Shown one piece after another: positions 1 through 64,000 of a stretch of 64,000 nucleotides of DNA. The stretch's first letter is position 1, and each line of letters begins with the position of its first letter. The notes beneath the pieces are model-generated. The model was given only the letters and a program-made list of their open reading frames with translations, did not search any database and was not told where the DNA came from. Both the position numbers and the translations under genes were made by a program. Location of the stretch: the NCBI GenBank assembly GCA_963752895.1, contig CAVWAE010000020.1, positions 60,878 to 124,877 of the forward strand, read 5' to 3'. Origin of the DNA: an uncultured Alphaproteobacteria bacterium (lineage in GTDB: Bacteria > Pseudomonadota > Alphaproteobacteria > Rhodobacterales > Rhodobacteraceae).

Positions 1-968
1 GTTGACGACCATGACGAACACCGGCGATCAGCAAGCAGCCCGCCCTGCACCACCGGGTAGTCGCGCCGGAAGATCGCAATCGACCATCCACTTGCCGATG
101 CCGGGCCAGGAGAAGATCGTCTCGGTCAGGATGGCGCCGGCGAGCAGCACGCCGACCTGCAGGCCGATCACGGTGATCACCGGGATCAGCGCGTTGCGCA
201 GCGCGTGCAGGCCGATGACCCGGATCGGCGGCGAGCCCCTTGGCCCGCGCGGTGCGCACGTAGTCCTCGCCGAGCACTTCGAGCATGGCCGAGCGGGTCT
301 GGCGGGCGATCACCGCCAGCGGGATGGTGCCGAGCACGATCGGTCGGCAGGATCAGGTGGCGACACGGCCGAGGTGAAGGCGCCCTTCTGGCCGGAGCAG
401 CAGGCTGTCGATCAGCATGAAGCCGGTGACCGGTCGAAGTAGTAGAGCAGCGATGATCCGGCCCGAGACCGGCGTCCAGCCGAGATTGCCGGAAAACAGG
501 ATGATCAGCAGCAGCGCCCCACCAGAAGATCGGCATCGAGTAGCCGATCAGGGCGGCGGCCATCAGCGCCTGGTCGAAGAACTTGCCGCGGTTCACCGCC
601 GCGATCATGCCGGCCGGGCAGGCCGAGCGAGGATCGCGAAGATGATGGCGCAGAGCGACAGCTCGATCGTTGCCGGGAACAGCGTGAAGAACTCGTCGAG
701 CACCGGCTGCTTGGTGACGATAGACTTGCCGAGATCGCCCTGCAGCACGCCGGTGAGGTAGTCCCAGTACTGCACCAAGATCGGCCGGTCGAAGCCGAAC
801 TGCGGCCTGCAGCTCGGCGTGGCGCTCGGCGGTCGATGCCGCGCTCGCCGGCCATCACGATGATCGGATCGCCCGGCAGCAGCCGGATGAAGGCGAACGA
901 GATCAGCGTCACCCCGATGAAGGTCGGCACGAAGAGTGAGCAGGCGGGACGAGGAAAAAGCGGAGCAT
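1..968 (-). pseudogene. dppB: DppB-like dipeptide ABC transporter permease; 3' end runs off the window; reading frame broken repeatedly
   Basis: Minus-strand fragments spread over three frames: MLRFF.., [144 protein letters not shown]. They are colinear with E. coli DppB by eye. ATG at 968 is preceded by GAGG. Confidence 0.75.
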
Positions 969-1082
969 CGGACCTCGGGTTCGCTGGTTGCGAAGCGGGG
1001 CGCCCGAGCATGCATGCCCGCGCGCCCCGCACGCCTTTGGCATGAGGCGCGGGGAGCCGCAAGCCCCCCGCGCCCCGGCTGA

Positions 1083-2685
1083 TTATTCGGCCAGGTCGAC
1101 GCCGTAGAAGATGTGGCCGCCGAGCGGGTCGATCACGTAGCCTTCGACTTCGTGGCGCATCGGCATGAAGACGACCGAGTGCGCGATGGTCACCCACGGC
1201 GCCTGCTCCTTGAAGATCACCTGCGCCTCTTCGTAGAGCTCGGTGCGCTCGGCCGTGTCGGAGGTCGTCTTGGCCTTCTGGATCAGCAGTCGTCGAACGG
1301 CTTGTTGCACCAGTGGGCGCGGTTGGAGCCGCCGACGCCGTCGCAGCCGAGCAGCACGGCCAGGAAGTTGTCCGGGTCGCCGTTGTCGCCGGTCCAGCCG
1401 AGCAGCACCGCGCCGTCGCGCTCGCCGTCCTTGGAGCGCTCGAGGTACTCGCCCCACTCGTAGGAGACGATCTCGACCTCGACGCCGATCTTGGCCCAGT
1501 CGGCCTGGATCAGCTCGGCCATGCGCCGCGCGTTCGGGTTGTAGGGCCGCTGCACCGGCATCGCCCAGATCTTCATCGACAGATCGGTGACGCCGGCTTC
1601 GGCGAGCAGCGCCTTGGCGGCTTCCGGATCGTAGGGGTCGTCCTCGATCGCGTCGTTGTAGGACCAGATGGTCGGCGGGATCGGGTTCTTGGCGATCTTG
1701 CCGGCGCCCTGGAACACCGCGTCGATGATGGCCTGCTTGTTGATCGCCATGTTCAGCGCCTGGCGCACCTCGGCGTTGTCGAACGGCGCCTTCTCGGTGT
1801 TGAAGGCGAGATAGCCGACGTTGAGGCCTTCCTGCTCCAGCAGGTTGACGTCGGCGTCGGCCTTCATCGCCGGCGACGTCGGCCGGGTTCGGATACGGCA
1901 TCACGTGGCATTCGCCGGCCTGCAGCTTCTGGTAGCGCACCGAGGCGTCCGGGGTGATGGCGAAGACCAGGTCGTCGATCGGCGCCTTGCCGGCCCAGTA
2001 GTCCGGGTTGCGCCTTGTAGCGGATCACCGCGTCCTTCTGGTAGGCGACGAAGCTGAACGGGCCGGTGCCGACCGGCTTCTGGTCGAGCTGCTCCGGCGT
2101 GCCGGCTGCCATCAGCTTGTCGGCGTATTCGGCCGACATGATGGAGGCGAAGTCCATGCCGAGGTTGGCGATGAACGGCGCTTCCGGCCGGTTGAGCGTC
2201 GAACTTGACGGTGATGTCGTCGACCTTCTCGATGCGACTTGATCAGGTCCGGCATGCCCATGCCGTTGAAGTATTCCCAGGACCCGCCCGAGACGTCGTG
2301 CCATACGGATTGTCCGTCGCTCGAGCTGGCGCTCGAAGCAGAAGATCACGTCGTCGGCGTTGAAGTCGCGCGTCGGGGTGAAGTCGTCGTTGGCGTGGAA
2401 CTTGACGCCCTTGCGCAGCTTGAAGGTGTAGGTCAGGCCGTCGTCGGAGACCTCCCAGCTCTCGGCCAGACCGGGCACGATCTCGGTGGTGCCGCGCTCG
2501 AACTCGACGAGGCGGTTGAAGATCGGGTGCGACGAGGCGTCGAAGGTGGTGCCGGCCGTGTAGAGCGCCGGGTCGAAGCCCTCGGGGCTGCCTTCGGAGC
2601 AATAGACGAGCGTCGATTGCGCCGAAGCCGCGCCGGCCATCGTCATGACGAGGCTGGTCGCGGTCAGTAGGTTGCGAAGTGACAT
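1083..2685 (-). pseudogene. dppA: DppA-like periplasmic dipeptide-binding protein (family 5 SBP) with at least five frame switches
   Basis: N-terminal part (MSLRNLLTATSLVMTMAGAASAQSTLVYCSEGSPEGFDPALYTAGTTFDASS..), middle part (MKADADVNLLEQEGLNVGYL..WAMPVQRPYNPNARRMAELIQADWAKIGV..GWTGDNGDPDNF) and C-terminal part (..ELYEEAQVIFKEQAPWVTIAHSVVFMPMRHEVEGYVIDPLGGHIFYGVDLAE) lie in different frames. GGAGGGAG sits upstream of the ATG at 2685. Confidence 0.8.
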
Positions 2686-3106
2686 TGGGGTGAACTCCCT
2701 CCTGGATTTGGCTTGGGGGTCTGCCGGCGACGGCATGAAAAGCCACGACCCACGAACCTCGGCCCGCAGCAGCAGCATGACACGACGGTCGCCCGGTGCC
2801 CCCATGGGCGGGATCAAACTCCGAAAACGATTGCGGCGCAAGGAGTCACGCAGGGAAAATTTGACCAAGCCGTCAGACCGTTGTCGAGGGCAATGGAAAT
2901 CGGGGCATGGCGCGCAGGACCCGCGCGTGCCTGCGCGGGGTTAAACCGGGCGCCGACATCTGCGCCGCCCGGCGAGACACCCGATCGCGGGCCGGAGCGG
3001 GGCGGACGGGCCCGCGCCCCGTCCCGGTCCCCGGGTCCGGCCCGAATACAGCACCCGCCCCGGTCCCCGAACCGGGACGCTGCGGCGTCGGGACCCCTGC
3101 CCCGTC

Positions 3107-4172
3107 TCAGGCGCGTTGCGAGAAGACGGGCGCTTTCATTGCCTGGCCGTAGGGGCGCGCGAGGGCCAGGGCTGCGTCGTAGCTTTCTTTTACCTGGGCG
3201 AAATCGGGGTTGGCGGCGGCGTTCTCGTCGAGCACTTCCGCCGCGGCCACCTTCAGCGCCGCGACCACGTCGTCGGGGAAGGCGCGGAACTCGACGCCCT
3301 GTTCCTTGAGCTGGGCGAAGGCCTGGGCGTTGAACCAGTCGAACTGGGCGAGGCTCTCGGCGGCGGCGGCATCGGCGGCGTTGCGGATGATGGCCTGAAG
3401 ATGCGCGGGCAGTTCGGCCCAGGCGTCGGCGTTGACCACCACTTCGAGCCCGGCGGAGGGTTCGTGGAAGGCCGGCAGGTAGCAGTAGTTGGCGACCTTC
3501 TGCAGCCCGAAGGCCTGGTCGAGCAGCGGGCCGACCCATTCCGCCGCGTCGATCGCGCCCGACTGGAAGGCGGGGAAGATCTCGGTGGGCGGCAGCAGCA
3601 CCGCGTTGACGCCGAGCTTGCGCATCGTCTCGCCGCCAAGTCCGGCGATGCGGAAGTTGAGGCCGGCGAGGTCGTCGACGCTCTCGATCGGGGTCTTGAA
3701 CCAGCCCGCCGCCTGGACGCCCGAGTTGCCCGAGTAGAACGGCACCAGGCCGCGCTGGGCATAGAGCGCGTCCCAGATCTCCTGGCCGCCGCCGTAGCGC
3801 AGCCAGCCCGAGGTCTCGACCGCGGTCATCCCGAAGGGCACGGCGGAGAAGTAATGCAGCGCGGTGTTCTTGGAGGCGGCATAGTAGGGTGTCGAATGGC
3901 CGATCTCGGCGGTGCCCTGTTCGACCGCGTCCTCGACACCGAACGGCGGCACCAGCTCGCCGCCCGAGAACACCTTGAGACTCGAGCTGGCCGTCCGACA
4001 TCGCCGCGACCCTTGCCGCGAAGGTGGTGGCGTTGGTGCCCACACCCGGCGCCTGGGCCGGGAAGGCGGTGGGCATCTTCCACTCGACCTTGCCTTGCGC
4101 GAGCGCCGGCGCCGCGAGCGCCGCCGCGGGGGCGGCGATGGCCCCTGATTTCAGAAAGTCACGACGTTTCAT
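3107..4172 (-). pseudogene. dctP: TRAP transporter solute-binding subunit (DctP family) with Tat-type leader; one frame switch near 3950-4045
   Basis: MKRRDFLKSGAIAAPAAALAAPALAQGKVEWKMPTAFPAQAPGVGTNATTFAARVAAMSDGQLE in one frame, continuing as LKVFSGGELVPPFGVEDAVEQGTAEIGHSTPYY..GLNFRIAGLGGETMRKLGVNAVLLPPTEIFPAFQSGAIDAAEWVGP in another. Confidence 0.75.
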
Positions 4173-4199
4173 GGGAGGTCCTCCAGGGTTGGGTACAAG

Positions 4200-5758
<1,559 letters not shown>

Positions 5759-5769
<11 letters not shown>

Positions 5770-6280
5770 CCCGCGCCTCCCCTGCCCCGCTATCGGTCCC
5801 GTCATCAATCCCGTCCACCGATCAACGTCGATGACCGCATGCAGGAGCACCAGGACGCACATCACCACGATGGTCGACTTGACTGCGAACAGCCCCGGCA
5901 GCCCGCCGGTTTCGCGCGAGCCCTCGAAGATCGACCAGGAGGCGGCGACGAGCGGCCAGGCGTTCCACAGCATCAGGCCGAAGACCGGCAGGGTGAACAG
6001 CGCATGCCCCCAGCGGTCGAGGCGACGCGTTGGTGCGCGCCGAGAACCCGCCCCGCAGGATGTCGACCCGCACGTGCCGGCCCGCGCGCAGCGCCAGCGG
6101 GATCGTCAGGACCACGAGGGCGGAGAAGCTGTAGGTGATCGCGTCCTGCAACTCGAGGAACCCGACCCCCATGACGTAGCGCATCAGCACGACGATGAGC
6201 TGGGCCGCGAACATCACCCCGAACAGGGCGATCGAGAGCGCGAGGGTGAAGCGGTGAAGGAGGTCGGCGACGTGTTTCAT
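5759..6280 (-). pseudogene. dctQ: TRAP transporter small permease (DctQ family), frame-shifted
   Basis: MKHVADLLHRFTLALSIALFGVMFAAQLIVVLMRYVMGVGFLELQDAITYSFSALVVLTIPLALRAGRHVRVDIL, then the frame changes to ..MLWNAWPLVAASWSIFEGSRETGGLPGLFAVKSTIVVMCVLVLL. The likely stop TGA at 5761-5759 overlaps the dctM ATG, in a third frame. Confidence 0.6.
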
Positions 6281-6442
6281 CGATCAGCGGCGGTCGGCGC
6301 TCGGGCCCCGGCCTGCGCCCCTTTCCTGTGCGGTCACCCCGGTGTTTGTCCAAATCCCGGTCGCTGTTCAACAGGCATTTTCGTCCACCCCCGTTGGACC
6401 CGGTCCGGGAAACGGGTGGCGGCGCCCGCCACCGGGGCCGGG

Positions 6443-6630
6443 CGGGGAATACATCCCCTCGCCCACGCACCACGGGCGATGTCCGGTCGATTGTTTCCAT
6501 TGTGGGGACAATGCGGGAATTATACTCTGATTATTTCCGAATACCGGCTAATACCGGGGCCGACCGGCAAGTAATGCGGGAAATCCGTCTTTCCCGTCGC
6601 GAGGGCCAAATGTCGGGAATAGAGTATTCC
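6443..6630. promoter_or_regulatory. Cluster of four GGGAA/TTCCC-type inverted repeats in the lower-GC region upstream of dctQ
   Basis: GGGGAatacaTCCCC (6443-6457), GGGAATtatactctgattATTTCC (6514-6537), GGGAAAtccgtcTTTCCC (6577-6594), GGGAATAgagTATTCCC (6614-6630). Confidence 0.3.
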
Positions 6631-6925
6631 CGAGCATATTTCCCTCCGACGGGTCGCCGGCGTCGCCGAAAACACCACCTTTTCCAATATTTTTTCGAGG
6701 CCTGCAACCGCGTCGCCGCCAAAATGCTGAAAAAGTGCAATTGCCGTTCCCCGCCCAAGGCGCCGGCGCGATGACGGCGCGCGGGGCACTCCGGGCGCGC
6801 CGCCACCACACCCTGCCGTCGTCCCGGGCGCGGCGCAGGCCCCGTGGCAACCGGCCGCCCGCGACCGGGCGGCCCTGCGTCGCGCGGCGGGGGAAATGGC
6901 CTGGCCGCGCCCGCGGAAGCGGCGG

Positions 6926-6968
6926 CGGAAAACAAAGCCGCCCCGCCGCCGGTCAGGCCTGCGGGGCG
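6926..6968 (-). terminator. Rho-independent terminator downstream of rmlA
   Basis: On the minus strand: GC stem CCGCCCCGC / GCGGGGCGG (6937-6945 pairs with 6960-6968) followed by CTTTGTTTTCC, about 45 bp after the rmlA stop. Confidence 0.6.
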
Positions 6969-7010
6969 GGGTTCGGTCGCGGTCGGCCAGTGCCCGGCGC
7001 GGGCGCCGGA

Positions 7011-7889
7011 CTACCGGTCGTGGACAAGCGCCTCGAGGTAGTGGCCGTAGTCGGTTTTCTTCAGCGGCGCCGCCAGTTCGAGAAGTTGCTCGGTGGTGAT
7101 CCACCCCGACTTGTAGGCGATCTCTTCCGGGCTCGCGATGATGATGCCCTGGCGCTGCTGAAGCGCGCCGACGAATTGCGCCGCGTTGAGCAGGCTTTCA
7201 TGGGTGCCGGTGTCGAGCCAGGCGAAACCGCGCCGCATCGTCTCCACCATCAGCGCGCCGTCGTCGAGGTAAGTGCCCAGCAGATCGGTGATTTCCAGCT
7301 CGCCGCGCGGGGACGGCGCGATCGTATGCGCGCGCTCGGGGGCGGTGCCGTCGAGGAAATAGAGCCCGGTCACGGCGTAGGAGGACGGCGGATTTTCCGG
7401 CTTTTCGACGATCTCGGTCACCCGGCCCTCGGCATCGAACCCGAGCACACCGTAGCGCTCGGGATCGGACACCCGGTAGCCGAAAACGGTGCCGCCGGTC
7501 TCGCGGGCCGCGGCCGCCGCGAGCAGGGCGCCGACGCCGTTGCCGAAGAACAGATTGTCGCCCAGCACCATCGCCGAGGGGCTGCCGGCAAGGAAGTCTT
7601 CCGCCAGCAGGTAGGCCTGGGCGAGCCCGTCGGGCGACGGCTGCTCGATATAGGTGAGCGACAGCCCCCATTGGCTGCCATCTTCCAGCACCCGCTCGAA
7701 CTGTTCGCGGTCGCGCGGCGTGGTGATGATGGCGATCTCGCGGATCCCGGCCAGCATCAGCACGGTCAGCGGGTAGTAGACCATCGGCTTGTCGAAGATC
7801 GGCAGGAGTTGTTTCGAGATCCCACGGGTGGCGGGGAACAGGCGGGTGCCGGAACCGCCGGCAAGCAGTATTCCCTTACGTGTTGTCAT
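7011..7889 (-). CDS. rmlA: Glucose-1-phosphate thymidylyltransferase
   Basis: 292 aa, MTTRKGILLAGGSGTRLFPATRGISKQLLPIFDKPMVYYPLTVLMLAGIREIAIITTP.. Canonical RmlA/RfbA N-terminus and length. Confidence 0.93.
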   Translation of the reverse strand: MTTRKGILLAGGSGTRLFPATRGISKQLLPIFDKPMVYYPLTVLMLAGIREIAIITTPRDREQFERVLEDGSQWGLSLTYIEQPSPDGLAQAYLLAEDFLAGSPSAMVLGDNLFFGNGVGALLAAAAARETGGTVFGYRVSDPERYGVLGFDAEGRVTEIVEKPENPPSSYAVTGLYFLDGTAPERAHTIAPSPRGELEITDLLGTYLDDGALMVETMRRGFAWLDTGTHESLLNAAQFVGALQQRQGIIIASPEEIAYKSGWITTEQLLELAAPLKKTDYGHYLEALVHDR

Positions 7890-8410
7890 ATAGACTCACC
7901 ATTTCTTTCCGTTTCTGTGCCGGACCCGGTCCGGCGCGCCGAATCATTCGGCAAAAGCGCGTCCTGCGCACCAGTTTTTTTGCACAAATGTGGCCAAATG
8001 TGGGTGCGTCGCCGGAACCTTGGCGACGACCGCGGTATTTCGGTGACGGTCATATGGATTTTTGTTTTCCCCATAGCCGAGACAATACCCGCGTGTAATA
8101 AGCTTCGTTTCAGAACCGAGGCTCGAATTGTAAAATTGTCGCGGCACGAGAAACGGTATGTAGACGAGATAGCACAGGGTCCGGGCCCGGGCCGGTGCTA
8201 GATTGAATAGGGCGAAATTGGGGCAAGTGTTGGTCTCGATTGTGCCGGTGGAACGAGTACGAACCGGGGTGTTTGTCTCAGTCCCGAGCAGGGTTGTCCG
8301 TCCCGCTCATGCGCCACTGCTAGGCGTGGGACGTGGGAAACCCGAACGGCCGAGTAAACGCTGAGGGGCGTGCTCGGAATGCCGGTCGAGCAAATGAGAA
8401 GGGGTGGGAA

Positions 8411-9187
8411 ATGAACAGAACGATGACCGGGCGCCGGGTTGAAGCTGGCGTTCTTCCGGTGGAAGAAGTGAAACGCGCGATTGCGCCTCACGTCGATGCC
8501 GCAGCGGAATTGAGGCCGCGGCTGATGAAGGCGATCGAGACGTTTCCGCGCCCGATTTCCGGTGTAAAATCAGCAAATTCCTCGTGGTATCTCAGCCATG
8601 GCAAGCGCGTGATCGACCTGGTGCTCGTGCTGCTCGCGGCGCCGTTTGTATTGCCGGTGGTCCTTCTGACCGCGCTGGCGCTCTGGGCCGAAGGGGGCAA
8701 CCCGTTCTACCAGCAGGAGCGGATGCGGGCCGATGGATCGCGCTACCGGATCCTGAAGCTGCGCACGATGGTGAAGAACGCCGACAAGAAGCTCGCCGCC
8801 CTGCTCGACAGCGACGCGTCGCTGAAGCGCGAGTGGGAAGCGACCCAGAAACTCAAGCACGATCCCCGGATCACCCCGATCGGCCGCCTGCTGCGCGTGA
8901 CCTCGCTCGACGAACTGCCGCAACTGTGGAACGTCGTCACCGGCGACATGAGCCTGATCGGACCGCGCCCGATGCTGCCCGACCAGGTCGCCATCTACAA
9001 CGGCCCGATCTACTGGGGCATGCGCCCGGGTATCTCGGGGCTCTGGCAGGTTTCCGAACGCAACGACCGCAACTTCGATTACCGCGCGGAGATGGACAGG
9101 ATCTATCGTCGGCAGGTAACCTTCCGCGAGGATCTCTCCATCCTTTTGCGCACTGTTGTTGTGATGGTCCGCCGGACAGGCTATTGA
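8411..9187 (+). CDS. Polyprenyl-phosphate sugar-phosphate transferase (bacterial sugar transferase family, WbaP/ExoY-like C-terminal domain)
   Basis: KRVIDLVLVLLAAPFVLPV..YRILKLRTMV..DPRITPIGRLLRVTSLDELPQLWNVVTGDMSLIGPRP. The ATG at 8411 follows GAAGGGGTGGGAA; the ORF is open from 8333. Confidence 0.85.
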   Translation: MNRTMTGRRVEAGVLPVEEVKRAIAPHVDAAAELRPRLMKAIETFPRPISGVKSANSSWYLSHGKRVIDLVLVLLAAPFVLPVVLLTALALWAEGGNPFYQQERMRADGSRYRILKLRTMVKNADKKLAALLDSDASLKREWEATQKLKHDPRITPIGRLLRVTSLDELPQLWNVVTGDMSLIGPRPMLPDQVAIYNGPIYWGMRPGISGLWQVSERNDRNFDYRAEMDRIYRRQVTFREDLSILLRTVVVMVRRTGY

Positions 9188-9218
9188 CGCCAGTGTTCGG
9201 ACGCGGGAGACCCGTAAG

Positions 9219-10061
9219 ATGAACAAGATGAACTCGGATCTCCATGCGGACGAAGCTTTGACCGGAATGTCGGACCAGGACCACTCAAAAGACGAACCCA
9301 GGAAAAAGCCGACCGGCACCGCCCTCGTGGCGGTGCCGGCCGGGTCTCTCACGGGGGTCGAACGCGACCCGCGCGAGGAGGTCTGGGGCGTCCTCCACAA
9401 TGCCAAGCGGACCGAGGCGGAAGTGCCCCGGACCTGGCGCCGTCGCAAGATCGCGGCCAGGCGTGAGGCCGCCGTTCAGGCTTTCGACCAGCTGCGCACG
9501 CAATTTCTGCAGGGTGTGCGGTCGGAAGGCCTCAAGCGCATCGCCGTGGCCTCGCCGCGGTCGGGCAACGGCACCACCTTCGCCGCCGTCAACCTCGCCC
9601 GCTCGCTGTCGCGCGTGCCCGGCTGCAAGACCGTGCTGCTCGACCTCAACCTGCGGGCCCCCGGCGTCGCCGAGACCATCGGTGTCGAGGCCGAAGGCAA
9701 CATGGACGAATTCCTGACCGGTGAGATTTCCTTCTTTCAGCATGTCGTGCGCTACAATGACGGCCTTGCGCTTGGCTTGTCGCGCAGCGCCCGTCCAAAC
9801 GCCTCCGACCTCCTGCAAAGCGGCCTCGTCGCCGGCGCGGTGTCGGAGATGACGCACCTGCTGAAGCCCGACGTGGTCATGCTCGACCTGCCGCCGATCC
9901 TGGAATACGACGACCTCAGCGCGGTGCTGCCGCATGTCGATGGCGTGCTCCTGATCGCCGATGGCACCAGCACCCAGACCAAGGACATCGCGGAGTGCGA
10001 GCGGCTGATCAAGAACAGATCCAAGCTGATGGGGGTCGTCCTGAACCGCGGCCGCACCTGA
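9219..10061 (+). CDS. Stand-alone BY-kinase/MinD-like P-loop protein with degenerate Walker A (probable pseudokinase)
   Basis: LKRIAVASPRSGNGTTFAAVNLARSL..KTVLLDLNLRAPGV..DVVMLDLPPILEYDDL..GVLLIADG. It has the CpsD/ExoP-C-terminal fold signature, but GNGTT replaces G-x-GK(S/T) and there is no C-terminal Tyr cluster. Confidence 0.6.
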   Translation: MNKMNSDLHADEALTGMSDQDHSKDEPRKKPTGTALVAVPAGSLTGVERDPREEVWGVLHNAKRTEAEVPRTWRRRKIAARREAAVQAFDQLRTQFLQGVRSEGLKRIAVASPRSGNGTTFAAVNLARSLSRVPGCKTVLLDLNLRAPGVAETIGVEAEGNMDEFLTGEISFFQHVVRYNDGLALGLSRSARPNASDLLQSGLVAGAVSEMTHLLKPDVVMLDLPPILEYDDLSAVLPHVDGVLLIADGTSTQTKDIAECERLIKNRSKLMGVVLNRGRT

Positions 10062-10184
10062 CGCCGCCGCCGACGGCGCGGTTGCCCAAATTTCGAAACG
10101 CCAGCGCCGCAGCAATGACGCGGCGCCGTGCATTTTTGCCGAAGCCAAAGCCGAAACCAAATCTGTGACCGGAAAGCGCGCTAC

Positions 10185-11459
10185 ATGTCTCCGTTGGACC
10201 TGATCGACGAAATCCTCGACCTCCTGCGCCGCCGCTGGCGCCTGATATTGCGGGCAACGCTTTTGTGCGTTCTGGCCGCGGCCTATGTCGCGCTCAAGAC
10301 GCCGCGCGCCTTCGAGGCGCTCGAAGTGATCCAGATCGAACGCCCCGTGATATCGGAGGATACCGTGGATGGCGTCGGCGAGGTCTCGTCGGCGCGCCTG
10401 TTGCAGACGATCGAACAACGCCTGTTCACCCGGGAATCGGTGCTCAAGGTGGCCGAGGAACTGGGGTTGTTCGACGACGCCCCGGGCCTGCCCGAAGACG
10501 ACCGCGTCGCCTTGGTGCGCGGCGCCGTCAACCTCAACGCGGTGGCCGCCGCCCGGGAGGGATTCGGCGACGACGGGACGATCTCGGTCGTCCGGATCTT
10601 CGCGACCTGGTCCAACGGGGAAACGGCCCGTGACCTCGCCCATATCTTCGCCACCCGCACGCTCGACCTCAGCGCCAGCCAAAGGCTTGAAACCGCACAG
10701 CAATCGCTCGATTTCTTCCGGCTTCAGGAAGAGAAGCTGAACGGTGAGATCACCGCCGTCGAAGACGAGCGCGAAGCCTTCCGCAACGAGAACGCGCTGG
10801 CGATCTCCGGGTCGATCGAGTCGCTGCGCGGCGAGATCAGCACGATCAACACCCGGCTGTTCGAGATCGGTCAGCAGATCCTCACCGCCGAAGGCGAGAT
10901 CAGCAAGATCACCTCGGCCGACCGGACCTCCGAAGTCGCCCAACTGCGCGCCAGGATCCAGATCGAGGCGCTGGAAGACGACATCGGCCGGCTCAATGTC
11001 CAGCGCGACTCGCTGCTTCAGAACAAGGCCGGGCTCGAAGCCGCCCTTGCCAGGGTGCCGGTGATCGAACGCCGTCTCAGCGACTACGACCGCGCGCTCA
11101 CCCAGCTGCAGACCGAACTGAGCGTGGTTTCGGGCCGCCGGCGCGAGGCCGAGACCGCCTATGCGCTCGAGGCGCAGGACCACGGCGGTCGGCTCACGGT
11201 GATCGAGGCGGCCACGGTGCCGGAATTTCCGATCGGGCGCAGCCGGAAGACGACGGTGGCGATGGGCCTCGTGGCCGGTCTCCTGCTCGGCGGCGGGCTT
11301 GCCCTTCTGCTCGAAATCCTGCATCCGGTCATCCGAACGTCGGGGCAGATGACCCGCCGCGTGGGTCTGACCCCGGTGGTAACCATCCCCTCTGTGGGCG
11401 AAGGACGCCGGCGCAGCGATCGCCGGCGGAACAAGCAACCGCCGCTCGGGACCCTGTAG
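10185..11459 (+). CDS. Polysaccharide co-polymerase (Wzz/GumC-like chain-length determinant) without a kinase domain
   Basis: N-terminal TM (LILRATLLCVLAAAYVALKTP), long coiled-coil middle and a C-terminal proline motif plus TM (EAATVPEFPIGRSRKTTVAMGLVAGLLLGGGLALLLEIL). Confidence 0.75.
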   Translation: MSPLDLIDEILDLLRRRWRLILRATLLCVLAAAYVALKTPRAFEALEVIQIERPVISEDTVDGVGEVSSARLLQTIEQRLFTRESVLKVAEELGLFDDAPGLPEDDRVALVRGAVNLNAVAAAREGFGDDGTISVVRIFATWSNGETARDLAHIFATRTLDLSASQRLETAQQSLDFFRLQEEKLNGEITAVEDEREAFRNENALAISGSIESLRGEISTINTRLFEIGQQILTAEGEISKITSADRTSEVAQLRARIQIEALEDDIGRLNVQRDSLLQNKAGLEAALARVPVIERRLSDYDRALTQLQTELSVVSGRRREAETAYALEAQDHGGRLTVIEAATVPEFPIGRSRKTTVAMGLVAGLLLGGGLALLLEILHPVIRTSGQMTRRVGLTPVVTIPSVGEGRRRSDRRRNKQPPLGTL

Positions 11460-11560
11460 ACCGGACGGCGAATAAGGACTGGGCGCACACCCACCTGCGC
11501 GCCCCCGGGTGTCGGTAAGGCCCGGGTGTCGGAAGGCCGGAATGTCGGAAGGGATGTGAC

Positions 11561-12766
11561 GTGACCATTGCCTATGTGCTGAACACCTATCCGCAACCCT
11601 CCCAAAGCTTTATCCGCCGCGAAGTGCGCGCCCTCGAACGCCGGGGGGTCCCGGTGCTCAGGATCGCGATGCGGCGTTCCGAACTGGAGCTGATCGATCC
11701 GGGCGACCGCGAAGAGGCGACAAAGACCGCCTACGTGCTCGATGCCGGTGCGGCGGGACTGGCGGGCGCCTTGGTGCGCGCCTTCGTCAGCGCCCCGGGG
11801 CCGGCCTGGGCCGCGTTCAAGCTGGCGCTGAAAGTCGGCCGCGTTTCGCCGCTGGGGCGGCTGAGGCACCTGATCTACCTCGCCGAGGCAGCGGATGTGA
11901 AAGCCCGCTGCGACCATGCCGGCGTCACCCATGTGCATGCCCATTTCGGGACGAATGCCGCCGCGGTGGCCATGCTCACCCGGGTGCTCGGCGGCCCCGA
12001 CTACAGTTTCACCGTACATGGTCCCGAGGAATTCGACGCGCCGGCCGCCCTGTCGCTCGGCGAAAAGATCGCGCACAGCGCCTTCGTCGTCGGCGTCAGC
12101 CAGTTCGGCCGCAGCCAGCTCTGCCGCTGGACCCCGCTCGCCGACTGGGACAGGGTCAAGGTCGTGCATTGCGGGATCGAGCCGGCCGTCTTCCCGGAGC
12201 CGGCCCCGCCGCCGGCACACGACGGCTTGCATCTCGTCGCCATCGGACGCTTCGTCGAACAGAAGGGCCAGAAGGTGCTGATCGAAGCGATGGCGAAACT
12301 GGGCACCGACGGGCCACCGGTGACTTTGGCGCTGGTTGGCGACGGCGAACTCCGGGGCGATCTCGAAACCGCGATCGGCGAGGCCGGGCTCGGGGACAAA
12401 GTGCGGATCACCGGCTGGCTCGACGAGGCCGGGGTACGCGCCGAAATCGCCGCCGCCGATGCGCTGGTGATGCCGAGCTTCGCCGAGGGCCTGCCGATGG
12501 TCATCATGGAAGCGATGGCCATGGCCCGGCCAGTCATTTCCACCTATGTCGCCGGCGCGCCGGAACTGGTTCTCGAGGGCGAGAATGGCTGGCTGGTGCC
12601 CGCGGGCGATCCAGAAGGGCTTGCGGGTGCGATCACCGAACTGGCCGCCACACCGCCCGAAACCCGTGCGGCGATGGCGCAGGCTGGACGCGCGCGGGTG
12701 CTGGAACGGCACGGGATCGACGGACAGGCCGCGCGTCTGGCGGGCTTCATCGAAGCCGCGTCCTGA
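11561..12766 (+). CDS. Family 4 (GT-B) glycosyltransferase, WcaL-like
   Basis: 401 aa, GTG start; ..LVGDGELRGDLE..VRITGWL..ADALVMPSFAEGLPMVIMEAMAMARPVISTYVAGAPELV..GENGWLVPAGD (E-x7-E type GT4 motif). Confidence 0.8.
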   Translation: MTIAYVLNTYPQPSQSFIRREVRALERRGVPVLRIAMRRSELELIDPGDREEATKTAYVLDAGAAGLAGALVRAFVSAPGPAWAAFKLALKVGRVSPLGRLRHLIYLAEAADVKARCDHAGVTHVHAHFGTNAAAVAMLTRVLGGPDYSFTVHGPEEFDAPAALSLGEKIAHSAFVVGVSQFGRSQLCRWTPLADWDRVKVVHCGIEPAVFPEPAPPPAHDGLHLVAIGRFVEQKGQKVLIEAMAKLGTDGPPVTLALVGDGELRGDLETAIGEAGLGDKVRITGWLDEAGVRAEIAAADALVMPSFAEGLPMVIMEAMAMARPVISTYVAGAPELVLEGENGWLVPAGDPEGLAGAITELAATPPETRAAMAQAGRARVLERHGIDGQAARLAGFIEAAS

Positions 12767-12945
12767 CGCCTGGAAACTACGCGTAGTATTGAGGGTGCGC
12801 CCCGACCGACCGTTCGCACGGGGCGTGCGGACTTGTCTGAAGATCCGGGTTTCGGGTGGATCAGGCGGCGTGTTCGTACGGCCCAAGCATTCCCGTTCGC
12901 CCCGCCCCGTGATCCTGCATGTTTCGATATCCCGGTGTTTTTGGA

Positions 12946-13000
12946 CTAGGGGCTAGGGGACTAGGGGACTAGGGGACTAGGGGACTAGGGGACTAGGGGA
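12946..13000. repeat. Tandem octamer repeat CTAGGGGA, about 7 copies
   Basis: Read directly: CTAGGGG then six exact CTAGGGGA units, lying between the convergent 3' ends of 11561-12766 (+) and 13200-14045 (-). Confidence 0.95.
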
Positions 13001-13199
13001 ACTCCATTATCGTTAAATATCAATAGGTTGATTTGGCTCCAGCGTTAACTTCCCGTCAGGATCCATGGCCTGGCCCGGCGCTTCCGCTTTGGGCGGGCCG
13101 GTCGCGGGAGCCGCGCTTTGCGGGGCGGACCAAGGTCGATCGACTCGAACGGGCCAGCCGGGCACGGGACCTGTTTGTCGAAAACCGGGGGTGGCGGGC

Positions 13200-14045
13200 T
13201 CAGCGGCCGCGTGCCCAACGTTCGCCGCGGGCAGGCAGCCTGCTTGCGAATTTGACCGCAGTATAGACCGACCATCCAACCGGATCGCTCAGAAACAGCT
13301 TGAGCGTGCCGCCGGACCCGAGCGGGGCCTTGTCCTCGTTCGCCTCGAGGTCGGGCCGGAAGGCCATGACTTCGCGCACACCCTGGTCCTGGCGGCGGCG
13401 CACGCGCACCAGCGGGAAGAACCCGTCCGACAGTGGCCATTCGTAGGTCTCGGGCACCTGTACCCGCTCTGCGGCAGCGAAAACGAGCCGGGCGAAGGCG
13501 TCGTCGCCGCGCACCCGTGGCCAGGTTTCCCATCGCGCCCGGCCCGCCCGGTTCATCGCGAACAGCCCGAAGCCGGGCGCGCGGGTTATGAAAAACGGCA
13601 ACCGGGTCCAGATCCTTGCATAGGCTCGGGTGATCGCCGAGGGCGACCGGCTGACGACCGGGGTGCCGCCGCCATAGAGCGGCGCCGCGCTGTCGAGTGC
13701 GCGCGCGAGCGCCCCGATCAATCCCGGTGAGACGGTCACGTCGGCGTCGAGATAGATCAGGACCCGGCCCGTGGCCTCCGCGTCGCCGAGATCGAGCGCC
13801 AGCGGTTTGCCGCCCTCGGCACTGTCGATCACGGTGAAGGTCCAGCCCGCGTCCCGGGCCTGCGCTTCGAAGCCTCGCGCGATACGGGCGGTGTCGTCGG
13901 TGCAGCCGTTGGCCACCACGATCGCCTGCGCTTCGAGCCCGTGGATGTCCGAGCCAAGCAGCGCCGCGAGCGTCTGCCCGAGATAGCCCGCCTCGTCATG
14001 CGCCGGGATGATGACGCTGAGCATGGGCGAAGCCTGTGGTGTCAT
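13200..14045 (-). CDS. Family 2 glycosyltransferase
   Basis: MLSVIIPAHDEAGYLGQTLAALL..AIVVANGCTDDTARIA..VLIYLDADVTVSPG (GT2 N-terminal motif and DxD). Its start overlaps the stop of 14042-15745 by 4 nt. Confidence 0.8.
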   Translation of the reverse strand: MTPQASPMLSVIIPAHDEAGYLGQTLAALLGSDIHGLEAQAIVVANGCTDDTARIARGFEAQARDAGWTFTVIDSAEGGKPLALDLGDAEATGRVLIYLDADVTVSPGLIGALARALDSAAPLYGGGTPVVSRSPSAITRAYARIWTRLPFFITRAPGFGLFAMNRAGRARWETWPRVRGDDAFARLVFAAAERVQVPETYEWPLSDGFFPLVRVRRRQDQGVREVMAFRPDLEANEDKAPLGSGGTLKLFLSDPVGWSVYTAVKFASRLPARGERWARGR

Positions 14046-15745
14046 TCAGGTGTGACCTCATCGCGTGCCGCAACCAGCGCATCCCACCGCGGGTTCTTGT
14101 CTCCCAGATGACGCAGATGTCCCCAGCTGCCGTATTTGCTGGGGGATTCGACGTCAACATAGGCGGCGAAAACCCCGCCATCCACGGCTTTCCAACCCGC
14201 GAGCACCTGCTCGTAGAGCGCGGCCATTTCCGCCGTGTAGTTGAGGTGGATCAGGAAGGCGTTGAGCTCTTCGTCGTCATGTTCTTCCCAGCTTGCCACC
14301 ACGTGCGTGCCGGCCTCATAGGCGACCATGTCCAGCCCCCATTCGGCCGCGACCTCGGCGTGGTAGGGAAACAGCGTGCCGACCAGGCTCGGCACATCGT
14401 GCACACCCTCCTGGGGCCCGTCGCCCCCGGCGAGGTGTTCTGCCGCGCGGGTCACCGCCGCGTCGAACCGGTGCGCCTCGACATAGGCCGAGCGTGCGGT
14501 GCCGGTGAGCCCGTCGGCGTCGGCCTGCGCGGCGGCCGCCGCCTTGCTGTCGGCGATCCAGGCGCGCACCGGGTCGGCCCAGTCGCCGCGCCCGAGATGG
14601 CTGCCGAAATAGCCGGTCACCGCGTAAGCGTCGAAATGTTTGCCCGGGGCCGTGCGCCCGCGCTCGTCGGCCACCCATTGGCCGGCGTTGAGGATCTGCT
14701 TTTCGAGCCCCAACCAGCCGGTCTGGGTGGCGATCACCCGCACCAGGCGGGCGTCGGCCTCGTCACCGAAGACCTCGGTCCAGATGTCGACGACCTCCGT
14801 GGCCCGGCCGGCGTAGAACTGGATCCAGCTCGGGTCGCGCTTCCACAGCGCCTGGGCCTGTTCGTCGGCCCAATGCGCCTGGTCGAAGCCCCAGTTCCAG
14901 ACCTCGTTGGAAAACTCGACCCAGGCGCGCAGCTCCGGATCGAGCTGGTCGCGCACCACTTCGGCGAAGTTGCGCACGAAGTCGTCGTCGGCCAGGTGCG
15001 GGATGTTGAACCAGGGCTCGGCGCCGGTCTCGTGCGCGAGCCGGATCATGACCTCCAGAGGCACGCCGTTCATCCGGTAGCTGAGGTCGCCGGGTTCGGG
15101 GCGGTCGGCCCAATGGGCGAGGAGGGAATCGTTGGTTTCCATCCAGTCCATGAACCGCAGCACCTCGAAGCCGTCGATCAGTGCCATCCAGTCGGGATTG
15201 AATATCTCGCCTGAGCTGTGCAGCGCCACCCGGTCCTGGCGCACGACGGTGAGGTCGCGCACGTAGTCGCCGGTGCCGCCGGGATCGGTGCTCAGGATGG
15301 TGATGTGAACTGCGCCGTTGCCCGGTGCGAAGTCGAACTCGGCGCTACCCGGGCCGTAGCTCACGTTCATCGCGCCCTGGTCGATCTCGACCTCGCCGGT
15401 GCCCTGCCAGCGCACCACGTAGCGCCCGGCGACACCACCCGCGTCATCCGGCAGGCCGGTCATCACCAACGTGCCGATCGAACTCACGCCGGGCGGGATC
15501 GTTGTCGGCCAGCCTGCGTCGTCGAACACGCCCGCGGCCAGCATGTCGTCCCAGTTCATGACCTCCCAATCGTCGGCGCCGTGGCCGATCCACGGCCGCG
15601 CGGTCTTCATCAGGTCGAGAAACGGCAATCCCGTGCTCCAGTCGACCGGAGCGGCGAGATTGATCCCGAGCCCATCGGCGTCGGCGCGGGCCGGGGCCGC
15701 CAGAAACACGAGAACGGCGAGCAGAGTTTTGAACAGACGGATCAT
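14042..15745 (-). CDS. Secreted glycoside-hydrolase-like protein (N-terminal beta-sandwich-like region plus clan GH-A-like TIM barrel)
   Basis: Start chosen at MIRLFKTLLAVLVFLAAPARADA (signal peptide). Candidate acid/base WVEFSNEVWNW and candidate nucleophile MVAYEAGTH. Confidence 0.5.
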   Translation of the reverse strand: MIRLFKTLLAVLVFLAAPARADADGLGINLAAPVDWSTGLPFLDLMKTARPWIGHGADDWEVMNWDDMLAAGVFDDAGWPTTIPPGVSSIGTLVMTGLPDDAGGVAGRYVVRWQGTGEVEIDQGAMNVSYGPGSAEFDFAPGNGAVHITILSTDPGGTGDYVRDLTVVRQDRVALHSSGEIFNPDWMALIDGFEVLRFMDWMETNDSLLAHWADRPEPGDLSYRMNGVPLEVMIRLAHETGAEPWFNIPHLADDDFVRNFAEVVRDQLDPELRAWVEFSNEVWNWGFDQAHWADEQAQALWKRDPSWIQFYAGRATEVVDIWTEVFGDEADARLVRVIATQTGWLGLEKQILNAGQWVADERGRTAPGKHFDAYAVTGYFGSHLGRGDWADPVRAWIADSKAAAAAQADADGLTGTARSAYVEAHRFDAAVTRAAEHLAGGDGPQEGVHDVPSLVGTLFPYHAEVAAEWGLDMVAYEAGTHVVASWEEHDDEELNAFLIHLNYTAEMAALYEQVLAGWKAVDGGVFAAYVDVESPSKYGSWGHLRHLGDKNPRWDALVAARDEVTPE

Positions 15746-15849
15746 GACGTACCCCCAATTTGGGAAGAGATGGCGTTGGATCGCCGTGGCGGCAAGAGCG
15801 CGCCGGCACACGGGGAATGAATATTCGGTCATCGGCACTTTTCCCGGAC

Positions 15850-16560
15850 CTAGCTCGGCGCCATGTCCGCCAGCAGCACGACGGCGGCATGGATCAACCC
15901 GCCCTGCACAGCGAACCGGCCGTCCAGCCGGTGGTTTACGCGAAACGGGCCGGTGTCTACCAAAAAGGTCGCTTCGAACTGGCCGGTATCGACATCCGGC
16001 GTCACCAGCACGGCGTCGAAATCGAGCAGCTTGTGGCTGACCGGGAACTGGCATTTGTAGAAAGCTTCCTTGGCGCAGAAGATCAGCTTGGCGAGACGTC
16101 CGCGCGCCGCTTCGGGTTGGGTCGCGAGCCAGGCGCGTTCTTCCAGCGTGCAGATGGTGGCGATGAGGTCGGGGTCGAGCGGGCTGTCGTGCTCGACATC
16201 GATGCCGAGGCTCTTGACCTGCGACGACCGTGCGACGGCGGCGACACAGGTGGTGTCGTTGTGGCTGAGGCTGCCGGTGAGGCCGCGCGGCCAGGACGGC
16301 GCGCGCGACCGGTTCGAGAGCACCGGCCGGGCGCTGAGACCGAGCTTTTCCATCGCCCGGTGCGCCGCGACGCGGCCCGCGACGTATTCGCGCCGGCGGC
16401 TGTCGACCGCGCGCGGCATCTCGGCAAGTTCGGTCGGAAACGCGCCCGGATATTCGGCCCGGGGATCAGTGACCGCCACCGCGACCGGGCGTCCCGGCGC
16501 GACGTCCACGAGACCCTGGAAGGTCTCTTCCGTGGTGTGGAAGGCGGTCTCGAGCATCAC
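15850..16560 (-). CDS. 4'-phosphopantetheinyl transferase (EntD/Sfp type)
   Basis: ..EYVAGRVAAHRAMEKLG..WPRGLTGSLSHNDTTCVAAVA..SLGIDVE..IFCAKEAFYKC. The start GTGATG overlaps the NRPS stop codon. Confidence 0.85.
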   Translation of the reverse strand: MMLETAFHTTEETFQGLVDVAPGRPVAVAVTDPRAEYPGAFPTELAEMPRAVDSRRREYVAGRVAAHRAMEKLGLSARPVLSNRSRAPSWPRGLTGSLSHNDTTCVAAVARSSQVKSLGIDVEHDSPLDPDLIATICTLEERAWLATQPEAARGRLAKLIFCAKEAFYKCQFPVSHKLLDFDAVLVTPDVDTGQFEATFLVDTGPFRVNHRLDGRFAVQGGLIHAAVVLLADMAPS

Positions 16561-19500
16561 GCCGCGACCCGCCCGCGCTTCGCCCGCATCTCGCGGCGGC
16601 GCGCCATGATCGCCGCCCGGTCGAACTCGGGCAGCACGATCGGGGCGTCGGACGCCTGGTCGGGACCGGCGAGGCCGTACTTGGCCGCGAGGTGCGCAGC
16701 AAGATCGCGCAGGACCGGGAACCGGAAGACCTCGGTGATCGCCGTGCCCCCGAGCCCTTCCAGACCCTTGATTTCCTTGTGGGCCTTGACCGCGAGCAGC
16801 GAATGGCCGCCGAGCGCGAAGAAGCTGTCGTCGGCGCGGATGTCGTCGATGCCGAGCGCCTCGGCCCAGATTGTCGAGATCTGCGCCTCAAGCCCGACCC
16901 CGGGGGGCGGCCCCTCGCCGGACCGCTCGATGCGCACCTCGGCCTCGGGCTCCGGCAGCGCCTTGCGGTCGACCTTGCGGTTGGGGGTGAGCGGCAGGGC
17001 GTCGAGCACCATGAACTGCGCCGGCACCATGACCTCGGGCAGGTTCGCCACCAGATCGGCGCGGATCGCGGCGGTATCGACGGCGCCGGCCTCCTCGATA
17101 TAGGCGACAAGGCGGGTCTCCGCCCCCTCCCCTTTCGGCACCACGACCGCCTGGCGCACACCGTCCGCCCGGTTGATCCGGGCCTCGATCTCGCCCAGCT
17201 CCAGCCGCTGGCCGCGGATCTTGACCTGGTGGTCGGTGCGGCCGAGGAAGTCGAGCACCCCGTCGGCGCGCCAGCGCACCAGATCGCCGGTGCCGTACAT
17301 CCGCGCCTCTTCGAAGGTCGCGACGCCGGTCTCTTCCGCAAAAGGATCGCGCCGGAAGCGGTCGGCGTTGAGCTCGTCGCGCTGCCAGTAGCCGCGCGTG
17401 ACCCCGAGGCCGCCGATCCAGAGCTCGCCCGGCAGCCCGACCGGCACCGGCTGCATATGCGCGTCGAGCACATAGACCGTCTGGTTGGCCATCGGCTTGC
17501 CCACCGGCACGACGCCGGTTTCGTTGCCCTCGACCGGGTGCGCGGTCGACCAGATCGTGGTCTCGGTCGGCCCGTACATGTCGATGATCTGGGCATCCGA
17601 GATCGAGCGGATATCGGCGGTGAGCGAGGCGGTCACCGCTTCGCCGCCGAGCAGGATCTGCTTGAGCCCGCCGAGGGCTGCGCGCGCGCCGTCGTCGGCG
17701 AGGATCATTCGCCCCATCGAGGGTGTGCATTGCAGCACTGTCGCCTTGTGGCGGGTGAGCTGGGCGGAGAGCGAATAGTCTTCGCCGCCGCTGTCCCCAT
17801 CCGACAGGGTCACGCGGGATTCCTCGCTGACGATCACCACCTTGAAGCCGCGGGTGATGGTGTAGAACAGCTCCAGCACCGAGATGTCGAACCCGAGGCT
17901 CGTGACCGCGAGCCAGACGCCGTCATGACCCTGATCTGGCCCCTGGTCGAGATAGGCGTCCATCCCGGTGAAGAAGTTGGACACGTTGCGGTGCTCGACC
18001 TGCACGCCCTTCGGGATGCCGGTGGAGCCCGAGGTGTAGATCACGTAAGCCAGCGCGTCGCCGGGGATGTCCAGGTCCGGGCGGCTGGTGTCGGCGTCGC
18101 CTGACACCATCACCGGCACCGCGTCGGATTTCGGCAGGCTCGGGGCCAGGCCGAGGTTGGTCACCACGAAGGTGGCCTGGCTGTCGGTGACGTAATGCAC
18201 CAGCCGGTCGGCCGGATAGGCGGGGTCGAGCGGCACGTAGGCCGCACCGACCTTGTGGATCGCGACCGCCGCGATCATCAGCTCGAAGGAGCGGGCGAGA
18301 TAGATGCCGATGCGGTCGCCGGGCACAGCACCTTCGGCGATCAGCCGGTGCGCCAGCGCGTTGGCGCGCGCGTCGAGCTCGGCGTAGCTCATCGAACGGT
18401 CGTTGAACACCAGCGCGGTGGCATCCGGCGTGCGGTCGACCTGGGCTTCGAACGCCCTGTGGATCGGCCCGAGGTAGCTTTCGGCCTGGGTCTGGTTCCA
18501 GTCGACGACGGTCAACGCCCGCTCGCGCGCGGGCATCACCAGGAGCTCGCGCACCGGCCGGTCCGGCGTGGCCTTGAGGTTGTCGAGGAACAGAACGAGG
18601 CGGTCGGCAAGCAGCACGAGCGCCTCTTCTTCGATCAGCCGTGCGTCGTGCCAGAGCGTGATCCGGCCCATGCCCAGCGCGAGCGTGAGCGCGGTGCCGT
18701 CGATCGGGCCGTTGCGGCTGAGGCCGATCGAGGGCATCTCGACCGCCGCGAGCCCCGGATCGCGGGCGATGAGGTCGGCGGCGAAACTGCCCGTCCGGGC
18801 GGCGGCAAGGTCATCTGCGAGCGCGCCGGCAAGCGCGGCGACCGGCGCCGCGGCCGGGTCTTCGAGCGTGAGCGCGAGCGGTACCCAGGGGGTCACGTAG
18901 CCCGGCGTCGCCTGTGCCGCGGCCTCGATCTCGGCGCTGGCGAAGGCGAGACCCGCCCCCCAGTCGCCGGTGTTGTGCAAGGCCCAGGCCGCGAGCGCCG
19001 CGAGGGCATCGTCTTCGTTGAGCCCCTTCGGCGCGGTGAAGTGCCGCTCGCCCCAGGAGGCGAGCCCGCGGGGGCGCTGTGCGAGCGCGAGATGGGCGGG
19101 ACGAAAGCCCGCGAGGCGCGCGCGCCAATGGGGCTCACCCGGCGCGAGCGCGGCCATGGCGGCACGGAGCGCCTCCGATTGGTCCGGCTCGGGCGAGGCC
19201 AGCACCGCCCCTTCGAGGGCCGCGGTGTAGAGTTCTACCGGATGCCCGGCCATGTCGGCGAAGCCGCTGAGACGCACCGCGCCGTCGCTCGTGGCCACGG
19301 TCATCGAGTCCGGGCTCACACTCAGCACCGTGCCCGGCTCGGCGGGGGCGACGGTTTCGACCGTCTTGGCCTTGCCCACCAGCAGGAGCCGGCCGCCGGC
19401 CTTGATTTTCGGCATCGCCAGCGGATTCCAGTAGCCGCCGAAATCCAGCGCCCGGACGACCCGGGCGACCTCGACCGCCGCGCGGTTGAAATCGAGCCGG

Positions 19501-20093
19501 CCGGCCGCCTCGGGGCGCGCGGTCGGCTTGAAATAGCGCCGCCGGGCGGGGTCCTGCGGACGCCGGTCGAGTTTGCCGGCTTCGATCTGGTCGAGCACCG
19601 CGTCGAAACCTTCGAGCCCGGCGGCGTAGCATTTCGCGTTCAGGGTGAAGGCGGTCTCATCCGCGGCGATGTCGAAGTCCTTGAGGCAAAGGATGTCGCC
19701 TTCGTCCTTGGTGCCCTCGACAAGGTGCCAGGTGATCCCGTGTTTGGGCGCGCCGGCCATGAGCGCCCAGGCCGGCGTGTTGGGCCCGGCGCAGTCCGGC
19801 AGCGGCCCGTCCTGGAAGTTGATCGTGCCCTCGCGCGGGAGCGCCCTGAGCGCCTCCGAGATCACCCCCGGGTTGGCGATCGAGAGCAGCCAGTCGACCG
19901 GGATGTCGTCGTCGGCGATGATGAGATCCTCGAAGCGCGCCGCCTGGGCGAACCCCGCGTCGCGCGCCCAGGCGCGAACCTTTTCATTGGCGCTCACGAC
20001 CCCGGTGATCGTGTGACCGCGCGCCACGAGCGCGTCGCCACACCCGATGACGAGTGTCTCTTCTCCGATGAGCAGGCAGGACAACTGGGTCAT
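16557..20093 (-). CDS. NRPS-like loading module: formyltransferase-like domain, degenerate condensation-like region, adenylation domain (glycine code), PCP
   Basis: Start at MTQLSCLLIGEE (ATG at 20093). Fmt-like GTINFQDGPLPDCAGPNTPAWALM. A-domain motifs LSYAELDARANALA, YVIYTSGSTGIPKGV, FDISVLE, YGPTETTIW, GELWIGGLGVTRGY, YGTGDLVRW, GRTDHQVKIRG. PCP motif FFALGGHSLLAV. Confidence 0.85.
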   Translation of the reverse strand: MTQLSCLLIGEETLVIGCGDALVARGHTITGVVSANEKVRAWARDAGFAQAARFEDLIIADDDIPVDWLLSIANPGVISEALRALPREGTINFQDGPLPDCAGPNTPAWALMAGAPKHGITWHLVEGTKDEGDILCLKDFDIAADETAFTLNAKCYAAGLEGFDAVLDQIEAGKLDRRPQDPARRRYFKPTARPEAAGRLDFNRAAVEVARVVRALDFGGYWNPLAMPKIKAGGRLLLVGKAKTVETVAPAEPGTVLSVSPDSMTVATSDGAVRLSGFADMAGHPVELYTAALEGAVLASPEPDQSEALRAAMAALAPGEPHWRARLAGFRPAHLALAQRPRGLASWGERHFTAPKGLNEDDALAALAAWALHNTGDWGAGLAFASAEIEAAAQATPGYVTPWVPLALTLEDPAAAPVAALAGALADDLAAARTGSFAADLIARDPGLAAVEMPSIGLSRNGPIDGTALTLALGMGRITLWHDARLIEEEALVLLADRLVLFLDNLKATPDRPVRELLVMPARERALTVVDWNQTQAESYLGPIHRAFEAQVDRTPDATALVFNDRSMSYAELDARANALAHRLIAEGAVPGDRIGIYLARSFELMIAAVAIHKVGAAYVPLDPAYPADRLVHYVTDSQATFVVTNLGLAPSLPKSDAVPVMVSGDADTSRPDLDIPGDALAYVIYTSGSTGIPKGVQVEHRNVSNFFTGMDAYLDQGPDQGHDGVWLAVTSLGFDISVLELFYTITRGFKVVIVSEESRVTLSDGDSGGEDYSLSAQLTRHKATVLQCTPSMGRMILADDGARAALGGLKQILLGGEAVTASLTADIRSISDAQIIDMYGPTETTIWSTAHPVEGNETGVVPVGKPMANQTVYVLDAHMQPVPVGLPGELWIGGLGVTRGYWQRDELNADRFRRDPFAEETGVATFEEARMYGTGDLVRWRADGVLDFLGRTDHQVKIRGQRLELGEIEARINRADGVRQAVVVPKGEGAETRLVAYIEEAGAVDTAAIRADLVANLPEVMVPAQFMVLDALPLTPNRKVDRKALPEPEAEVRIERSGEGPPPGVGLEAQISTIWAEALGIDDIRADDSFFALGGHSLLAVKAHKEIKGLEGLGGTAITEVFRFPVLRDLAAHLAAKYGLAGPDQASDAPIVLPEFDRAAIMARRREMRAKRGRVAA

Positions 20094-20113
20094 GTCGGAA
20101 CCTCTGAACAGGG

Positions 20114-21115
20114 TCAGGACGCGGTGCCGGACGGCGCCGCGCGGTGGGTGAACAGGGAGCGAAAGTGGTGGCGCAGGAGATCGCGCCCGAAGCGGCTGGT
20201 ATTGCGGTAGCGCACGGATTTCGGGTTCACGAGACGGCGCAGCATCCACACGCCCTCGCCCGCCAGCAGCGCCAGGGTGACCGCGATGGTATAGGGCAGC
20301 CCGTAGTTCTTGCGGAAATAGTAATAGCGCGAGTCGAACCAGTAGTTCGGCACCCGTTCCCAGCGGTCCATGCCGGTGGCGACCCCGCCGATATGCACGA
20401 CGCGGCTGTCGGGCAGCGACCAGATCTCCCACCCCGCCCGCTTGCAGCGCAGGCACAGGTCGGTTTCCTCGAAATAGAGAAAATAGGTCTCGTCGAAGAG
20501 CCCGACCTCGTCGAGCATCGCCTGGCGGAACATCACCGAGGAACCCGACACCCAGTCGACTTCGACCGTGTTCAGAGCGACCGGCGACGGGTCGCGACCG
20601 CGTTCGAGGAGTTTCGAGAACACCGCGGTGCGGGCCGCGTCCTCGAACTCGCGCACCATGTTGGGAAAGCGGAAAGCGCCGTAGGCGGGCGCGCCGTCGG
20701 GCGTCAGGATCAGGCTGCCGGCGACACCGACTTTCGGGCGGGCCTCGAAGAAATCGACCAGCGCCCGGATCGCGCCGGGTTCCGGCACCGCGTCGGGGTT
20801 GAGCAGATAGATGTAGTCGGGTTTCTCGCCCGAGGTGAGACCCGCCCGAATTGCGAAATTATTGCCCGAACCGAAGCCGCCGTTGTGGCCGGCGCTGTAG
20901 ACATGGATCCGGCCGTCCTCGGCCCAGCCCCTTTCGGCAGAGGCCGCCAGCAGGTGCTCGAGGGAGCCATCCTGAGAATCGTTGTCGACGATGGCGATCT
21001 CGCCGCCGAGATCCGCCATTTCGCGCAACGCCCCCTCCGCGGCCTTCACCGCCAGTTCGGGCGTGCGGTAGTTGAGGATGACCGTCAGCACCTTGGGTTC
21101 AGACAACAGGTTCAC
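20114..21115 (-). CDS. Family 2 glycosyltransferase
   Basis: KVLTVILNYRTPELAVKAAEGAL..IAIVDNDSQDGS..GHNGGFGSGNNFAIRAGL..YIYLLNPDAV. The GTG start is immediately preceded by TAAGGAG, which includes the PKS stop. Confidence 0.85.
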   Translation of the reverse strand: MNLLSEPKVLTVILNYRTPELAVKAAEGALREMADLGGEIAIVDNDSQDGSLEHLLAASAERGWAEDGRIHVYSAGHNGGFGSGNNFAIRAGLTSGEKPDYIYLLNPDAVPEPGAIRALVDFFEARPKVGVAGSLILTPDGAPAYGAFRFPNMVREFEDAARTAVFSKLLERGRDPSPVALNTVEVDWVSGSSVMFRQAMLDEVGLFDETYFLYFEETDLCLRCKRAGWEIWSLPDSRVVHIGGVATGMDRWERVPNYWFDSRYYYFRKNYGLPYTIAVTLALLAGEGVWMLRRLVNPKSVRYRNTSRFGRDLLRHHFRSLFTHRAAPSGTAS

Positions 21116-21118
21116 TCC

Positions 21119-24100
21119 TTACTCCGCCGCTTCCCGGGCGTCCCACTGGACGATCTCCCCGGGAGAGGCGAGCGCCACGTCGATCCGCGTGCGCAGGTAG
21201 GTGCCAAGAACACCGACATTGGGCACCAGGACCATCGATCCGTGGTCGCCCGGCACCTCGACGACTTCCAGCTTCGGGATGTGTTCACCCCAGTCGTTGT
21301 CGTCGCTCACGTAGCGTTTTTCCGAGGTGATCCACCGGCCGCGGCTCACCTTGTAGTGCTTGTCGAGCGCCGGACGCATCAGGACGACGTTCATGTCGTA
21401 TTGCGGCGGCTGATAGGCCGCGATCGCATCGCGGAAGGCCATCTCGATCCGGTGGTTGTGGAACGTGCCTTCCGGCTCGTCGTTGCCCTTGCGGCGTTTC
21501 TCGAACTCCCAGGCGATCCGGTTGCGCGCCCATTCGAACACGTAAGCCCCACCCTTCTTGCGGAATTCTGCGAGCTTTATCAGTGCCTTGTCGATCTTTT
21601 TCAGGACCGGATCCTGGACCTTGTAGGTGTCGAGCAGGACCACGAGCGCCGCCTCTTCGCCTTCGGCCTCGAGTTGGCGCGCGATCTCCAGCGCGGTGAT
21701 CCCGCCGCCCGAGAACCCGCCGACCACGTAAGGCCCCTCGGGCTGGATCTGGCGCATCTCGGCAAGGCAGGACGCGGCGGCCTCCTCAAAGCTGTGCAAG
21801 GTCTCGTCGTCGCCGAGCAGTCCCTTCGCCTGGAGCCCGTAGACGGGGCGGTCCTTGCCCAGGATCTGCGCGATGTGGCGCAGGTTGAGCACGTTGCCGA
21901 ACATGCCGGCGACCAGGAAGACCGGTGTCGCATGGGTCTCGCGCGAGCGGTTGAGCGGCACGATATGGGTGAAGGCCGGACGGGTCTCGCCAGCCGCGGA
22001 GCCGTCGCCGCCGGTTGCGGTCTGGCGGTCGATGCGCGCCGCCCATTCGCGGATCGTCGGCGCCTCGGCCAGTACGGCCAGGCCGAAATCCGTCGCCCAG
22101 GTCTTGTTCACGTTGGCGCAGAGCCGGACCGCGATCAGGGAATGGCCGCCAAGGTCGAAGAAATCGTCGTCGATCCCGACCTTTGAAATGCCGAGCAGCT
22201 TCGACCATTCCTCGGCCAGCGCCGTCTCGACCTCGGTCTCGGGCGCGGCATAGGCGGTGTCGAGATCCGGGCGGTCGAATGTCTGCCCCGGCGCGTGCGC
22301 CACAGGCTCGGTCCGGTCGGCCTCGGCGATGAGGCCCGCGAGATCCAGCGAGCTGACAAGGACCTGCGGCAAGCCGAGCGCGAGGCTGCGCTCCAGGGCC
22401 GCGAGCCCCTCGCCCGGGCGGATGCCCTGGCCGACGTTCCAGGCCAGTTGCGCCTCGGCGGCGGTGCGCTTGTGCGGCGCATCGGCAGGGTCGGGAAAGG
22501 TCACATCGGTTGCCGTGAGCGGCGCCGGCGCAAGCCCTGTCTCCGGGTCCACCCGCTTCATCCGCAACCCGCCGATCTCGACCAGCACGGTGCCGTCGAG
22601 ATCGCACAACGTCACCTCGAACAGGGCGCTGTCGAGCGGGCCGTCGGCCGGCGCGAGCCGCACCCAGCAGGCCAGTTCGGCCCCGAGCGGGCGGTGCACC
22701 CGGATCGTGGCGCAGCTTTCGGGCAACCAGAGGCTGCCGTCGACATGGTTCGGCGCCAGCCCGACCGCCCAGGTCATGGCGAGGTCGAGCAGGCCGGGGT
22801 GAAGGATCATCCCCGGCGCCAGTGTGTCCATCGCCGCGGCCGGCAGTTTGAGCCGGGCCAGCCCTTCGGTCGTGCCGAGGGCTGTCTCCCGAAGCCCGTG
22901 CCACGCCGGCCCGTAGATGAGCCGGGCCTCCTGCGGCGCGCGCAGGTGATCGTCCTCGGCGGCGGAACTGGGCGTGCCGTTCTGACAGCGCACGGCGACG
23001 GCGCCGAGATCGACCGGCGGCGGCGCTGTCGCATCGAGCGCCGTCACCTTCGCCCGCGCATGGGTGAGCCGGGCGGCGCGCCCATCGACGCTGACATCGC
23101 TGTGCAATTCGAACTGCACAGCCGCAGCGTTCTGGCGCATCCGGACCGCGGTTTGCGGGGCCCGGGCCCCGGACCCGGCGCCGGCCAGGAACGGATGGTC
23201 GAGATGCAGGCCCTCGATCTCGAGCGGAACCGCACCGCCATCGGCCACGAAGCCTTCGGCGGCCAGTTCGATCATCGCCGCGGCGGGCATCAGCCCGGTG
23301 CCTGCGCCAATACCTGATCCCGTGCCTGAGCCGGTGCCGGACCTGACCTGGTGCTGGTCGAGCACCCAGGCGCGCCCGGCCTCCCAGGTGGTGCGTAGCA
23401 GCCGCACCCCGTCGCGGTCGAACCCGGCGGTGCCGATGAGCGGCGCGTCGACCGGCACCCCCGGCGCCTCCGACGGGTCCACCGGATCGAGCGCACGCGC
23501 GACCATGCCGATGTCCGACCAGACGCCCCAGTTGATCGAGACCACCCGGGTTTCGCCGCCCTGCCGGCTCTTGGCATAGGCGTTGAGATATTCGTTGGCG
23601 GCCACGAAATCGACTTCGCCGGCGTTGTGTGTCGCCGTCGTGGTCGAGGAGAACAGCACCATGAGGTCGGTGGAACCGTCCGGGAACAGCTCTTCGAGCA
23701 CCCGCAGTCCGTCGATCTTGGGCGCGAACACCAGTTCCATCGCCTGCGGGTCGCGGTCGAGGAGCGGGCCGTCGTCGAGCACGCCGGCCGCATGGAGCAC
23801 CCCGTCGATCCGGCCGTGGCGCTCGGTCACCGAGGTGACAACGGCGCGCATGGCTTCGAGGTTGGTCACGTTGGCGGCGGCGATCTCGATCTCGCCGTCG
23901 AGCATTTCGAGCGCCTGGACGCCGCGAATGGCGGCGGCGATGCGGTCGCCGGGCGCGCTGCGCGCCAGTACCCCGTCCCAGCTTTCGCGCGGCGGCATCG
24001 CGCGCCGCCCGACCAGGATCACCCTGGCCGCATGGCGCTCGAGCAGGGAGCGTGCCACGTCGAGCCCGAGGTCGCCGAGCCCACCGGTGATGAGATAGGT

Positions 24101-27100
24101 GCCGCCGTCGCGGAAGGCCGGCGTTTGCGGCGCCTCCAGCTTCACCTTGGTGTAGCCCTGCCGGTACCGGCGCGCGTCGCGGTAGGCGGCAACCTCGTTC
24201 GCCGGGTCTGCCAGCAGGTCTTCGAGAAGCCGGAGCGCGAGGGCGTCATGATCGGGTTTGGTCCGCCTGCCGAACAGGCCCTTGCGGGCCGGCGCCGGGC
24301 CGACCGGTTCGAGATCGAGGGTCGCGCAGGTGACCCCCGGCAATTCGCGCGACATCACCCCGGCGGGGCCGGCGATCGTCGCCTTTTCGGGCGAGGCGAT
24401 CGGCCCGCCGTTCACCGACGCCGAATCCCGCGTGACGGCCAGGATGTGGACCGGCCCGGAGAGATCGGCGCGGCCCAGCGCCTGGGCGAGATAGGTCAGG
24501 CTGTAGAAGCCGTATTCCATGTTGTCATGGAACGGGTCCGAGCCGAGCCGGTGGGAGTCCGCCCCGAACAATCCCCAGAAATGGGCAATGCGGGTGGGGG
24601 TGAGCCCCTTTTCGGCAAGGTCCGAAAACAGCGCCTCGTAGCCCTCGCGCCCCTGTTCCGACAACAGCGAATAGCGCCGCTCGCCGACTTCGGCGAAGGT
24701 GTCGCCCGAGACCACCCGGACCACCGTGTGACCGGCCGCCTCGAGGCGGTCGAAAGCGGCCCTGGCGATCCCCTCGCTGTCTTCGAAGACCAGCCAGGTT
24801 TCTTTCGGGGCGCGGTCGAGCCCGGTCGCCACATCGTATTCGCAGGCGGCATAGGCCGGGTACCAGGCCGGACGCCAGCCCCAGTCGGCGATGTCTTCCT
24901 TGCGCAGGAGATCGTGCGACACGGCCGACGCCGTCGCGGCAGCGGTGCGCCCCGGTTCGATGAGATAGCGCGCACGCTGGAAGCTGTAGCCGGGCAGCGG
25001 GACACGGTGGCGCTTGGCCTCGGCCCAGAACTGGCCCCAGTCGGCCTCGACCCCAAGGGCCCAGAGCCGGGCCAGCGCGCCGATGAAATGCACATCGTCG
25101 GCAACGGGCGCCGCGGGATCGCGCAGCGTGTCGATGAACCGGTCCGCGGTCACGCCTTCGGTGTCGAGGACACGGGCCGCGAAGCCCGGATCGCGTGCGA
25201 GCGCGAGGAACACCCTGTCGGGACTTGCCGCGAGCGCGGCGATCGCCGCGGCGAGATGGCTTTCATCCCCACCGGCGGAGACCCAGGTCTCCGGGCTGGT
25301 CGCCTGTTGCGGCGTGATCGGCGCGCCGGTGCGAGCCGAGACCAGCGGCATCCCGGGTGCGTGCAGTTCAAGCCCGCTGGCAAAACCGCGCACTTCGGCG
25401 CGCGCGGCTTTGCGCGCGTCGGCCTGTTCTGTCGCGGTCAGGCGCCCGCGCAGATGGGCGAGCTTGACGGCCTCTTCGAACGTCAAGACGCCCGCGACCA
25501 CCGCGGCGGCGGTTTCGCCCGCCGAGGCGCCCACCAGCGAGACCGGCGCCACACCCCAGGACAGGGCGAGCTGCGCCATCGCGACGCCGAGGATCACGGT
25601 GAGCGGTTCGGCAATGGCGGGGGTTGCGAGCCGGTCGGACGCCGCGTCGTTGCGCTCTTCGGCGAAGCAGAGCGCGCGCAGATCTTCGCCTGCCTGTTCA
25701 CCCAGCTGGTCGCCGAACGCATCGAACCCGCGCGCCATCCAGTCGTTGAAGACCGGTTCGGTCTCGTAGAGATCGCGCGCGGTGCCCGGCGCGAGCACCG
25801 GCGCGCCCGGGAACAGGAACACGACGCCCGGGGCGGACCCGAGGCGGTCATGGGTGAAAACCCGGCGTTCGTCGCCGGTGTCAAGCAGGCGCGCGGCCTC
25901 GGCGTGGTCGCGCGCGACCAGCACCCGGCGCTTGTCGAACCGCTTGCGCCCCTGCATCAGCGTGAAGGCCACGTCGGCCAGCGGCTGTTCGGGATGGGCG
26001 CGCAGATGGGCCGCGAGGCGTGCCGACATCGCGTCGAGCGCTTGGCCGTTGCGCGCCGAGAGCACGATCGGCTGGAACGGGAACACGCCCGGGTCCGAGG
26101 CCGCACGTTCGGGCGCCTGTTCGAGCACCGCATGCGCGTTGGTGCCGCCCACGCCAAGCGTGTTGACCGCGGCCCGGCGGGGGGATGCGCCCGCGGGCCA
26201 GGCGGCGCGCTTGTCGTTCACGTAGAACGGGCTGGCCGCGAAATCGATCATCGGGTTCGGCGCCTCGTAATTGAGGCTCGGCGGGATCTCGGCATGGCTG
26301 AGCGCCAGCGCCGTCTTCACCAACCCGGTGACGGCGGCGGCGGTGTCGAGGTTGCCGACGTTGGTCTGGACCGAGCCGATGCCGCAGAACTGCGCCCCTT
26401 CGGCGCCGCGCGCCCGGTAGGCCTCGGTGAGCCCGGCCACCTCGAACGGATCGCCCAGCAGCGTGCCGGTGCCGTGGCATTCGACATAGGCGATGGTCTC
26501 GGGCGCGACCCCGGCGGCATCGAGCGCCTGGCCCACCACCGCGGCCTGCCCGGCCTCGGAGGGCGCGAAGAACCCGGCCTTGTCGGCGCCGTCGTTGTTG
26601 AGCCCGGTGCCCTTGATGACCGCCCAGATATGGTCGCCGTCGGCCAGCGCGTCCTCGAGCCGGCGCAGCACCACCGCGCCCGCGCCCGAACCCATGACCG
26701 AGCCGCCCGCCTTGTGGTCGAAGGCGCGGCAATGGCCGTCGGGCGAGAGAATGTCGTTCTCGCGGTAGAGATAGCCGCGTCCATGCGGCATCTCGACCGA
26801 GACGCCGCCGGCCAGCGCCATGTCGCACTCGCCGTCCTTGAGCGCCTTGGCTGCCTGGTGGACGCCGACCAGCGCGGTGGAGCACGCCGTCTGGATGTTG
26901 ATCGACGGCCCCTTCAGGTCGAGCAGATGGCTCACCCGGGTCGACAGGAAATCCTTGTCGTTGCCGGTGTTGCGCAGCTGGAACGGCCCGAGATCGTCGA
27001 CCAGATCGGGGTTCGAGAACAGGTTCAGATAGAGATAGCTGCCCGCCCCGCAGCCGGCGAACACGCCGACCCGTCCGGCGAATTCTTCCGCCGTGTGACC

Positions 27101-27436
27101 CGCGTTCTCCAGCGCCTCCCAGGCGGTTTCGAGAAACTTGCGGTGTTGCGGATCGAGGATCGCGGCCTCTTTCGGGCTGAAGCCGAAAAACTCGGCGTCG
27201 AACATGTCGTAGCCGTCGAGCAGTCCGGCGGCGGGCACGTAGTTTTCGCGCCGCATCATCTCGGGGCTTTCGCCGGCCGCTTTCAGCTGAGGCGGGTCGA
27301 GCCGGGAAATGCTCTCGACCCCGTTGGCGAGGTTGTCCCAGAAGTCATCGAGCGTCGCCGCACCGGGCAGGTTGACTGCCATGCCCACAATCGCGATGTC
27401 GCCTGACGCATCGCCGGATAATTTACGTTGGGTCAA
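21119..27436 (-). CDS. Type I polyketide synthase, domain order KS-AT-KR-DH-ACP-TE
   Basis: KS (DIAIVGMAVNLPG, IQTACSTALV, ECHGTGTLLGDP), AT (FLFPGAP.., GASAGE), KR (GTYLITGGLGDLG), DH (LDQHQVRSG..LMPAAAMIE, HPGLLDLA), ACP (FFDLGGHSLIAV), TE (GFSGGG). The ORF is open to the ATG at 27526; a TTG at 27436 behind AGGA is the more plausible start. Confidence 0.88.
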   Translation of the reverse strand: MTQRKLSGDASGDIAIVGMAVNLPGAATLDDFWDNLANGVESISRLDPPQLKAAGESPEMMRRENYVPAAGLLDGYDMFDAEFFGFSPKEAAILDPQHRKFLETAWEALENAGHTAEEFAGRVGVFAGCGAGSYLYLNLFSNPDLVDDLGPFQLRNTGNDKDFLSTRVSHLLDLKGPSINIQTACSTALVGVHQAAKALKDGECDMALAGGVSVEMPHGRGYLYRENDILSPDGHCRAFDHKAGGSVMGSGAGAVVLRRLEDALADGDHIWAVIKGTGLNNDGADKAGFFAPSEAGQAAVVGQALDAAGVAPETIAYVECHGTGTLLGDPFEVAGLTEAYRARGAEGAQFCGIGSVQTNVGNLDTAAAVTGLVKTALALSHAEIPPSLNYEAPNPMIDFAASPFYVNDKRAAWPAGASPRRAAVNTLGVGGTNAHAVLEQAPERAASDPGVFPFQPIVLSARNGQALDAMSARLAAHLRAHPEQPLADVAFTLMQGRKRFDKRRVLVARDHAEAARLLDTGDERRVFTHDRLGSAPGVVFLFPGAPVLAPGTARDLYETEPVFNDWMARGFDAFGDQLGEQAGEDLRALCFAEERNDAASDRLATPAIAEPLTVILGVAMAQLALSWGVAPVSLVGASAGETAAAVVAGVLTFEEAVKLAHLRGRLTATEQADARKAARAEVRGFASGLELHAPGMPLVSARTGAPITPQQATSPETWVSAGGDESHLAAAIAALAASPDRVFLALARDPGFAARVLDTEGVTADRFIDTLRDPAAPVADDVHFIGALARLWALGVEADWGQFWAEAKRHRVPLPGYSFQRARYLIEPGRTAAATASAVSHDLLRKEDIADWGWRPAWYPAYAACEYDVATGLDRAPKETWLVFEDSEGIARAAFDRLEAAGHTVVRVVSGDTFAEVGERRYSLLSEQGREGYEALFSDLAEKGLTPTRIAHFWGLFGADSHRLGSDPFHDNMEYGFYSLTYLAQALGRADLSGPVHILAVTRDSASVNGGPIASPEKATIAGPAGVMSRELPGVTCATLDLEPVGPAPARKGLFGRRTKPDHDALALRLLEDLLADPANEVAAYRDARRYRQGYTKVKLEAPQTPAFRDGGTYLITGGLGDLGLDVARSLLERHAARVILVGRRAMPPRESWDGVLARSAPGDRIAAAIRGVQALEMLDGEIEIAAANVTNLEAMRAVVTSVTERHGRIDGVLHAAGVLDDGPLLDRDPQAMELVFAPKIDGLRVLEELFPDGSTDLMVLFSSTTTATHNAGEVDFVAANEYLNAYAKSRQGGETRVVSINWGVWSDIGMVARALDPVDPSEAPGVPVDAPLIGTAGFDRDGVRLLRTTWEAGRAWVLDQHQVRSGTGSGTGSGIGAGTGLMPAAAMIELAAEGFVADGGAVPLEIEGLHLDHPFLAGAGSGARAPQTAVRMRQNAAAVQFELHSDVSVDGRAARLTHARAKVTALDATAPPPVDLGAVAVRCQNGTPSSAAEDDHLRAPQEARLIYGPAWHGLRETALGTTEGLARLKLPAAAMDTLAPGMILHPGLLDLAMTWAVGLAPNHVDGSLWLPESCATIRVHRPLGAELACWVRLAPADGPLDSALFEVTLCDLDGTVLVEIGGLRMKRVDPETGLAPAPLTATDVTFPDPADAPHKRTAAEAQLAWNVGQGIRPGEGLAALERSLALGLPQVLVSSLDLAGLIAEADRTEPVAHAPGQTFDRPDLDTAYAAPETEVETALAEEWSKLLGISKVGIDDDFFDLGGHSLIAVRLCANVNKTWATDFGLAVLAEAPTIREWAARIDRQTATGGDGSAAGETRPAFTHIVPLNRSRETHATPVFLVAGMFGNVLNLRHIAQILGKDRPVYGLQAKGLLGDDETLHSFEEAAASCLAEMRQIQPEGPYVVGGFSGGGITALEIARQLEAEGEEAALVVLLDTYKVQDPVLKKIDKALIKLAEFRKKGGAYVFEWARNRIAWEFEKRRKGNDEPEGTFHNHRIEMAFRDAIAAYQPPQYDMNVVLMRPALDKHYKVSRGRWITSEKRYVSDDNDWGEHIPKLEVVEVPGDHGSMVLVPNVGVLGTYLRTRIDVALASPGEIVQWDAREAAE

Positions 27437-27582
27437 TGTCGAATTCCTGTTCCCCCAATACAGGCCAACTGCATAACAAATACCTGCGTGGAACAGTAGC
27501 TGGCCTCCGGCAAGATACCGCCGCAAGTCGGGTAAGTATTTGAAAAATTAGTGAAAACAGATTATTCACGAAATAGGATACA

Positions 27583-27601
27583 GTTTCCGTTACAGAAACA
27601 A
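27583..27601. promoter_or_regulatory. GTTTC-N7-GAAACAA palindrome in the PKS / wecB-like divergent intergenic region
   Basis: caGTTTCcgttacaGAAACAAtc, read directly, about 150 bp upstream of the PKS start. Confidence 0.3.
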
Positions 27602-28030
27602 TCTGTCCACTCCGCGGCATTTGCATGAACAAAGGGATAATGTGCGGCGCGACACGGAGTTGAATTCGCCCCGCGGGGGCTCGACACCCCGAATTGCTCC
27701 ACCGCCCCGCGTGATGAACAGGGACCCGAAATTGGCGCATATCCCGTCCGGTCGGTTTGGTTTTCGACATCTTGCGGCTTCCGGCCAGAGTGCCGCGACA
27801 TCTTGACGGAAGCCACGAAACACCCCCACGGCCCAGCTCGAGACAGTGGTTCCAAAGCGGAAACAATCCTGGCAAAACAACGGTGACTTTGCGTGGCTTT
27901 CGCCACAATCCATCCGCGGCGGCCCCGATCCCGCCGAATCCCCGTTTCATTCCGGCTCCAATCGACCGATAGGATCCTGCCCGGGCGCCTCGCGTCCGGG
28001 ATTCGAAACCGCTGAAGAGAGGTCCAGCCC

Positions 28031-28786
28031 GTGCAGTTCCGCTACGACGACAAGACAATCTCGGTGAACGTCGCCACGCAGGCGGATTTGGCCGCGAAGG
28101 TGGCCGAACGCTGGCAGGCCGGAGACGGGTTTGCGCTGGCGACGATCAATCTCGACCACCTTGCCAAGCTGGAGGTCGACCCGGCCTTTGTCGATGCCTA
28201 CGCGGCCCAGGATTTCGTCGTCGCCGACGGCTGGCCGATCGTCACGCTGGCGCGCACCGCCGGCACGCCGGTCGAGCTGATGCCCGGCTCCGACATGGTG
28301 CAGCCGCTTTGCGAATGGGCCGCGAAGGCGGGGGTGAAGGTGGGGTTCGTCGGCAGCCACGACCAGGCGCTGGCGGACGCGAAACGGGTGCTGACCGAGC
28401 GGGTGCCCGGGCTCGACATCGTCTATGCCCATGCGCCTGCGATGGGGTTCGACCCCGAGGGTGACGCGGCGGCGGCGATCCTGGCGGCGCTCACGGCGGC
28501 CGAGGTGCGCATGTGCTTCCTCGCCCTCGGCGCGCCGAAACAGGAACAGCTCGCGGCGCGCGGGCGGCAGGTGGCCCCCGGCGTCGGCTTCGCCTCGATC
28601 GGCGCCGGGCTCGATTTCTTCGGCGGTCACCAGGTGCGCGCCCCGAAGCTCGCCCGCCAGCTCAAGGTCGAATGGCTCTGGCGCGCGCTGACCTCGCCCC
28701 GGCGGATGGTGCCGCGCTACTGGCGCGCGGGCAAACTGCTGCCACGCCACATGATCGAAGCCCGCCGCCAAAGGCGGCAGGGGTGA
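28031..28786 (+). CDS. WecB/TagA/CpsF family (GT26) glycosyltransferase
   Basis: GTG start; ..FALATINLDHLAKL..VVADGWPIVTLAR..VGFVGSHDQAL..FLALGAPKQEQLAA..GAGLDFFGGHQVRAPKLARQLKVEWLWRAL..PRRM. Confidence 0.85.
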   Translation: MQFRYDDKTISVNVATQADLAAKVAERWQAGDGFALATINLDHLAKLEVDPAFVDAYAAQDFVVADGWPIVTLARTAGTPVELMPGSDMVQPLCEWAAKAGVKVGFVGSHDQALADAKRVLTERVPGLDIVYAHAPAMGFDPEGDAAAAILAALTAAEVRMCFLALGAPKQEQLAARGRQVAPGVGFASIGAGLDFFGGHQVRAPKLARQLKVEWLWRALTSPRRMVPRYWRAGKLLPRHMIEARRQRRQG

Positions 28787-29757
28787 GCTGGCACTTGTAT
28801 TCGATCAGGGTCGAGCGCCGGGCGGTGAGCCGGGACCGGTAGAACTTCAGCGCCCCCAGACGCCTCGGGGAACTTGCCGAGAGTGAGAAAGAACGCCCAT
28901 TCCCAGGAGAACCGGTCGCGGATCCCGCGCGCGCGGGCGAGCCGGGCGATCTGGAGCGGGTAGAGCCCCAGCACGAGCAGGCCCCAGCCCCCGACCAGCA
29001 GCACGGCCACGAGCGTGACCAGCGGAATTGCGAGCCCCCAGAAAAGGAGCCGCCGGGTCTCGCCGACCCAATGTCCGTGCGCCTTGCCGTGCAGGTGCGC
29101 GCCTTCCGCAAAGGCGTGGCCGGCGCGGCTCACCCGTTTCCACCATTGGCCGAATTGCAGGATCGCGGCGTCATGGGCGGTCATCTCGGCGTCGAGCCGC
29201 CAGATCTTCCAGCCCGCGACGCGCAGGCGCAGGCAGAGGTCGGGCTCTTCGCCCGCGATCAGCGTCGGGTTGTAGCCACCGACCGCGTCGAGCGCCGTCC
29301 AGCGGCCGAGCGCATCGCCGCCGCAGGCCAGCGCCTCGCCGGGAGGGGTGTTCCATTCGTCGTCGCAGAGCCGGTTGTAGACCGAAGCCTCGGGGTGGAT
29401 CTCGCGGCGCCGTCCGCAGGCCATCGCCACCTCCGGGTGGTCCTCGAGAAAGGCGTGCGCGGTGTCGATCCAGCCCGGTTGCAGGACGCAGTCGCCGTCG
29501 ACGAACTGGACGTAGTCGGGCGGCGCGTCTGCGAGTGCTTCAATCCCCGCATTGCGCGCGCGCGCGGCGGTGAAGGGTTTGGTCATGTCGAGCGCCACGA
29601 CCTCGGCACCGAGCCCGGCGGCGGCCTCGGGGCTGCCGTCGGTCGAGCCGGAATCGACATAGATGATCCGGGCCACGTGGTCCCCGAGCGAGGACAGGCA
29701 GGCGACGAGGCGGTCGCCTTCGTTGCGGCCGATGACGACGGCGGAGATCTGGCTCAC
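28717..29757 (-). CDS. Family 2 glycosyltransferase with C-terminal membrane segment; probable frame switch near 28855-28870
   Basis: ISAVVIGRNEGDRLVACLSSL..IIYVDSGSTDGS..YVQFVDGDCVL..GEEPDLCLRL. The expected tail (LGALKFYRSRLTARRSTLIEYK) appears in a different frame (ORF 28662-29111). GTGA overlap with the rmlD stop. Confidence 0.75.
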   Translation of the reverse strand: MSQISAVVIGRNEGDRLVACLSSLGDHVARIIYVDSGSTDGSPEAAAGLGAEVVALDMTKPFTAARARNAGIEALADAPPDYVQFVDGDCVLQPGWIDTAHAFLEDHPEVAMACGRRREIHPEASVYNRLCDDEWNTPPGEALACGGDALGRWTALDAVGGYNPTLIAGEEPDLCLRLRVAGWKIWRLDAEMTAHDAAILQFGQWWKRVSRAGHAFAEGAHLHGKAHGHWVGETRRLLFWGLAIPLVTLVAVLLVGGWGLLVLGLYPLQIARLARARGIRDRFSWEWAFFLTLGKFPEASGGAEVLPVPAHRPALDPDRIQVPAHPCRLWRRASIMWRGSSLPARQ

Positions 29758-30625
29758 GGTGCCCCCTCCGCGCGCCAGCCGGCGGCGATCCGGGCCACGT
29801 CCGGGCGCCAGTCGGGCTGGGCGAGACCGTAGGCTTCGGCGATGCGGCTGCAGTCGAGCACCGAGTTGGCCGGGCGTTCGGCGGGGGTGGGGAAGGTATC
29901 GGACGAGACCGGGTCGATCCGGGGCGGGTTCGGGGTGCCGGCCAGGATTGCGCGGGCGAAATCGTCGCGCGCGACGGCCGGGGCGCCGGCGTAGTGGAAC
30001 AGCCCGGGCACGCCCTGCCCCGCCTCGAAAGCCCGGGCGATGTGAAGGAGCGCCTCGGCCACGGCGCGCGCGGGCGTCGGGCTGCCGCGCTGGTCGTCGA
30101 CCACGCTGAGCACGTCGCGGGTGGCGCCGAGGTTCAGCATGGCGGTGACGAAATTCTTCGCCGCGCCGTCATAGACCCAGGCCACCCGCAGGATCACGGC
30201 GTCGCCGCCGGCGTCGCGCACGGCGCGCTCGCCGTCGAGCTTCGACTGGCCGTAGTAACCCAACGGCGCGACCGGGTCGTCCTCGCGCCAGCCGCGTGTG
30301 CCGCTGCCATCGAACACGTAGTCGGTGGAGATATGCAGGAAGGGCACGCCCTTCGCCGCCGCCGCGGCCGCCATCGCGCCCGGCGCTGCCGCGTTGACCA
30401 AGTTTGCCGTTTCCCGGTCGGTCTCGGCCGCGTCGACGGCCGTGTAGGCGGCGGCGTTGATGACGGCATCGACCTCAGCGGCGGCAATGGCGCGGGCACA
30501 GGCGTCCGGATCGGTCAAATCGGCCGCGTCACGCCCCAGGACCTGAGCCTCGATCCCCTCCGCCGCGCATGCCGCGGCCAGCGCCCGGGCGACCTGGCCC
30601 GTCTTGCCGAAAACCAGGAGCCGCA

Positions 30626-30626
<1 letters not shown>
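29754..30626 (-). CDS. rmlD: dTDP-4-dehydrorhamnose reductase
   Basis: MRLLVFGKTGQVARAL..VINAAAYTAVDAAE..FLHISTDYVFDG..YGQSKLDGE..VILRVAWVY. Confidence 0.9.
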
Positions 30627-31674
<1,048 letters not shown>

Positions 31675-31678
<4 letters not shown>

Positions 31679-32244
31679 GTGCTGGTCTCCCAGGAAAAAG
31701 GCGAAGTCCAAGTGCTGAACGCGGGGGCGGCGGTATCTTTCGCGGAGACCTTGGCCTCGTCGGGCGAAATGCCCCAGTCGATCGCGAGACCCGGGTCGTT
31801 CCAGGCCACCGAGCCGTCCGCGGCCGCATCGTAGTAATTGTCGACCTTGTATTGCACAAGCGTATCGGGCGTCAGGGTGACGAAACCGTGCAGGAAGCCC
31901 CGCGGCACGAACAGCTGGTTGCCGGCCTCGGCAGACAGCTCCACGGTCTCCCAGCGGCCGAAACCGGGCGAGCCGCGGCGGACATCGACCACGACATCGC
32001 GGATCCGTCCCGAGATCACCCGCACGAGCTTGGCCTGGGCCGAGGGCGGCGCCTGATAGTGCAGGCCCCGCACCGTGCCCGGCGTAGCGGACAGGCTTTC
32101 GTTGTCCTGCACGAAGTCGGTCTCGATCCCCGCTTCGGAGAATCGTTGCCGGTTCCAGGTCTCCGAGAAATACCCCCTCGCGTCGCCGTGACGGGCCGGC
32201 GTCAGTACAACCACCCCGTCAAGCGACAAGCGTTCGACCTTCAT
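31675..32244 (-). CDS. rmlC: dTDP-4-dehydrorhamnose 3,5-epimerase
   Basis: ..[60 protein letters not shown]. 4-nt overlap with rmlB. Confidence 0.92.
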
Positions 32245-32367
32245 ACAATACCTCCGCGGCGCTGCCCCACCCGCGCGACCGCGCCGAGCGGGCTCTTGAT
32301 ACGTCCAAAAGCCCCCGACGTCATGGCATTGGCCCGCGGGTTTTCCGCCGGGTACCGGAAAAAGACT

Positions 32368-32385
32368 GTTTCTTCCAGAAGAAAC
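32368..32385. promoter_or_regulatory. Perfect palindrome GTTTCTTC-ca-GAAGAAAC between the tamB stop and the rmlC start
   Basis: Read directly. It lies about 125 bp upstream of the rmlC ATG and about 180 bp downstream of the tamB stop, so it could be a terminator or an operator. Confidence 0.35.
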
Positions 32386-32566
32386 CGGGAAGTTGAGCCC
32401 GGTTCGCGCGAAACGGGTGCGATTTGGCCCGCTGCCGACGGCCGGGATGGCGGATCCGATGACCTACGTGCGGCCAGGGTGCAACCGACCCCGGGCGCCT
32501 TTCCCGGCGGTCGGGGCGTGCACCCGCGCGGGCACGGCATTTTCAGTGGGGTGTGGGGCTGGAGGC

Positions 32567-35500
32567 TCAGTAGTCTTTCTCGAAATAGACACCGATCCCG
32601 GTCGTCCCGTCCGATCCGACGCTGCCGCGCGCGGTGACGTTCGGGGTGAGCGTGAGGTTGAGATTGACCTCGGCCCGGCCGTCCGCGCCGACGGTCACAT
32701 CCGTATAGATATTGTCGCTGATGTAGGTCCCCGCGCTGAGCTCGAGATCGCCCTCCGCATTGGTGGTGACGTCGAGGTCGTCGAGCCCGAAGCCTTCCCG
32801 CAGCCGCCCGATCGTGCCGGCGCCGCCCTTGCCCGACAGCGTGGCGATCGCCGAGGCGAGCTTCAGGGCCTGGAACGCACTAATTTGGTCGAGGCCGCGG
32901 CCGAAGACCAGCCGGGCGAGGATCTCGTCCTCGGGCAGGTCCGGCGAAGACGAGAAAGTGACGCTCGGGTTGGAGGCGAACCCCTCGACGGCGATCCGCA
33001 CGGAGACGTCGTCGACATCCGTCTCGGCCAGCAGCCTGAGCGACGGATCGAGACTGCCGCGCAGCGTGGCCGTGCCTTCGGTGAGCGCGAGCCGGTTGCC
33101 CAGGATGTCGAGCCGGCCGCGGATCAGGCTCACCCCGCCGGTTGTGACGACGTCGCGGGTGGTGCCGCCAACGGTGAGCGAACCACCGAGCTCGGCATCG
33201 AGACCGCGGCCGCGGATGAACACCGCGGACGGCGCGGCGATGGAGATGCCGAGCCCGTATTCGGCGCCGCTGCCGCCGCCGGACCCACTGCCCGTCTGCC
33301 CCGCGCGCGCCAGCGTGGCGCGTACGGCGGGCGGCGCACCGACATGGGTGAGGCCGTCGAGGCTGCCACCCGCGCCGAAGCCGGTTTCGGGGATCCTGAG
33401 TTCGACCGTACCGAGCTGAAGCCCGCCGGTGATGCTGGCCCCGCCCGCGAGTGCCCCGGACATCGCGAGATTGCCGCCGAGGGTGAGGTCGTAGAGGCTT
33501 TCGTCGCGCAGGCGGACGTTCTGCAAATCGATCGCGAGGTTGCCGAGGAAGGGCGCCGTCAGCGCCACCGGTCCGCGCACGAAGAGACGCCCGCCGGTCG
33601 AGACTTTGGCATTTGCGTCGATCGTCGCCTGTCCAGCGGCGAGACTGACGTCCACCGACAGCGGATCGAGCGCGAGCCCGACCGTGGGCAGCGCGGCCCG
33701 CGCGCCCCTGGTGGTGAGCGTGCCGGAGATCGATCCGAGCGCGAACGGGCCGTCGAGGCGCAGATCGAACGCAGCCATACCCGACAGCGCCCGGGGCGCG
33801 ATGCTGTCGTTCACGAGCGCGAGCGGCACCCGGCCGGTCAGCGTCAGGTTGGCGCTCTGGCCGTCGCCGTCGATGTCGCCGGACGCCTTGATCACCGTGC
33901 CGCCGGGACCGTCGCCGCTGGCTTTCACCCGCCAGCCGGCCTCGCTGAGCTTGGCGTCTCCGGAGAGGGTGAACGCACCCGGCAGACCCGGGACGAACTG
34001 ACCGAGATCGCGCAGACGACCATCGAATGTGACCCGCGGCAGATCTTCTTTCGCGCGCCCTTTGGCGTTGAGGCTGAGTTCCGGGGTCACCAGGCTGAAC
34101 TGGTCGACGATAAGCACGCCGTCGTTCTTGCGGCGGATCTCGAAACTGGCGGTCGAGGCACCGGCGGTCAGGCGGTCGGCGGCGCCGAGATCGAAATCGA
34201 GGTCCTGCCCGCTGGCGTCGCCTTCGAGGACGAACCTGCCGGTCTCGGGATCGAAGGTACCGGCCGCGCTGAAAGTCGCGCTGCCCGCGATGTCGCGCCG
34301 CGCGAGCCCGGACCAGCCGGAGAGCCGGGCAATGGCACCGGACAACTCGCCTGTGACCTTGACGACGCCGCGGGGTCTGGTCTCGGCCAGGCCGGAGAAG
34401 TTCACGCGCGCACCGCCGGGGCCGGAGGCGTCGAGCGACAGATCCCAGTCCCGCCCCCGTTGCAGCGCGGTCGCCTGCACCGAGAGCGGCCCGTCGAGCC
34501 CCTCGGCGACGAGCGCCGCGTTTGGCAGATCGAGCCGCAGCGCGAGCTGGCTGCCGGTCTTGGCGAGCCAGCCGGTACCTGTAGCCGCGGCCCCGGGGGC
34601 GCGGATATCGAGGCGCTCGATCTCGGTGCCCTCGGCGGTTCGCGCCGCCGAAATGGCCAGCGTGCTGGCTCCGGCGAAGAGGCGGTCGACCTCGGCCATC
34701 CCGATTCCGAGATCCTGCCCCGTCCCGGTGATGTCGATATCGAAAGGCCCGCCCGGCAGTGCCGCGTTGCCCTCGATGCGCAACCGTGCCGCGCCCGAGA
34801 GGTCCTGACCCGAGAGCGGGCCGAACCGAGAGAGATCGTCGGCGGTGAGCAGGACGGCGCCCTCGGCGACGAGGTCGAGCTTTTCGACCACGGTGTCGAG
34901 GGTGACATCGCCGGCGAGCCGGTAATCGGCCCCGCCGAGGGTGAGGTTGCTGAAGGCGAGCGTCTCGCCGCTGGTGCGGGCAAGGTCGAAACTGCCCGAA
35001 AGATTGGGTCCGAGCGCCGCCGTGGCGCTGCCCGGCGCGCCGGTGAGCCCGGTCGCGGTGAGATCGACATGGCCCCCGAAGGCCGGCAGCGCGCCGTCGG
35101 TCCCGGGCGTGAGCGTGCCCCGCCCCGAGAGCGTCGCGCGGGTGAGTTGCACATCCGGCCGCGAGAACCCGTCGAGAGTGATATCGGCCTGCCAGTCCTC
35201 GCCGAGGCTCGCGTCGTAGGCGAAAGTGAGGCCCAGCCGGTCGACCCAGCTCGGGTCGCCCCCGAACGGCAGGCGCACCGGGCCGCCGTCCGGCGCGACG
35301 ACAGCGCCGGTGAGCGAAACCCGCTCGGGCCAGCCGCCGGGAGCGATCACCGCGTTGCCGGAGAGGTTGAGCGCGTCGGCGGCAATATCGAGCCTGGACA
35401 GGTCGAGGCGGCCGTCCGCGGCGCGCTGGCCTTCGACGGCGAGCGCGACGTCGTCGCCGAAGAAATCGCGGTAATCGGGCGCCATCAGCGCGGTCGGATC

Positions 35501-36319
35501 GCCCGCGAGGTTGGCGGTGAAATTCAGCGGTGCCTCGGGCGTCGCGCGGTTCAGCGTGACCCGGCCGCCGATCCTGTCGGCGCCATCGGTCGCGAGCGCG
35601 AGATCGGCGACATAGTCGTCGATCGGGCCGGTGCCTTTGAGCTCGAACGACAAGGGCGCGCCGCCGGGCAGGCTGGTGAGCGTGGCGACGATGCCGTTCG
35701 CCCCCTCGTCGAGGTCGAGATCGAGCGCGAGCACGCCTGTGTCGTTGGCGTAGGCCGCCGCCACGGAGAACAAGCCCCTCTGGCCGTCGATGCGTTCGAG
35801 CGTCAAGGCGGCATCTCCGGCGCCCCCTTCGAGCTGGCCGCGCCCCTCCAGCCGAAGCTCGGCGGGCACGCCCAGAACCGGCTCGCCCAGCACCAGGCTG
35901 GCGGCGGAGATCTCGCCGATTTTGATCGAGACCGGCAACTCCGGCAGGGCGAAATCCGAGGTCGCGGGTTGCGGCCCGTCGTTCACCGCGACCGGACGGC
36001 GGACGATCTCGATCCGCTCGGCGGTGAGCGAGTCGATCTCCAACCGGCCCTTCAGCAGCGCCGAGCGGGTCCAGTCGAGCTCGGCGCCTTCCAGCGTGAG
36101 CCAGACTCCGTCGTCGTCGGCCACCGTGAGCCGTTCCATCGTCGCGCGCGACGACAGCGCGCCGGCGAAACCGGTGACCTCCACGGTGCGGCCCGCAGCC
36201 GACAGGTTGTCCTGCAGGAAGTTTTCGAGGATGGATTTGTCATCCGCCGCCTCGTCCTGGGCATATGCCGGCAGGACCGCGAACAGGGCCGCGGCAAGGA
36301 AAGGGGCAAACCGGGTCAA
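32567..36319 (-). CDS. tamB: Translocation and assembly module subunit TamB (DUF490 family)
   Basis: About 1250 aa. TTG start overlaps the tamA TGA (TTTTGA). N-terminal anchor LTRFAPFLAAALFAVLPAYA, long repetitive beta-rich body, C-terminal ..LELSAGTYISDNIYTDVTVGADGRAEVNLNLTLTPNVTARGSVGSDGTTGIGVYFEKDY. Confidence 0.85.
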   Translation of the reverse strand: MTRFAPFLAAALFAVLPAYAQDEAADDKSILENFLQDNLSAAGRTVEVTGFAGALSSRATMERLTVADDDGVWLTLEGAELDWTRSALLKGRLEIDSLTAERIEIVRRPVAVNDGPQPATSDFALPELPVSIKIGEISAASLVLGEPVLGVPAELRLEGRGQLEGGAGDAALTLERIDGQRGLFSVAAAYANDTGVLALDLDLDEGANGIVATLTSLPGGAPLSFELKGTGPIDDYVADLALATDGADRIGGRVTLNRATPEAPLNFTANLAGDPTALMAPDYRDFFGDDVALAVEGQRAADGRLDLSRLDIAADALNLSGNAVIAPGGWPERVSLTGAVVAPDGGPVRLPFGGDPSWVDRLGLTFAYDASLGEDWQADITLDGFSRPDVQLTRATLSGRGTLTPGTDGALPAFGGHVDLTATGLTGAPGSATAALGPNLSGSFDLARTSGETLAFSNLTLGGADYRLAGDVTLDTVVEKLDLVAEGAVLLTADDLSRFGPLSGQDLSGAARLRIEGNAALPGGPFDIDITGTGQDLGIGMAEVDRLFAGASTLAISAARTAEGTEIERLDIRAPGAAATGTGWLAKTGSQLALRLDLPNAALVAEGLDGPLSVQATALQRGRDWDLSLDASGPGGARVNFSGLAETRPRGVVKVTGELSGAIARLSGWSGLARRDIAGSATFSAAGTFDPETGRFVLEGDASGQDLDFDLGAADRLTAGASTASFEIRRKNDGVLIVDQFSLVTPELSLNAKGRAKEDLPRVTFDGRLRDLGQFVPGLPGAFTLSGDAKLSEAGWRVKASGDGPGGTVIKASGDIDGDGQSANLTLTGRVPLALVNDSIAPRALSGMAAFDLRLDGPFALGSISGTLTTRGARAALPTVGLALDPLSVDVSLAAGQATIDANAKVSTGGRLFVRGPVALTAPFLGNLAIDLQNVRLRDESLYDLTLGGNLAMSGALAGGASITGGLQLGTVELRIPETGFGAGGSLDGLTHVGAPPAVRATLARAGQTGSGSGGGSGAEYGLGISIAAPSAVFIRGRGLDAELGGSLTVGGTTRDVVTTGGVSLIRGRLDILGNRLALTEGTATLRGSLDPSLRLLAETDVDDVSVRIAVEGFASNPSVTFSSSPDLPEDEILARLVFGRGLDQISAFQALKLASAIATLSGKGGAGTIGRLREGFGLDDLDVTTNAEGDLELSAGTYISDNIYTDVTVGADGRAEVNLNLTLTPNVTARGSVGSDGTTGIGVYFEKDY

Positions 36320-38118
36320 AACGCCTGCCCGATCCCGATGTAGAGCTGGGCATCCCAGACGCTGTCGAGGCTGGCGCCCGGACCCGAGACCGGCACGGCC
36401 ACGTCGAGGCGGATCGGCCCCAGCCCGGTGTAGTAGCGCAGGCCCGCGCCGGCCCCGATCTGCCAATCGGCATTGTCGAGGAAGGTGTCGGCCCCGACCC
36501 TCCCCGCGTCGGCAAAGGCGACGAGGCCGATCGTGTCGGTCACCTTGTAGCGCAGCTCGGCGGAGCCGCCGAGGAAGGTGCGCCCGCCGATCGTGTCGCC
36601 GCCGCCGAGATCGACCCCCATCGATTGGTAGGGAAAGCCGCGTACGGTGCCGCCGCCGCCGGAGAAGAACAGGAAGTCGGACGGCACGTCTTCCGAGGAC
36701 GGCGCCGCGACATAGCCCACTTGGGCGCGGCCGGCGAGCACGAACCGACCGTCGGCGAAGCCGCGGTAGGCGCGCGCGTCGACATAGGTGCGGGCGCCGA
36801 AGGTCTCGCCGTTGAACTCGTAGAACGGCTCGGCCTCGGCCATGACATAGGTGCCCGTGGTCGGGTCGAGCTGGTTGTCGCGCCGGTCCCAGGTGAGGTC
36901 TGCGGGCAGCGAGAGGAAGGAAAAGCGCCGTTCTCCGAGATCGTCCTCGGTGATCGAGTAATGGTAGGCGAGCGCGGCTGAGCCCGCGAGTTCGGGGGTG
37001 AAATAGCGCTGCACCCCGGCCCCGCCACCGCCGCCGTAGAGCAGGTAGCCGGGATCGTCGAGGTAGCTGCCTTCGAGGAACACGAAGGCATCGTTGTCGG
37101 TGCCGAAGGCGGCGGGGATGTCGAGCCGGGCAAGCGCCTCGGCATCCATGCCGTCGAGCGTGCCGTCGATGCCGGAGATTTCGCCGTCTAGCCGAAGACG
37201 CTCGGCGCCGCCGAGCAGGTTGCGGTGCATCCAGAAGCCCGACAGCGACAGCCCTTCGAGCGACGCGAGCTCGGCGCCGAACCCGAAGCGGCGGGGTTTT
37301 TCATCCGTGAGCGCCACGGCGACATCCATCGTGTCGCCGGGGCCGAGGGTTTCGGCCTCGGTGAGCGCGACCGAGGCGAAGGCACCGGTGCGCCGCAGCC
37401 GTTGCGCGGCCAGGTCGACCTCGTCGGGAGAATAGACCTCGCCGGTCGGGAGCCCGGCGATCCGCTGGACCCGCTCCGCGCGCACCGCCGACGGGGTGGT
37501 CTGGACGAGGTCGCCGAGTGTGACCAGCGGCCCCGGCGTGAGACGGACGTTGGCATCAAGCGTCTGGTTGCGGTGATCGGCGGACACGCTCTGCGCCGCC
37601 ACCGCCGCCTTGGCCCGGCCGGCATCGCGCCAGTCGGACACCGCGGCGTCGACCGCGCCCTGCACCGCCCTGCTGTAGGCGGGCGCGCCGGCCTCGACCG
37701 CCGAGGGCGCGGTGGAGCCAGGGGCGCGCGGCCCGATCGCCACCTTGCCGAACTGGAACTGCGGGCCGGGATCGACCGCGACCGTGACGGAGCCGATCTG
37801 AGCGGGCGCGGCAAACGGCGACAGGGCCGCGGCTTCGCGGCCATCGACCCGGATCCGGACAACGCCGCCGTAATAGCCCTCGCCGTAGAGCGCGTTGACG
37901 AGGCGGGCGTAGTCGGCCCGCGCCGCCGCCAGCACATCGCGCGGGTCGCGGTCGGCCGTATCCTTGCCGGCATAGAGCAGCGATGCGCCCTGAAGCGCCG
38001 CGGTCACGGCCTTGTCGTCGCCCTTGACCATGAAATCGAGCTGTTGCGCAGGCGCAGGCAAAGCCGCCGCGGCCAGCGCGACGCCCAGAAAGCGAGGAAG
38101 CAATGTCAAATTGGCCAT
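36316..38118 (-). CDS. tamA: Omp85-family outer-membrane protein TamA
   Basis: Start at MANLTLLPRFLGVALAAAALPAPAQ (signal peptide). POTRA-like N-terminal half, then a beta-barrel ending ..LDSVWDAQLYIGIGQAF (terminal aromatic residue). Confidence 0.85.
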   Translation of the reverse strand: MANLTLLPRFLGVALAAAALPAPAQQLDFMVKGDDKAVTAALQGASLLYAGKDTADRDPRDVLAAARADYARLVNALYGEGYYGGVVRIRVDGREAAALSPFAAPAQIGSVTVAVDPGPQFQFGKVAIGPRAPGSTAPSAVEAGAPAYSRAVQGAVDAAVSDWRDAGRAKAAVAAQSVSADHRNQTLDANVRLTPGPLVTLGDLVQTTPSAVRAERVQRIAGLPTGEVYSPDEVDLAAQRLRRTGAFASVALTEAETLGPGDTMDVAVALTDEKPRRFGFGAELASLEGLSLSGFWMHRNLLGGAERLRLDGEISGIDGTLDGMDAEALARLDIPAAFGTDNDAFVFLEGSYLDDPGYLLYGGGGGAGVQRYFTPELAGSAALAYHYSITEDDLGERRFSFLSLPADLTWDRRDNQLDPTTGTYVMAEAEPFYEFNGETFGARTYVDARAYRGFADGRFVLAGRAQVGYVAAPSSEDVPSDFLFFSGGGGTVRGFPYQSMGVDLGGGDTIGGRTFLGGSAELRYKVTDTIGLVAFADAGRVGADTFLDNADWQIGAGAGLRYYTGLGPIRLDVAVPVSGPGASLDSVWDAQLYIGIGQAF

Positions 38119-38326
38119 GGCCGGATCCCACTCAGAACGAAGGGCCGAACCCGCAGCGCTTGTGCCCCTGCCGACTCGGACAGGGACCCAACGCTCTTGA
38201 TCAGCCCCGGGATCCATTATGTGCGCGCAGCGGCACAGGTTACAACTGCTCGTTAAGTCCCGTGGCGGCAATCGGCGAAAACGTGACACCCGCGCGCGGC
38301 AACCGGGTGGCGCCTGGAGAATGCGG

Positions 38327-38929
38327 TCAGAGGGGCAGGCTATGCGCGACGAGGATTGCCCAGATTTCGCGGTTGATCGCCTGGATGTCGGAAAGCGCCT
38401 GGTCGAACTCTGCGAGCGTGGCGCCGTCGAGCGATGTTTCGCCGCCGAGGCGCAGCCCTTTCTTGCGATCGGCGATCCGCATCTCGATGGCTCGCACTGG
38501 CCCGCCCGCGGCGTCGAAGGCATAGATCGAGTGGTTGAGGCGGTTGCGCAGGCCCGAAAGCCGCTTCATCCGGCCCGACACGTCGAGGATCTTCGCCCGG
38601 GCCTCTGCCTCCACCGGGCAGGGCTCTCGCTTGGCCAAGCGCTCGACCATGTCGAGCCGGGCCCGGCTGGTGTTGAGCGTGAGATGGAGGATCGTGGCGG
38701 TTTCCTTGTCGCAGGGCACCAGCCCCGCGAGCAGGTGGATCAGCAAGCTCTCGGTATTGGTCCAGGCATAATTCATCCGGCCGATACGGAGCAGGAACGC
38801 GTCGAATTCCGGCGGCGGCACGGCCCCGCCAACGCCCGCAGGCGTCCCGGGTGAGGCGGCGGGCGGGCGCTCAGCCACCTTGGCCATTCTGGTGATACCA
38901 GACCGCCGCCTCGGTGCGGTTCCGGACAC
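38327..38929 (-). CDS. Hypothetical helical protein, start uncertain (38929, 38887 or 38821)
   Basis: Only ORF-level support, plus its position between luxR and tamA on the same strand. No motif recognised. Confidence 0.4.
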   Translation of the reverse strand: MSGTAPRRRSGITRMAKVAERPPAASPGTPAGVGGAVPPPEFDAFLLRIGRMNYAWTNTESLLIHLLAGLVPCDKETATILHLTLNTSRARLDMVERLAKREPCPVEAEARAKILDVSGRMKRLSGLRNRLNHSIYAFDAAGGPVRAIEMRIADRKKGLRLGGETSLDGATLAEFDQALSDIQAINREIWAILVAHSLPL

Positions 38930-39635
38930 CGAGTTTGCCGATGATCCGGTGCATGTAGAGCTTGACGGTGTGCTCCGACAGCTCCAGCTCGCCCGCGATC
39001 AGCTTGTTGGGACTTCCGGCCGCGGCCATCGCCAGCACCTCGGCCTCGCGCGGCGTCAGCCCGTCTGGCCCCCGGGTCTCGCGCGCAGCGCTCGCATGCC
39101 CCGCCGTTTGGTCGCCAGACGCGGGCGCAGTGGCTGGCGCCGGGTCGGCCGCGATATTGGCCTCAGGCTCAGGCCGCGCCTGCAACAGCTCCGGCGGCAC
39201 GTAGTGGCCCCCGGACTGGATCACCTGCAGGAGCCGCACCCAGTTGGTGACATTGGTGTTCATCGGCAACAGGCTCACCCGCCATTGCAGAAGTTCGTCG
39301 CAGATGTCGGCGAACAGCGCGCAGGCCATGGTCTCGTTTTCGAAGGCGATCGCGAGCCGTTGTTTGGGCAGGTAATCCGCACCCTGCTCAAGCGCGCTCA
39401 GAAGCGCCCGCGCGCAGCTTTCGTGCACCACGACCATATATGCGGGTTTGACGGTTCCGGTTTCGGTCATCCGCGCGAAGCGCAACGCATCCAGGTCGGG
39501 GACCCGCTGCGTCGGGCCGTCGAACTCGTTTTCAACCGTGCGCAGCGCAACTCTCGAAAACATCGCGCTGGGCCCTACGAAGTAAACGCCACCAACGGAT
39601 GATCCGGCCGTAGCGGCCACATTTTGATAAGTCAT
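38871..39635 (-). CDS. LuxR/FixJ-family transcription regulator with degenerate (pseudo-) receiver domain
   Basis: C-terminal HTH LTPREAEVLAMAAAGSPNKLIAGELELSEHTVKLYMHRIIGKLGVRNRTEA. The N-terminal domain has receiver-like topology but lacks the acidic pocket (VYFVGPS, YMVVVHES, SLLPMN). Confidence 0.8.
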   Translation of the reverse strand: MTYQNVAATAGSSVGGVYFVGPSAMFSRVALRTVENEFDGPTQRVPDLDALRFARMTETGTVKPAYMVVVHESCARALLSALEQGADYLPKQRLAIAFENETMACALFADICDELLQWRVSLLPMNTNVTNWVRLLQVIQSGGHYVPPELLQARPEPEANIAADPAPATAPASGDQTAGHASAARETRGPDGLTPREAEVLAMAAAGSPNKLIAGELELSEHTVKLYMHRIIGKLGVRNRTEAAVWYHQNGQGG

Positions 39636-39812
39636 TTCCCACCCCCGTGGGCGCCGGAAACAGCGCCCGGATAAAAACGAGACGTCCGACTGGTTCTCGC
39701 GAAAAGCGACACCACACCACGGCCCGCGAGATCAAACTCAATACACTCAATCGATCAAAATCACTCGAATGATAGCACCAAACTAACCTTTTGAATATAA
39801 GTCATAGGGACT

Positions 39813-39857
39813 ATTTTATCGTGATAGAACAATCACTCACGAATATCGCGATAAAAT
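39813..39857. promoter_or_regulatory. 14-bp inverted repeat (13/14 match), candidate operator in the luxR / acidic-protein divergent region
   Basis: ATTTTATCGTGATA (39813-39826) .. TATCGCGATAAAAT (39844-39857). Each arm contains a TATCG(C/T)GATA palindrome. This is the most AT-rich patch of the window. Confidence 0.45.
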
Positions 39858-40304
39858 GCCGCAGGCACGCCCCACCGCGGCACCCGCCCCTCCGCGCGCA
39901 GGGGATCGCACCGACCCCAGCAGTCGCACACCCCCGCGCCGCGACGCCCTGCGCCGCGCGACCGCCCGGAAAAAGGGCGTTTTCGGCAAAATCCTGTCCA
40001 CAAGGCCCGCGGGCGGTCCTTCGACGCAGGACGTACTCCCAATGATCTAGTCGCAAACATTTTGCCCTTATCTTCTGGATTGTCCCGAAACGAAAAACAA
40101 ACTTTCGGGGAGTCCCCATTCGGCGATCACCCGAATTCGCAACTGTGAAAGACCCATGATTCGGCGCAGCATTTTCCTGTCGGGATATTCTCTCGACGAC
40201 CTTTGAATCCGCTCCCGGGTCCGACCCTATCGGGGTTCGTGCCAGATTGCGGACGCCTTGGGGGGCGTATCCGGGAACGATCAGGGGTGGAGGGGAGACC
40301 TCAC

Positions 40305-40343
40305 ATGACGAAACCGGTCCGACAGCAGCCGTTTGCGAGATGA
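40305..40343 (+). other. 12-codon upstream ORF (MTKPVRQQPFAR) with a strong Shine-Dalgarno
   Basis: GGTGGAGGGGAG lies 7 nt before the ATG, and the stop is 24 nt before the 40367 ATG. Sequence-level evidence only. Confidence 0.25.
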
Positions 40344-40366
40344 GTGACGGCATCGGACCATGAACC

Positions 40367-41503
40367 ATGGAGAGTAAGATGGCGTTCGGATCAAATAACA
40401 ACGGTATTGGCGGGCTCCCGGGGATGATGCATTTCCCGATACCCGACGATCAGGAACAGCAGCAGCAGCAGCGGCAGCAGGAACAGCAGCAGCAGCGCGA
40501 GCAGCAGCAGCAGCGCGAGGAACAGACGCAGTCGCAAGACTCGACGTCTGACCAGACGCAGACGCAAACCGGTGACAACTCGAACAACAACAGCAACGAG
40601 AACATGTCGGCCACGGACACTTCAACTGTGAGCGACACGTCCACCGGCAGCACCACGTCCACGGACAGCACCACGACCACGGACACGACCACCAGCAGCG
40701 ATCTGCAAGCCAAGCTGGACAGCCTGTCCGACAACGACAACCTGAACGAGAACACGAACGACTCGACCAGCACAACTGACGTCGATGTGGACGTGGATCT
40801 GGGCCTCGACAGCCTGCCTGACGACAACGACTGGGTCGATGTCGATTTCGGCGACAGTTCCAGCATGGGCGATATCTTCGCCGCGAAAGGCGATCTGGAC
40901 TACGACCCGGGCAATGACATCGAGATCAGCGACTTCTTCGACGGCGCGCTCGACGGTGCCGGCAATGACGTAGGCCAGTCGTTCATCGGCTCGAACAACC
41001 TGGTCGACAACGACACGCTGTCGAATGTTCAGCTCACGAACAGCGCCCCGTTCACCGCGACCGCGACGGGTGGCACCGCGACCGCCGATGAGGGGATCGA
41101 GCTCGAGAACGAACCCTATGGCGAGGTCGAAGCGGAAGCCGAGGCCGAGGCCGAAGTCGACGGCGGCGGCGGCCAATTCGGCGGCTTGCCGCCTCTCGTT
41201 GCGATGCGGGAAGGTGGTGGCGGCCGGCCTGGTAACGACGAAGAGGGCGCCCGAGGCGAAGTCGACGGCAATGTCAGCGCCGATGGCGAAGCCGAAGTCG
41301 AACTCGGCGATTGGGGTTCGGGCAACGGCCGTGACGGCATTGTCGAGGGCAACTCGCTCGCCGACGCGGACGCAACGCTCGATATCTCGGCGTTCAACCA
41401 GAATATTGTTCTGGGCGCGAACGTACTCGGCAACTCTGTCGATACCACCGTCGTCGGTGGCAACATGGACATGAGCTACGACATGGACGACAGCGTCAGC
41501 TGA
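40367..41503 (+). CDS. Highly acidic, Gln/Ser/Thr/Asp/Asn-rich low-complexity protein, probable type I secretion substrate (non-RTX)
   Basis: 378 aa with no signal peptide. Contains QEQQQQQRQQEQQQQREQQQQREEQ, TSTVSDTSTGSTTSTDSTTTTDTTT, EAEAEAEAEV and a C-terminal NQNIVLGANVLGNSVDTTVVGGNMDMSYDMDDSVS. Alternative ATG at 40379 behind GGAGAG. Sits upstream of the T1SS genes. Confidence 0.6.
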   Translation: MESKMAFGSNNNGIGGLPGMMHFPIPDDQEQQQQQRQQEQQQQREQQQQREEQTQSQDSTSDQTQTQTGDNSNNNSNENMSATDTSTVSDTSTGSTTSTDSTTTTDTTTSSDLQAKLDSLSDNDNLNENTNDSTSTTDVDVDVDLGLDSLPDDNDWVDVDFGDSSSMGDIFAAKGDLDYDPGNDIEISDFFDGALDGAGNDVGQSFIGSNNLVDNDTLSNVQLTNSAPFTATATGGTATADEGIELENEPYGEVEAEAEAEAEVDGGGGQFGGLPPLVAMREGGGGRPGNDEEGARGEVDGNVSADGEAEVELGDWGSGNGRDGIVEGNSLADADATLDISAFNQNIVLGANVLGNSVDTTVVGGNMDMSYDMDDSVS

Positions 41504-41603
41504 GGTTCGCCGAGGCCCAAAAAGAGATGGCGTACCCCCAACCGCCCCACAGTCCCCGGGGGTTCGTCGAAACTGCCTGCGGCTTGCCAGGGCCGCAGGC
41601 GCG

Positions 41604-41633
41604 CCGGGTCCGGCCCGTTCAGGCCGGGCCCGG
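41604..41633 (+). other. Stable 12-bp GC hairpin between the two acidic-protein genes
   Basis: CCGGGTCCGGCC-cgttca-GGCCGGGCCCGG (one G-U pair), with no U-tract after it. Confidence 0.4.
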
Positions 41634-41690
41634 AGCACCCCGAAACGGAAAGATGCGCCTCAGAGCGCTTCGGGTTGAAAGGGGGTAACA

Positions 41691-43967
41691 ATGCTTGACA
41701 GACATTCCGAGATCATCGCGCATTTTATTGGCCAATTCGACCAGATCGCAGAACAGTCGCTTTACCGGCAGCAATACGATGCCTTTCGCGCCCAGCAGCG
41801 ACCCCAGGAGGAGCCCGGCCCCCTGCTCAACGTGAACGTGCGGGTCACCTCCGAGCTGCTGCCCGACAAACATGTCGCCGGTGGGGTCCGGTGGTACGAG
41901 CAGAAGCCTGCGCCACAGCGCGACCAGGAGGACCTCGAGGTTACCGCCCGCGACACCGGGCCCGTTCTGGACGTTCCGGCAGCGACCTTCGCCGAAACCT
42001 TCGTCGAACTCGAGTTCCAGCTTGAACTTCCGTATTTCGCGTTCGAATTCACGCCGGGATTGCCGGAAACGCCGGTTTTCGAGTTCGGGCCGCCCGGCAA
42101 CGTGATGATTTTCGCGTATCAACAGAACATATTGCAGGACAACGACCTGCTGCTCACCCGTCCGCTGGACCTTTCCCCGGAACTTGCCGCCAGTCGCTCC
42201 GACGCGGCCCTCGATGACGGCCTGATGACGCTTGCGGCCACCGCCGACGCACTCGTGCCCGGCGACTTCACCCTCGGCCGCGAGATCGAAGATACCGCGG
42301 CGCGGATCGAGACCCTGCGCGAGACCTTCGCGGGCGTCGACCCGGCAGAGGCCCCGGACGGGGCGACCGTCACACTTGTCAGCCAGGCCGACGGGACGCT
42401 GCCCGAAAGCGGTATTCTCATCGACGGCGAAGAGGCGGAGAGCCTGCCCACCACGCTCGAAGAGGCGCTGGACGCACGCGGCTACGGCGACAACGCAGAA
42501 GACGGGGATGCGGACGGCAGTGACGGCGAAGACGCCGATGAAGACACCGACTCCGGAAGCGGCGAAGACGCAGGCGGCGACGCTGTGTTGGTCGCGACGA
42601 TCACCATCGGCCCGGACGACACCGGTCCGCACGCGGAGGCGATGCAACTGATCGAGACCGGCGGCAACCTCCTGATGAACAACGCCGTTTCCGGCTTTGC
42701 GCCGGTCGACGCGCCGCTGATCGCGGTCGGGGGTCAGGCGATGTCGCTCACGGTCATCAGCCAGGTCAACGTGATGAGCGACCGCGACACGCTGGTCGGA
42801 CCGGACGACGCCGTCTGCACCGGCGCCGACCACCCGTTCCAGGATGCGGCCTCCGAGGGTCACAACATCGCCAGCGTCAAATGGGAAGGCGTGAGCCGGG
42901 GCCATCCGGAGAACGCCGGTAAAGAGAACGCAAACGGTGCCAGCAACGGCAATGCCAATGGCCCCGGGAATGCCAACGGCAAAGGGATCGGCATCGGGAA
43001 TGGCAACGGCAATGCCAAAGCCAACGGCCACGGCACCGATGAAGACGACGACAATGGCCCGATAGCATTCGCGATCACGGAAATCGACGGCGACCTGGTG
43101 CTGACCACCCACGTCGTCCAGCTCAACCTGGTGACCGACAACGACGTGATCACCTTCGAGACGACGGTCCATGAGGTCGAGATCGGCACCGGTGGCAACG
43201 TTTCGGTCGATGTGCTGAACGCGCTCGGGTTTCAGAACGGGTTCGACATGATCCTGGTCGGCGGCGACATGCTGAACCTGGTGTCGATCTCGCAGCTGAA
43301 CATGATTTTCGACAACGACCTGGTCGCCGATGGCGACGGTGTCGGCGGCGACATCGACACTTCGGGCAACCTGCTCTGGAACGAGACCCAGGTCACCTGG
43401 CACGGGATCGACACCGCCGCCGAAGAGGTCTCGGACAGCGCCGCTGAGGCGCTCGAGACGATGGCCGGCGGCCAGCTCGATTTCGAGGCGCTGAAGGGCG
43501 AAAGCCTGCTCGACGGCAAGGAAGTGCCGCTTCTGCTCACGATCGGCGGCAACCTGGTTTTCGACTACCGGCTGGAACAGATCAACATCCTGGCCGATGC
43601 GGACACCGTGCAGCTGTTCGCCGACATGGCCCTGGAAAACGGCTTCAACCCGGTCGACGTGGCGACCGGCGACAACCTGCTCGCCAACGTGGCGAGCCTC
43701 GATATCCACGGTACCGACAGCACGATCATGGCGTCGGGCGGCGTCTTCTCCGACTTGGTGATCCACCAGGCCGGCATGTACGACACCGACGACACACCAC
43801 AGGATCTGGGTGGCGCCGGATCGGACCTCGCGAGCGAGGCGGTGGTGTTCCTGGCGGACGGCATGATCGACGACGGCCACGGGATCGAACCCGGCGGCGG
43901 CGAGGTGATCGTCGACACCGGCGGCGGCTCGGGCACCTTTGACACGCTGGGCGGCGTGGTTGCGTGA
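41691..43967 (+). CDS. Large acidic repeat protein, probable type I secretion substrate (non-RTX)
   Basis: 758 aa with no signal peptide. Five Q-x-N-h-h-x-D-x-D motifs, an Asp/Gly/Glu-rich linker, an Asn/Gly-rich tract and a C-terminus ..GGGSGTFDTLGGVVA. GGGGG Shine-Dalgarno before the ATG. The T1SS ABC gene follows after 49 nt. Confidence 0.65.
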   Translation: MLDRHSEIIAHFIGQFDQIAEQSLYRQQYDAFRAQQRPQEEPGPLLNVNVRVTSELLPDKHVAGGVRWYEQKPAPQRDQEDLEVTARDTGPVLDVPAATFAETFVELEFQLELPYFAFEFTPGLPETPVFEFGPPGNVMIFAYQQNILQDNDLLLTRPLDLSPELAASRSDAALDDGLMTLAATADALVPGDFTLGREIEDTAARIETLRETFAGVDPAEAPDGATVTLVSQADGTLPESGILIDGEEAESLPTTLEEALDARGYGDNAEDGDADGSDGEDADEDTDSGSGEDAGGDAVLVATITIGPDDTGPHAEAMQLIETGGNLLMNNAVSGFAPVDAPLIAVGGQAMSLTVISQVNVMSDRDTLVGPDDAVCTGADHPFQDAASEGHNIASVKWEGVSRGHPENAGKENANGASNGNANGPGNANGKGIGIGNGNGNAKANGHGTDEDDDNGPIAFAITEIDGDLVLTTHVVQLNLVTDNDVITFETTVHEVEIGTGGNVSVDVLNALGFQNGFDMILVGGDMLNLVSISQLNMIFDNDLVADGDGVGGDIDTSGNLLWNETQVTWHGIDTAAEEVSDSAAEALETMAGGQLDFEALKGESLLDGKEVPLLLTIGGNLVFDYRLEQINILADADTVQLFADMALENGFNPVDVATGDNLLANVASLDIHGTDSTIMASGGVFSDLVIHQAGMYDTDDTPQDLGGAGSDLASEAVVFLADGMIDDGHGIEPGGGEVIVDTGGGSGTFDTLGGVVA

Positions 43968-44016
43968 TGACTGGCAGGCGGCCCGGGACCGGGTCACCGA
44001 TTAGGGGAGTGGGGAA

Positions 44017-45933
44017 ATGACGAGCAGGAAGGAAAAGGCGCAAACCGGCGCACCGGTGACGATTGACGCGAAGGTGAACTCCGCAGTTCCCGGGACGGTG
44101 CAAGGCGGAGGCGGCGGCGCAAAGACGCCCGGCTTCCACAAGCGCACGCAGCCGGAAGACCACACCAGGACCATGGCGCGGGTCCGGCGCCGGCTCAGCG
44201 CCAATATCGTGTTCGTCGCGCTGATGACCGTGGGCACCAACGTCTTGATCCTCGCGGTGCCGATCTATCTGTTCCAGATCTCCACCCGGGTGCTCACCTC
44301 GCGCTCGACCGACACGCTGGCGATGCTCACGATCGTCGTGGTCGGCGCGATCGCGGTGCAATCCGCGCTCGACGCCCTCAGGCGCTTCGTGCTGATGCGC
44401 ACCGCGGTCGATGTCTCGGCAAGCCTCGGCGGCGCGGTGCTGTCGGCCGCCGCGCAGGCCTCGCTGCATTCCAACGGACGCGAATACCAGGTGCTGGGCG
44501 ATCTCAATTCGCTGCGCGCCTTCCTCGTCTCGGGCACGCTTCTGGCGTTCCTCGACGTGCCCTTCACGCCGATGTTCCTGCTCGCGATCTTCCTGATCCA
44601 TCCCCAGCTCGGCGCCATCGTGATCACCACGGCGCTGATCCTCGCGCTGTTCGCCTGGATCAACCAGAAGATCACCTCCGAAGGGTTCAAGGCCGCCAAC
44701 GCGGCCCAGACCCGGGCCAACCTCCATCTCGAATCGATGTCGCGCAACAGCCAGATCATCAATGCGATGGCGATGATCCCCGAGGCGGTGCGGATCTGGG
44801 GCGCCGACATGGTCGGCTCGCTGACCGCGCAGGTGAAAGCCCAGGACCGCAACATCATGACAGCCGCGCTCTCGCGCTTCTTCCGCCTGCTCGCCCAGAT
44901 CGGGATGCTCGGCTGGGGCGCCTGGCTGGCGCTCCAAGGCGAGCTCACCGGCGGCATGGTGATCGCCGCCTCGATCGTCGCAGGCCGCGCGCTTGCCCCG
45001 ATCGAAGGCGCGATCGAGGGCTGGAACAGCTTTCTCGTGGCGCGCGGCGCCTATGACCGGGTGTCGGCGCTGCTCGCCCGGTCAGCGAAGCGCAACGACA
45101 AGCTGCGGCTGCCGAACCCGGAGGGCCGGCTCGATGTCGAGCGGCTGCTCTACGTGCCCCAGGGCACCAAGCACGTGGTGCTGAACGCGCTCACCTTCAG
45201 CCTTGGCGCGGGCGAAAGCCTTGCGGTGATCGGCAATTCCGGCGCCGGCAAGACGACGCTCGGCAAGATGCTGGTGGGCTCGCTGATGCCGACGTCGGGC
45301 GCGGTGCGGCTCGACCTCATGGACCTGCGCAACTGGGAGCCGCGCCAGCTCGGCGAGATCGTCGGCTACCTGCCGCAGGACGTGCAGCTCTTCCCCGGCA
45401 CGATCAAGGCCAATATCGCGCGGATGCGTCCCGAGGCGACCGACGAACAGATCCACCGCGCCGCCGTGCTCGCGGATGTCCACGAGATGATCGCCTCGCT
45501 GCCACAGGGCTATGAAACGGTGGTGGCCGCCGACGGCGCGCCGCTCTCGGGCGGCCAGAAGCAACGCATCGGCCTGGCCCGTGCCTTCTTCGGCAACCCC
45601 AAGTTCCTCGTGCTCGACGAGCCGAACTCGAACCTCGACACCAACGGCGACCAGGCGCTGGTGCGTGCGCTCGGCCACGCCCGGGCCAATGGCATCACCG
45701 CGGTGGTCATCACTCAGAAACCGGCCCTGCTCACCGCCGTGGACAAGATCATGGCGCTCAACAATGGCAACATCTCCATGTTCGGCTGGCGCGACCAGGT
45801 GCTCGCCGAGCTCCAGAAGTTGAAACAGGCCAAAGCCGCCCGTCTCGCCGCCGCCAAGGCCAAGGCCGACGTGGCGGCCGCCGCGGGGTCCGCCGTCGGC
45901 GCACCCGCCGCACCAGAGGGAGCGATCGCATGA
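44017..45933 (+). CDS. Type I secretion system ABC transporter (PrtD/AprD type, no C39 peptidase domain)
   Basis: TMD ..LILAVPIYLFQISTRVLTSRSTDTL.., Walker A GNSGAGKTTLGKML, signature LSGGQKQRIGLARAF, Walker B FLVLDEPNSNLD. Confidence 0.88.
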   Translation: MTSRKEKAQTGAPVTIDAKVNSAVPGTVQGGGGGAKTPGFHKRTQPEDHTRTMARVRRRLSANIVFVALMTVGTNVLILAVPIYLFQISTRVLTSRSTDTLAMLTIVVVGAIAVQSALDALRRFVLMRTAVDVSASLGGAVLSAAAQASLHSNGREYQVLGDLNSLRAFLVSGTLLAFLDVPFTPMFLLAIFLIHPQLGAIVITTALILALFAWINQKITSEGFKAANAAQTRANLHLESMSRNSQIINAMAMIPEAVRIWGADMVGSLTAQVKAQDRNIMTAALSRFFRLLAQIGMLGWGAWLALQGELTGGMVIAASIVAGRALAPIEGAIEGWNSFLVARGAYDRVSALLARSAKRNDKLRLPNPEGRLDVERLLYVPQGTKHVVLNALTFSLGAGESLAVIGNSGAGKTTLGKMLVGSLMPTSGAVRLDLMDLRNWEPRQLGEIVGYLPQDVQLFPGTIKANIARMRPEATDEQIHRAAVLADVHEMIASLPQGYETVVAADGAPLSGGQKQRIGLARAFFGNPKFLVLDEPNSNLDTNGDQALVRALGHARANGITAVVITQKPALLTAVDKIMALNNGNISMFGWRDQVLAELQKLKQAKAARLAAAKAKADVAAAAGSAVGAPAAPEGAIA

Positions 45934-47300
45934 ACGCCCAGACTGCCCTCCCCGTCCCGACTGCCCTGGCGCCGGCAGCGCCGGCCCCGGCCGAGAGCTG
46001 GGACGCCAATGTGCCGCGCCGGGTGCGCTATCACGTGATCGCCGGGCTGATGATCATCCTCGCCGCCTTCGGCGGGTTCGGCACCTGGGCGGTCACCGCA
46101 CCGCTCGCTGCCGCGATCATGTCGCCCGGCTCCTTCGTCGCCACCGGGCGCAACAAGCTGGTGCAGCACCTCGAAGGCGGGATCATCGCCGATCTCAGCG
46201 TCGCCGAGGGCGACCGGGTTGTCGCCGGCCAGCCGATGATCCGGCTCGACGAGACCTCGGCGCTCGCCACCCAGCGGGCCCTGTTCCTGCGCAGGGTCCG
46301 CCTCGAAGCGATGGAGGCGCGGATCCTTGCGGAATACGAGGCCGAGCCCGAACTCGTGTTCCCGCTCCACCTCATGGAGAGCCGGATCGACCCCGAGGTC
46401 GCCACCATCCTCGACAACCAGCTCTTGTCCTTCACCGTCGCTCGCTCGCAGCTCGAAAACGACATCGACCTGATCGAGCGAAATGTCGCGGTCATGGAGC
46501 AGCGCATGCGCGGCTACGAGGCCCAGCGCGACGCGCTGTCGCGCCAGATCGCGCTGCTGTCGGAGGATCGCGTGTCCAAGGCCCAGCTCCTCGACAAGGG
46601 GTTGATCCGCCGGTCCGAATTGAACGCGCTGGACCGGGCGCTGGCCGAAGCGGAAGGCCAGTTCGGCCGGATGGAGGCGGAAATCGCCGAATCGCTGGAG
46701 TTGATGGCCAAGTACGACGCCCAGAAACGCCAGGCGATCGACACCTACCGCCAGGCCGCGCTCGACGAGCTCGAAAGCGTCCAGGCCGAGCTCGACACCG
46801 TGCGCGAAAAGGAACGCGATGCGCAATCGATCCTTCGCCGGGTCGTGATCGAGGCCCCGGTTTCGGGCACCGTCGTCCGGCTCAATTATTCGAGCGTCGG
46901 CGGCGTGATCGAGGCCGGCAAAGTGATCGCCGAAGTGTTGCCGACCGACGTGCCGCTCATCATCGAGACGATGATCGCGCGCACCGACATCGACGCGGTC
47001 AAGGTCGGCCAGCCCGCGGGCGTGATGCTGACCGCGCTCAACAGGCGCACCACCCCGGTTCTCAACGGCGAGGTCTTCTACCTGTCCGCCGATGCGATCG
47101 TCCAGAACGGCGCCGAGGACCAGGAGGTCTACATCGCGCGGATCCAGATCCCGGTGTCCGAACTCGACCGGGTGTCCGGTTTTGCGCCGGTCCCGGGCAT
47201 GCCGGTGCAGGTGATGATCCAGACCGCGGAGCGCACCTTCCTCCAATACATCATGAAACCGGTAACGGACTCGATGCAGCGCGCATTCCGGGAGAACTAG
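45930..47300 (+). CDS. Type I secretion membrane-fusion (HlyD-family) adaptor
   Basis: ATGA overlap with the ABC gene. N-terminal TM IAGLMIILAAFGGFGTWAV, lipoyl-like GIIADLSVAEGDRVVAGQPMIRLD, long coiled coil, C-terminal ..PGMPVQVMIQTAERTFLQYIMKPV. Confidence 0.88.
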   Translation: MNAQTALPVPTALAPAAPAPAESWDANVPRRVRYHVIAGLMIILAAFGGFGTWAVTAPLAAAIMSPGSFVATGRNKLVQHLEGGIIADLSVAEGDRVVAGQPMIRLDETSALATQRALFLRRVRLEAMEARILAEYEAEPELVFPLHLMESRIDPEVATILDNQLLSFTVARSQLENDIDLIERNVAVMEQRMRGYEAQRDALSRQIALLSEDRVSKAQLLDKGLIRRSELNALDRALAEAEGQFGRMEAEIAESLELMAKYDAQKRQAIDTYRQAALDELESVQAELDTVREKERDAQSILRRVVIEAPVSGTVVRLNYSSVGGVIEAGKVIAEVLPTDVPLIIETMIARTDIDAVKVGQPAGVMLTALNRRTTPVLNGEVFYLSADAIVQNGAEDQEVYIARIQIPVSELDRVSGFAPVPGMPVQVMIQTAERTFLQYIMKPVTDSMQRAFREN

Positions 47301-47307
47301 GCGGGCC

Positions 47308-47340
47308 GTGGGATTGTTTCTGGATGGGAAACAATCCCAC
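47308..47340. repeat. Perfect 13-bp-arm palindrome GTGGGATTGTTTC-N7-GAAACAATCCCAC, 8 bp after the hlyD-family stop
   Basis: Read directly. No T-tract follows it. Shares the core TTGTTTC-N7-GAAACAA with 48808-48832. Confidence 0.9.
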
Positions 47341-47512
47341 CCTCATTTCGGATTGTTGCCAAAGACCGGTGGCTTTCCACCCGGCGCCATTGGCGCCCGG
47401 ACCAATGGCACCCTCCCCGGAGCAGGTCTTTCCAAGCCGAAAGAGGTCGGGCCGGACGGGTGGCGGCGCCAGCCCCCCGGCGAACCGGGCCATGCGCGTG
47501 CGGCTCGGCCGC

Positions 47513-48526
47513 TCAGAAAATCGTTGGATGTGGCCGCTGGCGGGCGCGGATGACGGTGCCGGTCGCGCTGAGCAGACCAGCCGCATGCGCGGCGATGGCG
47601 GTGTCCTGCGCCCCGGTTCCGGCAAGATCGCAGATCGTGATCTCCTCAGGCGAACGACGGCCCGGACGGCGGCCGGTGACGATGTCGCCAAGCTCGATCG
47701 GGGTCTCGTCCGTGAACAGCCCGGCCTCCCGTGCCGCGCGCAATTCGCCCGCGGTGGCGCATTGATCGACGCGGTCGCAGACGTAGAGATCGGCGCGGGC
47801 GAGGCCGGCCGGCTCGATCTCGTTCCGTTTGAGCTGATCCGTCCCGACGGCGGTCACGTGCAGTTCCTTGTGCAGCCAGGCCGCCTTCAACACCGGCGAC
47901 TGCGCCGAGGTGGCCGTGACCACGAGTTGCGACCGCTTCACCAGGATTTCCGGATCGGTCGTGACCTCGACCTCCACGTCGAGGCTCGCGGCCAGGTCCG
48001 CCGCGCAGGCGGCGGCATTGTGCGGGTTGCGGCCATAGACCAGCACCCGCTCGAAGGGCCGCACAAGGCGGGCCGCCTTGATCTGCAGGCTGGCCTGGGG
48101 CCCGGCACCGATCACGCCCGCCGTGGTCACGTCCTCGGGTGCGAGGTAGCGGGCGGCGACGGCGCCGGCGGCGGCGGTGCGCAGGTCGGTGAGATACCCA
48201 TTGTCGAGGAAGACGGCCTCGACCGCCCCGGTCTCGGCCGAGAGTTGAACGACCAGCCCGTCGCGGCCGGGCCGGCGCACGTCCGGCGTGTCGCGCAGGC
48301 CCGACAGGATCTTGACCGCGTAGCTTTTCAGCCCGTCGATCCGGGCGGTTTCCACATCGACGGAGCCTTCCCCGTCGGCGAACGGCATGGACAGGCCCGG
48401 CGGCATCGAAACATTGCCGGTGGCGAGGGCCGCGAAGGCCCGTTCAACCACCTCGATCGTCTCGAGATCCATCGTGACCGCCTGGCGCAACTCGGTTTCG
48501 GTCACGATCCGGATGTCATGCACCAT
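47513..48526 (-). CDS. Ornithine cyclodeaminase / mu-crystallin family protein
   Basis: 337 aa; ..YLTDLRTAAAGAVAARYLA..AGVIGAGPQA (Rossmann GxGxxA)..VVTATSAQSPVL..HVTAVGTD. Confidence 0.8.
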   Translation of the reverse strand: MVHDIRIVTETELRQAVTMDLETIEVVERAFAALATGNVSMPPGLSMPFADGEGSVDVETARIDGLKSYAVKILSGLRDTPDVRRPGRDGLVVQLSAETGAVEAVFLDNGYLTDLRTAAAGAVAARYLAPEDVTTAGVIGAGPQASLQIKAARLVRPFERVLVYGRNPHNAAACAADLAASLDVEVEVTTDPEILVKRSQLVVTATSAQSPVLKAAWLHKELHVTAVGTDQLKRNEIEPAGLARADLYVCDRVDQCATAGELRAAREAGLFTDETPIELGDIVTGRRPGRRSPEEITICDLAGTGAQDTAIAAHAAGLLSATGTVIRARQRPHPTIF

Positions 48527-48807
48527 GGGCCCTCCCTTTCCGCACCCTTCGCCGGAAGGATGTTCTGCGCCGCAAGATAGTGGGGAATCGGGCCAAGTCG
48601 AGGTTGCGGCCTGATTTTATTGTGGCGGAACCGATATTTAGGGTGACTTCACGACGCCCCGTCCGGCGCCGCCTCCTCCGGCTGTGACGAGCGGGTCGGC
48701 CACTGCCCGGGACCCGCGCATGGCGCCGCCCGAAGGTGTCAGCCGCCGTGGCACATCACGGTGACACCAGGGTGACACACCGGGACCCGGGGATGTTCGT
48801 GCCGGTT

Positions 48808-48832
48808 TTTTGTTTCCGGATTGGAAACAAAA
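48808..48832. repeat. Palindrome TTTTGTTTCC-ggatt-GGAAACAAAA in the divergent region between the OCD-family gene and the exoY-like gene
   Basis: Read directly. Same TTGTTTC-N7-GAAACAA core as 47308-47340. Confidence 0.9.
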
Positions 48833-49466
48833 CACCCCAAGACCGCGTATTGATTGCACCATCGGTCACGGATGCGCAACAAAACGCCCCCGTACTGGCC
48901 ACTGGTTCTGTTGTGAAAACGAACCCGTGACACCCCGGGATACGCCTTCCGCCCCGCGGATCAGTCCGCCGGTGCACATCGGCGTATGTGCACGGGGCGC
49001 CACCCGGCGCGGGCCGTTCGCTTGTTCGACCTGGCGCGGGGCCGACGGGACCGACGCCCAGGCGCCCGCCCCGGGGCCCGCGTGACCTTTCCTCGGGGCC
49101 CCGTATCGCGGCCCGGGCGCGCAGGGGCCAGACTGTCGCGCAGCGGCGCTTTCGCCCCCATCGGCCGCCCCACGGAATTGAATAAATCGAACGCGAATCA
49201 CGGCCGAATCGTGCAAGAAAACGCCATATTTCTCGCAGTTTCCCGACACCGCACCCGGGCTGAGAGGTCGTTAGCCCGGCCGAGTGTTGATGATTGTCTC
49301 CAATCGAACAACAATCGAACGTATTGCGGGGAATTATCTTGGAAAAATTACCATGAACAAAACGTTTCCGTGATTTAGGCAGAAATTGGGCATCGATATG
49401 GCAGACACCGGGCAGAAACCGGCGTAAATTGTGACCGGTGTGGTGTGTGTACCAGGGGGATCAAAC

Positions 49467-50168
49467 ATGACTTTTGAAGCGGGGCCGCTCCCGAACAGGG
49501 AGGCTGTACGCGTTGGCCGTCCGTCGCCGGGGGCGAACGGGCAGGCAAGGGTCCGGGAAATTCCGTTCGGCAAGCTCGTATTCGACAAGGTTTTTGCCGC
49601 TTTCGCGCTTTTCACGCTTGCACCTCTGTTGACCGCAATCGCGCTCGCGAACCGCTTTGGCGACCGCGGTCCGGTGTTCTACAAGCAGAAGCGCATCGGA
49701 CAAAACGGCAAACCGTTTTACTGTGTCAAGTTCCGCTCGATGCGTGTCGACAGCGCCGAAGTGCTCGCGGACTTGCTCGAAACCGATCCCGTCGCCCGGG
49801 CCGAGTGGGCGCGTGACCAGAAGCTGACCGACGACCCGCGTATCCATCCGGTCGGCCGGTTCCTGCGCAAGACCTCGCTCGACGAATTGCCGCAGTTCTG
49901 GAACGTGCTGAAAGGTGACATGTCGATCGTCGGCCCGCGGCCGATCATCGCCGAAGAGGCGCAGCGCTACGGCGTGCATTTCGCCGACTATTGTGCCGTG
50001 CGTCCGGGGATCACCGGGGCGTGGCAGGTGGGCGGCCGCAACCTCTTGAGCTATGACGAACGGGTCGCGCTGGATGTCGACTATGTGCGCAACGCGACGC
50101 TGCTCGACGACTTTCGTATTGTGCTGAGGACCTTTGCCGTGGTTCTGACACAAGAGGGTGCCAGCTGA
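49467..50168 (+). CDS. Polyprenyl-phosphate sugar-phosphate transferase (ExoY-like small priming transferase)
   Basis: ..FDKVFAAFALFTLAPLLTAIALA..PVFYKQKRIGQNGKPFYCVKFRSM..DPRIHPVGRFLRKTSLDELPQFWNVLKGDMSIVGPRP. The ATG at 49467 follows AGGGGGA; the ORF is open from the GTG at 49431. Confidence 0.85.
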   Translation: MTFEAGPLPNREAVRVGRPSPGANGQARVREIPFGKLVFDKVFAAFALFTLAPLLTAIALANRFGDRGPVFYKQKRIGQNGKPFYCVKFRSMRVDSAEVLADLLETDPVARAEWARDQKLTDDPRIHPVGRFLRKTSLDELPQFWNVLKGDMSIVGPRPIIAEEAQRYGVHFADYCAVRPGITGAWQVGGRNLLSYDERVALDVDYVRNATLLDDFRIVLRTFAVVLTQEGAS

Positions 50169-50204
50169 CCCGCCGGTCCGCATCACAGCCAAGAGCTACA
50201 CGAC

Positions 50205-51206
50205 ATGATAAAGACTGCAAGGGACGCGGATTGGACCGGCCGGGCCAGTGACCTGCCCGACCGCAACCGCGACAACCTGGGCCCCGCGGGGCCCATTCTA
50301 CGTGGTTTGCCGGAACCCAGCAGCGGCTTCCGCCTGGTCGTGGCGATCCCCTCCACCGGCCGCGCGCCGATCCTGCCCGACACCGTGCGCGCGATGGCAC
50401 TTCAGGACCGGTTGCCGGACCTGGTGATCCTGAGCCTCGCCTTCCCGGAGGACATCGGCGATCTCGACATCGAGACGCTGCCCTTTCCGGTCAAGGTGGT
50501 GATCGGGCGCAAGGGGGCAACCGCCCAGCGCAACCGGGTGTTCGAAGAACTCAACCCGGACGACATCGTGCTGATGCTCGACGACGATTTTCTGATGGCG
50601 CCGGACTACCTTCAAAAGACCCTCGAGGTCTTCCAGGACGATGCCGAGGTGGTGCTCGCCACCGGGACGGTGCTGGCCGACGGCATCCGCGGCCCCGGCT
50701 ACAGCCACGAACAGGGGCGCGCGCTGCTCGCCGACCTCAACACCGACAGCTTGCCCGACACGCTCACGCCCGCCTATTCGGGCTATGGCTGCAATTTCGC
50801 CTTCCGGATGTCGGTCGTGGCGGCCTACGAAATGTGGTTCGACGAGGACCTGCCGCTGTACTCCTGGCTTGAAGACGTGGATTTCTCGCGGCGCATCGCC
50901 CAATACGGCACGCTGGTGAAATCCGGCGCCATGCGCGGCGTGCATCTCGGCACCAAGACCGGGCGCACCCCGGGCGTGCGGCTCGGCTATTCGCAGATCG
51001 CCAACCCGGTCTATCTGCTGCGCAAGGGCTCGATGACGATCTGGCATGTGCTCGAGATGACCTCACGCAACATGCTCTCCAATATCCTGCACTCGGTCCG
51101 GCCGCCGGCCTATGCCGATTTCCGCGGCCGGTTGAAGGGCAACCTGATCGCCCTGACCGATCTCGTGCGCGGGAAGGTCTCTCCCGACCGGATTCTCGAC
51201 CTCTGA
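50205..51206 (+). CDS. GT-A-like (family 2-like) glycosyltransferase
   Basis: ..RLVVAIPSTGRAPILPDTVRAM..GATAQRNRV..IVLMLDDDFLMAPDY (DDD motif)..EDVDFSRR. Confidence 0.6.
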   Translation: MIKTARDADWTGRASDLPDRNRDNLGPAGPILRGLPEPSSGFRLVVAIPSTGRAPILPDTVRAMALQDRLPDLVILSLAFPEDIGDLDIETLPFPVKVVIGRKGATAQRNRVFEELNPDDIVLMLDDDFLMAPDYLQKTLEVFQDDAEVVLATGTVLADGIRGPGYSHEQGRALLADLNTDSLPDTLTPAYSGYGCNFAFRMSVVAAYEMWFDEDLPLYSWLEDVDFSRRIAQYGTLVKSGAMRGVHLGTKTGRTPGVRLGYSQIANPVYLLRKGSMTIWHVLEMTSRNMLSNILHSVRPPAYADFRGRLKGNLIALTDLVRGKVSPDRILDL

Positions 51207-51213
51207 GCGCGGG

Positions 51214-52449
51214 TCAGGCCCGGGTTTCAGCCAGGACCCGGGCGTATTGCGCCTCCAGCCCGTCGATCCAGCCGTCAGGCGTGGTGCCGAGCGCCGCCTC
51301 ACCGGAGTACCCGCGCGCACTCATCGCCCGCACCTCGCCGTCCGGCAGCCCCAGGACCCGGGCCACCGCCGCGTCGAAACTCGCAGGGTCGAACACGTCG
51401 AAGGCGAAGCCGAGCCCGGCGTCCTCCACTTCACCGGCCATGGCCGCGGTGTCGGAGGCGAGCACCGGCAGGCCGCTGGCCGCCGCTTCGGCGATGACCA
51501 GGGCGAAGGGTTCGGGGTGGCGCGAGGGCATGACGAGGGCGCGCGCGCGCGCGGCATAGGCCCCGAGCCCCGCCTTGTCGACCCAGCCGGCCAGCTCGAC
51601 CTGTGGATAGCGCGCCTCCAGCTCCGCCCGCATCGGCCCCTCCCCCACCGCGATGAGCGGGACGTTCGCGCGCGCAGCCGCGGCCGCCACTTCGCCCACC
51701 CCCTTGTCGGCTTCCAGCCGGCCGACATAGAGGAGTGCGGTGTTGGCCTCCGCAGGAATGCGTTCACGCGCGAACGGAACGACGGGGTTGCGCACCGTGA
51801 ACATCCGGTCGGCGCGGTATCCGGCACGACCAAGTTTTTCTTTCATCCCCGGGTGGATCACGATGATCCCACCCCAGCCGTCGAGCGTGCCGAGCGCCCC
51901 GTGCACCCGCGCTTCGCGCGCCACCCGCCAGAGCTTCTGGGCGTAGCTGCGCTTGTCGCAATGGGTGGTGATGCAGTCGAAGGAATTGGGCACCCGGTCA
52001 CAGGCCCGGTTCTTCCGGTAATCCATGTAGACGCCATTCGGGCAAGCGAGAAACATGTCATGCGCATGGAGCAGGGTGCGGCGCGCGACGGGTTTAAGCG
52101 CCGGAAAGACCGCGGGCGAGAAGATCTGCGCCCAGCTGTGGACATGGTAGAGCGTGTCGGGCGTGTCGCGGTGGGCCACGAAATCCGACACCAGCCGCGC
52201 GGCCGCCCGGTTATGCACCCCCTCGACGAGGGCGCGTTTGGCCGACAAATCCAACAACGGACGCGAGCCGAGCGCCACCACCTCGACGCCATGCGCGACA
52301 AGCTCCGGGTTGACCCCCTCATCGCCGCACAGCCAGATCACCTCGTGCCCGCGGTCGGCCAGCGCCTTGGCCGACATGACGGCGAGCACCGCAGTGCCGC
52401 CGCGCGCGACGCTGTCGTCGTTCACGACGACGATGCGGCGTTTGTTCAT
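51214..52449 (-). CDS. Family 4 glycosyltransferase
   Basis: Start at MNKRRIVVVNDDSVARGGTAVLA (ATG at 52449). C-terminal ..LYVGRLEADKG..ALVMPSRHPEPFALVIAEAAASGLPVLASDT. Confidence 0.8.
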   Translation of the reverse strand: MNKRRIVVVNDDSVARGGTAVLAVMSAKALADRGHEVIWLCGDEGVNPELVAHGVEVVALGSRPLLDLSAKRALVEGVHNRAAARLVSDFVAHRDTPDTLYHVHSWAQIFSPAVFPALKPVARRTLLHAHDMFLACPNGVYMDYRKNRACDRVPNSFDCITTHCDKRSYAQKLWRVAREARVHGALGTLDGWGGIIVIHPGMKEKLGRAGYRADRMFTVRNPVVPFARERIPAEANTALLYVGRLEADKGVGEVAAAAARANVPLIAVGEGPMRAELEARYPQVELAGWVDKAGLGAYAARARALVMPSRHPEPFALVIAEAAASGLPVLASDTAAMAGEVEDAGLGFAFDVFDPASFDAAVARVLGLPDGEVRAMSARGYSGEAALGTTPDGWIDGLEAQYARVLAETRA

Positions 52450-52683
52450 CGGATCTCCCACACGATCTCTCACACACGGCACTTGGGTCGGTCGCGCACA
52501 GAAATCGCGCAAAAGCCGCGCGAGGGCCAGTCAAAATCGGGCAACAGGGTGTTGCCTTGCCGGATTGACACAGATTGGCGCCCGAACCGGAGACCGCAGG
52601 CGCATCGCCGGGCGGACAGGGCTCGCAGACACGATCCGTTCACAAGGATGCATTCGGAATGCCCGAGATCCGGAGGTCTACGA

Positions 52684-52714
52684 GGCCTAGGGGCCTAGGG
52701 GCCTAGGGGCCTAG
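52684..52714. repeat. Tandem octamer repeat GGCCTAGG, 3.9 copies
   Basis: Read directly. Lies about 235 bp upstream of the GT4 start (52449) and about 135 bp downstream of the GH stop (52848). Shares the CTAGGGG core with 12946-13000. Confidence 0.95.
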
Positions 52715-52847
52715 TGCAGCGCTGACGCAACATTATAAAGCCATTTCAGACAGTTGCATGGGACCTCGCGCGCGACGGATTTCTCTCGAGCCAGGCAGGA
52801 TATGCAATCGGCCAACCGCGGCGACCGCGCAACGGTGGGCCGCCGCC

Positions 52848-54512
52848 CTATTCCGCGCGCCGCAGCGTGAACCTGTAATCGCTCGTATCGCCATGCGGCG
52901 AGTCGCCGGGGCCGACAACGATCTCCAGCACGTCGCCCGTCGCCAGCGCGATCCGTGGCAGCGTCATCTCCGTCTTTTCGCGGACGATGGTTTCGGCGAG
53001 CGCGATCCCGTTGTGGCGGACCGAGATCGTCACGCCGTCGGAGCTTTCGGGTGTGGGCGATACCCGGGCCTCGAGCGCGAGCGCCATGGCCTGGGGCGCG
53101 GTGAAGGCATGGACGATCTCGGCCGCCACCCCGTCCCACATCGAGGGCTGCAGGAACTCCGCATCCATGCGCAGGGAGCCGTCGCGCTCTGTGGTGAGAT
53201 ACGGGGTCCAGGGCACGCCGCCGGTCTGCTGGCCGGGCCCGAGGATGAAGGGCACCTGCTGCCCGCCGACACGGATGAACCGCGCGAACCCGTGGCGCTG
53301 CGCGCCGGGATAGGCGAACTGGTCAAAGCTGTCGGCCACCACCTGCTGCGGGCCGAGCCTCAGGTTTTCGCCCAGCCGCGGGGCGGGCCCGTCCGAGAGC
53401 ACCACCAGCGGCCAATCGGGGCTGAGGCGAGGCTGCGCGACGGGCTGGCCGGAGAGGTCCCGCACCACCAGGCCCGGGTCGTCCGGCACCAACGCCCGGT
53501 CCGCGCCCCAGATCACCAGCGCCCGGTCCCCGAACCGGCAGGCATAGGTGAACGGGTCCGGCGCGCCGTCGGTAACCTCGCGCCCCTGCAACTCGGCCTG
53601 GATCATCTGCCAGGTGCGGCCCACCGGTGTGACCGATCCGTCGTCTTCGAGCAGTGGGACGTAGCCGTCGCCGCGGGCGCTGAGCGGATACCAGGTGACA
53701 TTGGTCACCCCGGCAAGCGCCGCCTGGCAATAGGTTTTCATCAACAGCGCCTGTGCCTTGGCCGCCTCGACCGTCCCGATCTCGGTGATCTCGATCGGCA
53801 GGGTGTCGAACCCCGGCACCGCGCGCAGAAGCGCGACCTGGCGGCGGAGCTGTTCGGGCGCCGTGGTGTAGGGATGCAGCGCGATGCTGTCCATGAAAGG
53901 CCCGGCCCCGTCCGCCGACAAGGCGCCGAACCAGGCAAGCGGGATCGAATGCGCCGCCCCGCCGAGGATCCGCAGCTCGGGACGGGCGGCCCGCACGGCG
54001 CCGTACGTGGCCTTCAGGAGCGCCGCGTAATAGCCTGCGCGGCCCTCGATGTCGGCCTCGCGCGCCGGTCCTTCGGTGAAGCTTTCGCTGTTCATCTCGT
54101 TGCCCACTTCGACCGCATCGACAGCCGGGAAGCGCCGCGCCGTCTCGGCGAAGAAATCCGCGAAGGCCGTCACCGCCGGGGCCGTGTAGGGGGTCGCGCC
54201 CGCGTCGTGATCGGGGTGCTCGCCGACGGCGATCAGGGTGAGCTTCATGCCCGCCGCCGCCATCCGCTCGGGATAGGTCAGGATCTCGTGATCGAACACG
54301 TAAACGCCGTCGCGCTCGGCGAAATCCCAGTGGATCTCGTCGCGCAGCGCGGTGAACCCCTCGGCTCGGGCCGCGTCGAACACCACCTGGTTCCAGGTCT
54401 GGCCGAAATTCGACGCCGCCTGCAATTCCGGCCCAACGCCTGGCTCCCGTGCAGGTTCCGCGACCGCACCGGTCGCGGCCAGGACAAACCCCAAGACCCA
54501 ATTGAAACGCAT
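52848..54512 (-). CDS. Secreted clan GH-A-like glycoside hydrolase with C-terminal beta-rich domain
   Basis: Signal peptide MRFNWVLGFVLAATGAVAEP. Candidate acid/base AVEVGNEMN and candidate nucleophile PIEITEIG, with (beta/alpha)8-like spacing between them. Confidence 0.55.
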   Translation of the reverse strand: MRFNWVLGFVLAATGAVAEPAREPGVGPELQAASNFGQTWNQVVFDAARAEGFTALRDEIHWDFAERDGVYVFDHEILTYPERMAAAGMKLTLIAVGEHPDHDAGATPYTAPAVTAFADFFAETARRFPAVDAVEVGNEMNSESFTEGPAREADIEGRAGYYAALLKATYGAVRAARPELRILGGAAHSIPLAWFGALSADGAGPFMDSIALHPYTTAPEQLRRQVALLRAVPGFDTLPIEITEIGTVEAAKAQALLMKTYCQAALAGVTNVTWYPLSARGDGYVPLLEDDGSVTPVGRTWQMIQAELQGREVTDGAPDPFTYACRFGDRALVIWGADRALVPDDPGLVVRDLSGQPVAQPRLSPDWPLVVLSDGPAPRLGENLRLGPQQVVADSFDQFAYPGAQRHGFARFIRVGGQQVPFILGPGQQTGGVPWTPYLTTERDGSLRMDAEFLQPSMWDGVAAEIVHAFTAPQAMALALEARVSPTPESSDGVTISVRHNGIALAETIVREKTEMTLPRIALATGDVLEIVVGPGDSPHGDTSDYRFTLRRAE

Positions 54513-54633
54513 GATACCCCCCCGAAACCTGACACGCGCGCGAGACTGCCCGAGCCGCGGTCCCCGTGCAACCGGGCTTCACAGCGACCCGCGTTTGCGG
54601 CAGGTAGGGGCGACGTGGCAAGAAGGGGCCGGT

Positions 54634-56049
54634 TTGCAGTTTGTTCCCAGTACCCCGATCGCATTCGTGGCGATCGTCCTGCTCCTGGTCCTCGGCGCGC
54701 GCCGCGGGGCCTGGGTGTTCTTTGCCCTCCTGCCGTTCGGGGCCGCGGCGGCGTTCAACCTGCCGGCCCTCGGCGGCGCCTCGATCATCGTGGCAGACCT
54801 GGCCGCTGTGGCGATGTTCGTGATCCTCATTCTCACCCCCGGGGCCGGCTCCAGCCTGATCGGCAGCGTGCGCCCCTGGCAGCCGGGGTTTTTCCTCACC
54901 CTGGTGATCGTGATCTCAGCCTTCTCGGCGATCTTCGCGCCGCGGTTCTTTGCCGGCCTCACCGAGGTCTTCTCGATCGCCCGCGACGAAAGCCGCGACA
55001 CGATCGTGCGCAACCCGCTGGGTCCCTCGGCGGGCAACATCACCCAGCTGTTCCGGCTGATGCTGGGCTACCTCGTGTTCATCGGCCTCGCCACCGCCTT
55101 CCGCCGCGCGCCGCAAGCGGGCTCGCTGGTCGCGGCGATGATCGTTGCCACCTCGGTGCATTTCGCGATGGGCTGGATCGACGTCCTCACCTATGCCGCC
55201 GGCCTCGACAACCTGCTCGAGTTCATCCGCACCGCCAATTACACGATCCGCGTGACCGACACGATGGCGGGCGTGAAGCGGATGATCGGCGGCTTCCCCG
55301 AGGCGTCGAGCTTCGGCTTCTTCTCGCTGGGCCTGTTCGGATTCTGGCTGCAATACTGGCTGAGCATGCACCGTTCGCGCGCCGCGCCCTGGATGCTCGT
55401 CCTGGCCACCATCACGGTGCTGCGCTCGACCTCGTCGTCGGCCTATCTGTCGCTGATCGTCTTCCTGGTCGGCTTCGCGATCTTCAACTTCTTTCGGTTC
55501 CTGCGGCCCGAGGCGGAGCGCCGGTCGGTCGCCGTGACGGTGGCAGGTGCGCTCCTGCTCTGGTTCGCCGCGGTCGGCGCGACCGCGAGCTACCAGATGG
55601 TCGAACCCGTCACCGCCTTTTTCGACGACATGTTGTTCGACAAGATGGAATTGGACTCGGGCGTCGAACGGATGAGCTGGAACACCCAGGCGCTCACCAA
55701 TTTCCGCGACACCTTTGGGCTCGGCGCCGGGCTCGGCTCGGTGCGCGCCTCGAACTGGCTGATCGCCTGCCTCGGCTCGATCGGGGCGCTCGGCACGGCG
55801 CTGTTCGTGGCCTTCCTCACCGCATTCCTGCTGAGCCCGGCCGGGCCTGCCGGCGATGCGCGCCACGCGTCGATCCGCGGGGCCAAGGCCGGTGTCTTCG
55901 CGATGCTGTCGTCGGCCGTGCTGACCCATTCGACCCCCGACCTCGGCTTGTTCATCTTCGCACTCGCCGGTGCGGCCACCGGATTGTCACGCGCCGCGAC
56001 GGTGGAATCGGTCCAGCCCGACCGCCGGTCGCCGGCGCCACGATCCTGA
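54634..56049 (+). CDS. O-antigen ligase/polymerase-like (Wzy/ExoQ-type) polytopic membrane protein
   Basis: About 10 or more hydrophobic segments, with a large loop ..IRVTDTMAGVKRMIGGFPEASSFGFF... TTG start at 54634 behind AGAAGGGG; the ORF is open from 54352. Confidence 0.6.
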   Translation: MQFVPSTPIAFVAIVLLLVLGARRGAWVFFALLPFGAAAAFNLPALGGASIIVADLAAVAMFVILILTPGAGSSLIGSVRPWQPGFFLTLVIVISAFSAIFAPRFFAGLTEVFSIARDESRDTIVRNPLGPSAGNITQLFRLMLGYLVFIGLATAFRRAPQAGSLVAAMIVATSVHFAMGWIDVLTYAAGLDNLLEFIRTANYTIRVTDTMAGVKRMIGGFPEASSFGFFSLGLFGFWLQYWLSMHRSRAAPWMLVLATITVLRSTSSSAYLSLIVFLVGFAIFNFFRFLRPEAERRSVAVTVAGALLLWFAAVGATASYQMVEPVTAFFDDMLFDKMELDSGVERMSWNTQALTNFRDTFGLGAGLGSVRASNWLIACLGSIGALGTALFVAFLTAFLLSPAGPAGDARHASIRGAKAGVFAMLSSAVLTHSTPDLGLFIFALAGAATGLSRAATVESVQPDRRSPAPRS

Positions 56050-56384
56050 CACAATGTTGCCGTCAGAATGCCAGTTGATTTCAGGCGTTTGGCATTGTTT
56101 CCAAGGAACGGCCGGAATTGACCAAAAATCCATAAATGATTGACAGAACGTGAAGAACCACCGCATCTGGAACAGGGAAACGGGTGCAGGGTAGCGAGTG
56201 AAGGTGGTGATTGTAACGACCGCTGGGGGGCGGTATGCATGACACCCGGCTGGGGGCGACGCAATTCAACGTCATGTTCCGGCCGGGTCGACGCGCCGAA
56301 CGCGACGCCGGACCGTGCCGGCCGCGCCGGCAGACCCCACATTGCCACCTGATGTGAACGCGCCGCGGCGCAAGGAGGAACTAA

Positions 56385-58505
56385 GTGTCCAGGATGGATG
56401 TGCATTCGCCCATTCCAGCCCGCGTGACGACGCAGACGGCCGATGCCGACCGCGTCGATGTGCGCGGTCTCTTGCGTGCGATCTTCGGCCGCCGCCTGCT
56501 GATCGTGGGCCTCATGCTGCTGTTCGGCGCGCTGGCCTATTTCACCGCCAACCTGATGGAGCCGGTCTACACCGCCCATTCCAAGGTCATTCTCGCGCCG
56601 CGCAACGTCCAGGTCAGCCAGACCGACGCGGTGGTGTCGAGCGTGGACGTGACCGAACCCGAGATCTTCTCGGAAATGTCGGTGATGCGGTCGAACACCC
56701 TTCTGGGCGACCTGATCGACCAGATCGGCCTCAACCGGCTCGAGAGCCTCTACTACGACCAGCCCCGCACCGATAACACCCGCGAGAACCGGGTCGCCTC
56801 GCTGATCGACCAGATCCGTGAAAACCTGCGCGTCCAGCGCGAGGCGGAAAGCTTCGTGGTGATGATCCGGTTCGACGGCAACGATGCCGAGCTCGTCGCC
56901 GCTGTCGCCAACGGCATCGCAGATACCTATATCAACCAGGAACTCTCCAGCCGCCGCGACAGCGTGCGCCAGGCGACGGTCTGGATCCAGGAACTCGTGA
57001 CGGAAGCCCAGCTCGACGTGCAGCGCACCGAGACCGCGCTCACCGCGGCCCGCGCCCAGAGCCTTCAGACCGAAGGGTCGAGCTACGACAACGCCAACCA
57101 GCAGCTCGGCAACCTGACCAGCGAGCTCGCCGTCGCCCGGGCCGGTCTGGCGGCCGCCCAGGCCACCTATGACCAGCTCGAAGCCGTGCGCGCCCGCGAG
57201 GGGGCCCAGGGCCTTGCCATGGCCATGACCTCGCCGATGCTCGAAAACCTGCTCTCGGACCGGCTGGACGCCCAGCGCAAGGACGACGAATGGGCCCGCA
57301 GTTTCGGCCCGGACCACCCGCAACGGATGCGCCTGCTCGACCAGATCGAAGGCATCGACGCCCAGCTCGAGATCGAGGCCCGCAGGGTCATCGAACAGCG
57401 CGCGGGCGATGTCATCGTGGCGCAGTCGCGCATGGACTCGCTTGCCGCCTCGGTGCAGCAGCTCGAAGACCAGCTCGCGGGCATCTCGGGCAACACCGTC
57501 GGCCTGCGCCAGCTCGAACTCGAGGCCGCGGCCGCCCGGCAATATTACGAGACCCTGCTCGCGCGCCTCAGCTCCGCGACCGGCCAGGACAAGCTGCAAC
57601 TGCCCGAGGCCCGGGTGATCGACCGCGCCCCGGTTCCGGAAGCGCCGACCGCGCCGCGGCCCAAACTGCTCGGCGCCTTCGGCGGCCTGCTCGGCCTCAC
57701 CGTCGCGATCATCGCTGCCGTGGTCATGGAAATGACCCGCTCGACCTTTCGCACCCGGCGCGAGATCGAGGCCCAGACCGGGCACCGGGTGCTGGCCACC
57801 CTGCCCCGGATGCGCGGCCGCGACATGCGCCGGATCATCACCAACCTGCGCGGCAAGTCGAACACCGTGTTCGGCGAGCGGATGCGCCAGCTCAAGACCG
57901 TGCTGCTCATGCGCCGCGGCGGCTTCGACAAGCAGGTCATCATGGTCGCCTCGTCGCGGCCCGACGAAGGCAAGTCACTGGTGGCGATGGCGCTCGCCGA
58001 GATGGCCGTGCTGGCCGGCAAGGAGGTCGTCGTGGTCGACGGCGACCTGCGCTGCTCGTCGCTGGTGAAAAACTTCGGCTGGACTCCGCAACACGACTTC
58101 GCCGATTTCGTGCTCGAACGTTGCGCGCTGGACGAAGCGATCCTGACCGACGAGGAACTGGGCATCAACGTGCTGCCAACCGCCCACCACAGCGTCGAAG
58201 CCGCCGACGAACTCAACGTCGACTGGCTCGCGCCGATGATGGACGAACTGAAGGCCGTCTATGACGTGGTCATCATCGACAGCCCGCCGCTTCTCGAAGT
58301 GGCCGACGGGCTGGTGCTGGCCCGGGTGGCCGACAGCATCGTCTACGTCGTGCGCTGGGACAAGACCCCGCGCCAGGCGGTCGCGGAAGGGTTGGAGGCG
58401 CTGGCGGCCATGCGTCTCGGTGTGGCGGGGATCGTTCTCAACCGCGCCGATCCGAAATATACGGAGAATTCCAGCGGGGGACCCTATGCTGCCTACGCTA
58501 AGTAA
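56385..58505 (+). CDS. ExoP-like polysaccharide co-polymerase fused to a BY-type tyrosine autokinase
   Basis: GTG start behind AAGGAGGA. Wzz-like N-terminus with TM, coiled coils, PVPEAPTAPRP plus TM. Kinase domain has Walker A SSRPDEGKS, A' VVVVDGDLR, B VVIIDSPPLL, and a tail YTENSSGGPYAAYAK. Confidence 0.82.
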   Translation: MSRMDVHSPIPARVTTQTADADRVDVRGLLRAIFGRRLLIVGLMLLFGALAYFTANLMEPVYTAHSKVILAPRNVQVSQTDAVVSSVDVTEPEIFSEMSVMRSNTLLGDLIDQIGLNRLESLYYDQPRTDNTRENRVASLIDQIRENLRVQREAESFVVMIRFDGNDAELVAAVANGIADTYINQELSSRRDSVRQATVWIQELVTEAQLDVQRTETALTAARAQSLQTEGSSYDNANQQLGNLTSELAVARAGLAAAQATYDQLEAVRAREGAQGLAMAMTSPMLENLLSDRLDAQRKDDEWARSFGPDHPQRMRLLDQIEGIDAQLEIEARRVIEQRAGDVIVAQSRMDSLAASVQQLEDQLAGISGNTVGLRQLELEAAAARQYYETLLARLSSATGQDKLQLPEARVIDRAPVPEAPTAPRPKLLGAFGGLLGLTVAIIAAVVMEMTRSTFRTRREIEAQTGHRVLATLPRMRGRDMRRIITNLRGKSNTVFGERMRQLKTVLLMRRGGFDKQVIMVASSRPDEGKSLVAMALAEMAVLAGKEVVVVDGDLRCSSLVKNFGWTPQHDFADFVLERCALDEAILTDEELGINVLPTAHHSVEAADELNVDWLAPMMDELKAVYDVVIIDSPPLLEVADGLVLARVADSIVYVVRWDKTPRQAVAEGLEALAAMRLGVAGIVLNRADPKYTENSSGGPYAAYAK

Positions 58506-58521
58506 CGAGGACAATGTTTCG

Positions 58522-59709
58522 ATGAACACCCATATCAGGACCGTGCCGCCCGCGGCGCAGCGTCTACGTCAAAGGCGCCAGCCGCCCCGGGTCGCGATCA
58601 TCCATTACTGGCTGGTTGGCATGCGCGGCGGCGAAAAGGTGCTGGAAGCGCTTTTGCGGATGTTTCCGCAGGCCGACATCTATACCCATGTCTACGATCC
58701 CGCCTCGGTGAGCGATCTGATCCGGTCGAAGAACGTCTACACCACCTCGGTCGGCAAGCTGCCGATGGCGACGAAGTATTATCAGAAATACCTGTCGCTG
58801 ATGCCGCGCGCGCTCGAGGAGATCGACCTCACGGGCTATGACCTCGTCCTGTCGAGCGAATCCGGCCCGGCGAAAGGCGTGATCGCGCCGCCGGACACGC
58901 CGCACATCTGCTACTGCCACTCGCCGATGCGGTATCTGTGGGACCAGTACCACGTCTACCGCGACAGCGCCGGGTTCCTGTCCAAAGCGATGCTGCCACG
59001 CCTCGCGCACCGGCTGCGGAGCTGGGACGTGACCAGCGCCGCGCGGGTCGACACATTCGTCGCCAACTCCACCCATGTGGCGGCCCGGATCGAGAAATAC
59101 TGGCGCCGCGACGCGGTCGTGGTGCACCCGCCGGTGCCGGTTGAGGAGTTCGCGCCGGTCGCGCCCGAAGAGCGCGGCGACTTCTACCTCTGGCTCGGTG
59201 AGCTCGCACCCTACAAGCGGGCGGATCTCGCCATCGAGGCTTTCAACCGGCTGGGCAAGCCGTTCTACATCATCGGCGGCCCCGACGCGACGGCGAAGAG
59301 GCTGGCCGCCGGGGCGAAGGACAATGTCCGCCTGCTCGGCAAACTCCCCTTCGACGAAGTGAAGAGCTACATGGCCAGGGCCAAGGCGCTGATCTTCCCG
59401 GGCGAGGAGGATTTCGGCCTTGTACCCGTCGAAGCCATGGCCGCCGGCCGCCCGGTGATCGCCTACGGGCGCGGCGGCGCGCTCGACACGGTCATCGACC
59501 GGCAGACCGGGCTCTTGTTCCACGAACAAAGCGTCGACGCGATCGTCGACGCGGTGGAAACCTTCGAGGCGGAGGGACTCGACCAACTCGACCCCATGGC
59601 GCTCGCGCGCCACGCGCAGTCCTTCGACGAACACGCCTTCCGGCGCGGTATGTCGGAGATCCTCCTGCAGCACGGTATCAACGTGAAGACCGCGGCCGTT
59701 GCGGGCTGA
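58522..59709 (+). CDS. Family 4 glycosyltransferase
   Basis: ATG behind GAGGA; ..RVAIIHYWLVGMRGGEKVLEAL....ALIFPGEEDFGLVPVEAMAAGRPVIAYGRGGALDTV. Confidence 0.8.
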   Translation: MNTHIRTVPPAAQRLRQRRQPPRVAIIHYWLVGMRGGEKVLEALLRMFPQADIYTHVYDPASVSDLIRSKNVYTTSVGKLPMATKYYQKYLSLMPRALEEIDLTGYDLVLSSESGPAKGVIAPPDTPHICYCHSPMRYLWDQYHVYRDSAGFLSKAMLPRLAHRLRSWDVTSAARVDTFVANSTHVAARIEKYWRRDAVVVHPPVPVEEFAPVAPEERGDFYLWLGELAPYKRADLAIEAFNRLGKPFYIIGGPDATAKRLAAGAKDNVRLLGKLPFDEVKSYMARAKALIFPGEEDFGLVPVEAMAAGRPVIAYGRGGALDTVIDRQTGLLFHEQSVDAIVDAVETFEAEGLDQLDPMALARHAQSFDEHAFRRGMSEILLQHGINVKTAAVAG

Positions 59710-60108
59710 CGCCCGCCGGACCCGAATGACGTGCACGCGCCCCTTTTCCTCCGGCCGACCGCACCCGGCGCGCAGCCCGGCGCCCGCAAGGCGGCCGGCG
59801 CCCGGACATTTTCCGCGGCACCGCGCCAGCGACGCCGCCCATAGCACGCACGGCGGCGCCGTCGCCGCGGACCGCGCGACCGCCGACGGCCATCGTGCCT
59901 GCTTGAAAAGGACACGATCACATCGTAGCACGGCGCCGCGCCCGGCAATTCCCGAAGCGCCGGCTGCACAGGACGCACGCAGATCGTTTCCGTTTCGGAA
60001 CGGATGGCCCGGGGCCCGCGGCGACAGAGATTTGAACCGGCCGCGCACCTTGGTCCTTTCCGGACCGGTCGAAACTGCGGCGCGCAGGGTAAGGACCGTT
60101 TGTCGGGC

Positions 60109-61524
60109 ATGATGAAGAGCCTCAGAGAGCCCTATGTCGTCGGCGTCGCCTCCCGGATTTTCGGGCAGGTCATTGCCTTCGTCGCCGTCGCCGTCGCGTC
60201 GCGCTATCTCGCGCTCGAGGTTTTCGGCACCTATGCGCTCGCCTGGGCCTGGGTGGTGATCGGCAACACCTTCGTCTTCACCGGCTTCTACCAGGCGCTG
60301 TTGCGGTCGAAAAACTTCGAGCGCGACTGCGATACGCTGTTCTGGCTCAACGCCGGCGTCGGCGCCGCCAGCGCCCTTGCGATCGTGCTGTTCGGGTTCA
60401 TCGCCGGCGGGGCCGACACGGTCAAAGGCCTGACACTGCTCGCAATGGCCCCGCTTCCTTTCCTGATCACCCCGCAGGCCTGGTGGGAGGCGCAACTGGT
60501 GCGCGAACAACGGGTGCGCGCGGCAAGCCTCTACGTGCTCGCCGCCGAGGCCAGCGCGCTGGTCGCCACCATCGTGATGCTGCAGATGGGCTACCAGATC
60601 GCCGCGCTGATCGTCCCGCGCTATGTCTCGGTCGCGGTCGGCCTGATGCTCACCTGGGGGTTGGTGCGCCGCCTGCCCCGGTTCGGCTTCCAGCGCGACA
60701 CGACCGGCGATGCCGCGAAGACAGCTGTGCCGCTCTGGGGTTCGTCCATCGTGCATAATTTCCAGATGTATGGCACCGACATCATCCTCGGCGCCTTCGC
60801 CAACCCGGCCATGGTCGGCGCCTATCGCGGCGGCGCGCGGATCGCGGTCACCGCTTCCGACCTGGTGCTCCAGCCGCTCGGCGTTCTCACCTGGTCGCGG
60901 TTCACGCGGATCGAGAAGGACGAGGACGGGACCGGCGCTTTGCGCGAAGCCTGGACCCAGAACATGGCGATCGCCGCCGCCATCCTCTGGCCGCTCAGCG
61001 CCACCGTCGCGCTGCTCGCCGAGCCTCTGGTGGTGACGGTGCTCGACGAGACCTGGCTGCCGGCGGCGGGCGTCGTGGTGATCCTCACGACCTCGCGCGC
61101 GGTGGTGTTTCTCGGCGGGCTGCTGGAACCCACGCTGATGACGACCGGACATGGCCGCACCCAGTTCTACATCCGGGTGTTCGGCGCCGGCGTCCTGCTC
61201 CTGCTCTTGATGATCTTCGCCCGGCACGGCGCGGAACCCGCCGCCTGGGCGCATCTGGCGAGCTCGGTCCTGGTCGCGTCCGCCGCGCTCTGGGCCATGA
61301 TGCGCGTGTTGCGGCTGACGCGCGCCGACTTCCTGCGCACCTTCACGCCCGGGCTGGTGATTACCGCCGCGACCGCCGCCGTGATCCTGGCCACGGCCAC
61401 GCCGCTGGCGGCGCTCGGCGAGGTTGTCGGGCTTGTGCTCTGCCTTGCCGCGGTCGGCGTCGCCTGGCTCGCGCTGATGGTCTTCTTCCTGCACCGCCGC
61501 GCGCTGGTGCTGCCGACACCGTAA
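60109..61524 (+). CDS. Wzx-type (MOP superfamily) polysaccharide flippase
   Basis: 471 aa, about 12 or more TM segments. N-terminal ..IFGQVIAFVAVAVASRYLALEVFGTYALAWAWV.. is typical of polysaccharide biosynthesis (PST) proteins. Confidence 0.7.
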   Translation: MMKSLREPYVVGVASRIFGQVIAFVAVAVASRYLALEVFGTYALAWAWVVIGNTFVFTGFYQALLRSKNFERDCDTLFWLNAGVGAASALAIVLFGFIAGGADTVKGLTLLAMAPLPFLITPQAWWEAQLVREQRVRAASLYVLAAEASALVATIVMLQMGYQIAALIVPRYVSVAVGLMLTWGLVRRLPRFGFQRDTTGDAAKTAVPLWGSSIVHNFQMYGTDIILGAFANPAMVGAYRGGARIAVTASDLVLQPLGVLTWSRFTRIEKDEDGTGALREAWTQNMAIAAAILWPLSATVALLAEPLVVTVLDETWLPAAGVVVILTTSRAVVFLGGLLEPTLMTTGHGRTQFYIRVFGAGVLLLLLMIFARHGAEPAAWAHLASSVLVASAALWAMMRVLRLTRADFLRTFTPGLVITAATAAVILATATPLAALGEVVGLVLCLAAVGVAWLALMVFFLHRRALVLPTP

Positions 61525-61720
61525 GGGCAACCGAAGACCCAGACGACGCCGGGCAGGTCGCCCCCCACGCGGGGAGCCAGCGTTGGCTTTTCGTCAGGGA
61601 CCGCTGCGCTTATCGACTGTCCACCGGGCCACTTATGCGACGTCGTGGGATACCGCCTTTCGGGGCGGTCGGTGTCGCGACCGTCCAGGTGCGGGGAGAC
61701 ATGGCCACCGGGCGCGGGGG

Positions 61721-61763
61721 AAGCGGGTTCGAACCCGCTTGGCAAGGCGTTTCGAAACGCCTT
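61721..61763. terminator. Two consecutive perfect 20-bp palindromes centred on TTCGAA, between convergent genes (candidate bidirectional terminator)
   Basis: AAGCGGGTTCGAACCCGCTT (61721-61740), ggc, AAGGCGTTTCGAAACGCCTT (61744-61763). Both were verified as self-complementary by hand. Confidence 0.5.
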
Positions 61764-61785
61764 CAAAGCGCCCGGAACCGCGGGA

Positions 61786-63330
61786 TTACCCGGCCGGCCT
61801 CGGGGCGCCCAGAACCCGGCGCCGGACATCGATCACAAACCGCCCCGCGGCCGCGTCCAAGTGGTGACAGGCCATGATCCCGTCGTCGAAATCGCCGGTG
61901 ATATGACGCACCCGTCGCTCGGCGTAGCCGTCCATGTCGAGCCGGGTTATCTCCATGACATTGAGCCCGAACCCGTAGAGCCCGTGCGAATTGTCCTGGC
62001 TGGAGCGGTAGAGTTTCCCGTCCTGTTCGAACACCCGGCCCCCACCCCGCGCCGTGGTGGTGTCGATCACCACCGGGTTCAGCGGATGCGGCTCGATCTT
62101 GCCGAGCATCGGGCTGTCGATCCGGAACAGGTGCAGCTCCGCGCCGTGGTCGTTGAAACTGTCATCGCAGATATTGCTGAACATCCACCATTGGCCGTCC
62201 CGCTCGAAGACCACGGTATCGGCCATCGAGACACCCTCGAAGGCGGTCGTCGCAAGCTCCCATCCGGTCGGGAAATCCGTCGCGCGCCAGAGCTCGAGGC
62301 GCTTTGCGGCGTGGGTTTCGGGGATCATCCAGATCTCGCCGTCCCATTGGAAGACGAACGGGTAGGACAGATGGTAAGGCCGTTTCAGCGCGGTCCCGAG
62401 CGGCACCAACCGGTCGCCCTCGATCCGGCCGACGTCGAGATGGCCGAGCCGGGTCTCGTAGTCGAAGACCTCGTAGAACAGATAGAGCGCACCCGCGTGT
62501 TCGAGCAGGAAGGGATCGGCCCAATAGGTGCCGGCGGACGGGGTGAGGGTGACCCCGGTCGCGGGGTCGAAGCTGAGCCCGTCTCCGTGGCCGAGCCGAA
62601 GCTCGAACATCCCCGGACGGCGTCCGACCCGCTCGCTGGCGGCTCTGAGCGTCCGGCTTGCCAGTTCACTCACCGTGCGAAATCCGTAGCCCGGCAGATC
62701 GGCAGGGGCGAAGGGGGTATAGTCGGGAAGCGGCCGGGGCGGCGGACCGTCGAGCGGGCCGGGCGCCGCCGTTTCCGAGCCGGTGTGCGCCAGGCTGGCA
62801 AGCGCCTGGATGACCAGCTGCACCGACTTTTCTCGGATCAGCGCGGCGTTGCGCGTGGCGAGGAACTTGGTGTCGTAGCGGGCGGTAGAGATCGTCTGCG
62901 GCGCCTGCCCGGACAGGTGCCGGTAGAGGGTCACCTCGGTGAAAGGCGCGCGGTCACGGGCTTCGGCGAGACCGGCGTCGGGGGCATAGGCGCTGAGCCG
63001 CCAGACCCCGTCGCGCGCGCCGCCCGCGAGCGCGAGCGCGGCGTCGGTATGGCTGAAATCGACAACCACGTCGCAGCCCGCCGGCAGGGTTTCGGGCAAG
63101 GGCGCGATCTCGGGCATATCGGTCGGGGCCTGGTCCGGCGCGGGGAATGCCCGCGCCTCCAGTTGCAGCGCCTTGTCGACAAACGCGGGGCATGTGTCGA
63201 CCGACGACGGCGCGGCGGCAATCAGGCAAAGCTCGAACCGCGGGTCCTGCGCGATGGCCGTCACGAACCTGCGTTCACCCGGACCGGGCGTTTCCGCTTC
63301 GTCAAGAACGACGCCTATACCGATTCCCAT
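61786..63330 (-). CDS. Two-domain hypothetical protein; the C-terminal half resembles a GH43-like beta-propeller / glucosamine-inositolphosphorylceramide-transferase-like family
   Basis: 514 aa. C-terminal ..YWADPFLLEHAGALYLFYEVFDY..LSYPFVFQWDGEIWMIPET..MADTVVFERDGQWWMFSN... The family assignment is from memory only. Confidence 0.4.
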   Translation of the reverse strand: MGIGIGVVLDEAETPGPGERRFVTAIAQDPRFELCLIAAAPSSVDTCPAFVDKALQLEARAFPAPDQAPTDMPEIAPLPETLPAGCDVVVDFSHTDAALALAGGARDGVWRLSAYAPDAGLAEARDRAPFTEVTLYRHLSGQAPQTISTARYDTKFLATRNAALIREKSVQLVIQALASLAHTGSETAAPGPLDGPPPRPLPDYTPFAPADLPGYGFRTVSELASRTLRAASERVGRRPGMFELRLGHGDGLSFDPATGVTLTPSAGTYWADPFLLEHAGALYLFYEVFDYETRLGHLDVGRIEGDRLVPLGTALKRPYHLSYPFVFQWDGEIWMIPETHAAKRLELWRATDFPTGWELATTAFEGVSMADTVVFERDGQWWMFSNICDDSFNDHGAELHLFRIDSPMLGKIEPHPLNPVVIDTTTARGGGRVFEQDGKLYRSSQDNSHGLYGFGLNVMEITRLDMDGYAERRVRHITGDFDDGIMACHHLDAAAGRFVIDVRRRVLGAPRPAG

Positions 63331-63579
63331 GATTGCCTTTCACCCATCCCGACGGCTCATTCGGCCCGCCCGCTCTGTCTCGATCCGAATATTCGCCCTG
63401 CAGTAGGCCCGGTCAAGGCGGCTGGAATAGGGCGGTGTTTTGTTTCCATTTTGGAGATCGCGGACCCGAACACGCCCCGATCGTTGTCTGAATTCAAGCC
63501 CGCAGCGCGGGCTGTCGCGCATTTCCCCGGCCCGTCCCCCCTGTCTCGTGCGATGCCGGACGGCGCGCGCCGCGCCGGT

Positions 63580-64000
63580 TCAGAAGATGCGGCCCGCCGA
63601 GAGCAGCCGGTTGCCGACGCGCCGGGCCAGTTCCGCATGCTCGGCCTTGCCGGTCTTTCCCGCCGCCGCCTGCGCCGCCTTGCGCAGCTTGCGCGTGAGC
63701 CCGAGCGGGCCCAATCCGCGTTCGACGGAGCCTTCGCACAGACCCCGTGCGCCGTTGGCGAACTCGCTTTTGTAGCGCTCCGACCCGCGCCCGAGGTCGA
63801 CCTCGGAAAACCCCGCCTCGCCGGCATGGCGCAGGGTTTCCATGAGCAGGGTGAGACCCGGCGAATGGCGCTCGAAGGCTGGGTTGTAGGTGGGAAACCA
63901 GCTGTGGATCGTCGTGTTCGTCCGCATCGAGAAATTCACCGCCGCCAGCGCGTCGCCCGCCCAGAGCGCGGAGATCATGCCGCCAAAACCCGGGGCGTCG
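63580..64000 (-). CDS. CelD/BcsL-like GNAT acyltransferase (FemAB-like fold), N-terminus outside the window
   Basis: ..ISALWAGDALAAVNFSMRTNTTIHSWFPTYNPAFERHSPGLTLLMETLRHAGEAGFSEVDLGRGSERYKSEFA... Confidence 0.6.
   Translation of the reverse strand, partial: DAPGFGGMISALWAGDALAAVNFSMRTNTTIHSWFPTYNPAFERHSPGLTLLMETLRHAGEAGFSEVDLGRGSERYKSEFANGARGLCEGSVERGLGPLGLTRKLRKAAQAAAGKTGKAEHAELARRVGNRLLSAGRIF

Follow-up and report, generated by a model that had tools for sequence, protein, structure and literature searches.

The closest described system is a hybrid PKS/GT/NRPS/PPTase gene cluster conserved in Rhodobacterales, which PMC4337385 and PMC5014874 attribute to Martens et al. and which is reported in 28 of 57 genomes. 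Its product was called uncharacterised in papers of 2015 and 2016 (PMC4337385, PMC5014874), a 2023 paper gives no meaningful MIBiG match for the cluster (PMC10584327), and we found no report of the product in the literature up to 2026. The locus described here lies in a 64,000-nucleotide stretch of DNA analyzed as a whole (the window, to which all coordinates refer). By gene order it is a copy of this cluster (PMC4337385, PMC5014874), as a sequence-only reading had suggested, with 31-53% protein identity to the copies in Phaeobacter, Leisingera, Ruegeria, and other loci. The four core genes share order and orientation with the roseobacter cluster, the glycine-type specificity code is retained, and the carrier and thioesterase (TE) motifs are equal. 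The cluster of the literature comprises four genes, whereas the unit here has six, to which most relatives add an SGNH gene, and is situated within a polysaccharide locus. Most relatives encode an intact formyltransferase triad, a luciferase-like monooxygenase within the adenylation (A) domain, an active-type acyltransferase (AT) and KR, and one or two extracytoplasmic SGNH esterase/acyltransferase domains (an extra domain or gene of SGNH fold). Unlike these, the window NRPS lacks the monooxygenase insert and has Gln for the formyltransferase His; the PKS has a deleted AT core, Phe for the KR Tyr, and a Cys-His-Asn KS triad; and the window has no SGNH gene. The window copy is an atypical, reduced variant in a rare lineage, which the sequence-only reading missed.

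The six genes (PKS, GT2a, NRPS, PPTase, GH-like, and GT2b, in this order) are co-oriented on the minus strand from 27436 to 13200 and tightly coupled, and all six ORFs are present with the domain content previously described for them. The junctions, as read from the sequence, comprise gaps of 3, 20, and 104 nt, plus two overlaps. A 3-nt gap separates the PKS stop (TAA, 21121-21119) from the GT2a GTG at 21115. TAAGGAG had been assigned as the Shine-Dalgarno sequence of this GTG; that assignment fails, as its last G is the first base of GTG 21115, such that the GGAG within TAAGGAG is unable to serve this start. Either an upstream GGAG (21125-21122) would serve GTG 21115 with 6-nt spacing, or TAAGGAG would serve the in-frame TTG at 21106 with 8-nt spacing. 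The other junctions agree with the sequence-only reading: 20 nt between GT2a and NRPS (stop 20116-20114; ATG 20093, with GAGG 7 nt upstream), an overlap of the NRPS stop with the PPTase start (GTGATG; TGA 16559-16557 vs. GTG 16560 or ATG 16557), a gap of 104 nt (given as about 105 nt) between the PPTase and GH-like genes (TAG 15852-15850; ATG 15745), and a 4-nt overlap of the GH-like stop with the GT2b start (TGA and ATG as ATGA, 14045-14042). For the PKS, TTG 27436 is the likely start, rather than position 27526 as had been proposed; this TTG is conserved in the related loci L082 and L083 and is preceded by AGGA 8 nt upstream.

Promoters or terminators that split the GH-like and GT2b genes from the PPTase gene had been named as evidence against a single operon. 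No promoter-like or terminator-like site was found at the operon junctions (1 and 7 sites found vs. 1.1 and 8.0 expected), although the promoter scan used an E. coli-type consensus and is thus weak evidence against internal promoters, including in the 104-nt gap. This PPTase–GH-like spacer (15746-15849, minus strand) contains no terminator-like site and folds no better than shuffled sequence (z = 0.77); an SGNH-fold gene occupies its position in most relatives (comparison with L001 and L085), and no homologue of that gene was found in the window. Tight junctions recur in relatives (median spacing -4, -2.5, -4, and -4 nt), with gene order and tight junctions repeated across dozens of genera. 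Upstream of the PKS gene, a divergent 594-bp intergenic region (27437-28030) separates it from wecG. This region has reduced GC content and contains blocks conserved in alignment with L082 and L083 (GATTGTTTC twice, GTTTC-N7-GAAAC, and the hairpin GTGGC-GAAA-GCCAC); it is a probable promoter and regulatory region.

The NRPS (1178 aa; 16557-20093, minus strand; Pfam and NCBIfam), to which public protein P0121 is 100% identical, is a single module with a formyltransferase-like domain, the C-terminal half of a condensation domain, an A domain, and a PCP. In the formyltransferase-like domain (19254-20093), the NxH...D motif reads NFQ...DEGD; NFQ occurs only in the window and L082, with NFH in L083 and in 76 of the 79 aligned sequences. 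The condensation-domain remnant (18504-19253; NCBIfam EntF and PRK05691 alignments reach residues 364-545) has no HHxxxDG region, and this part of the protein is conserved across all homologues. The A domain (16974-18503) has the code DILQLGMIWK, derived from alignment to the DhbF glycine module (5u89) and LgrA module 2; it is conserved family-wide and matches the glycine specificity code at nine of 10 positions, so that glycine is the predicted substrate. The luciferase-like monooxygenase insert, located between A4 and A5, occurs in every one of the 80 loci recovered with the N-terminal region of the NRPS, but not in the window. The PCP (16689-16883; Pfam PP-binding) carries GGHSL.

The type I PKS (2105 aa from TTG 27436; 21119-27436, minus strand; Pfam) has the domain order KS, AT remnant, KR, DH-like, carrier, and TE. 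The KS (26264-27400) retains the active-site Cys (TACST) and first His (HGTGT), and is the most constrained PKS domain (dN/dS 0.06-0.11); among solved structures, KS domains of hybrid or trans-AT type come closest to it. Its second His is replaced by Asn (NVGN instead of NIGH): among 72 aligned PKS sequences (71 homologues plus the window), 68 have (T/S)NIGH, whereas the window, L082, and L083 read N(V/L)GN. Other thiolase-fold condensing enzymes, FabH and chalcone synthase among them, are active with a Cys-His-Asn triad. In the AT remnant (25394-25822; alignment with homologues), GHSMG has become GASAG, and a 66-residue deletion takes out the small subdomain and the AAHS histidine motif; the Pfam match spans only profile positions 1-134 of 319, and selection is the most relaxed in the PKS (dN/dS 0.31-0.38). 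The KR (23513-24103; Pfam and alignment) keeps the NADPH-binding motif TGGLGDLG and remains constrained (dN/dS 0.12-0.14), with Phe in place of the catalytic Tyr of YxxxN (VDFVAAN). The DH-like region (22541-23362; Pfam PS-DH) has the LDQH histidine motif and an HPGLLD motif; its HxxxGxxxxP motif is broken by an in-frame Gly/Thr/Ser repeat (about 23291-23341) that L083 lacks and that has different lengths in the window and L082. The carrier domain (22031-22222; Pfam PP-binding) has a PCP-type GGHSL motif that is invariant among homologues, and the C-terminal TE (21122-21925; Pfam Thioesterase) has a conserved GFSGG motif. Given the gutted AT, Tyr-less KR, and altered KS, the chemistry of a textbook KS-AT-KR-DH module is not directly applicable.

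The PPTase (15850-16560, minus strand; Pfam 4PPT_N plus ACPS) is of Sfp type. GT2a (333 aa; 20114-21115, minus strand; Pfam) has a rhamnosyltransferase as its best, although weak, NCBIfam match, and in 79 of 81 related loci its gene is flanked by those of the PKS and the NRPS. GT2b (281 aa; 13200-14045, minus strand; Pfam) comes after the GH-like gene in relatives as well, the two overlapping by a median of 4 nt. The GH-like protein (567 aa; 14042-15745, minus strand) consists of a signal peptide (MIRLFKTLLAVLVFLAAPARA), a beta-sandwich domain, and a (beta/alpha)8 barrel. Its AlphaFold model (pLDDT 90.4) matches GH5 and GH10 folds in Foldseek (E = 4e-5), and N280-E281 (NE) and E477, which are invariant in the family, are candidate catalytic residues; this bears out the earlier description of a secreted glycanase-like protein, which we model as a putative clan GH-A TIM barrel. 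Its sequence has no match among Pfam, NCBIfam, or PDB sequences, and no Pfam model covers the family, which numbers about 10,000 cluster representatives. The public gene call is 596 aa long and begins at ATG 15832; this start was rejected, as it is not conserved in L083, unlike ATG 15745 and its signal peptide. Within the family there are fusions to RTX repeats, cadherin-like domains, or G8/CEMIP modules, all typically found in proteins that act on glycans outside the cell. The GH-like gene follows the PPTase gene on the same strand in 30 of 62 related loci, and all three sampled GH-like homologues adjoin an NRPS or sit within about 8 kb of one; its lack in about half of the related loci indicates that it is dispensable for the core cluster.

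The operon lies inside a polysaccharide locus, as had been claimed. On one side, convergent plus-strand genes (8333-12766; Pfam) encode a Bac_transf initiating sugar transferase, a ParA-like P-loop protein, a Wzz-like protein, and a GT4; on the other (28031-32244; Pfam), a WecG/TagA-family GT gene on the plus strand is followed by GT2, rmlD, rmlB, and rmlC on the minus strand, and rmlA is nearby (7011-7889, minus strand; Pfam). The genes annotated around the operon include no transporter, TonB-dependent receptor, or resistance gene. Among full-length related loci, the core is located among Wzx/Wzy/Wzz/WecG/GT4 polysaccharide genes in 58 of 59, with at least one other polysaccharide-assembly gene in these 58 and at least two in 56. 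This link holds in all three layout classes, for example in Shimia (Wzx, Wzz, Bac_transf, and Wzy) and Pararhodobacter (WecG and Wzy). The near-universal association with polysaccharide genes, the GH-like gene downstream in 30 loci, the GH-A-type model, and the glycine code are new here. An operon with sugar enzymes inside a surface-polysaccharide locus suggests that the product is part of a cell-surface glycan, not a free antibiotic. As the best overall explanation, with a probability of roughly 0.5, we propose that transcription from the wecG–PKS intergenic region covers all six genes as a single operon, and that the cluster is a module of a Wzx/Wzy-type, rhamnose-linked surface-polysaccharide pathway rather than a stand-alone antibiotic cluster. 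Judging from gene context, the product may be a glycosylated amino-polyketide or a glycan decoration.

An unlikely alternative is that the product of NRPS, PKS, GT2a, and PPTase is a free, diffusible small molecule (such as a glycosylated glycine-polyketide signal, toxin, or chelator), the polysaccharide position being an inherited accident and the GH-like and GT2b proteins a separate, merely co-transcribed exopolysaccharide (EPS) pathway. The make-up is that of a classical biosynthetic cluster, with a terminal TE and a dedicated PPTase, and it has been treated as a secondary-metabolite cluster (PMC4337385, PMC5014874, PMC10584327). The patchy occurrence of the GH-like gene is also consistent with a free molecule, as is the independent loss of either half of the operon in two loci. 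In the sister lineage L086, all A-domain core motifs, the PCP Ser, and KS motifs are destroyed, PKS and NRPS are 54% identical to those of the window (vs. 68-87% for neighbouring genes), and GC1/GC2 values have drifted to 0.81/0.59, while GT2a, PPTase, and the GH-like gene stay conserved; L087, an erosion intermediate, has lost GT2a and the GH-like gene and kept NRPS, PKS, and PPTase. The sugar enzymes are thus not strictly dependent on the assembly line, a pattern that fits optional decoration and, equally, mere co-location. Against a free molecule, the cluster recurs among polysaccharide genes in all but one of the full-length loci, across many genera and three layouts, and chance linkage would not outlast so much rearrangement. 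Furthermore, the operon has no export pump or resistance gene, and the GH-like/GT2b stop/start overlap and the loss of SGNH alongside assembly-line domains suggest a shared function.

It is more doubtful that the assembly line is vestigial in the window lineage and heading toward L086-like erosion, with only GT2a, GH-like, and GT2b mattering for the polysaccharide and the remainder performing at most glycine loading or a non-catalytic role. The window, L082, and L083 have in common the loss of the monooxygenase insert, AT core, KR Tyr, second KS His, and SGNH gene, with the formyltransferase His additionally gone from the window and L082. The window, L083, and L086 all lack SGNH along with the monooxygenase, the AT core, and the KR Tyr. 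The destroyed motifs of L086 and the intermediate state of L087 fit such a trajectory, as does the tiny size of the insert-free lineage within a collection of 5.8 billion proteins. However, all six genes are under purifying selection (dN/dS 0.17-0.25 vs. two relatives), including PKS and NRPS within the window clade (0.18-0.25); these values fall inside the range of typical relatives (0.05-0.30), and KS and KR are the most constrained. The window still has an intact PPTase, every core motif of the A domain, the serine of each carrier domain, the KS Cys, and the TE Ser, and the Cys-His-Asn triad need not be inactive, given its use in FabH and chalcone synthase.

Under the favored surface-polysaccharide reading, and judging from domain content, the PPTase would activate the two carrier domains, and the A domain would place the predicted glycine on the PCP. 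The KS may then accept the glycyl unit and extend it at most once or a few times; as the cis-AT is without its core, malonate would be supplied in trans, and the replacement of the KR Tyr by Phe would probably leave the beta-keto group unreduced in the window copy. With a Cys-His-Asn triad in a KS of this class, a Tyr-less KR, and a gutted AT, polyketide extension may be absent altogether in the window copy. The TE would release or transfer the small amino-acyl unit, which GT2a might couple to a sugar or lipid-linked sugar; the glycoconjugate would enter or decorate the exported polymer, with GT2b adding another sugar, and the periplasmic or secreted GH-A-type enzyme might trim or release the polymer. 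For the window lineage, the product is most likely a simpler glycine-derived substituent. Least probable is an iterative PKS that builds a long glycine-primed lipid to which GT2a adds rhamnose, the product being either a glycolipid of the outer membrane, akin to mycobacterial glycopeptidolipids or heterocyst glycolipids, or a lipid that anchors the polysaccharide, akin to rkp-1 in Sinorhizobium. Consistent with it are the presence of only one PKS module, in which KR and DH come after the AT, the adjacent rmlABCD genes, and the weak rhamnosyltransferase match of GT2a, but there is no enoylreductase, the KS falls with those of hybrid or trans-AT modular systems rather than with PUFA or FAS-type iterative KS, and a KR without Tyr and a gutted AT make repeated reductive cycles implausible in the window copy.

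Several characterized systems share parts of this architecture. In the MtaG/MelG-type modules of myxothiazol and melithiazol biosynthesis, a glycine A domain is split by a monooxygenase between A4 and A5; in typical relatives of the window cluster, a luciferase-like monooxygenase interrupts the glycine-type A domain at the same position, unlike in the window, which lacks the insert. Moreover, MtaG/MelG is a terminating C-A(MOx)-PCP-TE module, whereas that of the roseobacter cluster is a loading module with a formyltransferase-like N-terminus. Formylglycine loaders in the form of F-A-PCP initiation modules are known from oxazolomycin and conglobatin biosynthesis; a cyclodehydratase, required for oxazole formation, is not among the six operon genes. 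As in F-A-PCP modules such as LgrA (linear gramicidin), a formyltransferase-fold domain precedes A-PCP at the start of the assembly line, and LgrA is the best PDB match of the window NRPS, its glycine module being the best-matching stretch. The window NRPS departs from these modules in the marginal resemblance of its formyltransferase-like domain to the LgrA F domain (15 bits), the Gln in place of the catalytic His, and the half condensation domain between F and A.

Glycoside hydrolases are encoded in other exopolysaccharide loci, including PslG, BcsZ, and the rhizobial ExoK/ExsH or PlyA/PlyB glycanases. Like these, the GH-like protein is a predicted secreted glycanase encoded in the locus of the polymer that it presumably processes, with a predicted GH-A (beta/alpha)8 barrel and beta-sandwich; members of its family carry RTX repeats, as do ExsH and PlyA. 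Unlike these, it has no detectable sequence relation to Pfam GH families or solved structures, and translational coupling links its gene to a carrier-protein assembly line. Carrier-protein-dependent modification of surface molecules is known from AlmEFG, which adds glycine to Vibrio cholerae lipid A, and from DltABCD (D-alanylation). Both depend, as proposed here, on an adenylating enzyme that charges a carrier protein with a small amino acid (glycine in Alm) bound for a surface glycolipid or polymer, and DltA-type ligases are among the A-domain matches. In contrast to Alm and Dlt, the window has a KS-containing megasynthase with a TE after the loader and no AlmG-type or DltB/DltD-type transferase, and transfer of the unit to a glycan is predicted from context. 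Mycobacterial glycopeptidolipid loci contain NRPS, PKS, rhamnosyltransferase, and sugar-nucleotide genes, and similarly combine NRPS and PKS with glycosyltransferases and rhamnose-precursor genes for a surface glycoconjugate. Their architecture is unrelated, with a multi-module lipopeptide NRPS that the window lacks, whereas the window cluster is set among Wzx/Wzy polysaccharide genes of a Gram-negative organism.

The PKS, GT2a (a family 2 glycosyltransferase), NRPS and PPTase genes of the window are co-oriented and follow the order of the four-gene PKS/GT/NRPS/PPTase cluster that two papers describe as conserved among roseobacters (28 of 57 genomes), with a product called uncharacterised (PMC4337385, PMC5014874). 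The same arrangement is found in the Phaeobacter inhibens locus L001, a typical full cluster, and a synteny comparison across Rhodobacterales recovers the core order in 79 of 81 related loci. Over their full lengths, the window proteins are 31–53% identical to Rhodobacterales copies (tblastn); the window PKS is 48–52% identical to typical copies, which are 54–65% identical among themselves. A 2023 study describes a Rhodobacterales NRPS-like/T1PKS hybrid without a meaningful MIBiG match (PMC10584327), and full-text literature searches returned no product assignment for the cluster, an absence that is no proof of an unknown product. The suggestion of the sequence-only reading that a conserved roseobacter cluster with an unestablished product is involved is therefore borne out by gene order and by these three papers: the cluster is already known, its product is uncharacterised, and the window copy is a new, reduced variant.

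A species-level scan (one genome per species, queried with the N-terminal 530 residues of the NRPS) gave at least 590 matches that were confirmed as relatives; the cluster is among the most widespread roseobacter biosynthetic loci. One of the two scan patterns, NFHDGPLP, is not matched by the window copy. Among the matches listed, almost every one comes from Rhodobacterales; three come from MAGs labelled Hydrogenophaga or Burkholderiales. Loci L050, L056 and L073, from MAGs so labelled, carry the complete core cluster with the monooxygenase insert, which reflects horizontal transfer from Rhodobacterales to other bacteria or else an error in binning. In Parasedimentitalea and Ruegeria, plasmids or chromids also carry the cluster, with unchanged neighbors. 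NRPS genes that share its formyltransferase-like N-terminus were matched on plasmids or chromids (H4–H15) from Neorhizobium, Shinella, Rhizobium, Bradyrhizobium, Paracoccus, Methylobacterium, and Mycetohabitans, several of them annotated as MupA/Atu3671-family, so that the loader architecture is wider than the roseobacter group.

Six co-oriented genes lie on the minus strand of the window from 27436 to 13200, encoding the PKS, GT2a, the NRPS, an Sfp-type PPTase (Pfam 4PPT_N, E = 1e-24; ACPS, E = 2.5e-15), a glycoside hydrolase (GH)-like protein, and GT2b, a second family 2 glycosyltransferase. The tight junctions claimed earlier are confirmed by direct reading: 3 nt separate the PKS TAA from the GT2a GTG, 20 nt separate GT2a from the NRPS (with GAGG 7 nt 5' of the NRPS ATG), the NRPS and PPTase genes overlap in GTGATG, 104 nt lead up to the GH-like ATG at 15745, and the GH-like and GT2b genes overlap in ATGA. 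Median spacings in relatives are −4 nt for PKS/GT2a, −2.5 nt for GT2a/NRPS, and −4 nt for both NRPS/PPTase and GH-like/GT2b. No terminator- or promoter-like sites were found at the operon junctions, including any that would part the GH-like and GT2b genes from the PPTase gene; counts equal those in shuffled sequence, although the promoter scan is weak evidence because its consensus is that of E. coli. Folding of the 104-nt spacer is ordinary relative to shuffled sequence (z = 0.77). The short or overlapping junctions, with terminators absent between genes, are those expected of a single operon with translational coupling.

Two details of the sequence-only reading are revised. TAAGGAG had been taken as the Shine-Dalgarno sequence of the GT2a GTG, but its last G is the first base of that GTG (21115), so that the working Shine-Dalgarno sequence is either the upstream GGAG or TAAGGAG paired with an in-frame TTG at 21106. 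For the PKS, TTG 27436, with AGGA 8 nt upstream and conserved in two relatives, is a likelier start than 27526. The public GH-like gene call begins 29 codons earlier than ours, at an ATG that is not conserved; ATG 15745 and the signal peptide are. In the PKS–wecG intergenic region (27437–28030), blocks are conserved with L083, a close relative with proteins ~80% identical, and are candidate regulator sites. This region holds two copies of GATTGTTTC (27603–27595 and 27868–27860), an inverted repeat GTTTC-N7-GAAAC (27599–27583), and a GNRA-loop hairpin GTGGC-GAAA-GCCAC (27906–27893). No riboswitch or other RNA family was detected in the window (Rfam).

The window copy shares its reduced form with L082 and L083, which carry the same locus with protein identities to the window of ~91% and ~80%, respectively. 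All three lack the NRPS monooxygenase insert and an SGNH gene, and have a 66-residue deletion in the acyltransferase (AT), a Tyr-to-Phe change in the ketoreductase (KR), and a His-to-Asn change at the second ketosynthase (KS) His; the AT motif GHSMG has become GASAG or GVSTG. Every one of the 80 loci found by searching with the N-terminal region of the NRPS has the insert, and the insert-free NRPS lineage is tiny, comprising only P0121 (a 100% identical match of the window NRPS) to P0126, P0128, and P0134 among 5.8 billion protein clusters. Compared with L082 and L083, dN/dS is 0.17–0.25 for all six operon genes and 0.13–0.17 for flanking polysaccharide genes; it is 0.05–0.30 for PKS and NRPS in pairs of typical relatives (Rhodobacterales loci with the insert and intact AT, KR, and formyltransferase). 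By this comparison, the window genes are under ordinary purifying selection, and the values rule out that they are pseudogenes. Within the PKS, the KS (0.06–0.11) and KR (0.12–0.14) are the most constrained domains and the AT remnant (0.31–0.38) the least. A first reading of KS, KR, and formyltransferase as simply dead was accordingly softened: strong constraint on KS and KR indicates that their folds still matter, and the His-to-Gln change in the formyltransferase is found only in the window and L082. Inside the dehydratase (DH) HxxxGxxxxP motif (~23291–23341; PKS residues ~1366–1382), there is an in-frame Gly/Thr/Ser repeat, SGTGSGTGSGIGAGTG, which is longer in L082 and absent from L083, and which looks like microsatellite-type length variation in a coding region.

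The insert-free lineage shows what appears to be a gradient of decay through two further loci. In the intermediate relative L087 (NRPS ~69% identical to that of the window), A-domain motifs are eroding, the thioesterase (TE) motif is altered, and GT2a and the GH-like gene are missing, which points to independent loss of accessory genes within the lineage. Along L087 1–9987, 147 nt separate the PKS from the NRPS gene that comes next, GT2a being absent from this interval, and GT2b follows the PPTase with no GH-like gene. The sister lineage L086 (716–11410, GCA_002754915.1) has the operon as in the window minus GT2b. Its PKS and NRPS ORFs are full-length and uninterrupted, and nearly all catalytic motifs in them are destroyed (A3, A4, A5, A7, A8, the A10 lysine, the PCP serine, and the KS His motifs); both proteins are 54% identical to those of the window, versus 68–87% for neighboring genes, and GC1/GC2 have drifted to 0.81/0.59. 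A protein-cluster search found no close relative of the L086 NRPS for dN/dS, so decay is judged only by the destroyed motifs, the excess divergence, and the drift of GC1/GC2; L086 may represent megasynthase decay that stays masked because stop codons are rare in high-GC DNA. GT2a, the PPTase, and the GH-like gene stay conserved there, and can thus evidently persist without a working assembly line.

The GH-like protein (14042–15745, minus strand; 567 aa) has a typical signal peptide. Searches of Pfam, NCBIfam, and PDB sequences returned nothing for it, even at E = 1, so that its placement relies on fold comparison only. The AlphaFold model (pLDDT 90.4, pTM 0.89) predicts a beta-sandwich followed by a (beta/alpha)8 barrel, and Foldseek matches it, at ~10% sequence identity, to clan GH-A (GH5, GH10, GH1, and GH26), the best matches being GH5/GH10 (E = 4e-5, target TM-score ~0.5). 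In retaining GH-A enzymes, the acid/base is the Glu of an Asn-Glu pair that follows strand 4, and the nucleophile is a Glu after strand 7. In the model, N280-E281 follows the strand at 274–278 and E477 lies in the strand at 472–478, and these residues are invariant in 32 sequences; by their place in the model, they are candidates for the acid/base and nucleophile of a retaining GH-A enzyme. The earlier description of a secreted glycanase-like protein is thus supported at the level of fold and motif, through the signal peptide, the GH-A model, and the invariant NE and E477. The family of extracellular glycan-active domains to which the protein belongs (P0249–P0397) is very large, with 10,101 cluster representatives at 50% identity (E ≤ 1e-3), and no Pfam model covers it. 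Fusions to RTX repeats, Big_9/cadherin-like, Calx-beta, or G8/CEMIP beta-helix modules are common among its members. Proteins of 1000–3300 aa that carry RTX, cadherin-like, Calx-beta, or G8/CEMIP modules often contain multiple copies of the domain.

In typical relatives, the PPTase and GH-like genes are separated by a gene for a periplasmic protein of ~300 aa, and a paralogous domain often forms an N-terminal extension of the GH-like protein, which then reaches ~840 aa. Modelling of this fused domain gave matches to SGNH/GDSL esterases, a family 3 carbohydrate esterase, and the acyltransferase SsfX3, and its GHSL and DxxH blocks are invariant. Typical clusters have one or two SGNH/GDSL-fold domains with GHSL and DxxH blocks, as a separate gene, a GH-like fusion, or both (L001 9102–10880; P0024 residues 1–268), and the stand-alone 300-aa copy starts with an apparent Tat-type signal sequence (RRGFL). 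The SGNH domains are unrecognized by Pfam and are absent from the window.

Genomic context was counted in 80 fetched loci and in loci from other look-ups. Of 59 full-length loci, 58 have one or more additional genes for polysaccharide assembly (Wzx, Wzy, Wzz, WecG, GT4, Bac_transf, or rml), and 56 have two or more. In the window, the polysaccharide locus spans rmlA (7011–7889) to rmlC (31675–32244) with the operon mid-locus, in agreement with the earlier placement of the operon inside such a locus. The L001 cluster runs PKS, GT2, NRPS, PPTase, 300-aa protein, 856-aa GH-like protein, and GT2, with a convergent GT4 and then Wzx and Bac_transf. In 24 loci GT2b is downstream, and in 14 it precedes the PKS. 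Polysaccharide genes also surround the cluster where the GH-like gene is absent: the order is GT2b-like, Wzx, PKS, GT2a, NRPS, PPTase, Wzz/GNVR, Bac_transf, Wzy-like in Shimia, and WecG, Wzy-like, PKS, GT2a, NRPS, PPTase in Pararhodobacter. All three sampled GH-like homologues lie beside an NRPS gene or within ~8 kb of one. Where GT2b precedes the PKS, a C-terminal fragment of a GH-like gene lying just past the fetched stretch was sought and none was found. TRAP transporter genes DctP and DctM (3107–5147) flank the locus in the window; the same DctQ neighbor occurs in L083, a boundary thus conserved within the lineage. Immediately past rmlC (32567–39635), all on the minus strand, are genes for a TamB-like protein (1299 aa), an Omp85/POTRA TamA-like protein (735 aa), and a LuxR-family regulator (254 aa).

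The best-supported interpretation is an orphan cluster functionally tied to a Wzx/Wzy-type, rhamnose-associated surface polysaccharide, as suggested by the near-universal polysaccharide context, the GT2 gene that almost all loci have between the PKS and NRPS genes, and the tendency of extracytoplasmic SGNH and GH-A enzymes to be present or absent in a correlated manner. On this proposal, a unit primed with glycine and minimally extended would be assembled on the carrier domains and joined to a sugar or glycan, and the polymer would then be processed outside the cytoplasm; the window copy would make a simpler version of the unit. The sequence-only reading, which envisaged a glycosylated amino-polyketide or a polyketide-derived anchor or decoration on a glycan, stands as to genes, junctions, and operon layout; its interpretation holds in part, namely for the tie to polysaccharide, with the product-level steps remaining conditional. 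On this evidence, an optional decoration, a glycolipid, or a free glycoside would suit the context of the product equally well. A rival reading, two co-located but separable units, may also apply: 30 of 62 loci with enough sequence beyond the PPTase have the GH-like gene downstream in the same orientation, and about half lack it, the NRPS and PKS are decayed in L086, and L087 has lost GT2a and the GH-like gene. An oxazolomycin-type, oxazole-forming formylglycine loader is rejected, as no operon gene encodes a cyclodehydratase and the formyltransferase lacks its His, and so is a siderophore cluster, as receptor or transport genes are absent nearby.

Taken further, the polysaccharide interpretation yields a tentative proposal, to which we assign a probability of about 0.3: that, rather than directing antibiotic synthesis, the orphan cluster of hundreds of Rhodobacterales species is a new carrier-protein-dependent module adding a glycine-derived unit to a Wzx/Wzy polysaccharide, followed by SGNH/GH-A processing, and that the window lineage is a natural minimal version with a non-canonical catalytic or scaffolding role. 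Such a role would be implied by a megasynthase with a Cys-His-Asn KS, a Tyr-less KR, and no working AT that is nevertheless under strong purifying selection. Roseobacter-group bacteria are major marine surface colonizers and algal partners. If the cluster is a polysaccharide-modifying module, the places to look for its product would be EPS, LPS, or capsule fractions, together with attachment or biofilm phenotypes; organic extracts and inhibition assays would not be. Three natural states, namely the full cluster, the reduced window form, and eroded L086, offer a ready-made deletion series for asking which of the monooxygenase, AT, KR, SGNH, and GH-like components travel together. The present finding makes the long-standing question of the cluster product more testable.

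The window NRPS (Pfam Formyl_trans_N, Formyl_trans_C, AMP-binding, and PP-binding; 1178 aa) can be compared with the LgrA-like F-A-PCP initiation module. It keeps the A-domain core motifs A3–A10 and the PCP Ser, but lacks the formyltransferase His of the Asn-His-Asp set, the motif being NFQ...DEGD versus NFH...DEGD in typical copies and L083. Residues 281–530 resemble the C-terminal half of a condensation domain. The A-domain code DILQLGMIWK, aligned to the DhbF glycine module (5u89) and LgrA module 2, differs in one position from the glycine code DILQLGLIWK; the glycine-type code is conserved in 79 of 79 aligned homologues, and the window A domain thus fits a glycine-activating code, DILQLG(L/M)IWK. 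Typical NRPSs are ~1500–1550 aa and, unlike that of the window, contain a MupA/Atu3671-type luciferase-like monooxygenase inserted between motifs A4 and A5. The window PKS comprises KS, a KS-AT linker, a partial AT (profile positions 1–134 of 319), KR, PS-DH, PP-binding, and Thioesterase domains (Pfam), with the carrier-domain Ser (GGHSL) and the TE GxSxG (GFSGG) both present. Relative to a canonical cis-AT module, in which the KS has TACSS, HGTGT, and NIGH, it retains the Cys and first His, whereas the second His is Asn (NVGN); in place of an AT with GHSxG and a catalytic His motif, it has GASAG and a deletion that takes out AAHS; and the KR YxxxN reads VDFVAAN rather than the typical VDY(V/I)AAN, the catalytic Tyr having become Phe. 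The PKS of typical relatives, by contrast, has a Cys-His-His KS, a complete AT (GHSMG ... AAHS), and a KR with the YxxxN tyrosine.

Follow-up and report, generated by a model that had tools for sequence, protein, structure and literature searches.

What becomes of an NRPS whose N-terminal formyltransferase-like domain carries Gln in place of the catalytic His, and whose condensation-like region is devoid of an HHxxxDG motif? This question is raised by a gene in a 64,000-nucleotide stretch of DNA (hereafter the window) from an uncultured Rhodobacteraceae bacterium. On balance, we consider it probable that the encoded protein is a glycine loader that has shed formylation and hydroxylation, and that keeps its formyltransferase and half condensation (C) domains mainly as a scaffold.

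Architecture of the module and its glycine code

Pfam and NCBIfam searches of the neighbouring genes give the order PKS, family-2 glycosyltransferase (GT2), NRPS, and Sfp-type PPTase. The NRPS open reading frame begins with MTQLSC, and this N-terminus agrees with that of its homologs. The protein consists of five parts, namely the two lobes of an Fmt/ArnA-type formyltransferase (F), a half C domain, an adenylation (A) domain, and a carrier (PCP) domain. Features are as follows, all on the reverse strand:

15850..16560 (-), Sfp-type PPTase, whose start overlaps the NRPS stop
16557..20093 (-), NRPS gene, 1178 aa, F(N-lobe)-F(C-lobe)-half C-A(Gly, predicted)-PCP
16560..16673 (-), basic C-terminal tail, conserved (R1166 and R1170 invariant in the homolog alignment)
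16674..16913 (-), carrier (PCP) domain, GGHS(1098)L, Ser codon at 16800-16802
16914..18458 (-), A domain, residues 546-1060, code DILQLGMIWK, motifs A3-A8 and A10 intact
17757..17828 (-), short A4-A5 linker (SEESRVTLSDGDSGGEDYSLSAQL), at the site of a luciferase-like monooxygenase of ~355 aa in canonical homologs
18459..19238 (-), C-terminal lobe of a C domain plus C-A linker, residues 286-545, without N-lobe and without HHxxxDG
19239..19523 (-), formyltransferase C-terminal OB-fold lobe, residues 191-285 (PF02911 match, two-lobe fold match)
19524..20093 (-), formyltransferase catalytic lobe, residues 1-190 (PF00551 match, Fmt alignment, AF2 pLDDT 88.6, TM 0.77-0.82 to Fmt/ArnA)
19704..19706 (-), Asp130, triad residue kept (alignment to Fmt and homologs)
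19812..19814 (-), Gln94, codon CAG, at the catalytic-His site (Fmt His110; alignment to Fmt and homologs)
19818..19820 (-), Asn92, triad residue kept (alignment to Fmt and homologs)
20114..21115 (-), family-2 glycosyltransferase, between PKS and NRPS
21119..27526 (-), single-module PKS, KS-AT-KR-DH-ACP-TE, with non-canonical KS, AT, KR, and DH motifs

Extracted from motif anchors, the specificity residues of the A domain (D736, I737, L740, Q788, L814, G816, M839, I847, W848, and K958) read DILQLGMIWK, which is the glycine code previously obtained by hand alignment, and the core motifs of the A and PCP domains are all intact. The same extraction yields exactly this code in 62 of 120 proteins (nine were not scorable), and it is the code of Gly-activating A domains carrying a MOX domain (PMC12283262). 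We infer that glycine is the amino acid which the A domain activates and loads onto the PCP, the holo form of which would be made by the co-encoded PPTase.

Between the F and A domains, Pfam Condensation gives no match at E<=1, and no HH dipeptide occurs in the whole NRPS protein. Among solved C domains, the profile of residues 281-560 matches the C-terminal half (EntF 212-475, LgrA 964-1241, and SrfA-C 259-482), with an alignment that begins past the HHxxxDG region, and the top 50 Foldseek matches of the AF2 model of this region (pLDDT 84.5) are all NRPS C domains. Profile, fold, and HH search agree with the original prediction of a region resembling the C-terminal half of a C domain without HHxxxDG, and support a half C domain that would be incapable of condensation. 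Its length was overestimated, as the remnant spans ~260 aa (residues 286-545) instead of ~400 aa, residues 191-285 being the OB-fold C-lobe of the formyltransferase.

A Roseobacter cluster and the loss of its monooxygenase

The NRPS has full-length homologs in Rhodobacteraceae and is nested in the Roseobacter clade of our tree. The order PKS-GT2-NRPS-PPTase is repeated in loci L113-L118, and the window cluster sits in an exopolysaccharide locus that includes WecG, Wzy-like, GT, Wzz, and Bac_transf genes and shows synteny with, among others, R. pomeroyi. A conserved Roseobacter PKS-GT-NRPS-PPTase cluster has been described (PMC4337385, PMC5014874; both cite Martens et al. 2007). Judging from the shared order of the four genes, the orthologous NRPS, and the flanking polysaccharide genes, the window NRPS is the NRPS of this cluster. 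It differs, however, by the absence of the A-domain monooxygenase and by Gln for the formyltransferase His, and its partner PKS has altered KS, AT, KR, and DH motifs. Orthologs of the F-half C-A-PCP NRPS occur in 85 of 251 genus representatives of the same family, so that about one-third of the Rhodobacteraceae genera sampled carry a cluster which, known since 2007, was without a product as of PMC10584327 (2023), and for which our literature search found no paper naming one.

Canonical homologs are ~1520 aa long and contain a luciferase-like monooxygenase (LLM) between A4 and A5. The window NRPS has no match to PF00296, and the insert is absent from its alignment with homologs. Proteins lacking the LLM form one small clade (SH-aLRT 100) with a long stem (0.41), nested within LLM-bearing Roseobacter sequences; according to this topology, the window clade is derived from the canonical LLM-bearing form by deletion of the insert. 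MtaG/MelG (PMC11411415) and SolF (PMC10204066) contain glycine A domains into which a monooxygenase is inserted. The code DILQLGMIWK is common to these and the window protein (PMC12283262), and canonical homologs of the window gene have a similar insert between A4 and A5. By contrast, the insert is cleanly deleted in the window, where the module is placed to initiate instead of terminating and has neither a full C domain nor a TE.

No MupA/Atu3671-type LLM was found elsewhere in the window's own genome, an assembly rated 56.8% complete, in which a trans-acting oxygenase or formyltransferase could thus be missed. The single match in this genome, a TIGR03571-family LLM on another contig, was rejected as a replacement oxygenase, and a literature search on Atu3671 gave no match. 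The genus-level genome set consisted of the window's own genome, and close relatives were reached by exact-protein look-up. A search for related loci with the full-length alignment picked up generic A-domain patterns, with mostly unrelated NRPSs and about 12 loci with N-terminal domains among the matches listed. The identity of the cluster and the family context had been missed earlier: the norm is a catalytic His together with a monooxygenase inside the A domain, and the window clade has lost both.

The formyltransferase domain and Gln94

Both lobes of the F domain are recognized by Pfam (Formyl_trans_N, 32.7 bits for a cut-off of 26.1; Formyl_trans_C, 28.4 bits for a cut-off of 21.1), and the AF2 model shows an intact two-lobe fold (TM 0.77-0.82 to Fmt/ArnA with Foldseek), which is also near the sugar N-formyltransferases ArnA, FdtF, QdtF, and WlaRD. 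In HMMER alignments, residues 64-167 correspond without gaps to residues 80-183 of E. coli Fmt (1fmt), so that N92, Q94, and D130 fall on Fmt positions 108, 110, and 146, the N-x-H...D triad reads Asn-Gln-Asp, and the DGPLP motif is kept. Codon 94 (CAG) aligns on Fmt 110 and no profile alignment puts a His at the catalytic position, as anticipated by the original prediction. Thus, the domain shares with Fmt/ArnA (PF00551 and PF02911) both lobes, the Asn, the Asp, and an SLLP-like loop, but it has Gln for the His110 equivalent, is fused to an NRPS, and is ~20-25% identical.

The catalytic position is occupied by His in 116 of 120 homologs, in 28 of 29 genus representatives of the same family, and in all 147 diverse 50%-cluster representatives, including those where the Asn or Asp varies. 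Among the 120 homologs, only the window protein has Gln, together with three of its close relatives, which come from other assemblies; as it is common to three independent assemblies, an assembly or sequencing error was ruled out. Six (L75P, L83R, A90T, H94Q, L104P, and G128T) of the 52 canon-invariant F_N positions are altered in the clade, all of them within residues 75-128, while no change was seen at canon-invariant positions of F_C and the C remnant, and A-domain changes are mostly conservative. The Asn and Asp are also gone in sister lineages, and P0006, a relative without LLM, has the full triad.

The F-A(Gly)-PCP loaders CongA, OzmO, and RizA, and formylating initiation modules including the F-A-PCP of LgrA, are known (PMC4504003). 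The window module similarly has an N-terminal formyltransferase fold before A-PCP, and its A domain, with a predicted specificity for glycine, would feed a PKS. It differs from these modules in the half C domain lying between F and A and in the Gln at the catalytic position. Furthermore, its F domain is of the complete two-lobe Fmt/ArnA type (E 2e-17 to Fmt versus 1e-3 to the F domain of LgrA), and LgrA is missing from its top 50 fold matches. No CongE/OzmP-like protein was found among the neighbouring genes scanned with Pfam.

The effect of a His-to-Gln replacement on formyl transfer is drawn from mutagenesis of PurN and FDH, and the replacement of His94 points to formyl transfer being lost or weakened. 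As the lineage with the monooxygenase deletion remodelled the F active site, including His94, formyl transfer was most likely lost or strongly weakened. Of the earlier proposal that formyl transfer may be lost or altered, comparison with relatives thus backs loss or weakening, and nothing was found in favour of another acyl donor.

An F domain still active as an N-formyltransferase despite Gln94, loading N-formylglycine like CongA/OzmO-type loaders with hydroxylation alone lost, is unlikely, although several observations speak for it: the protein still has Asn92, Asp130, and the DGPLP motif, the fold of both lobes is intact, the catalytic lobe is clearly constrained (dN/dS 0.19), and the LLM-less P0006 has the full triad. 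Residual or altered catalysis is accordingly conceivable. However, His is universal among the diverse representatives even where its partners vary, the clade has substitutions at five more canon-invariant positions around its active site, and sister lineages have lost the Asn and Asp. A switch of chemistry, towards another acyl donor or a sugar or amine acceptor, would fit a remodelled active site under purifying selection, a fold near ArnA, FdtF, QdtF, and WlaRD, and a polysaccharide locus. We regard it as very improbable, since positive evidence is lacking, few of the canon-invariant F_N positions have changed, no new conserved motif was seen, and the neighbouring domains of the clade show loss, not gain.

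Partner synthase, selection and the proposed fate of glycine

The PKS begins with its KS and has no loading module. In the window lineage, the KS is devoid of the Lys and the second His, the AT has lost the segment with the catalytic His by deletion, the KR is devoid of its Tyr, and the DH motif is also non-canonical, while no motif of the ACP, TE, or PPTase is disrupted. The suggestion that glycine is handed to the PKS therefore fits the architecture, but ordinary chain extension is doubtful given the KS, AT, and KR losses.

The NRPS of the window lineage is under purifying selection and not decaying: NG86 dN/dS values between the window and L113 are 0.19 (F_N), 0.24 (F_C), 0.27 (half C), 0.13 (A), and 0.16 (PCP), and those of the PKS, GT, and PPTase range from 0.08 to 0.29 (KS 0.076, KR 0.12). 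Related lineages differ in this respect, with dN/dS rising to 0.3-0.7: P0007 lost A4, A5, the A7 Asp, and Lys517, whereas P0009 lost A3-A8 and the PCP serine, and its PKS lost the ACP.

We thus propose that, within the Roseobacter cluster, the window NRPS serves as the starter (loading) module, in a simplified, derived form. In canonical relatives, the Asn-His-Asp formyltransferase and the spliced flavin monooxygenase would act on the tethered glycine, the former by N-formylation and the latter by alpha-hydroxylation. In the window lineage, the monooxygenase was deleted and the F active site remodelled, ending in His94 to Gln, and F and the half C would be kept by purifying selection mainly as a platform under the A domain, replacing a full C domain. 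Unmodified glycyl-S-PCP would then be passed to the KS cysteine and on to the ACP of the partner synthase, and the TE would release the glycyl group, the probable acceptor being a component of the exopolysaccharide that the neighbouring genes produce. The basic C-terminal tail of the NRPS is a possible docking element.

Alternatively, the NRPS/PKS pair could be a decaying relic in this clade, its frames open through the rarity of stop codons in DNA of 68-70% GC or through downstream translational coupling. Related lineages that are dead, with the motif losses and elevated dN/dS described above, and the AT deletion in the window lend some weight to this explanation. It is nevertheless quite unlikely, in view of the low dN/dS in every domain of the window lineage, KS and KR included, and of the intact A, PCP, ACP, TE, and PPTase motifs.

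Under the preferred reading, a simplified glycine loader, the window clade would represent a natural dissection of the pathway: the oxygenase is shed, the F His changed, and the PKS extension sites altered, while loading, carrier, release, and PPTase functions are kept under selection, which indicates dispensable steps. Canonical and stripped versions would form a comparison pair for locating the product in the exopolysaccharide fraction, and the F-fold domain may persist as a pseudo-enzyme, a scaffold standing in for the C-domain N-lobe. More tentatively, and with considerable doubt, the whole one-module NRPS-PKS line may have become a glycyl relay without chain extension (A to PCP to KS Cys to ACP to TE). 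Its product would simply be a glycyl substituent on the exopolysaccharide; in such a relay, the F His, monooxygenase, KS Lys/His, AT, KR Tyr, and DH would all have been rewritten, yet under strong purifying selection. If so, the clade would be a natural minimal version of the Roseobacter pathway, showing its indispensable part.

Domain organization of the NRPS

The reading frame of the NRPS extends over 16557-20456 on the minus strand, and the ATG at 20093 was taken as its biological start because the N-terminus of the resulting 1178-aa product (MTQLSCLLIGEE...) then agrees with those of all homologs. Pfam assigns the domains below, the two formyltransferase profiles (PF00551 and PF02911) both scoring above cut-off; a Condensation domain was not found in this protein, even at E<=1.

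Domains and segments of the NRPS
Residues 77-162: Formyl_trans_N (32.7 bits, cut-off 26.1)
Residues 197-277: Formyl_trans_C (28.4 bits, cut-off 21.1)
Residues 548-903: AMP-binding
Residues 968-1040: AMP-binding_C
Residues 1071-1135: PP-binding
16560-16673, minus strand: basic C-terminal tail (..MARRREMRAKRGRVAA), with R1166 and R1170 unchanged across 30 sequences
17757-17828: 24-residue linker replacing a luciferase-like monooxygenase (LLM) insert, from alignment

The conserved basic tail may serve in docking to the PKS.

An Fmt-like domain with Gln in place of the catalytic His had been proposed from the sequence, and this was borne out. In a phmmer search against solved structures, E. coli Fmt ranked top (E 1.8e-17), followed by further Fmt entries and ArnA, and the formyltransferase (F) domain of LgrA reached only ~1e-3. 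Residues 64-167 align without gaps to residues 80-183 of 1fmt, and N92, Q94 and D130 therefore fall on the catalytic triad positions 108, 110 and 146 of Fmt. The Gln94 codon is CAG (19812-19814); the related locus L113 (88% identical) also carries CAG, and L114 (76% identical) carries CAC. When residues 1-300 were modelled with AF2 (pLDDT 88.6), both lobes superposed on Fmt and the ArnA formyltransferase with TM scores of 0.77-0.82, so that a short F domain of the LgrA type was rejected. Whereas LgrA has such a short domain, that of the window NRPS is, as modelled, a complete two-lobe enzyme fold of the Fmt/ArnA type.

The region preceding the A domain had been described as ~400 aa resembling the C-terminal half of a condensation (C) domain, with no HHxxxDG found. 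It is indeed half a C domain, but its size was overestimated, ~95 aa of the gap being formyltransferase C-lobe: it covers ~260 aa (residues 286-545), opens with a W-x-x-x-L ... LP motif, as the C-terminal lobe of C domains does, and closes with a typical ER..L...WN.T C-A linker. A 17-sequence profile matches solved C domains over their second half (EntF 212-475, LgrA 964-1241, SrfA-C 259-482, RzmA 190-330), and the best 50 Foldseek matches of an AF2 model of this region (pLDDT 84.5) are all NRPS C domains. No HH dipeptide was found in the entire protein. Judged by its sequence, this half domain is unable to condense.

The top-scoring solved A domain was LgrA module 2, the glycine module (299 bits, versus 247 bits for LgrA module 1). 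The ten specificity positions were located through the anchors FDxS (235/236/239), xxTPS (278), xxGGE (299/301), xYGPTExxIW (322/330/331) and QVKIRG (517), and read D736 I737 L740 Q788 L814 G816 M839 I847 W848 K958, the glycine code DILQLGMIWK of the original prediction. By the same extraction, the identical code occurs in 62 of 120 proteins (9 unscorable), and nearly all other codes deviate at position 299 or 330 only. According to a 2025 survey, this very code is common to all Gly-activating domains that have MOX features (PMC12283262). All A-domain core motifs (YTSGSTGIPKG, FDIS, YGPTE, GELWIGGLGVTRGY, YGTGD, GRTDHQVKIRGQRLELGEIE, PNRKVDR) and the carrier motif GGHSL are intact, which indicates an intact Gly-type A-PCP pair, accompanied by its own PPTase.

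Active-site remodelling and loss of the monooxygenase

His occupies the catalytic position in 116 of 120 homologs, in 28 of 29 genus representatives and in 147 of 147 diverse representatives, where His is invariant despite occasional variation at Asn or Asp. Gln is found there in four proteins only, that of the window and those of three close relatives. One Rhodobacteraceae genome carries a second copy of the N-terminal half (L112), whose triad positions read N-F-S.

Among 52 positions that are each >=95% conserved in canonical F N-lobes (those of LLM-bearing proteins with His), the window protein alters six (L75P, L83R, A90T, H94Q, L104P and G128T), all between residues 75 and 128, surrounding the triad. 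None is altered among 13 in the F C-lobe and 15 in the half C domain; 11 of 158 are altered, mostly conservatively, in the A domain. Residues 74-79 correspond in the Fmt alignment to the AYGLILP segment, which contributes to the folate pocket of PurN/Fmt, and would probably belong to this pocket.

Could the F domain be a decaying relic? Between the window and L113, dN/dS (Nei-Gojobori) is 0.19 for the F N-lobe, 0.24 for the F C-lobe, 0.27 for the half C domain, 0.13 for A and 0.16 for PCP, with 0.08-0.29 for the PKS, glycosyltransferase and PPTase and 0.3-0.7 in degenerate lineages. The window F domain is not decaying; the pattern is that of one active site remodelled on the clade's stem and constrained again afterwards.

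Almost all homologs are ~1520 aa long and carry a MupA/Atu3671-type LLM inserted in the A domain between A4 and A5, which is missing from the window protein and from six relatives. These seven proteins form one clade in a maximum-likelihood tree (SH-aLRT 100, stem 0.41), whose sister is an LLM-bearing protein and which is itself embedded among Roseobacter sequences that have the LLM; the LLM domain was therefore lost once. A MupA-type monooxygenase was not found elsewhere in the assembled genome (3.67 Mb, 30 contigs), for which absence claims are weak since it is 56.8% complete by marker genes. The clade shows a graded series of F, A and PCP losses.

States of homologous NRPS proteins in the LLM-less clade
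P0006: F keeps N-H-D; A and PCP intact
P0002-P0005: F with His to Gln; A and PCP intact
P0007: F without Asn and Asp; A without A4, A5, the A7 Asp and Lys517
P0009: F without Asn and the Asp region; A with almost no motif left, PCP without its serine

In locus L116 of a relative (716-11410 of GCA_002754915.1, contig PDWI01003831.1), the NRPS (1173 aa) lacks A3-A8 and the PCP serine and the PKS (2047 aa) lacks the ACP; both frames are still uninterrupted and the gene order is unchanged.

By analogy with LgrA and CongA/OzmO (PMC4504003), the F domain of canonical relatives would formylate PCP-bound glycine, and by analogy with MtaG/MelG/SolF (PMC11411415, PMC10204066) their monooxygenase would alpha-hydroxylate it; the latter analogy applies to these relatives, whereas the window NRPS has no such domain. 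The LLM-less clade would have shed both reactions and would hand on unmodified glycine, the F and half-C domains presumably persisting as a platform for the A domain. Alternatively, the Gln-bearing F enzyme may still be active; less probably, the NRPS/PKS pair is a decaying relic in this clade, or the F domain uses a changed donor. The complete fold speaks for an active enzyme, the substitutions around the triad and the constancy of His among the diverse representatives against it. The observations of the original prediction were confirmed and its interpretation partly supported. What is new is the monooxygenase-less, His-to-Gln clade; the Roseobacter orphan system was already known.

Gene cluster and partner PKS

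On the same strand follow, in order, a 2135-aa PKS (KS-AT-KR-DH-ACP-TE), a family-2 glycosyltransferase, the NRPS and an Sfp-type PPTase, its start overlapping the stop of the NRPS. These genes are the four-gene PKS-glycosyltransferase-NRPS-PPTase cluster conserved in roseobacters, whose product is unknown (PMC4337385, PMC5014874) and which was unmatched to any known cluster as late as 2023 (PMC10584327).

Motifs of the PKS in the LLM-less clade (window copy 21119-27526, minus strand) compared with canonical relatives
KS: Cys and HGTGT kept; SVKTNIGH replaced by SVQTNVGN (Lys and second His gone)
AT: GHSMG replaced by GASAG; ~70 aa deleted, including the AAHS histidine
KR: Tyr of VDYVAAN replaced by Phe
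DH: in the window and L113, a Gly/Thr/Ser repeat splits HxxxGxxxxP
ACP: Ser retained
TE: GFSGG and His retained

The PKS repeats the pattern of the NRPS, with tailoring and extension catalysis altered and loading, carrying and release kept. A Cys-His-Asn triad is functional in KAS III enzymes, so KS inactivity is not deducible from these motifs.

The cluster lies inside the same polysaccharide locus (WecG, Wzy-like, GT2, GT4, Wzz-like, BY-kinase-like and Bac_transf genes, plus rml) in the window, four close relatives, Ruegeria pomeroyi and a 'Muriiphilus' assembly. The N-terminal half of the NRPS is present in 85 of 251 same-family genomes (one per genus), and the F plus half-C arrangement in at least 1245 cluster representatives (E<=1e-30), also in cyanobacteria, Desulfobacterium, Agrobacterium, Photorhabdus and others. 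In Photorhabdus namnaonensis and P. tasmaniensis (L019 and L020), multimodular NRPSs start with formyltransferase, half C and A and still have the His; the arrangement is thus tied neither to a PKS partner nor to glycan loci.

The PPTase is immediately followed, on its downstream side, by a 568-aa protein (14045-15748, minus strand) that matches nothing in Pfam or NCBIfam. In loci L114, L116 and L118 the position after the PPTase is taken by a Pfam-less protein of ~567 aa, and in R. pomeroyi (L117) by proteins of 315 and 845 aa, likewise Pfam-less. In L118, from the nearest LLM-bearing relative, the locus extends (22764-24635) to genes for exosortase EpsH and a VPEID-CTERM protein, which ties the cluster to surface polysaccharide systems of the exosortase type.

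Follow-up and report, generated by a model that had tools for sequence, protein, structure and literature searches.

A conserved six-gene type I secretion module of Alphaproteobacteria with two acidic non-RTX candidate substrates, probably corresponding to the orphan ToaDE exporter of Rhizobium leguminosarum

Organization and conservation of the module

Analysis of the window, i.e., the whole 64-kb stretch of DNA under study, revealed a module of six conserved genes, encoding a small protein, a GerE-type regulator, two acidic proteins (A and B), an ABC transporter (ABC) and an HlyD-family adaptor (MFP). We estimate at roughly 60% the probability that this is a dedicated type I secretion module which exports B, and probably A, and which corresponds to the orphan ToaDE system of Rhizobium leguminosarum. 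The value of the finding lies in a system made tractable, rather than in a demonstrated new mechanism.

The open reading frames of A, B, ABC and MFP were located at 40367–41503, 41691–43967, 44017–45933 and 45930–47300, respectively, in the order and with the sizes of A and B (378 and 758 aa) given in a preliminary description of this DNA, and the spacing of 49 nt between B and ABC and the ATGA overlap between ABC and MFP were measured as it had reported. Third-position GC was high in all four (0.80–0.90), which is typical of real genes in the window. A dedicated PrtD/HlyD type I secretion cassette, as proposed there, is supported, but the unit of four genes plus a regulator had to be enlarged to six genes, including the small protein that had been overlooked.

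A synteny comparison, which the preliminary description had suggested, revealed that the A-B-ABC-MFP order is retained in 78 of the 80 reference loci compared, which come from two orders, the Rhodobacterales and the Hyphomicrobiales; in these orders the module has the character of a vertically conserved locus present in single copy. It is conserved in marine and root-nodule alphaproteobacteria. An A-like gene precedes B in 79 of the 80 loci, GerE orthologues lie beside the module in 56, and the small protein occurs in 71, either beside GerE or downstream of MFP. No other candidate cargo gene was conserved among the 80 loci; an Acetyltransf_6/TPR gene, present in 17 Hyphomicrobiales loci, is absent from the module of the window.

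The module had been placed between two polysaccharide loci, which holds only in a loose sense, since its immediate neighbours are TamB/TamA and a cyclodeaminase gene. Polysaccharide and polyketide genes were noticed near the module within the window. The flanking exopolysaccharide (EPS) genes were not found in the neighbourhoods of the module in Thioclava, Devosia, Sinorhizobium and Rhizobium.

The exporter, the adaptor and the outer-membrane factor

The ABC transporter (44017–45933, plus strand, 638 aa) matched the PrtD-type family TIGR01842 over residues 62–599 with 677.3 bits (cut-off, 510.15), far above its scores on models of glucan, lipid and drug exporters, and its best PDB match was 5L22, the PrtD of Aquifex aeolicus (E = 2.4e-103; HlyB, 3e-56). 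The domain search found no C39 or C39-like domain, in line with the earlier assignment as a PrtD-type transporter lacking C39. Ahead of the transporter core is an N-terminal extension consisting of a Gly run followed by F-H-K-R-x-x-P (residues 40–46, nt 44134–44154); F-H-[KR]-[KR] was found 42 residues ahead of the TM1 motif in 73 of 82 loci and, as judged by sequence comparison, this extension is specific to exporters of this module family, so that a candidate substrate family is paired here with an exporter carrying a matching family-specific extension.

The MFP (45930–47300, plus strand, 456 aa; its start overlaps the ABC stop by ATGA) scored 372.9 bits on TIGR01843 (cut-off, 208.65), confirming the HlyD adaptor, and has one hydrophobic segment at about residues 32–50, i.e., a single N-terminal membrane span. 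The reported absence of a linked outer-membrane factor also held, as a Pfam scan of 29 likely genes of the window gave no OEP/TolC family match, and no such factor was found in the module neighbourhoods of Thioclava and Devosia. The outer-membrane factor of type I systems is often encoded elsewhere; therefore, an unlinked factor is compatible with a working system.

Protein B, the main cargo candidate

Protein B (41691–43967, plus strand, 758 aa) is acidic, with a pI of 4.05 and a net charge of -112, is made up of beta repeats and contains one Cys; across 167 diverse family members the median pI is 4.05 and the median number of Cys is 0. The family comprises at least 741 clusters at 50% identity, with mostly full-length matches, in 169 or more reference species, among them model rhizobia and Rhodobacterales that are abundant in the sea, and thus constitutes a large and broad non-RTX candidate substrate family. 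No relatives of B were found in Pfam, NCBIfam or among PDB sequences; the statement that the cargo proteins matched nothing recognisable was borne out by profile searches, which placed neither A nor B in a curated family. The two proteins had further been described as non-RTX. PF00353 matched neither of them at E <= 0.1, and GGxGxD was absent from A, present once in B and missing in 160 of the 167 B family members; an identification of A and B as RTX proteins was rejected on these grounds.

The N-terminal ~35 residues of B (41691–41795) carry the conserved sequence M-x-L-D-x-x-T/S-E-x-I-A-H-F-I-G-x-F ... R-x-R-x-x-Y-x-x-F. The anchoring [AS]HF[IVL]G motif was present in 135 of the 167 members, and in these H, F and G are 100% conserved. 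In the family alignment I9, H11, F12, G14, F16 and R26 are invariant, and the AlphaFold model predicts helices at residues 4–12 and 18–34. A type I substrate that is freely released would not usually show such strong N-terminal conservation, which counts against the explanation that we prefer.

Careful examination of residues ~133–702 (42087–43796) revealed alternating "a" rungs (T-G-G-N-h-h-x-N) and "b" rungs (h-h-V-G-G-x ... Q-x-N-h-h-x-D-x-D), broken up by acidic or N/G-rich disordered loops. The b motif, Q.N[ILVMF][ILVMF].D.D, occurs in 5 copies between residues 146 and 638, compared with 0.001 expected from shuffles, and the a motif in 4 copies (0.06 expected); the repeat of B's own that had been reported at 42121–43604 is therefore real and far above chance. 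Throughout the family, the G-N-N and Q-N-D-D columns do not vary. A test for a beta-solenoid by AlphaFold, which had been recommended, gave a divided result: the core was modelled as all-beta (pLDDT 70–93), with short-long-short strands repeated in units of about 25–50 residues containing long strands and with disordered acidic linkers, but Foldseek searches of PDB and BFVD with the model returned no significant match. By analogy with known calcium-binding repeats, it is plausible that B is a calcium-binding beta-solenoid.

At its extreme C-terminus B ends in FDTLGGVVA, the hydrophobic tail noted previously, and the last eight residues (DTLGGVVA, 43941–43964) are its presumed type I secretion signal. 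Among the 167 diverse members the octapeptide D-[VI]-[ML]-Q-[TS]-[MV]-L-A (consensus, D-V-M-Q-T-M-L-A) is almost invariant and coincides with the very end of the protein, Asp occupying -8 in 97% of the members and being followed by M/L at -6, M/V at -3, L at -2 and A at -1, suggesting that it is probably the secretion signal. Defining the signals of type I secretion is notoriously difficult, and the majority of its known substrates belong to the RTX proteins; a sharply conserved candidate signal in a C-terminally fixed position is open to simple deletion and fusion tests.

Protein A

Protein A (40367–41503, plus strand, 378 aa) is a second cargo candidate or a partner of B. Its true start may be at 40379, because a GGAGAG Shine-Dalgarno sequence is located just 5′ of that ATG. 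Like B, it has a pI of 4.05 (net charge, -68), so that the very acidic nature claimed for both was confirmed, as was their richness in D, G, S/T, N and E. Neither protein has a hydrophobic segment; therefore both lack a signal peptide, as had been stated, or a membrane span. The family alignment revealed that the N-terminus of A is variable, of low complexity and Q/N/T-rich, and that conserved acidic blocks lie at about residues 150–245 and 314–368. The sole similarity between the two proteins is an hhalign alignment of A 339–369 with the B rung at 490–529, which is weak (E 0.02, probability 2%). No family in Pfam or NCBIfam matched A. Since A is acidic at its C-terminal end and lacks the C-terminal motif of B, its export is less certain than that of B. 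Nevertheless, A and B are both supported, at the sequence level, as the best candidates for the cargo of the adjacent ABC/MFP pair, because of the conserved gene order, the near-invariant octapeptide of B and the lack of curated family matches.

The regulator and the small helical-bundle protein

Three components of the system are undescribed: the family of the small protein, the domain that makes up the N-terminal part of the regulator and, as considered below, a leader hairpin showing covariation. The regulator (38871–39635, minus strand, 254 aa) is the divergent LuxR-type gene that had been noted; it has a C-terminal helix-turn-helix (GerE, PF00196, E = 4e-19, residues 192–246), preceded by about 180 aa with no family assignment. 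The "pseudo-receiver" ascribed to it was not substantiated, as Response_reg did not match the N-terminal 180 residues of any of four orthologues even at E <= 10; no NarL/FixJ-type receiver (PF00072) is detectable by sequence, the GerE helix-turn-helix being the sole match.

The small protein, of about 165–186 aa, is encoded at 38327–38887 on the minus strand, the mechanical ORF extending to 38929 and the start being taken as the Met at 38887 (~186 aa). Its gene and the stop codon of GerE overlap by 17 nt, and in the Rhodobacterales it sits beside the regulator. Homologues lie next to the module elsewhere, identity to the module-adjacent small genes being 68% for Thioclava and 44% for Devosia; all 936 homologues are annotated as hypothetical and none has a Pfam domain. 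AlphaFold predicted a four-helix bundle plus a small sheet (pLDDT 87), for which a fold search of PDB gave nothing significant (best E, 0.37). No hydrophobic segment was found, and the sequence indicates a cytoplasmic protein.

Relation to known type I systems and to ToaDE

The module resembles PrtDEF, AprDEF and HasDEF in having an ABC transporter of the same subfamily without C39, an HlyD-type adaptor, and acidic cargo without a signal peptide that ends in an acidic residue followed by a hydrophobic C-terminus; PrtD-class protease substrates likewise end in an acidic residue and then hydrophobic residues. It differs from them in that its cargo lacks RTX nonapeptides and any enzyme or haemophore domain, its exporter carries the Gly-rich FHKR extension, and no outer-membrane factor is linked. 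The RTX proteins, on the logic inferred for A and B, are comparable in their acidic, Cys-poor repeats, Asp with Gly/Asn turns and C-terminal signal, whereas B lacks tandem GGxGxDxUx and has much longer repeat units with long strands. In general, the signal of type I substrates is C-terminal and is not cleaved off, and these proteins fold with calcium once they are outside the cell (reviewed in PMC3034196). A retained adhesin of the LapA type was rejected, as no LapG-like periplasmic protease, LapD-like c-di-GMP receptor or Big/VCBS-type repeat was found in the module.

PrsDE and ExpD1D2 are, like the present system, alphaproteobacterial PrtD-like exporters of acidic, partly non-RTX proteins; their cargo (Rap and Ply for PrsDE, ExpE1 for ExpD1D2) acts on or in the exopolysaccharide matrix (PMC2275737). 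Unlike that cargo, neither A nor B matched a cadherin-like (Ra/CHDL), glycanase or RTX-like Pfam domain. The parallel to these systems drawn in the preliminary description, together with an EPS-organising role, is unsupported because it rested on flanking polysaccharide genes, a context absent in Thioclava, Devosia, Rhizobium and Sinorhizobium. In addition, the PrsDE locus (RL3658/RL3657) is separate from the Rhizobium orthologue of the module.

A closer counterpart is probably ToaDE (RL0072/RL0071), an orphan type I system resembling PrsDE that was described in R. leguminosarum bv. viciae 3841 (Krehenbrink & Downie 2008, PMC2275737). This pump was called "enigmatic" because its export substrate could not be found; no protein band was missing from the supernatant of toaD mutants, which also showed no phenotype, the authors suggested that ToaDE is perhaps not a protein exporter and might secrete "some other component", and the two genes upstream of toaDE were not recognised as substrate candidates (PMC2275737). 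The R. leguminosarum module has the same A-B-ABC-MFP order, and its ABC is 81% identical to that of S. meliloti, close to the published ToaD figure of 80%, although the sequence compared here was not that of 3841. In complete Rhizobium genomes, the tags of the B orthologues (..._00380 and ..._00470) place them at about gene 76–94 of the chromosome, which matches RL0071–RL0074 in 3841. It is therefore probable, on sequence grounds, that the R. leguminosarum counterpart of the module is ToaDE and not PrsDE. The window differs from ToaDE in that its small gene lies beside GerE rather than after MFP. Compared with the 2008 account, the A and B families with their motifs, the small protein, the regulator and the leader RNA are added here, and A and B are nominated as candidates for the missing ToaDE substrates, a testable answer to the question raised in 2008.

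Proposed mechanism and alternative explanations

We propose that the GerE-type regulator would act through the long control region to turn on the A-B-ABC-MFP operon, and that the ABC transporter and the HlyD adaptor, placed in their families by the profile matches, would recruit an unlinked TolC-like channel. B, and probably A, would be exported in one step without a signal peptide, B presumably being recognised via its C-terminal octapeptide, as the conservation suggests, and the cytoplasmic FHKR extension of the exporter may share in this recognition. The strong acidity of B, its few Cys and its invariant D-x-D and G-N turns suggest that it does not fold while in the cytoplasm, where calcium is low; once exported, B would adopt an all-beta repeat architecture, probably a solenoid-like one, in which the Q-N-D-D repeat, by analogy, would take the role of the RTX nonapeptides in classical substrates. 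The small helical-bundle protein might, speculatively, assist in the cytoplasm, as a chaperone of the cargo or as a co-regulator, and the cell surface or the extracellular matrix is where the exported product would most likely act. A more far-reaching version, which we regard as doubtful, is that the B unit is an undescribed calcium-dependent beta-solenoid repeat replacing RTX in a branch of type I secretion, with recognition by docking of the octapeptide and the FHKR extension, cell-attached co-assembly of A and B, and gating by the leader RNA and the helical-bundle accessory.

It is conceivable, though rather unlikely, that A and B build an extracellular fibre, a surface layer or a functional-amyloid-like polymer, B being the major beta-solenoid subunit, the C-terminal block of A templating or capping B, and the N-terminus of B tethering the polymer to the cell. 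In curli, CsgB nucleates CsgA, and A and B share with curli and Fap the strand-turn-strand units, the Gln/Asn ladders and a minor subunit resembling one repeat of the major subunit. Such a polymer would fit the Q/N-rich tracts of A and the invariant Q/N ladders of B, their co-inheritance in 79 of 80 loci and the region of A that resembles a B rung, but this match is the weak one given above. The Foldseek lists likewise include many beta-solenoids, among them CsgA (8c50) and FapC, both near the top, and a "curlin associated" phage protein; however, they are non-significant, with E = 0.5–4 and TM-scores below 0.15 for CsgA and FapC. A functional amyloid of the curli or Fap type itself was rejected, given also the absence of a Curlin_rpt or Fap Pfam match and of a dedicated outer-membrane pore gene (CsgG, FapF) in the module; export of curli and Fap proceeds by Sec plus CsgG or FapF, unlike type I secretion. 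Retention of A and B at the cell surface would nonetheless account for the lack of a toaD-dependent supernatant band in Rhizobium.

That same result, with the suggestion of "some other component" (PMC2275737), could mean that A and B are not cargo but cytoplasmic or regulatory proteins, and that ABC/MFP exports a small peptide, a polysaccharide or a lipid. The highly conserved N-terminus of B, unlike that of most type I substrates, and the polysaccharide and polyketide genes nearby would agree with this, but we consider it improbable: for the exporter, the protein-export family TIGR01842 outscores the glucan, lipid and drug models by far, the polysaccharide context is not conserved, no other conserved candidate cargo gene was found in the module, and B, with its pI of 4.05, scarcity of Cys, lack of hydrophobic core segments and C-terminal motif, is type I substrate-like. 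Least probable by far is that B is a secreted bacteriocin or contact toxin with its own type I system and the small protein its immunity factor. Rhizobia do export bacteriocins via type I systems (PMC2275737) and a small gene accompanies the module in 71 of 80 loci; however, no toxin domain was found in any library searched, the small protein is much more conserved than B in the same genome pairs (44–68% versus 28–32% identity), which is the opposite of typical toxin-immunity pairs, its gene lies beside the regulator in the Rhodobacterales, and the module is single-copy-like and vertically conserved in two orders.

The control region and the leader RNA

The intergenic control region between the regulator and A (39636–40366, 731 nt) has a GC content of 0.56–0.58, compared with 0.64–0.70 nearby, and is thus AT-richer, as had been described. 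The inverted repeat mentioned for it was located at 39813–39826/39844–39857 (ATTTTATCGTGATA/TATCGCGATAAAAT), with 14-nt arms that are 93% complementary. A consensus scan of 39636–40366 found no sigma-70-like promoter.

A three-way alignment of the window with its two closest relatives revealed a long leader 5′ of gene A (40093–40351, plus strand) that is better conserved than the A coding sequence; nhmmer E-values were 1.7e-84 for the window, 1.7e-73 for locus L005 and 3.8e-69 for locus L004. The fold stability of the leader as a whole was not above that of shuffles (z = -1.33). Directly 5′ of A, a two-tier RNA hairpin (40297–40366, plus strand) was represented by a covariance model; it consists of an outer helix, GGUCCGA/UCGGACC, an inner helix, CCGUU/GACGG, and a conserved loop, UGCGAGAUGAGU. 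The model detected the hairpin in 17 loci at E < 0.1, every time on the plus strand between GerE and A. In the alignment 93.7% of the cells were paired, compared with 84.6% in shuffles (0 of 500 shuffles reached this value), whereas slid registers paired only 23–50%, and no Rfam family matched. Compensatory changes were present in 7 of the 12 base pairs, making the hairpin a candidate for a new cis-regulatory element, which probably exerts post-transcriptional control.

Organization and distribution of the module

Gene A (40367-41503, + strand, 378 aa) and gene B (41691-43967, + strand, 758 aa), which encode the two acidic cargo candidates, are followed by the genes for a PrtD-type exporter (ABC; 44017-45933, + strand) and an HlyD-family adaptor (MFP; 45930-47300, + strand), and the coordinates recovered for these four ORFs were the same as those in the preliminary description. 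Their third-position GC contents were 0.80-0.90, as in genuine genes of the window (~66% GC), a property not shared by the overlapping antisense ORFs. B and ABC are separated by 49 nt, and ABC and MFP are joined by an ATGA overlap. Because a GGAGAG Shine-Dalgarno sequence is situated directly 5′ of the ATG at 40379, this position is probably the true start of A. On the opposite strand, a gene for a small protein (38327-38887, - strand) overlaps by 17 nt the stop of the gene for a GerE/LuxR-type regulator (GerE; 38871-39635, - strand).

In Thioclava pacifica and Devosia geojensis, the small protein (~165 aa) and GerE were likewise encoded on one strand, with an A-like gene, B, ABC and MFP on the other, all six products being mutually homologous among these genomes and the window. 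The distribution and synteny searches recommended in the preliminary description, carried out by tblastn on 80 reference loci, placed the six genes together around B: B was found in 80 loci, A in 79, ABC and MFP in 78 each, the small protein in 71 and GerE in 56, with the losses falling at truncated contigs. Judged by homology, the module consists of six genes and is widely conserved.

Exporter pair

The ABC protein scored 677 bits on TIGR01842 (PrtD-type type I permease/ATPase; cut-off, 510) and the adaptor 373 bits on TIGR01843 (cut-off, 209), and both had the expected membrane segments. No C39 peptidase domain was reported in the ABC protein by the Pfam scan. Its nearest solved structure was Aquifex aeolicus PrtD (5L22, E=2.4e-103, full length), with HlyB behind (3e-56). 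Scanning of 29 likely window genes with Pfam detected no TolC/OEP family protein.

Unlike canonical PrtD, the exporters of the module have in common an N-terminal extension, consisting of a Gly-rich tract, whose length varies from tens to hundreds of residues, and then the motif F-H-[KR]-[KR]-x-x-P. In 73 of 82 loci, this motif was located exactly 42 residues ahead of the first transmembrane motif. In the window, the extension occupies 44017-44190 (+ strand; ABC residues 1-58), with a Gly run followed by FHKRTQP (44134-44154, + strand; residues 40-46), and in rhizobial exporters it reached 200-460 residues ahead of the motif. This extension is a possible cargo-docking site.

The ABC copy of S. 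meliloti Ak57 (locus L084, 9055-11248; CP090106.1) apparently had no N-terminal extension, stop codons being present upstream of MAAVRRNM; since the distributed gene table has no entry for the gene, this copy may be truncated or a pseudogene. It was also noticed that CP090106.1 is labelled 'plasmid pSymB', although its size (3.7 Mb) suggests a chromosome.

Proteins A and B

Both proteins are rich in D, G, S/T, N and E and have a pI of 4.05, with net charges of -68 (A, no Cys) and -112 (B, 1 Cys). No hydrophobic segment was found in either, and therefore they have neither a signal peptide nor a membrane span. Searches of Pfam and NCBIfam, including PF00353, gave only low-complexity noise below the cut-offs (TFIIA, Utp14 and DIP1281), and the RTX core GG.G.D was present in 0 copies in A and 1 in B. 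The family-model comparison proposed in the preliminary description thus left A and B without a curated family or RTX assignment and tied the exporter pair to TIGR01842/TIGR01843. Neither family profile matched PDB sequences, that of A giving noise only. On sequence grounds, A and B are new protein families.

Whereas a word-indexed search detected 21 relatives of B, an exhaustive profile search extended the family to 741 clusters (50% identity), of which 516 matched at E<=1e-30 and most over the full length; scanning of one genome per species confirmed B relatives in 169 species. The nearest relative was Rhodobacteraceae bacterium UBA9292 (74% identity in B). Database entries name these relatives 'hypothetical protein' or, in UniRef, 'Type I secretion protein'.

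The anatomy of B was drawn from the family alignment and 167 diverse members, which had a median pI of 4.05 and a median of 0 Cys, with GG.G.D absent in 160. The N-terminus is strongly conserved (M-x-L-D-x-x-T/S-E-x-I-A-H-F-I-G-x-F...R-x-R-x-x-Y-x-x-F) and predicted to be helical; the H, F and G were 100% conserved in the 135 of 167 members having the anchoring [AS]HF[IVL]G motif. Residues ~133-702 form a repeat region, in which two kinds of rung alternate, 'a' (T-G-G-N-h-h-x-N) and 'b' (h-h-V-G-G ... Q-x-N-h-h-x-D-x-D). Shuffles gave expectations of 0.001 for the 'b' motif and 0.06 for the 'a' motif, which were observed 5 and 4 times, respectively, and the G, N, Q and D positions of the repeats were invariant across the family alignment. 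Linkers are acidic, disordered and variable. At the exact end of the protein is an octapeptide with Asp at -8 (97%), followed by V/I, M/L (95%), Q, T/S, M/V, L and A, of which the window B carries the variant DTLGGVVA.

An AlphaFold2 model of B, built on a 19-sequence alignment (mean pLDDT 60.7), had a repeat core with pLDDT 70-93 made of repeated short-long-short beta strands, the long strands being 11-15 residues, and disordered linkers and last ~58 residues. Foldseek revealed no match at E<=0.001, the best E values being 0.19 in PDB and 0.09 in BFVD; beta-helices/solenoids (SufD, curli CsgA, FapC, tapirins and tailspikes) made up most of the highest-ranking entries, none of which was significant. 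The beta-solenoid fold raised in the preliminary description is plausible in view of the modelled core of repeated beta strands, and the solenoid theme among the non-significant entries is no more than a hint.

In A, a low-complexity, Q/N/T-rich and variable N-terminus precedes two acidic blocks that are conserved (residues ~150-245 and 314-368) and contain the motif W-G-S-G-N-G-D-D-G ... A-F-N-Q-x-I-V-x-G-A-N-x-L-G-N-x-V-D-T-x-V-V-G-G. Its C-terminus has acidic residues and lacks the octapeptide of B. The sole similarity between the two proteins was a weak profile-profile match of A residues 339-369 with the B rung at 490-529 (hhalign E=0.02, probability 2%), by which homology is not established. 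The NCBI name 'fibrinogen-binding protein' for Rhizobium A orthologues (P0249-P0263) has no domain match behind it and is probably a low-complexity artefact of T/D/N-rich repeats.

Small protein, regulator and a seventh gene

The small-protein gene adjoins GerE in Rhodobacterales, Mesorhizobium and Ensifer and is located 3′ of MFP in Rhizobium, Nitratireductor and Aquamicrobium. At least 936 proteins belong to its family, none of them named or with a Pfam domain. The predicted structure was a confident (pLDDT 87) four-helix bundle with a small sheet, for which Foldseek against PDB gave no match at E<=0.001. As for the regulator, the pseudo-receiver domain ascribed to it earlier was not upheld, the N-terminal 180 residues of four GerE orthologues having no receiver-domain match even at E<=10.

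A gene for an Acetyltransf_6/TPR protein, for example at 39-1427 (- strand) in L003, 13554-15233 (+ strand) in L070 and 13338-14549 (+ strand) in L084, adjoins the small gene in Rhizobium, Sinorhizobium/Ensifer, Mesorhizobium, Aminobacter and Devosia. It was rejected as a core gene because it occurred in only 17 loci, all of Hyphomicrobiales, with no counterpart in the window or in Rhodobacterales. Its product could be a modifier of the cargo.

Leader and RNA hairpin upstream of A

A leader of ~260 nt 5′ of A (40093-40351, + strand), including blocks such as GCGGACGCCTTGGGGGGCGTATCCGG, was conserved above the level of the A coding sequence among the window and its two closest relatives (L004 and L005). 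Two-sequence covariation of the leader was uninformative. Since the whole 294-nt leader did not fold more stably than its shuffles (z=-1.33), it may contain operator sites or additional RNA structure. Scanning of the control region found no sigma-70 promoter, and the frequency of terminator-like sites did not exceed that in shuffles.

Within the leader, support was gained only for a terminal two-tier hairpin of 70 nt (40297-40366, + strand), detected with a covariance model. A first model built from four sequences found it in 17 loci at E<0.1, belonging to the window clade, Maritimibacter, Thioclava, Defluviimonas and Celeribacter (L001, 8371-8434; L005, 5709-5776; L006, 5583-5650; L022, 5650-5717; and 12 more loci besides the window). 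A second model, from 16 matches, recovered the same 17 loci strongly, plus weak candidates at the matching relative position, including one in Devosia. The hairpin was always located between GerE and A on the coding strand, with its 3′ end 10-30 nt before the start codon. In the 16-sequence alignment, which was fitted to the model and comprises related sequences, 93.7% of the cells were paired versus 84.6% in shuffles (0/500), compensatory changes occurred in 7 of 12 pairs (2/500 shuffles), and slid registers gave only 23-50% pairing. The inner helix, CCGUU/GACGG, is invariant and the loop conserved, the covariation support residing in the outer helix. Since this outer helix varies between genera with complementarity kept, the comparison argues for an RNA structure rather than a protein-binding DNA palindrome. 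The hairpin matched no Rfam family, and an Rfam search of 38000-48000 in E-value mode gave only two sub-threshold chance matches. A short ORF from the ATG in the hairpin loop was discarded for lack of conservation, L005 having AAG at that place. The CCUC/CCCC-rich 5′ flank of the hairpin might base-pair with the GGAG ribosome-binding site.

Probable relationship to ToaDE of Rhizobium leguminosarum

Four type I systems have been described in R. leguminosarum 3841 (Krehenbrink and Downie 2008, PMC2275737), two of which, toaDE (RL0072/RL0071) and tobDE, were regarded as 'enigmatic', with no known substrate gene nearby. No supernatant band was missing in single, double or triple mutants, nor was there a biofilm, glycanase, motility or symbiotic phenotype; the authors suggested wrong growth conditions, products too scarce or too small, or a system that does not export proteins at all (PMC2275737). 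The ABC protein of the R. leguminosarum module copy was 81% identical to that of S. meliloti, compared with the 80% reported for ToaD (PMC2275737). In addition, B orthologues in complete Rhizobium genomes have locus tags such as ..._00380 and ..._00470, corresponding to about the 76th-94th gene, a position fitting RL0073 and not RL0622-0623. From the identity values and the locus-tag position, we infer that the module probably corresponds to ToaDE, in which case A and B would be substrate candidates that have so far gone unrecognised. Searches on RL0073, RL0074 and toaE in the literature library covered here found nothing besides PMC2275737, and those on Rhodobacteraceae secretomes with type I secretion and RTX found nothing. 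The main value of the module is that a question open since 2008 becomes directly testable.

Possible function

The exporter pair is of PrtD/HlyD type and is inherited together with two acidic proteins devoid of signal peptides, one of which, B, has a non-RTX repeat and a conserved motif fixed at its C-terminus. A type I cassette with non-RTX candidate cargo, the core of the preliminary description, is well supported by this comparative evidence. B, and probably A, would leave the cell C-terminus first by way of ABC-MFP and a TolC-like channel encoded at another locus, with the octapeptide of B as the putative export signal and the FHKR extension possibly as its reader. By analogy with RTX proteins, which fold outside the cell in a calcium-dependent manner (reviewed in PMC3034196), the D-x-D and G-N turns of B could confer calcium-dependent extracellular folding. 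More speculatively, the conserved N-terminus of B might serve in retention or docking, A might be a template or cap for B, and the small protein might be a chaperone or co-regulator. The module represents a widespread type I system in which the candidate cargo family and the accessory parts are new and the putative signal is unusually well defined.

Among the other explanations, ordered by our own estimates, co-assembly of A and B into a fibre or surface layer comes foremost, though we consider it unlikely. That A and B are not the cargo at all, the exporter serving something else, is still less probable, and a bacteriocin (B) accompanied by an immunity protein is very unlikely.

Genomic neighbourhood

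TamB/TamA genes border the module on one side in the window, and an ornithine-cyclodeaminase-family gene borders it on the other; farther out are rhamnose/GT2 genes and a PKS/NRPS-like gene pair, together with an EPS locus that includes Bac_transf, glycosyltransferase, Wzz/kinase and flippase genes. Elsewhere the neighbours were FeoAB and an HWE kinase in Thioclava, enolase-family genes in Devosia, and hmgA and hppD in S. meliloti, none of the window neighbours being conserved in these three. The link to polysaccharide synthesis, put forward earlier from the position of the cassette, therefore fails as a general feature, and the function proposed on that ground is not supported. The adjoining genes for TamB (1299 aa) and TamA/Omp85 (735 aa as a mechanical ORF, the true start probably being later) span 32567-38523 (- strand), an adjacency not seen in the other genomes examined. 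Two very large genes at 16557-27526 (- strand) encode a 1299-aa formyltransferase/AMP-binding/carrier protein and a 2135-aa type I polyketide synthase with the domains KS-AT-KR-DH-ACP-TE; with the adjoining rhamnose-synthesis and GT2 genes, this region looks like a glycolipid or lipidated-metabolite cluster.
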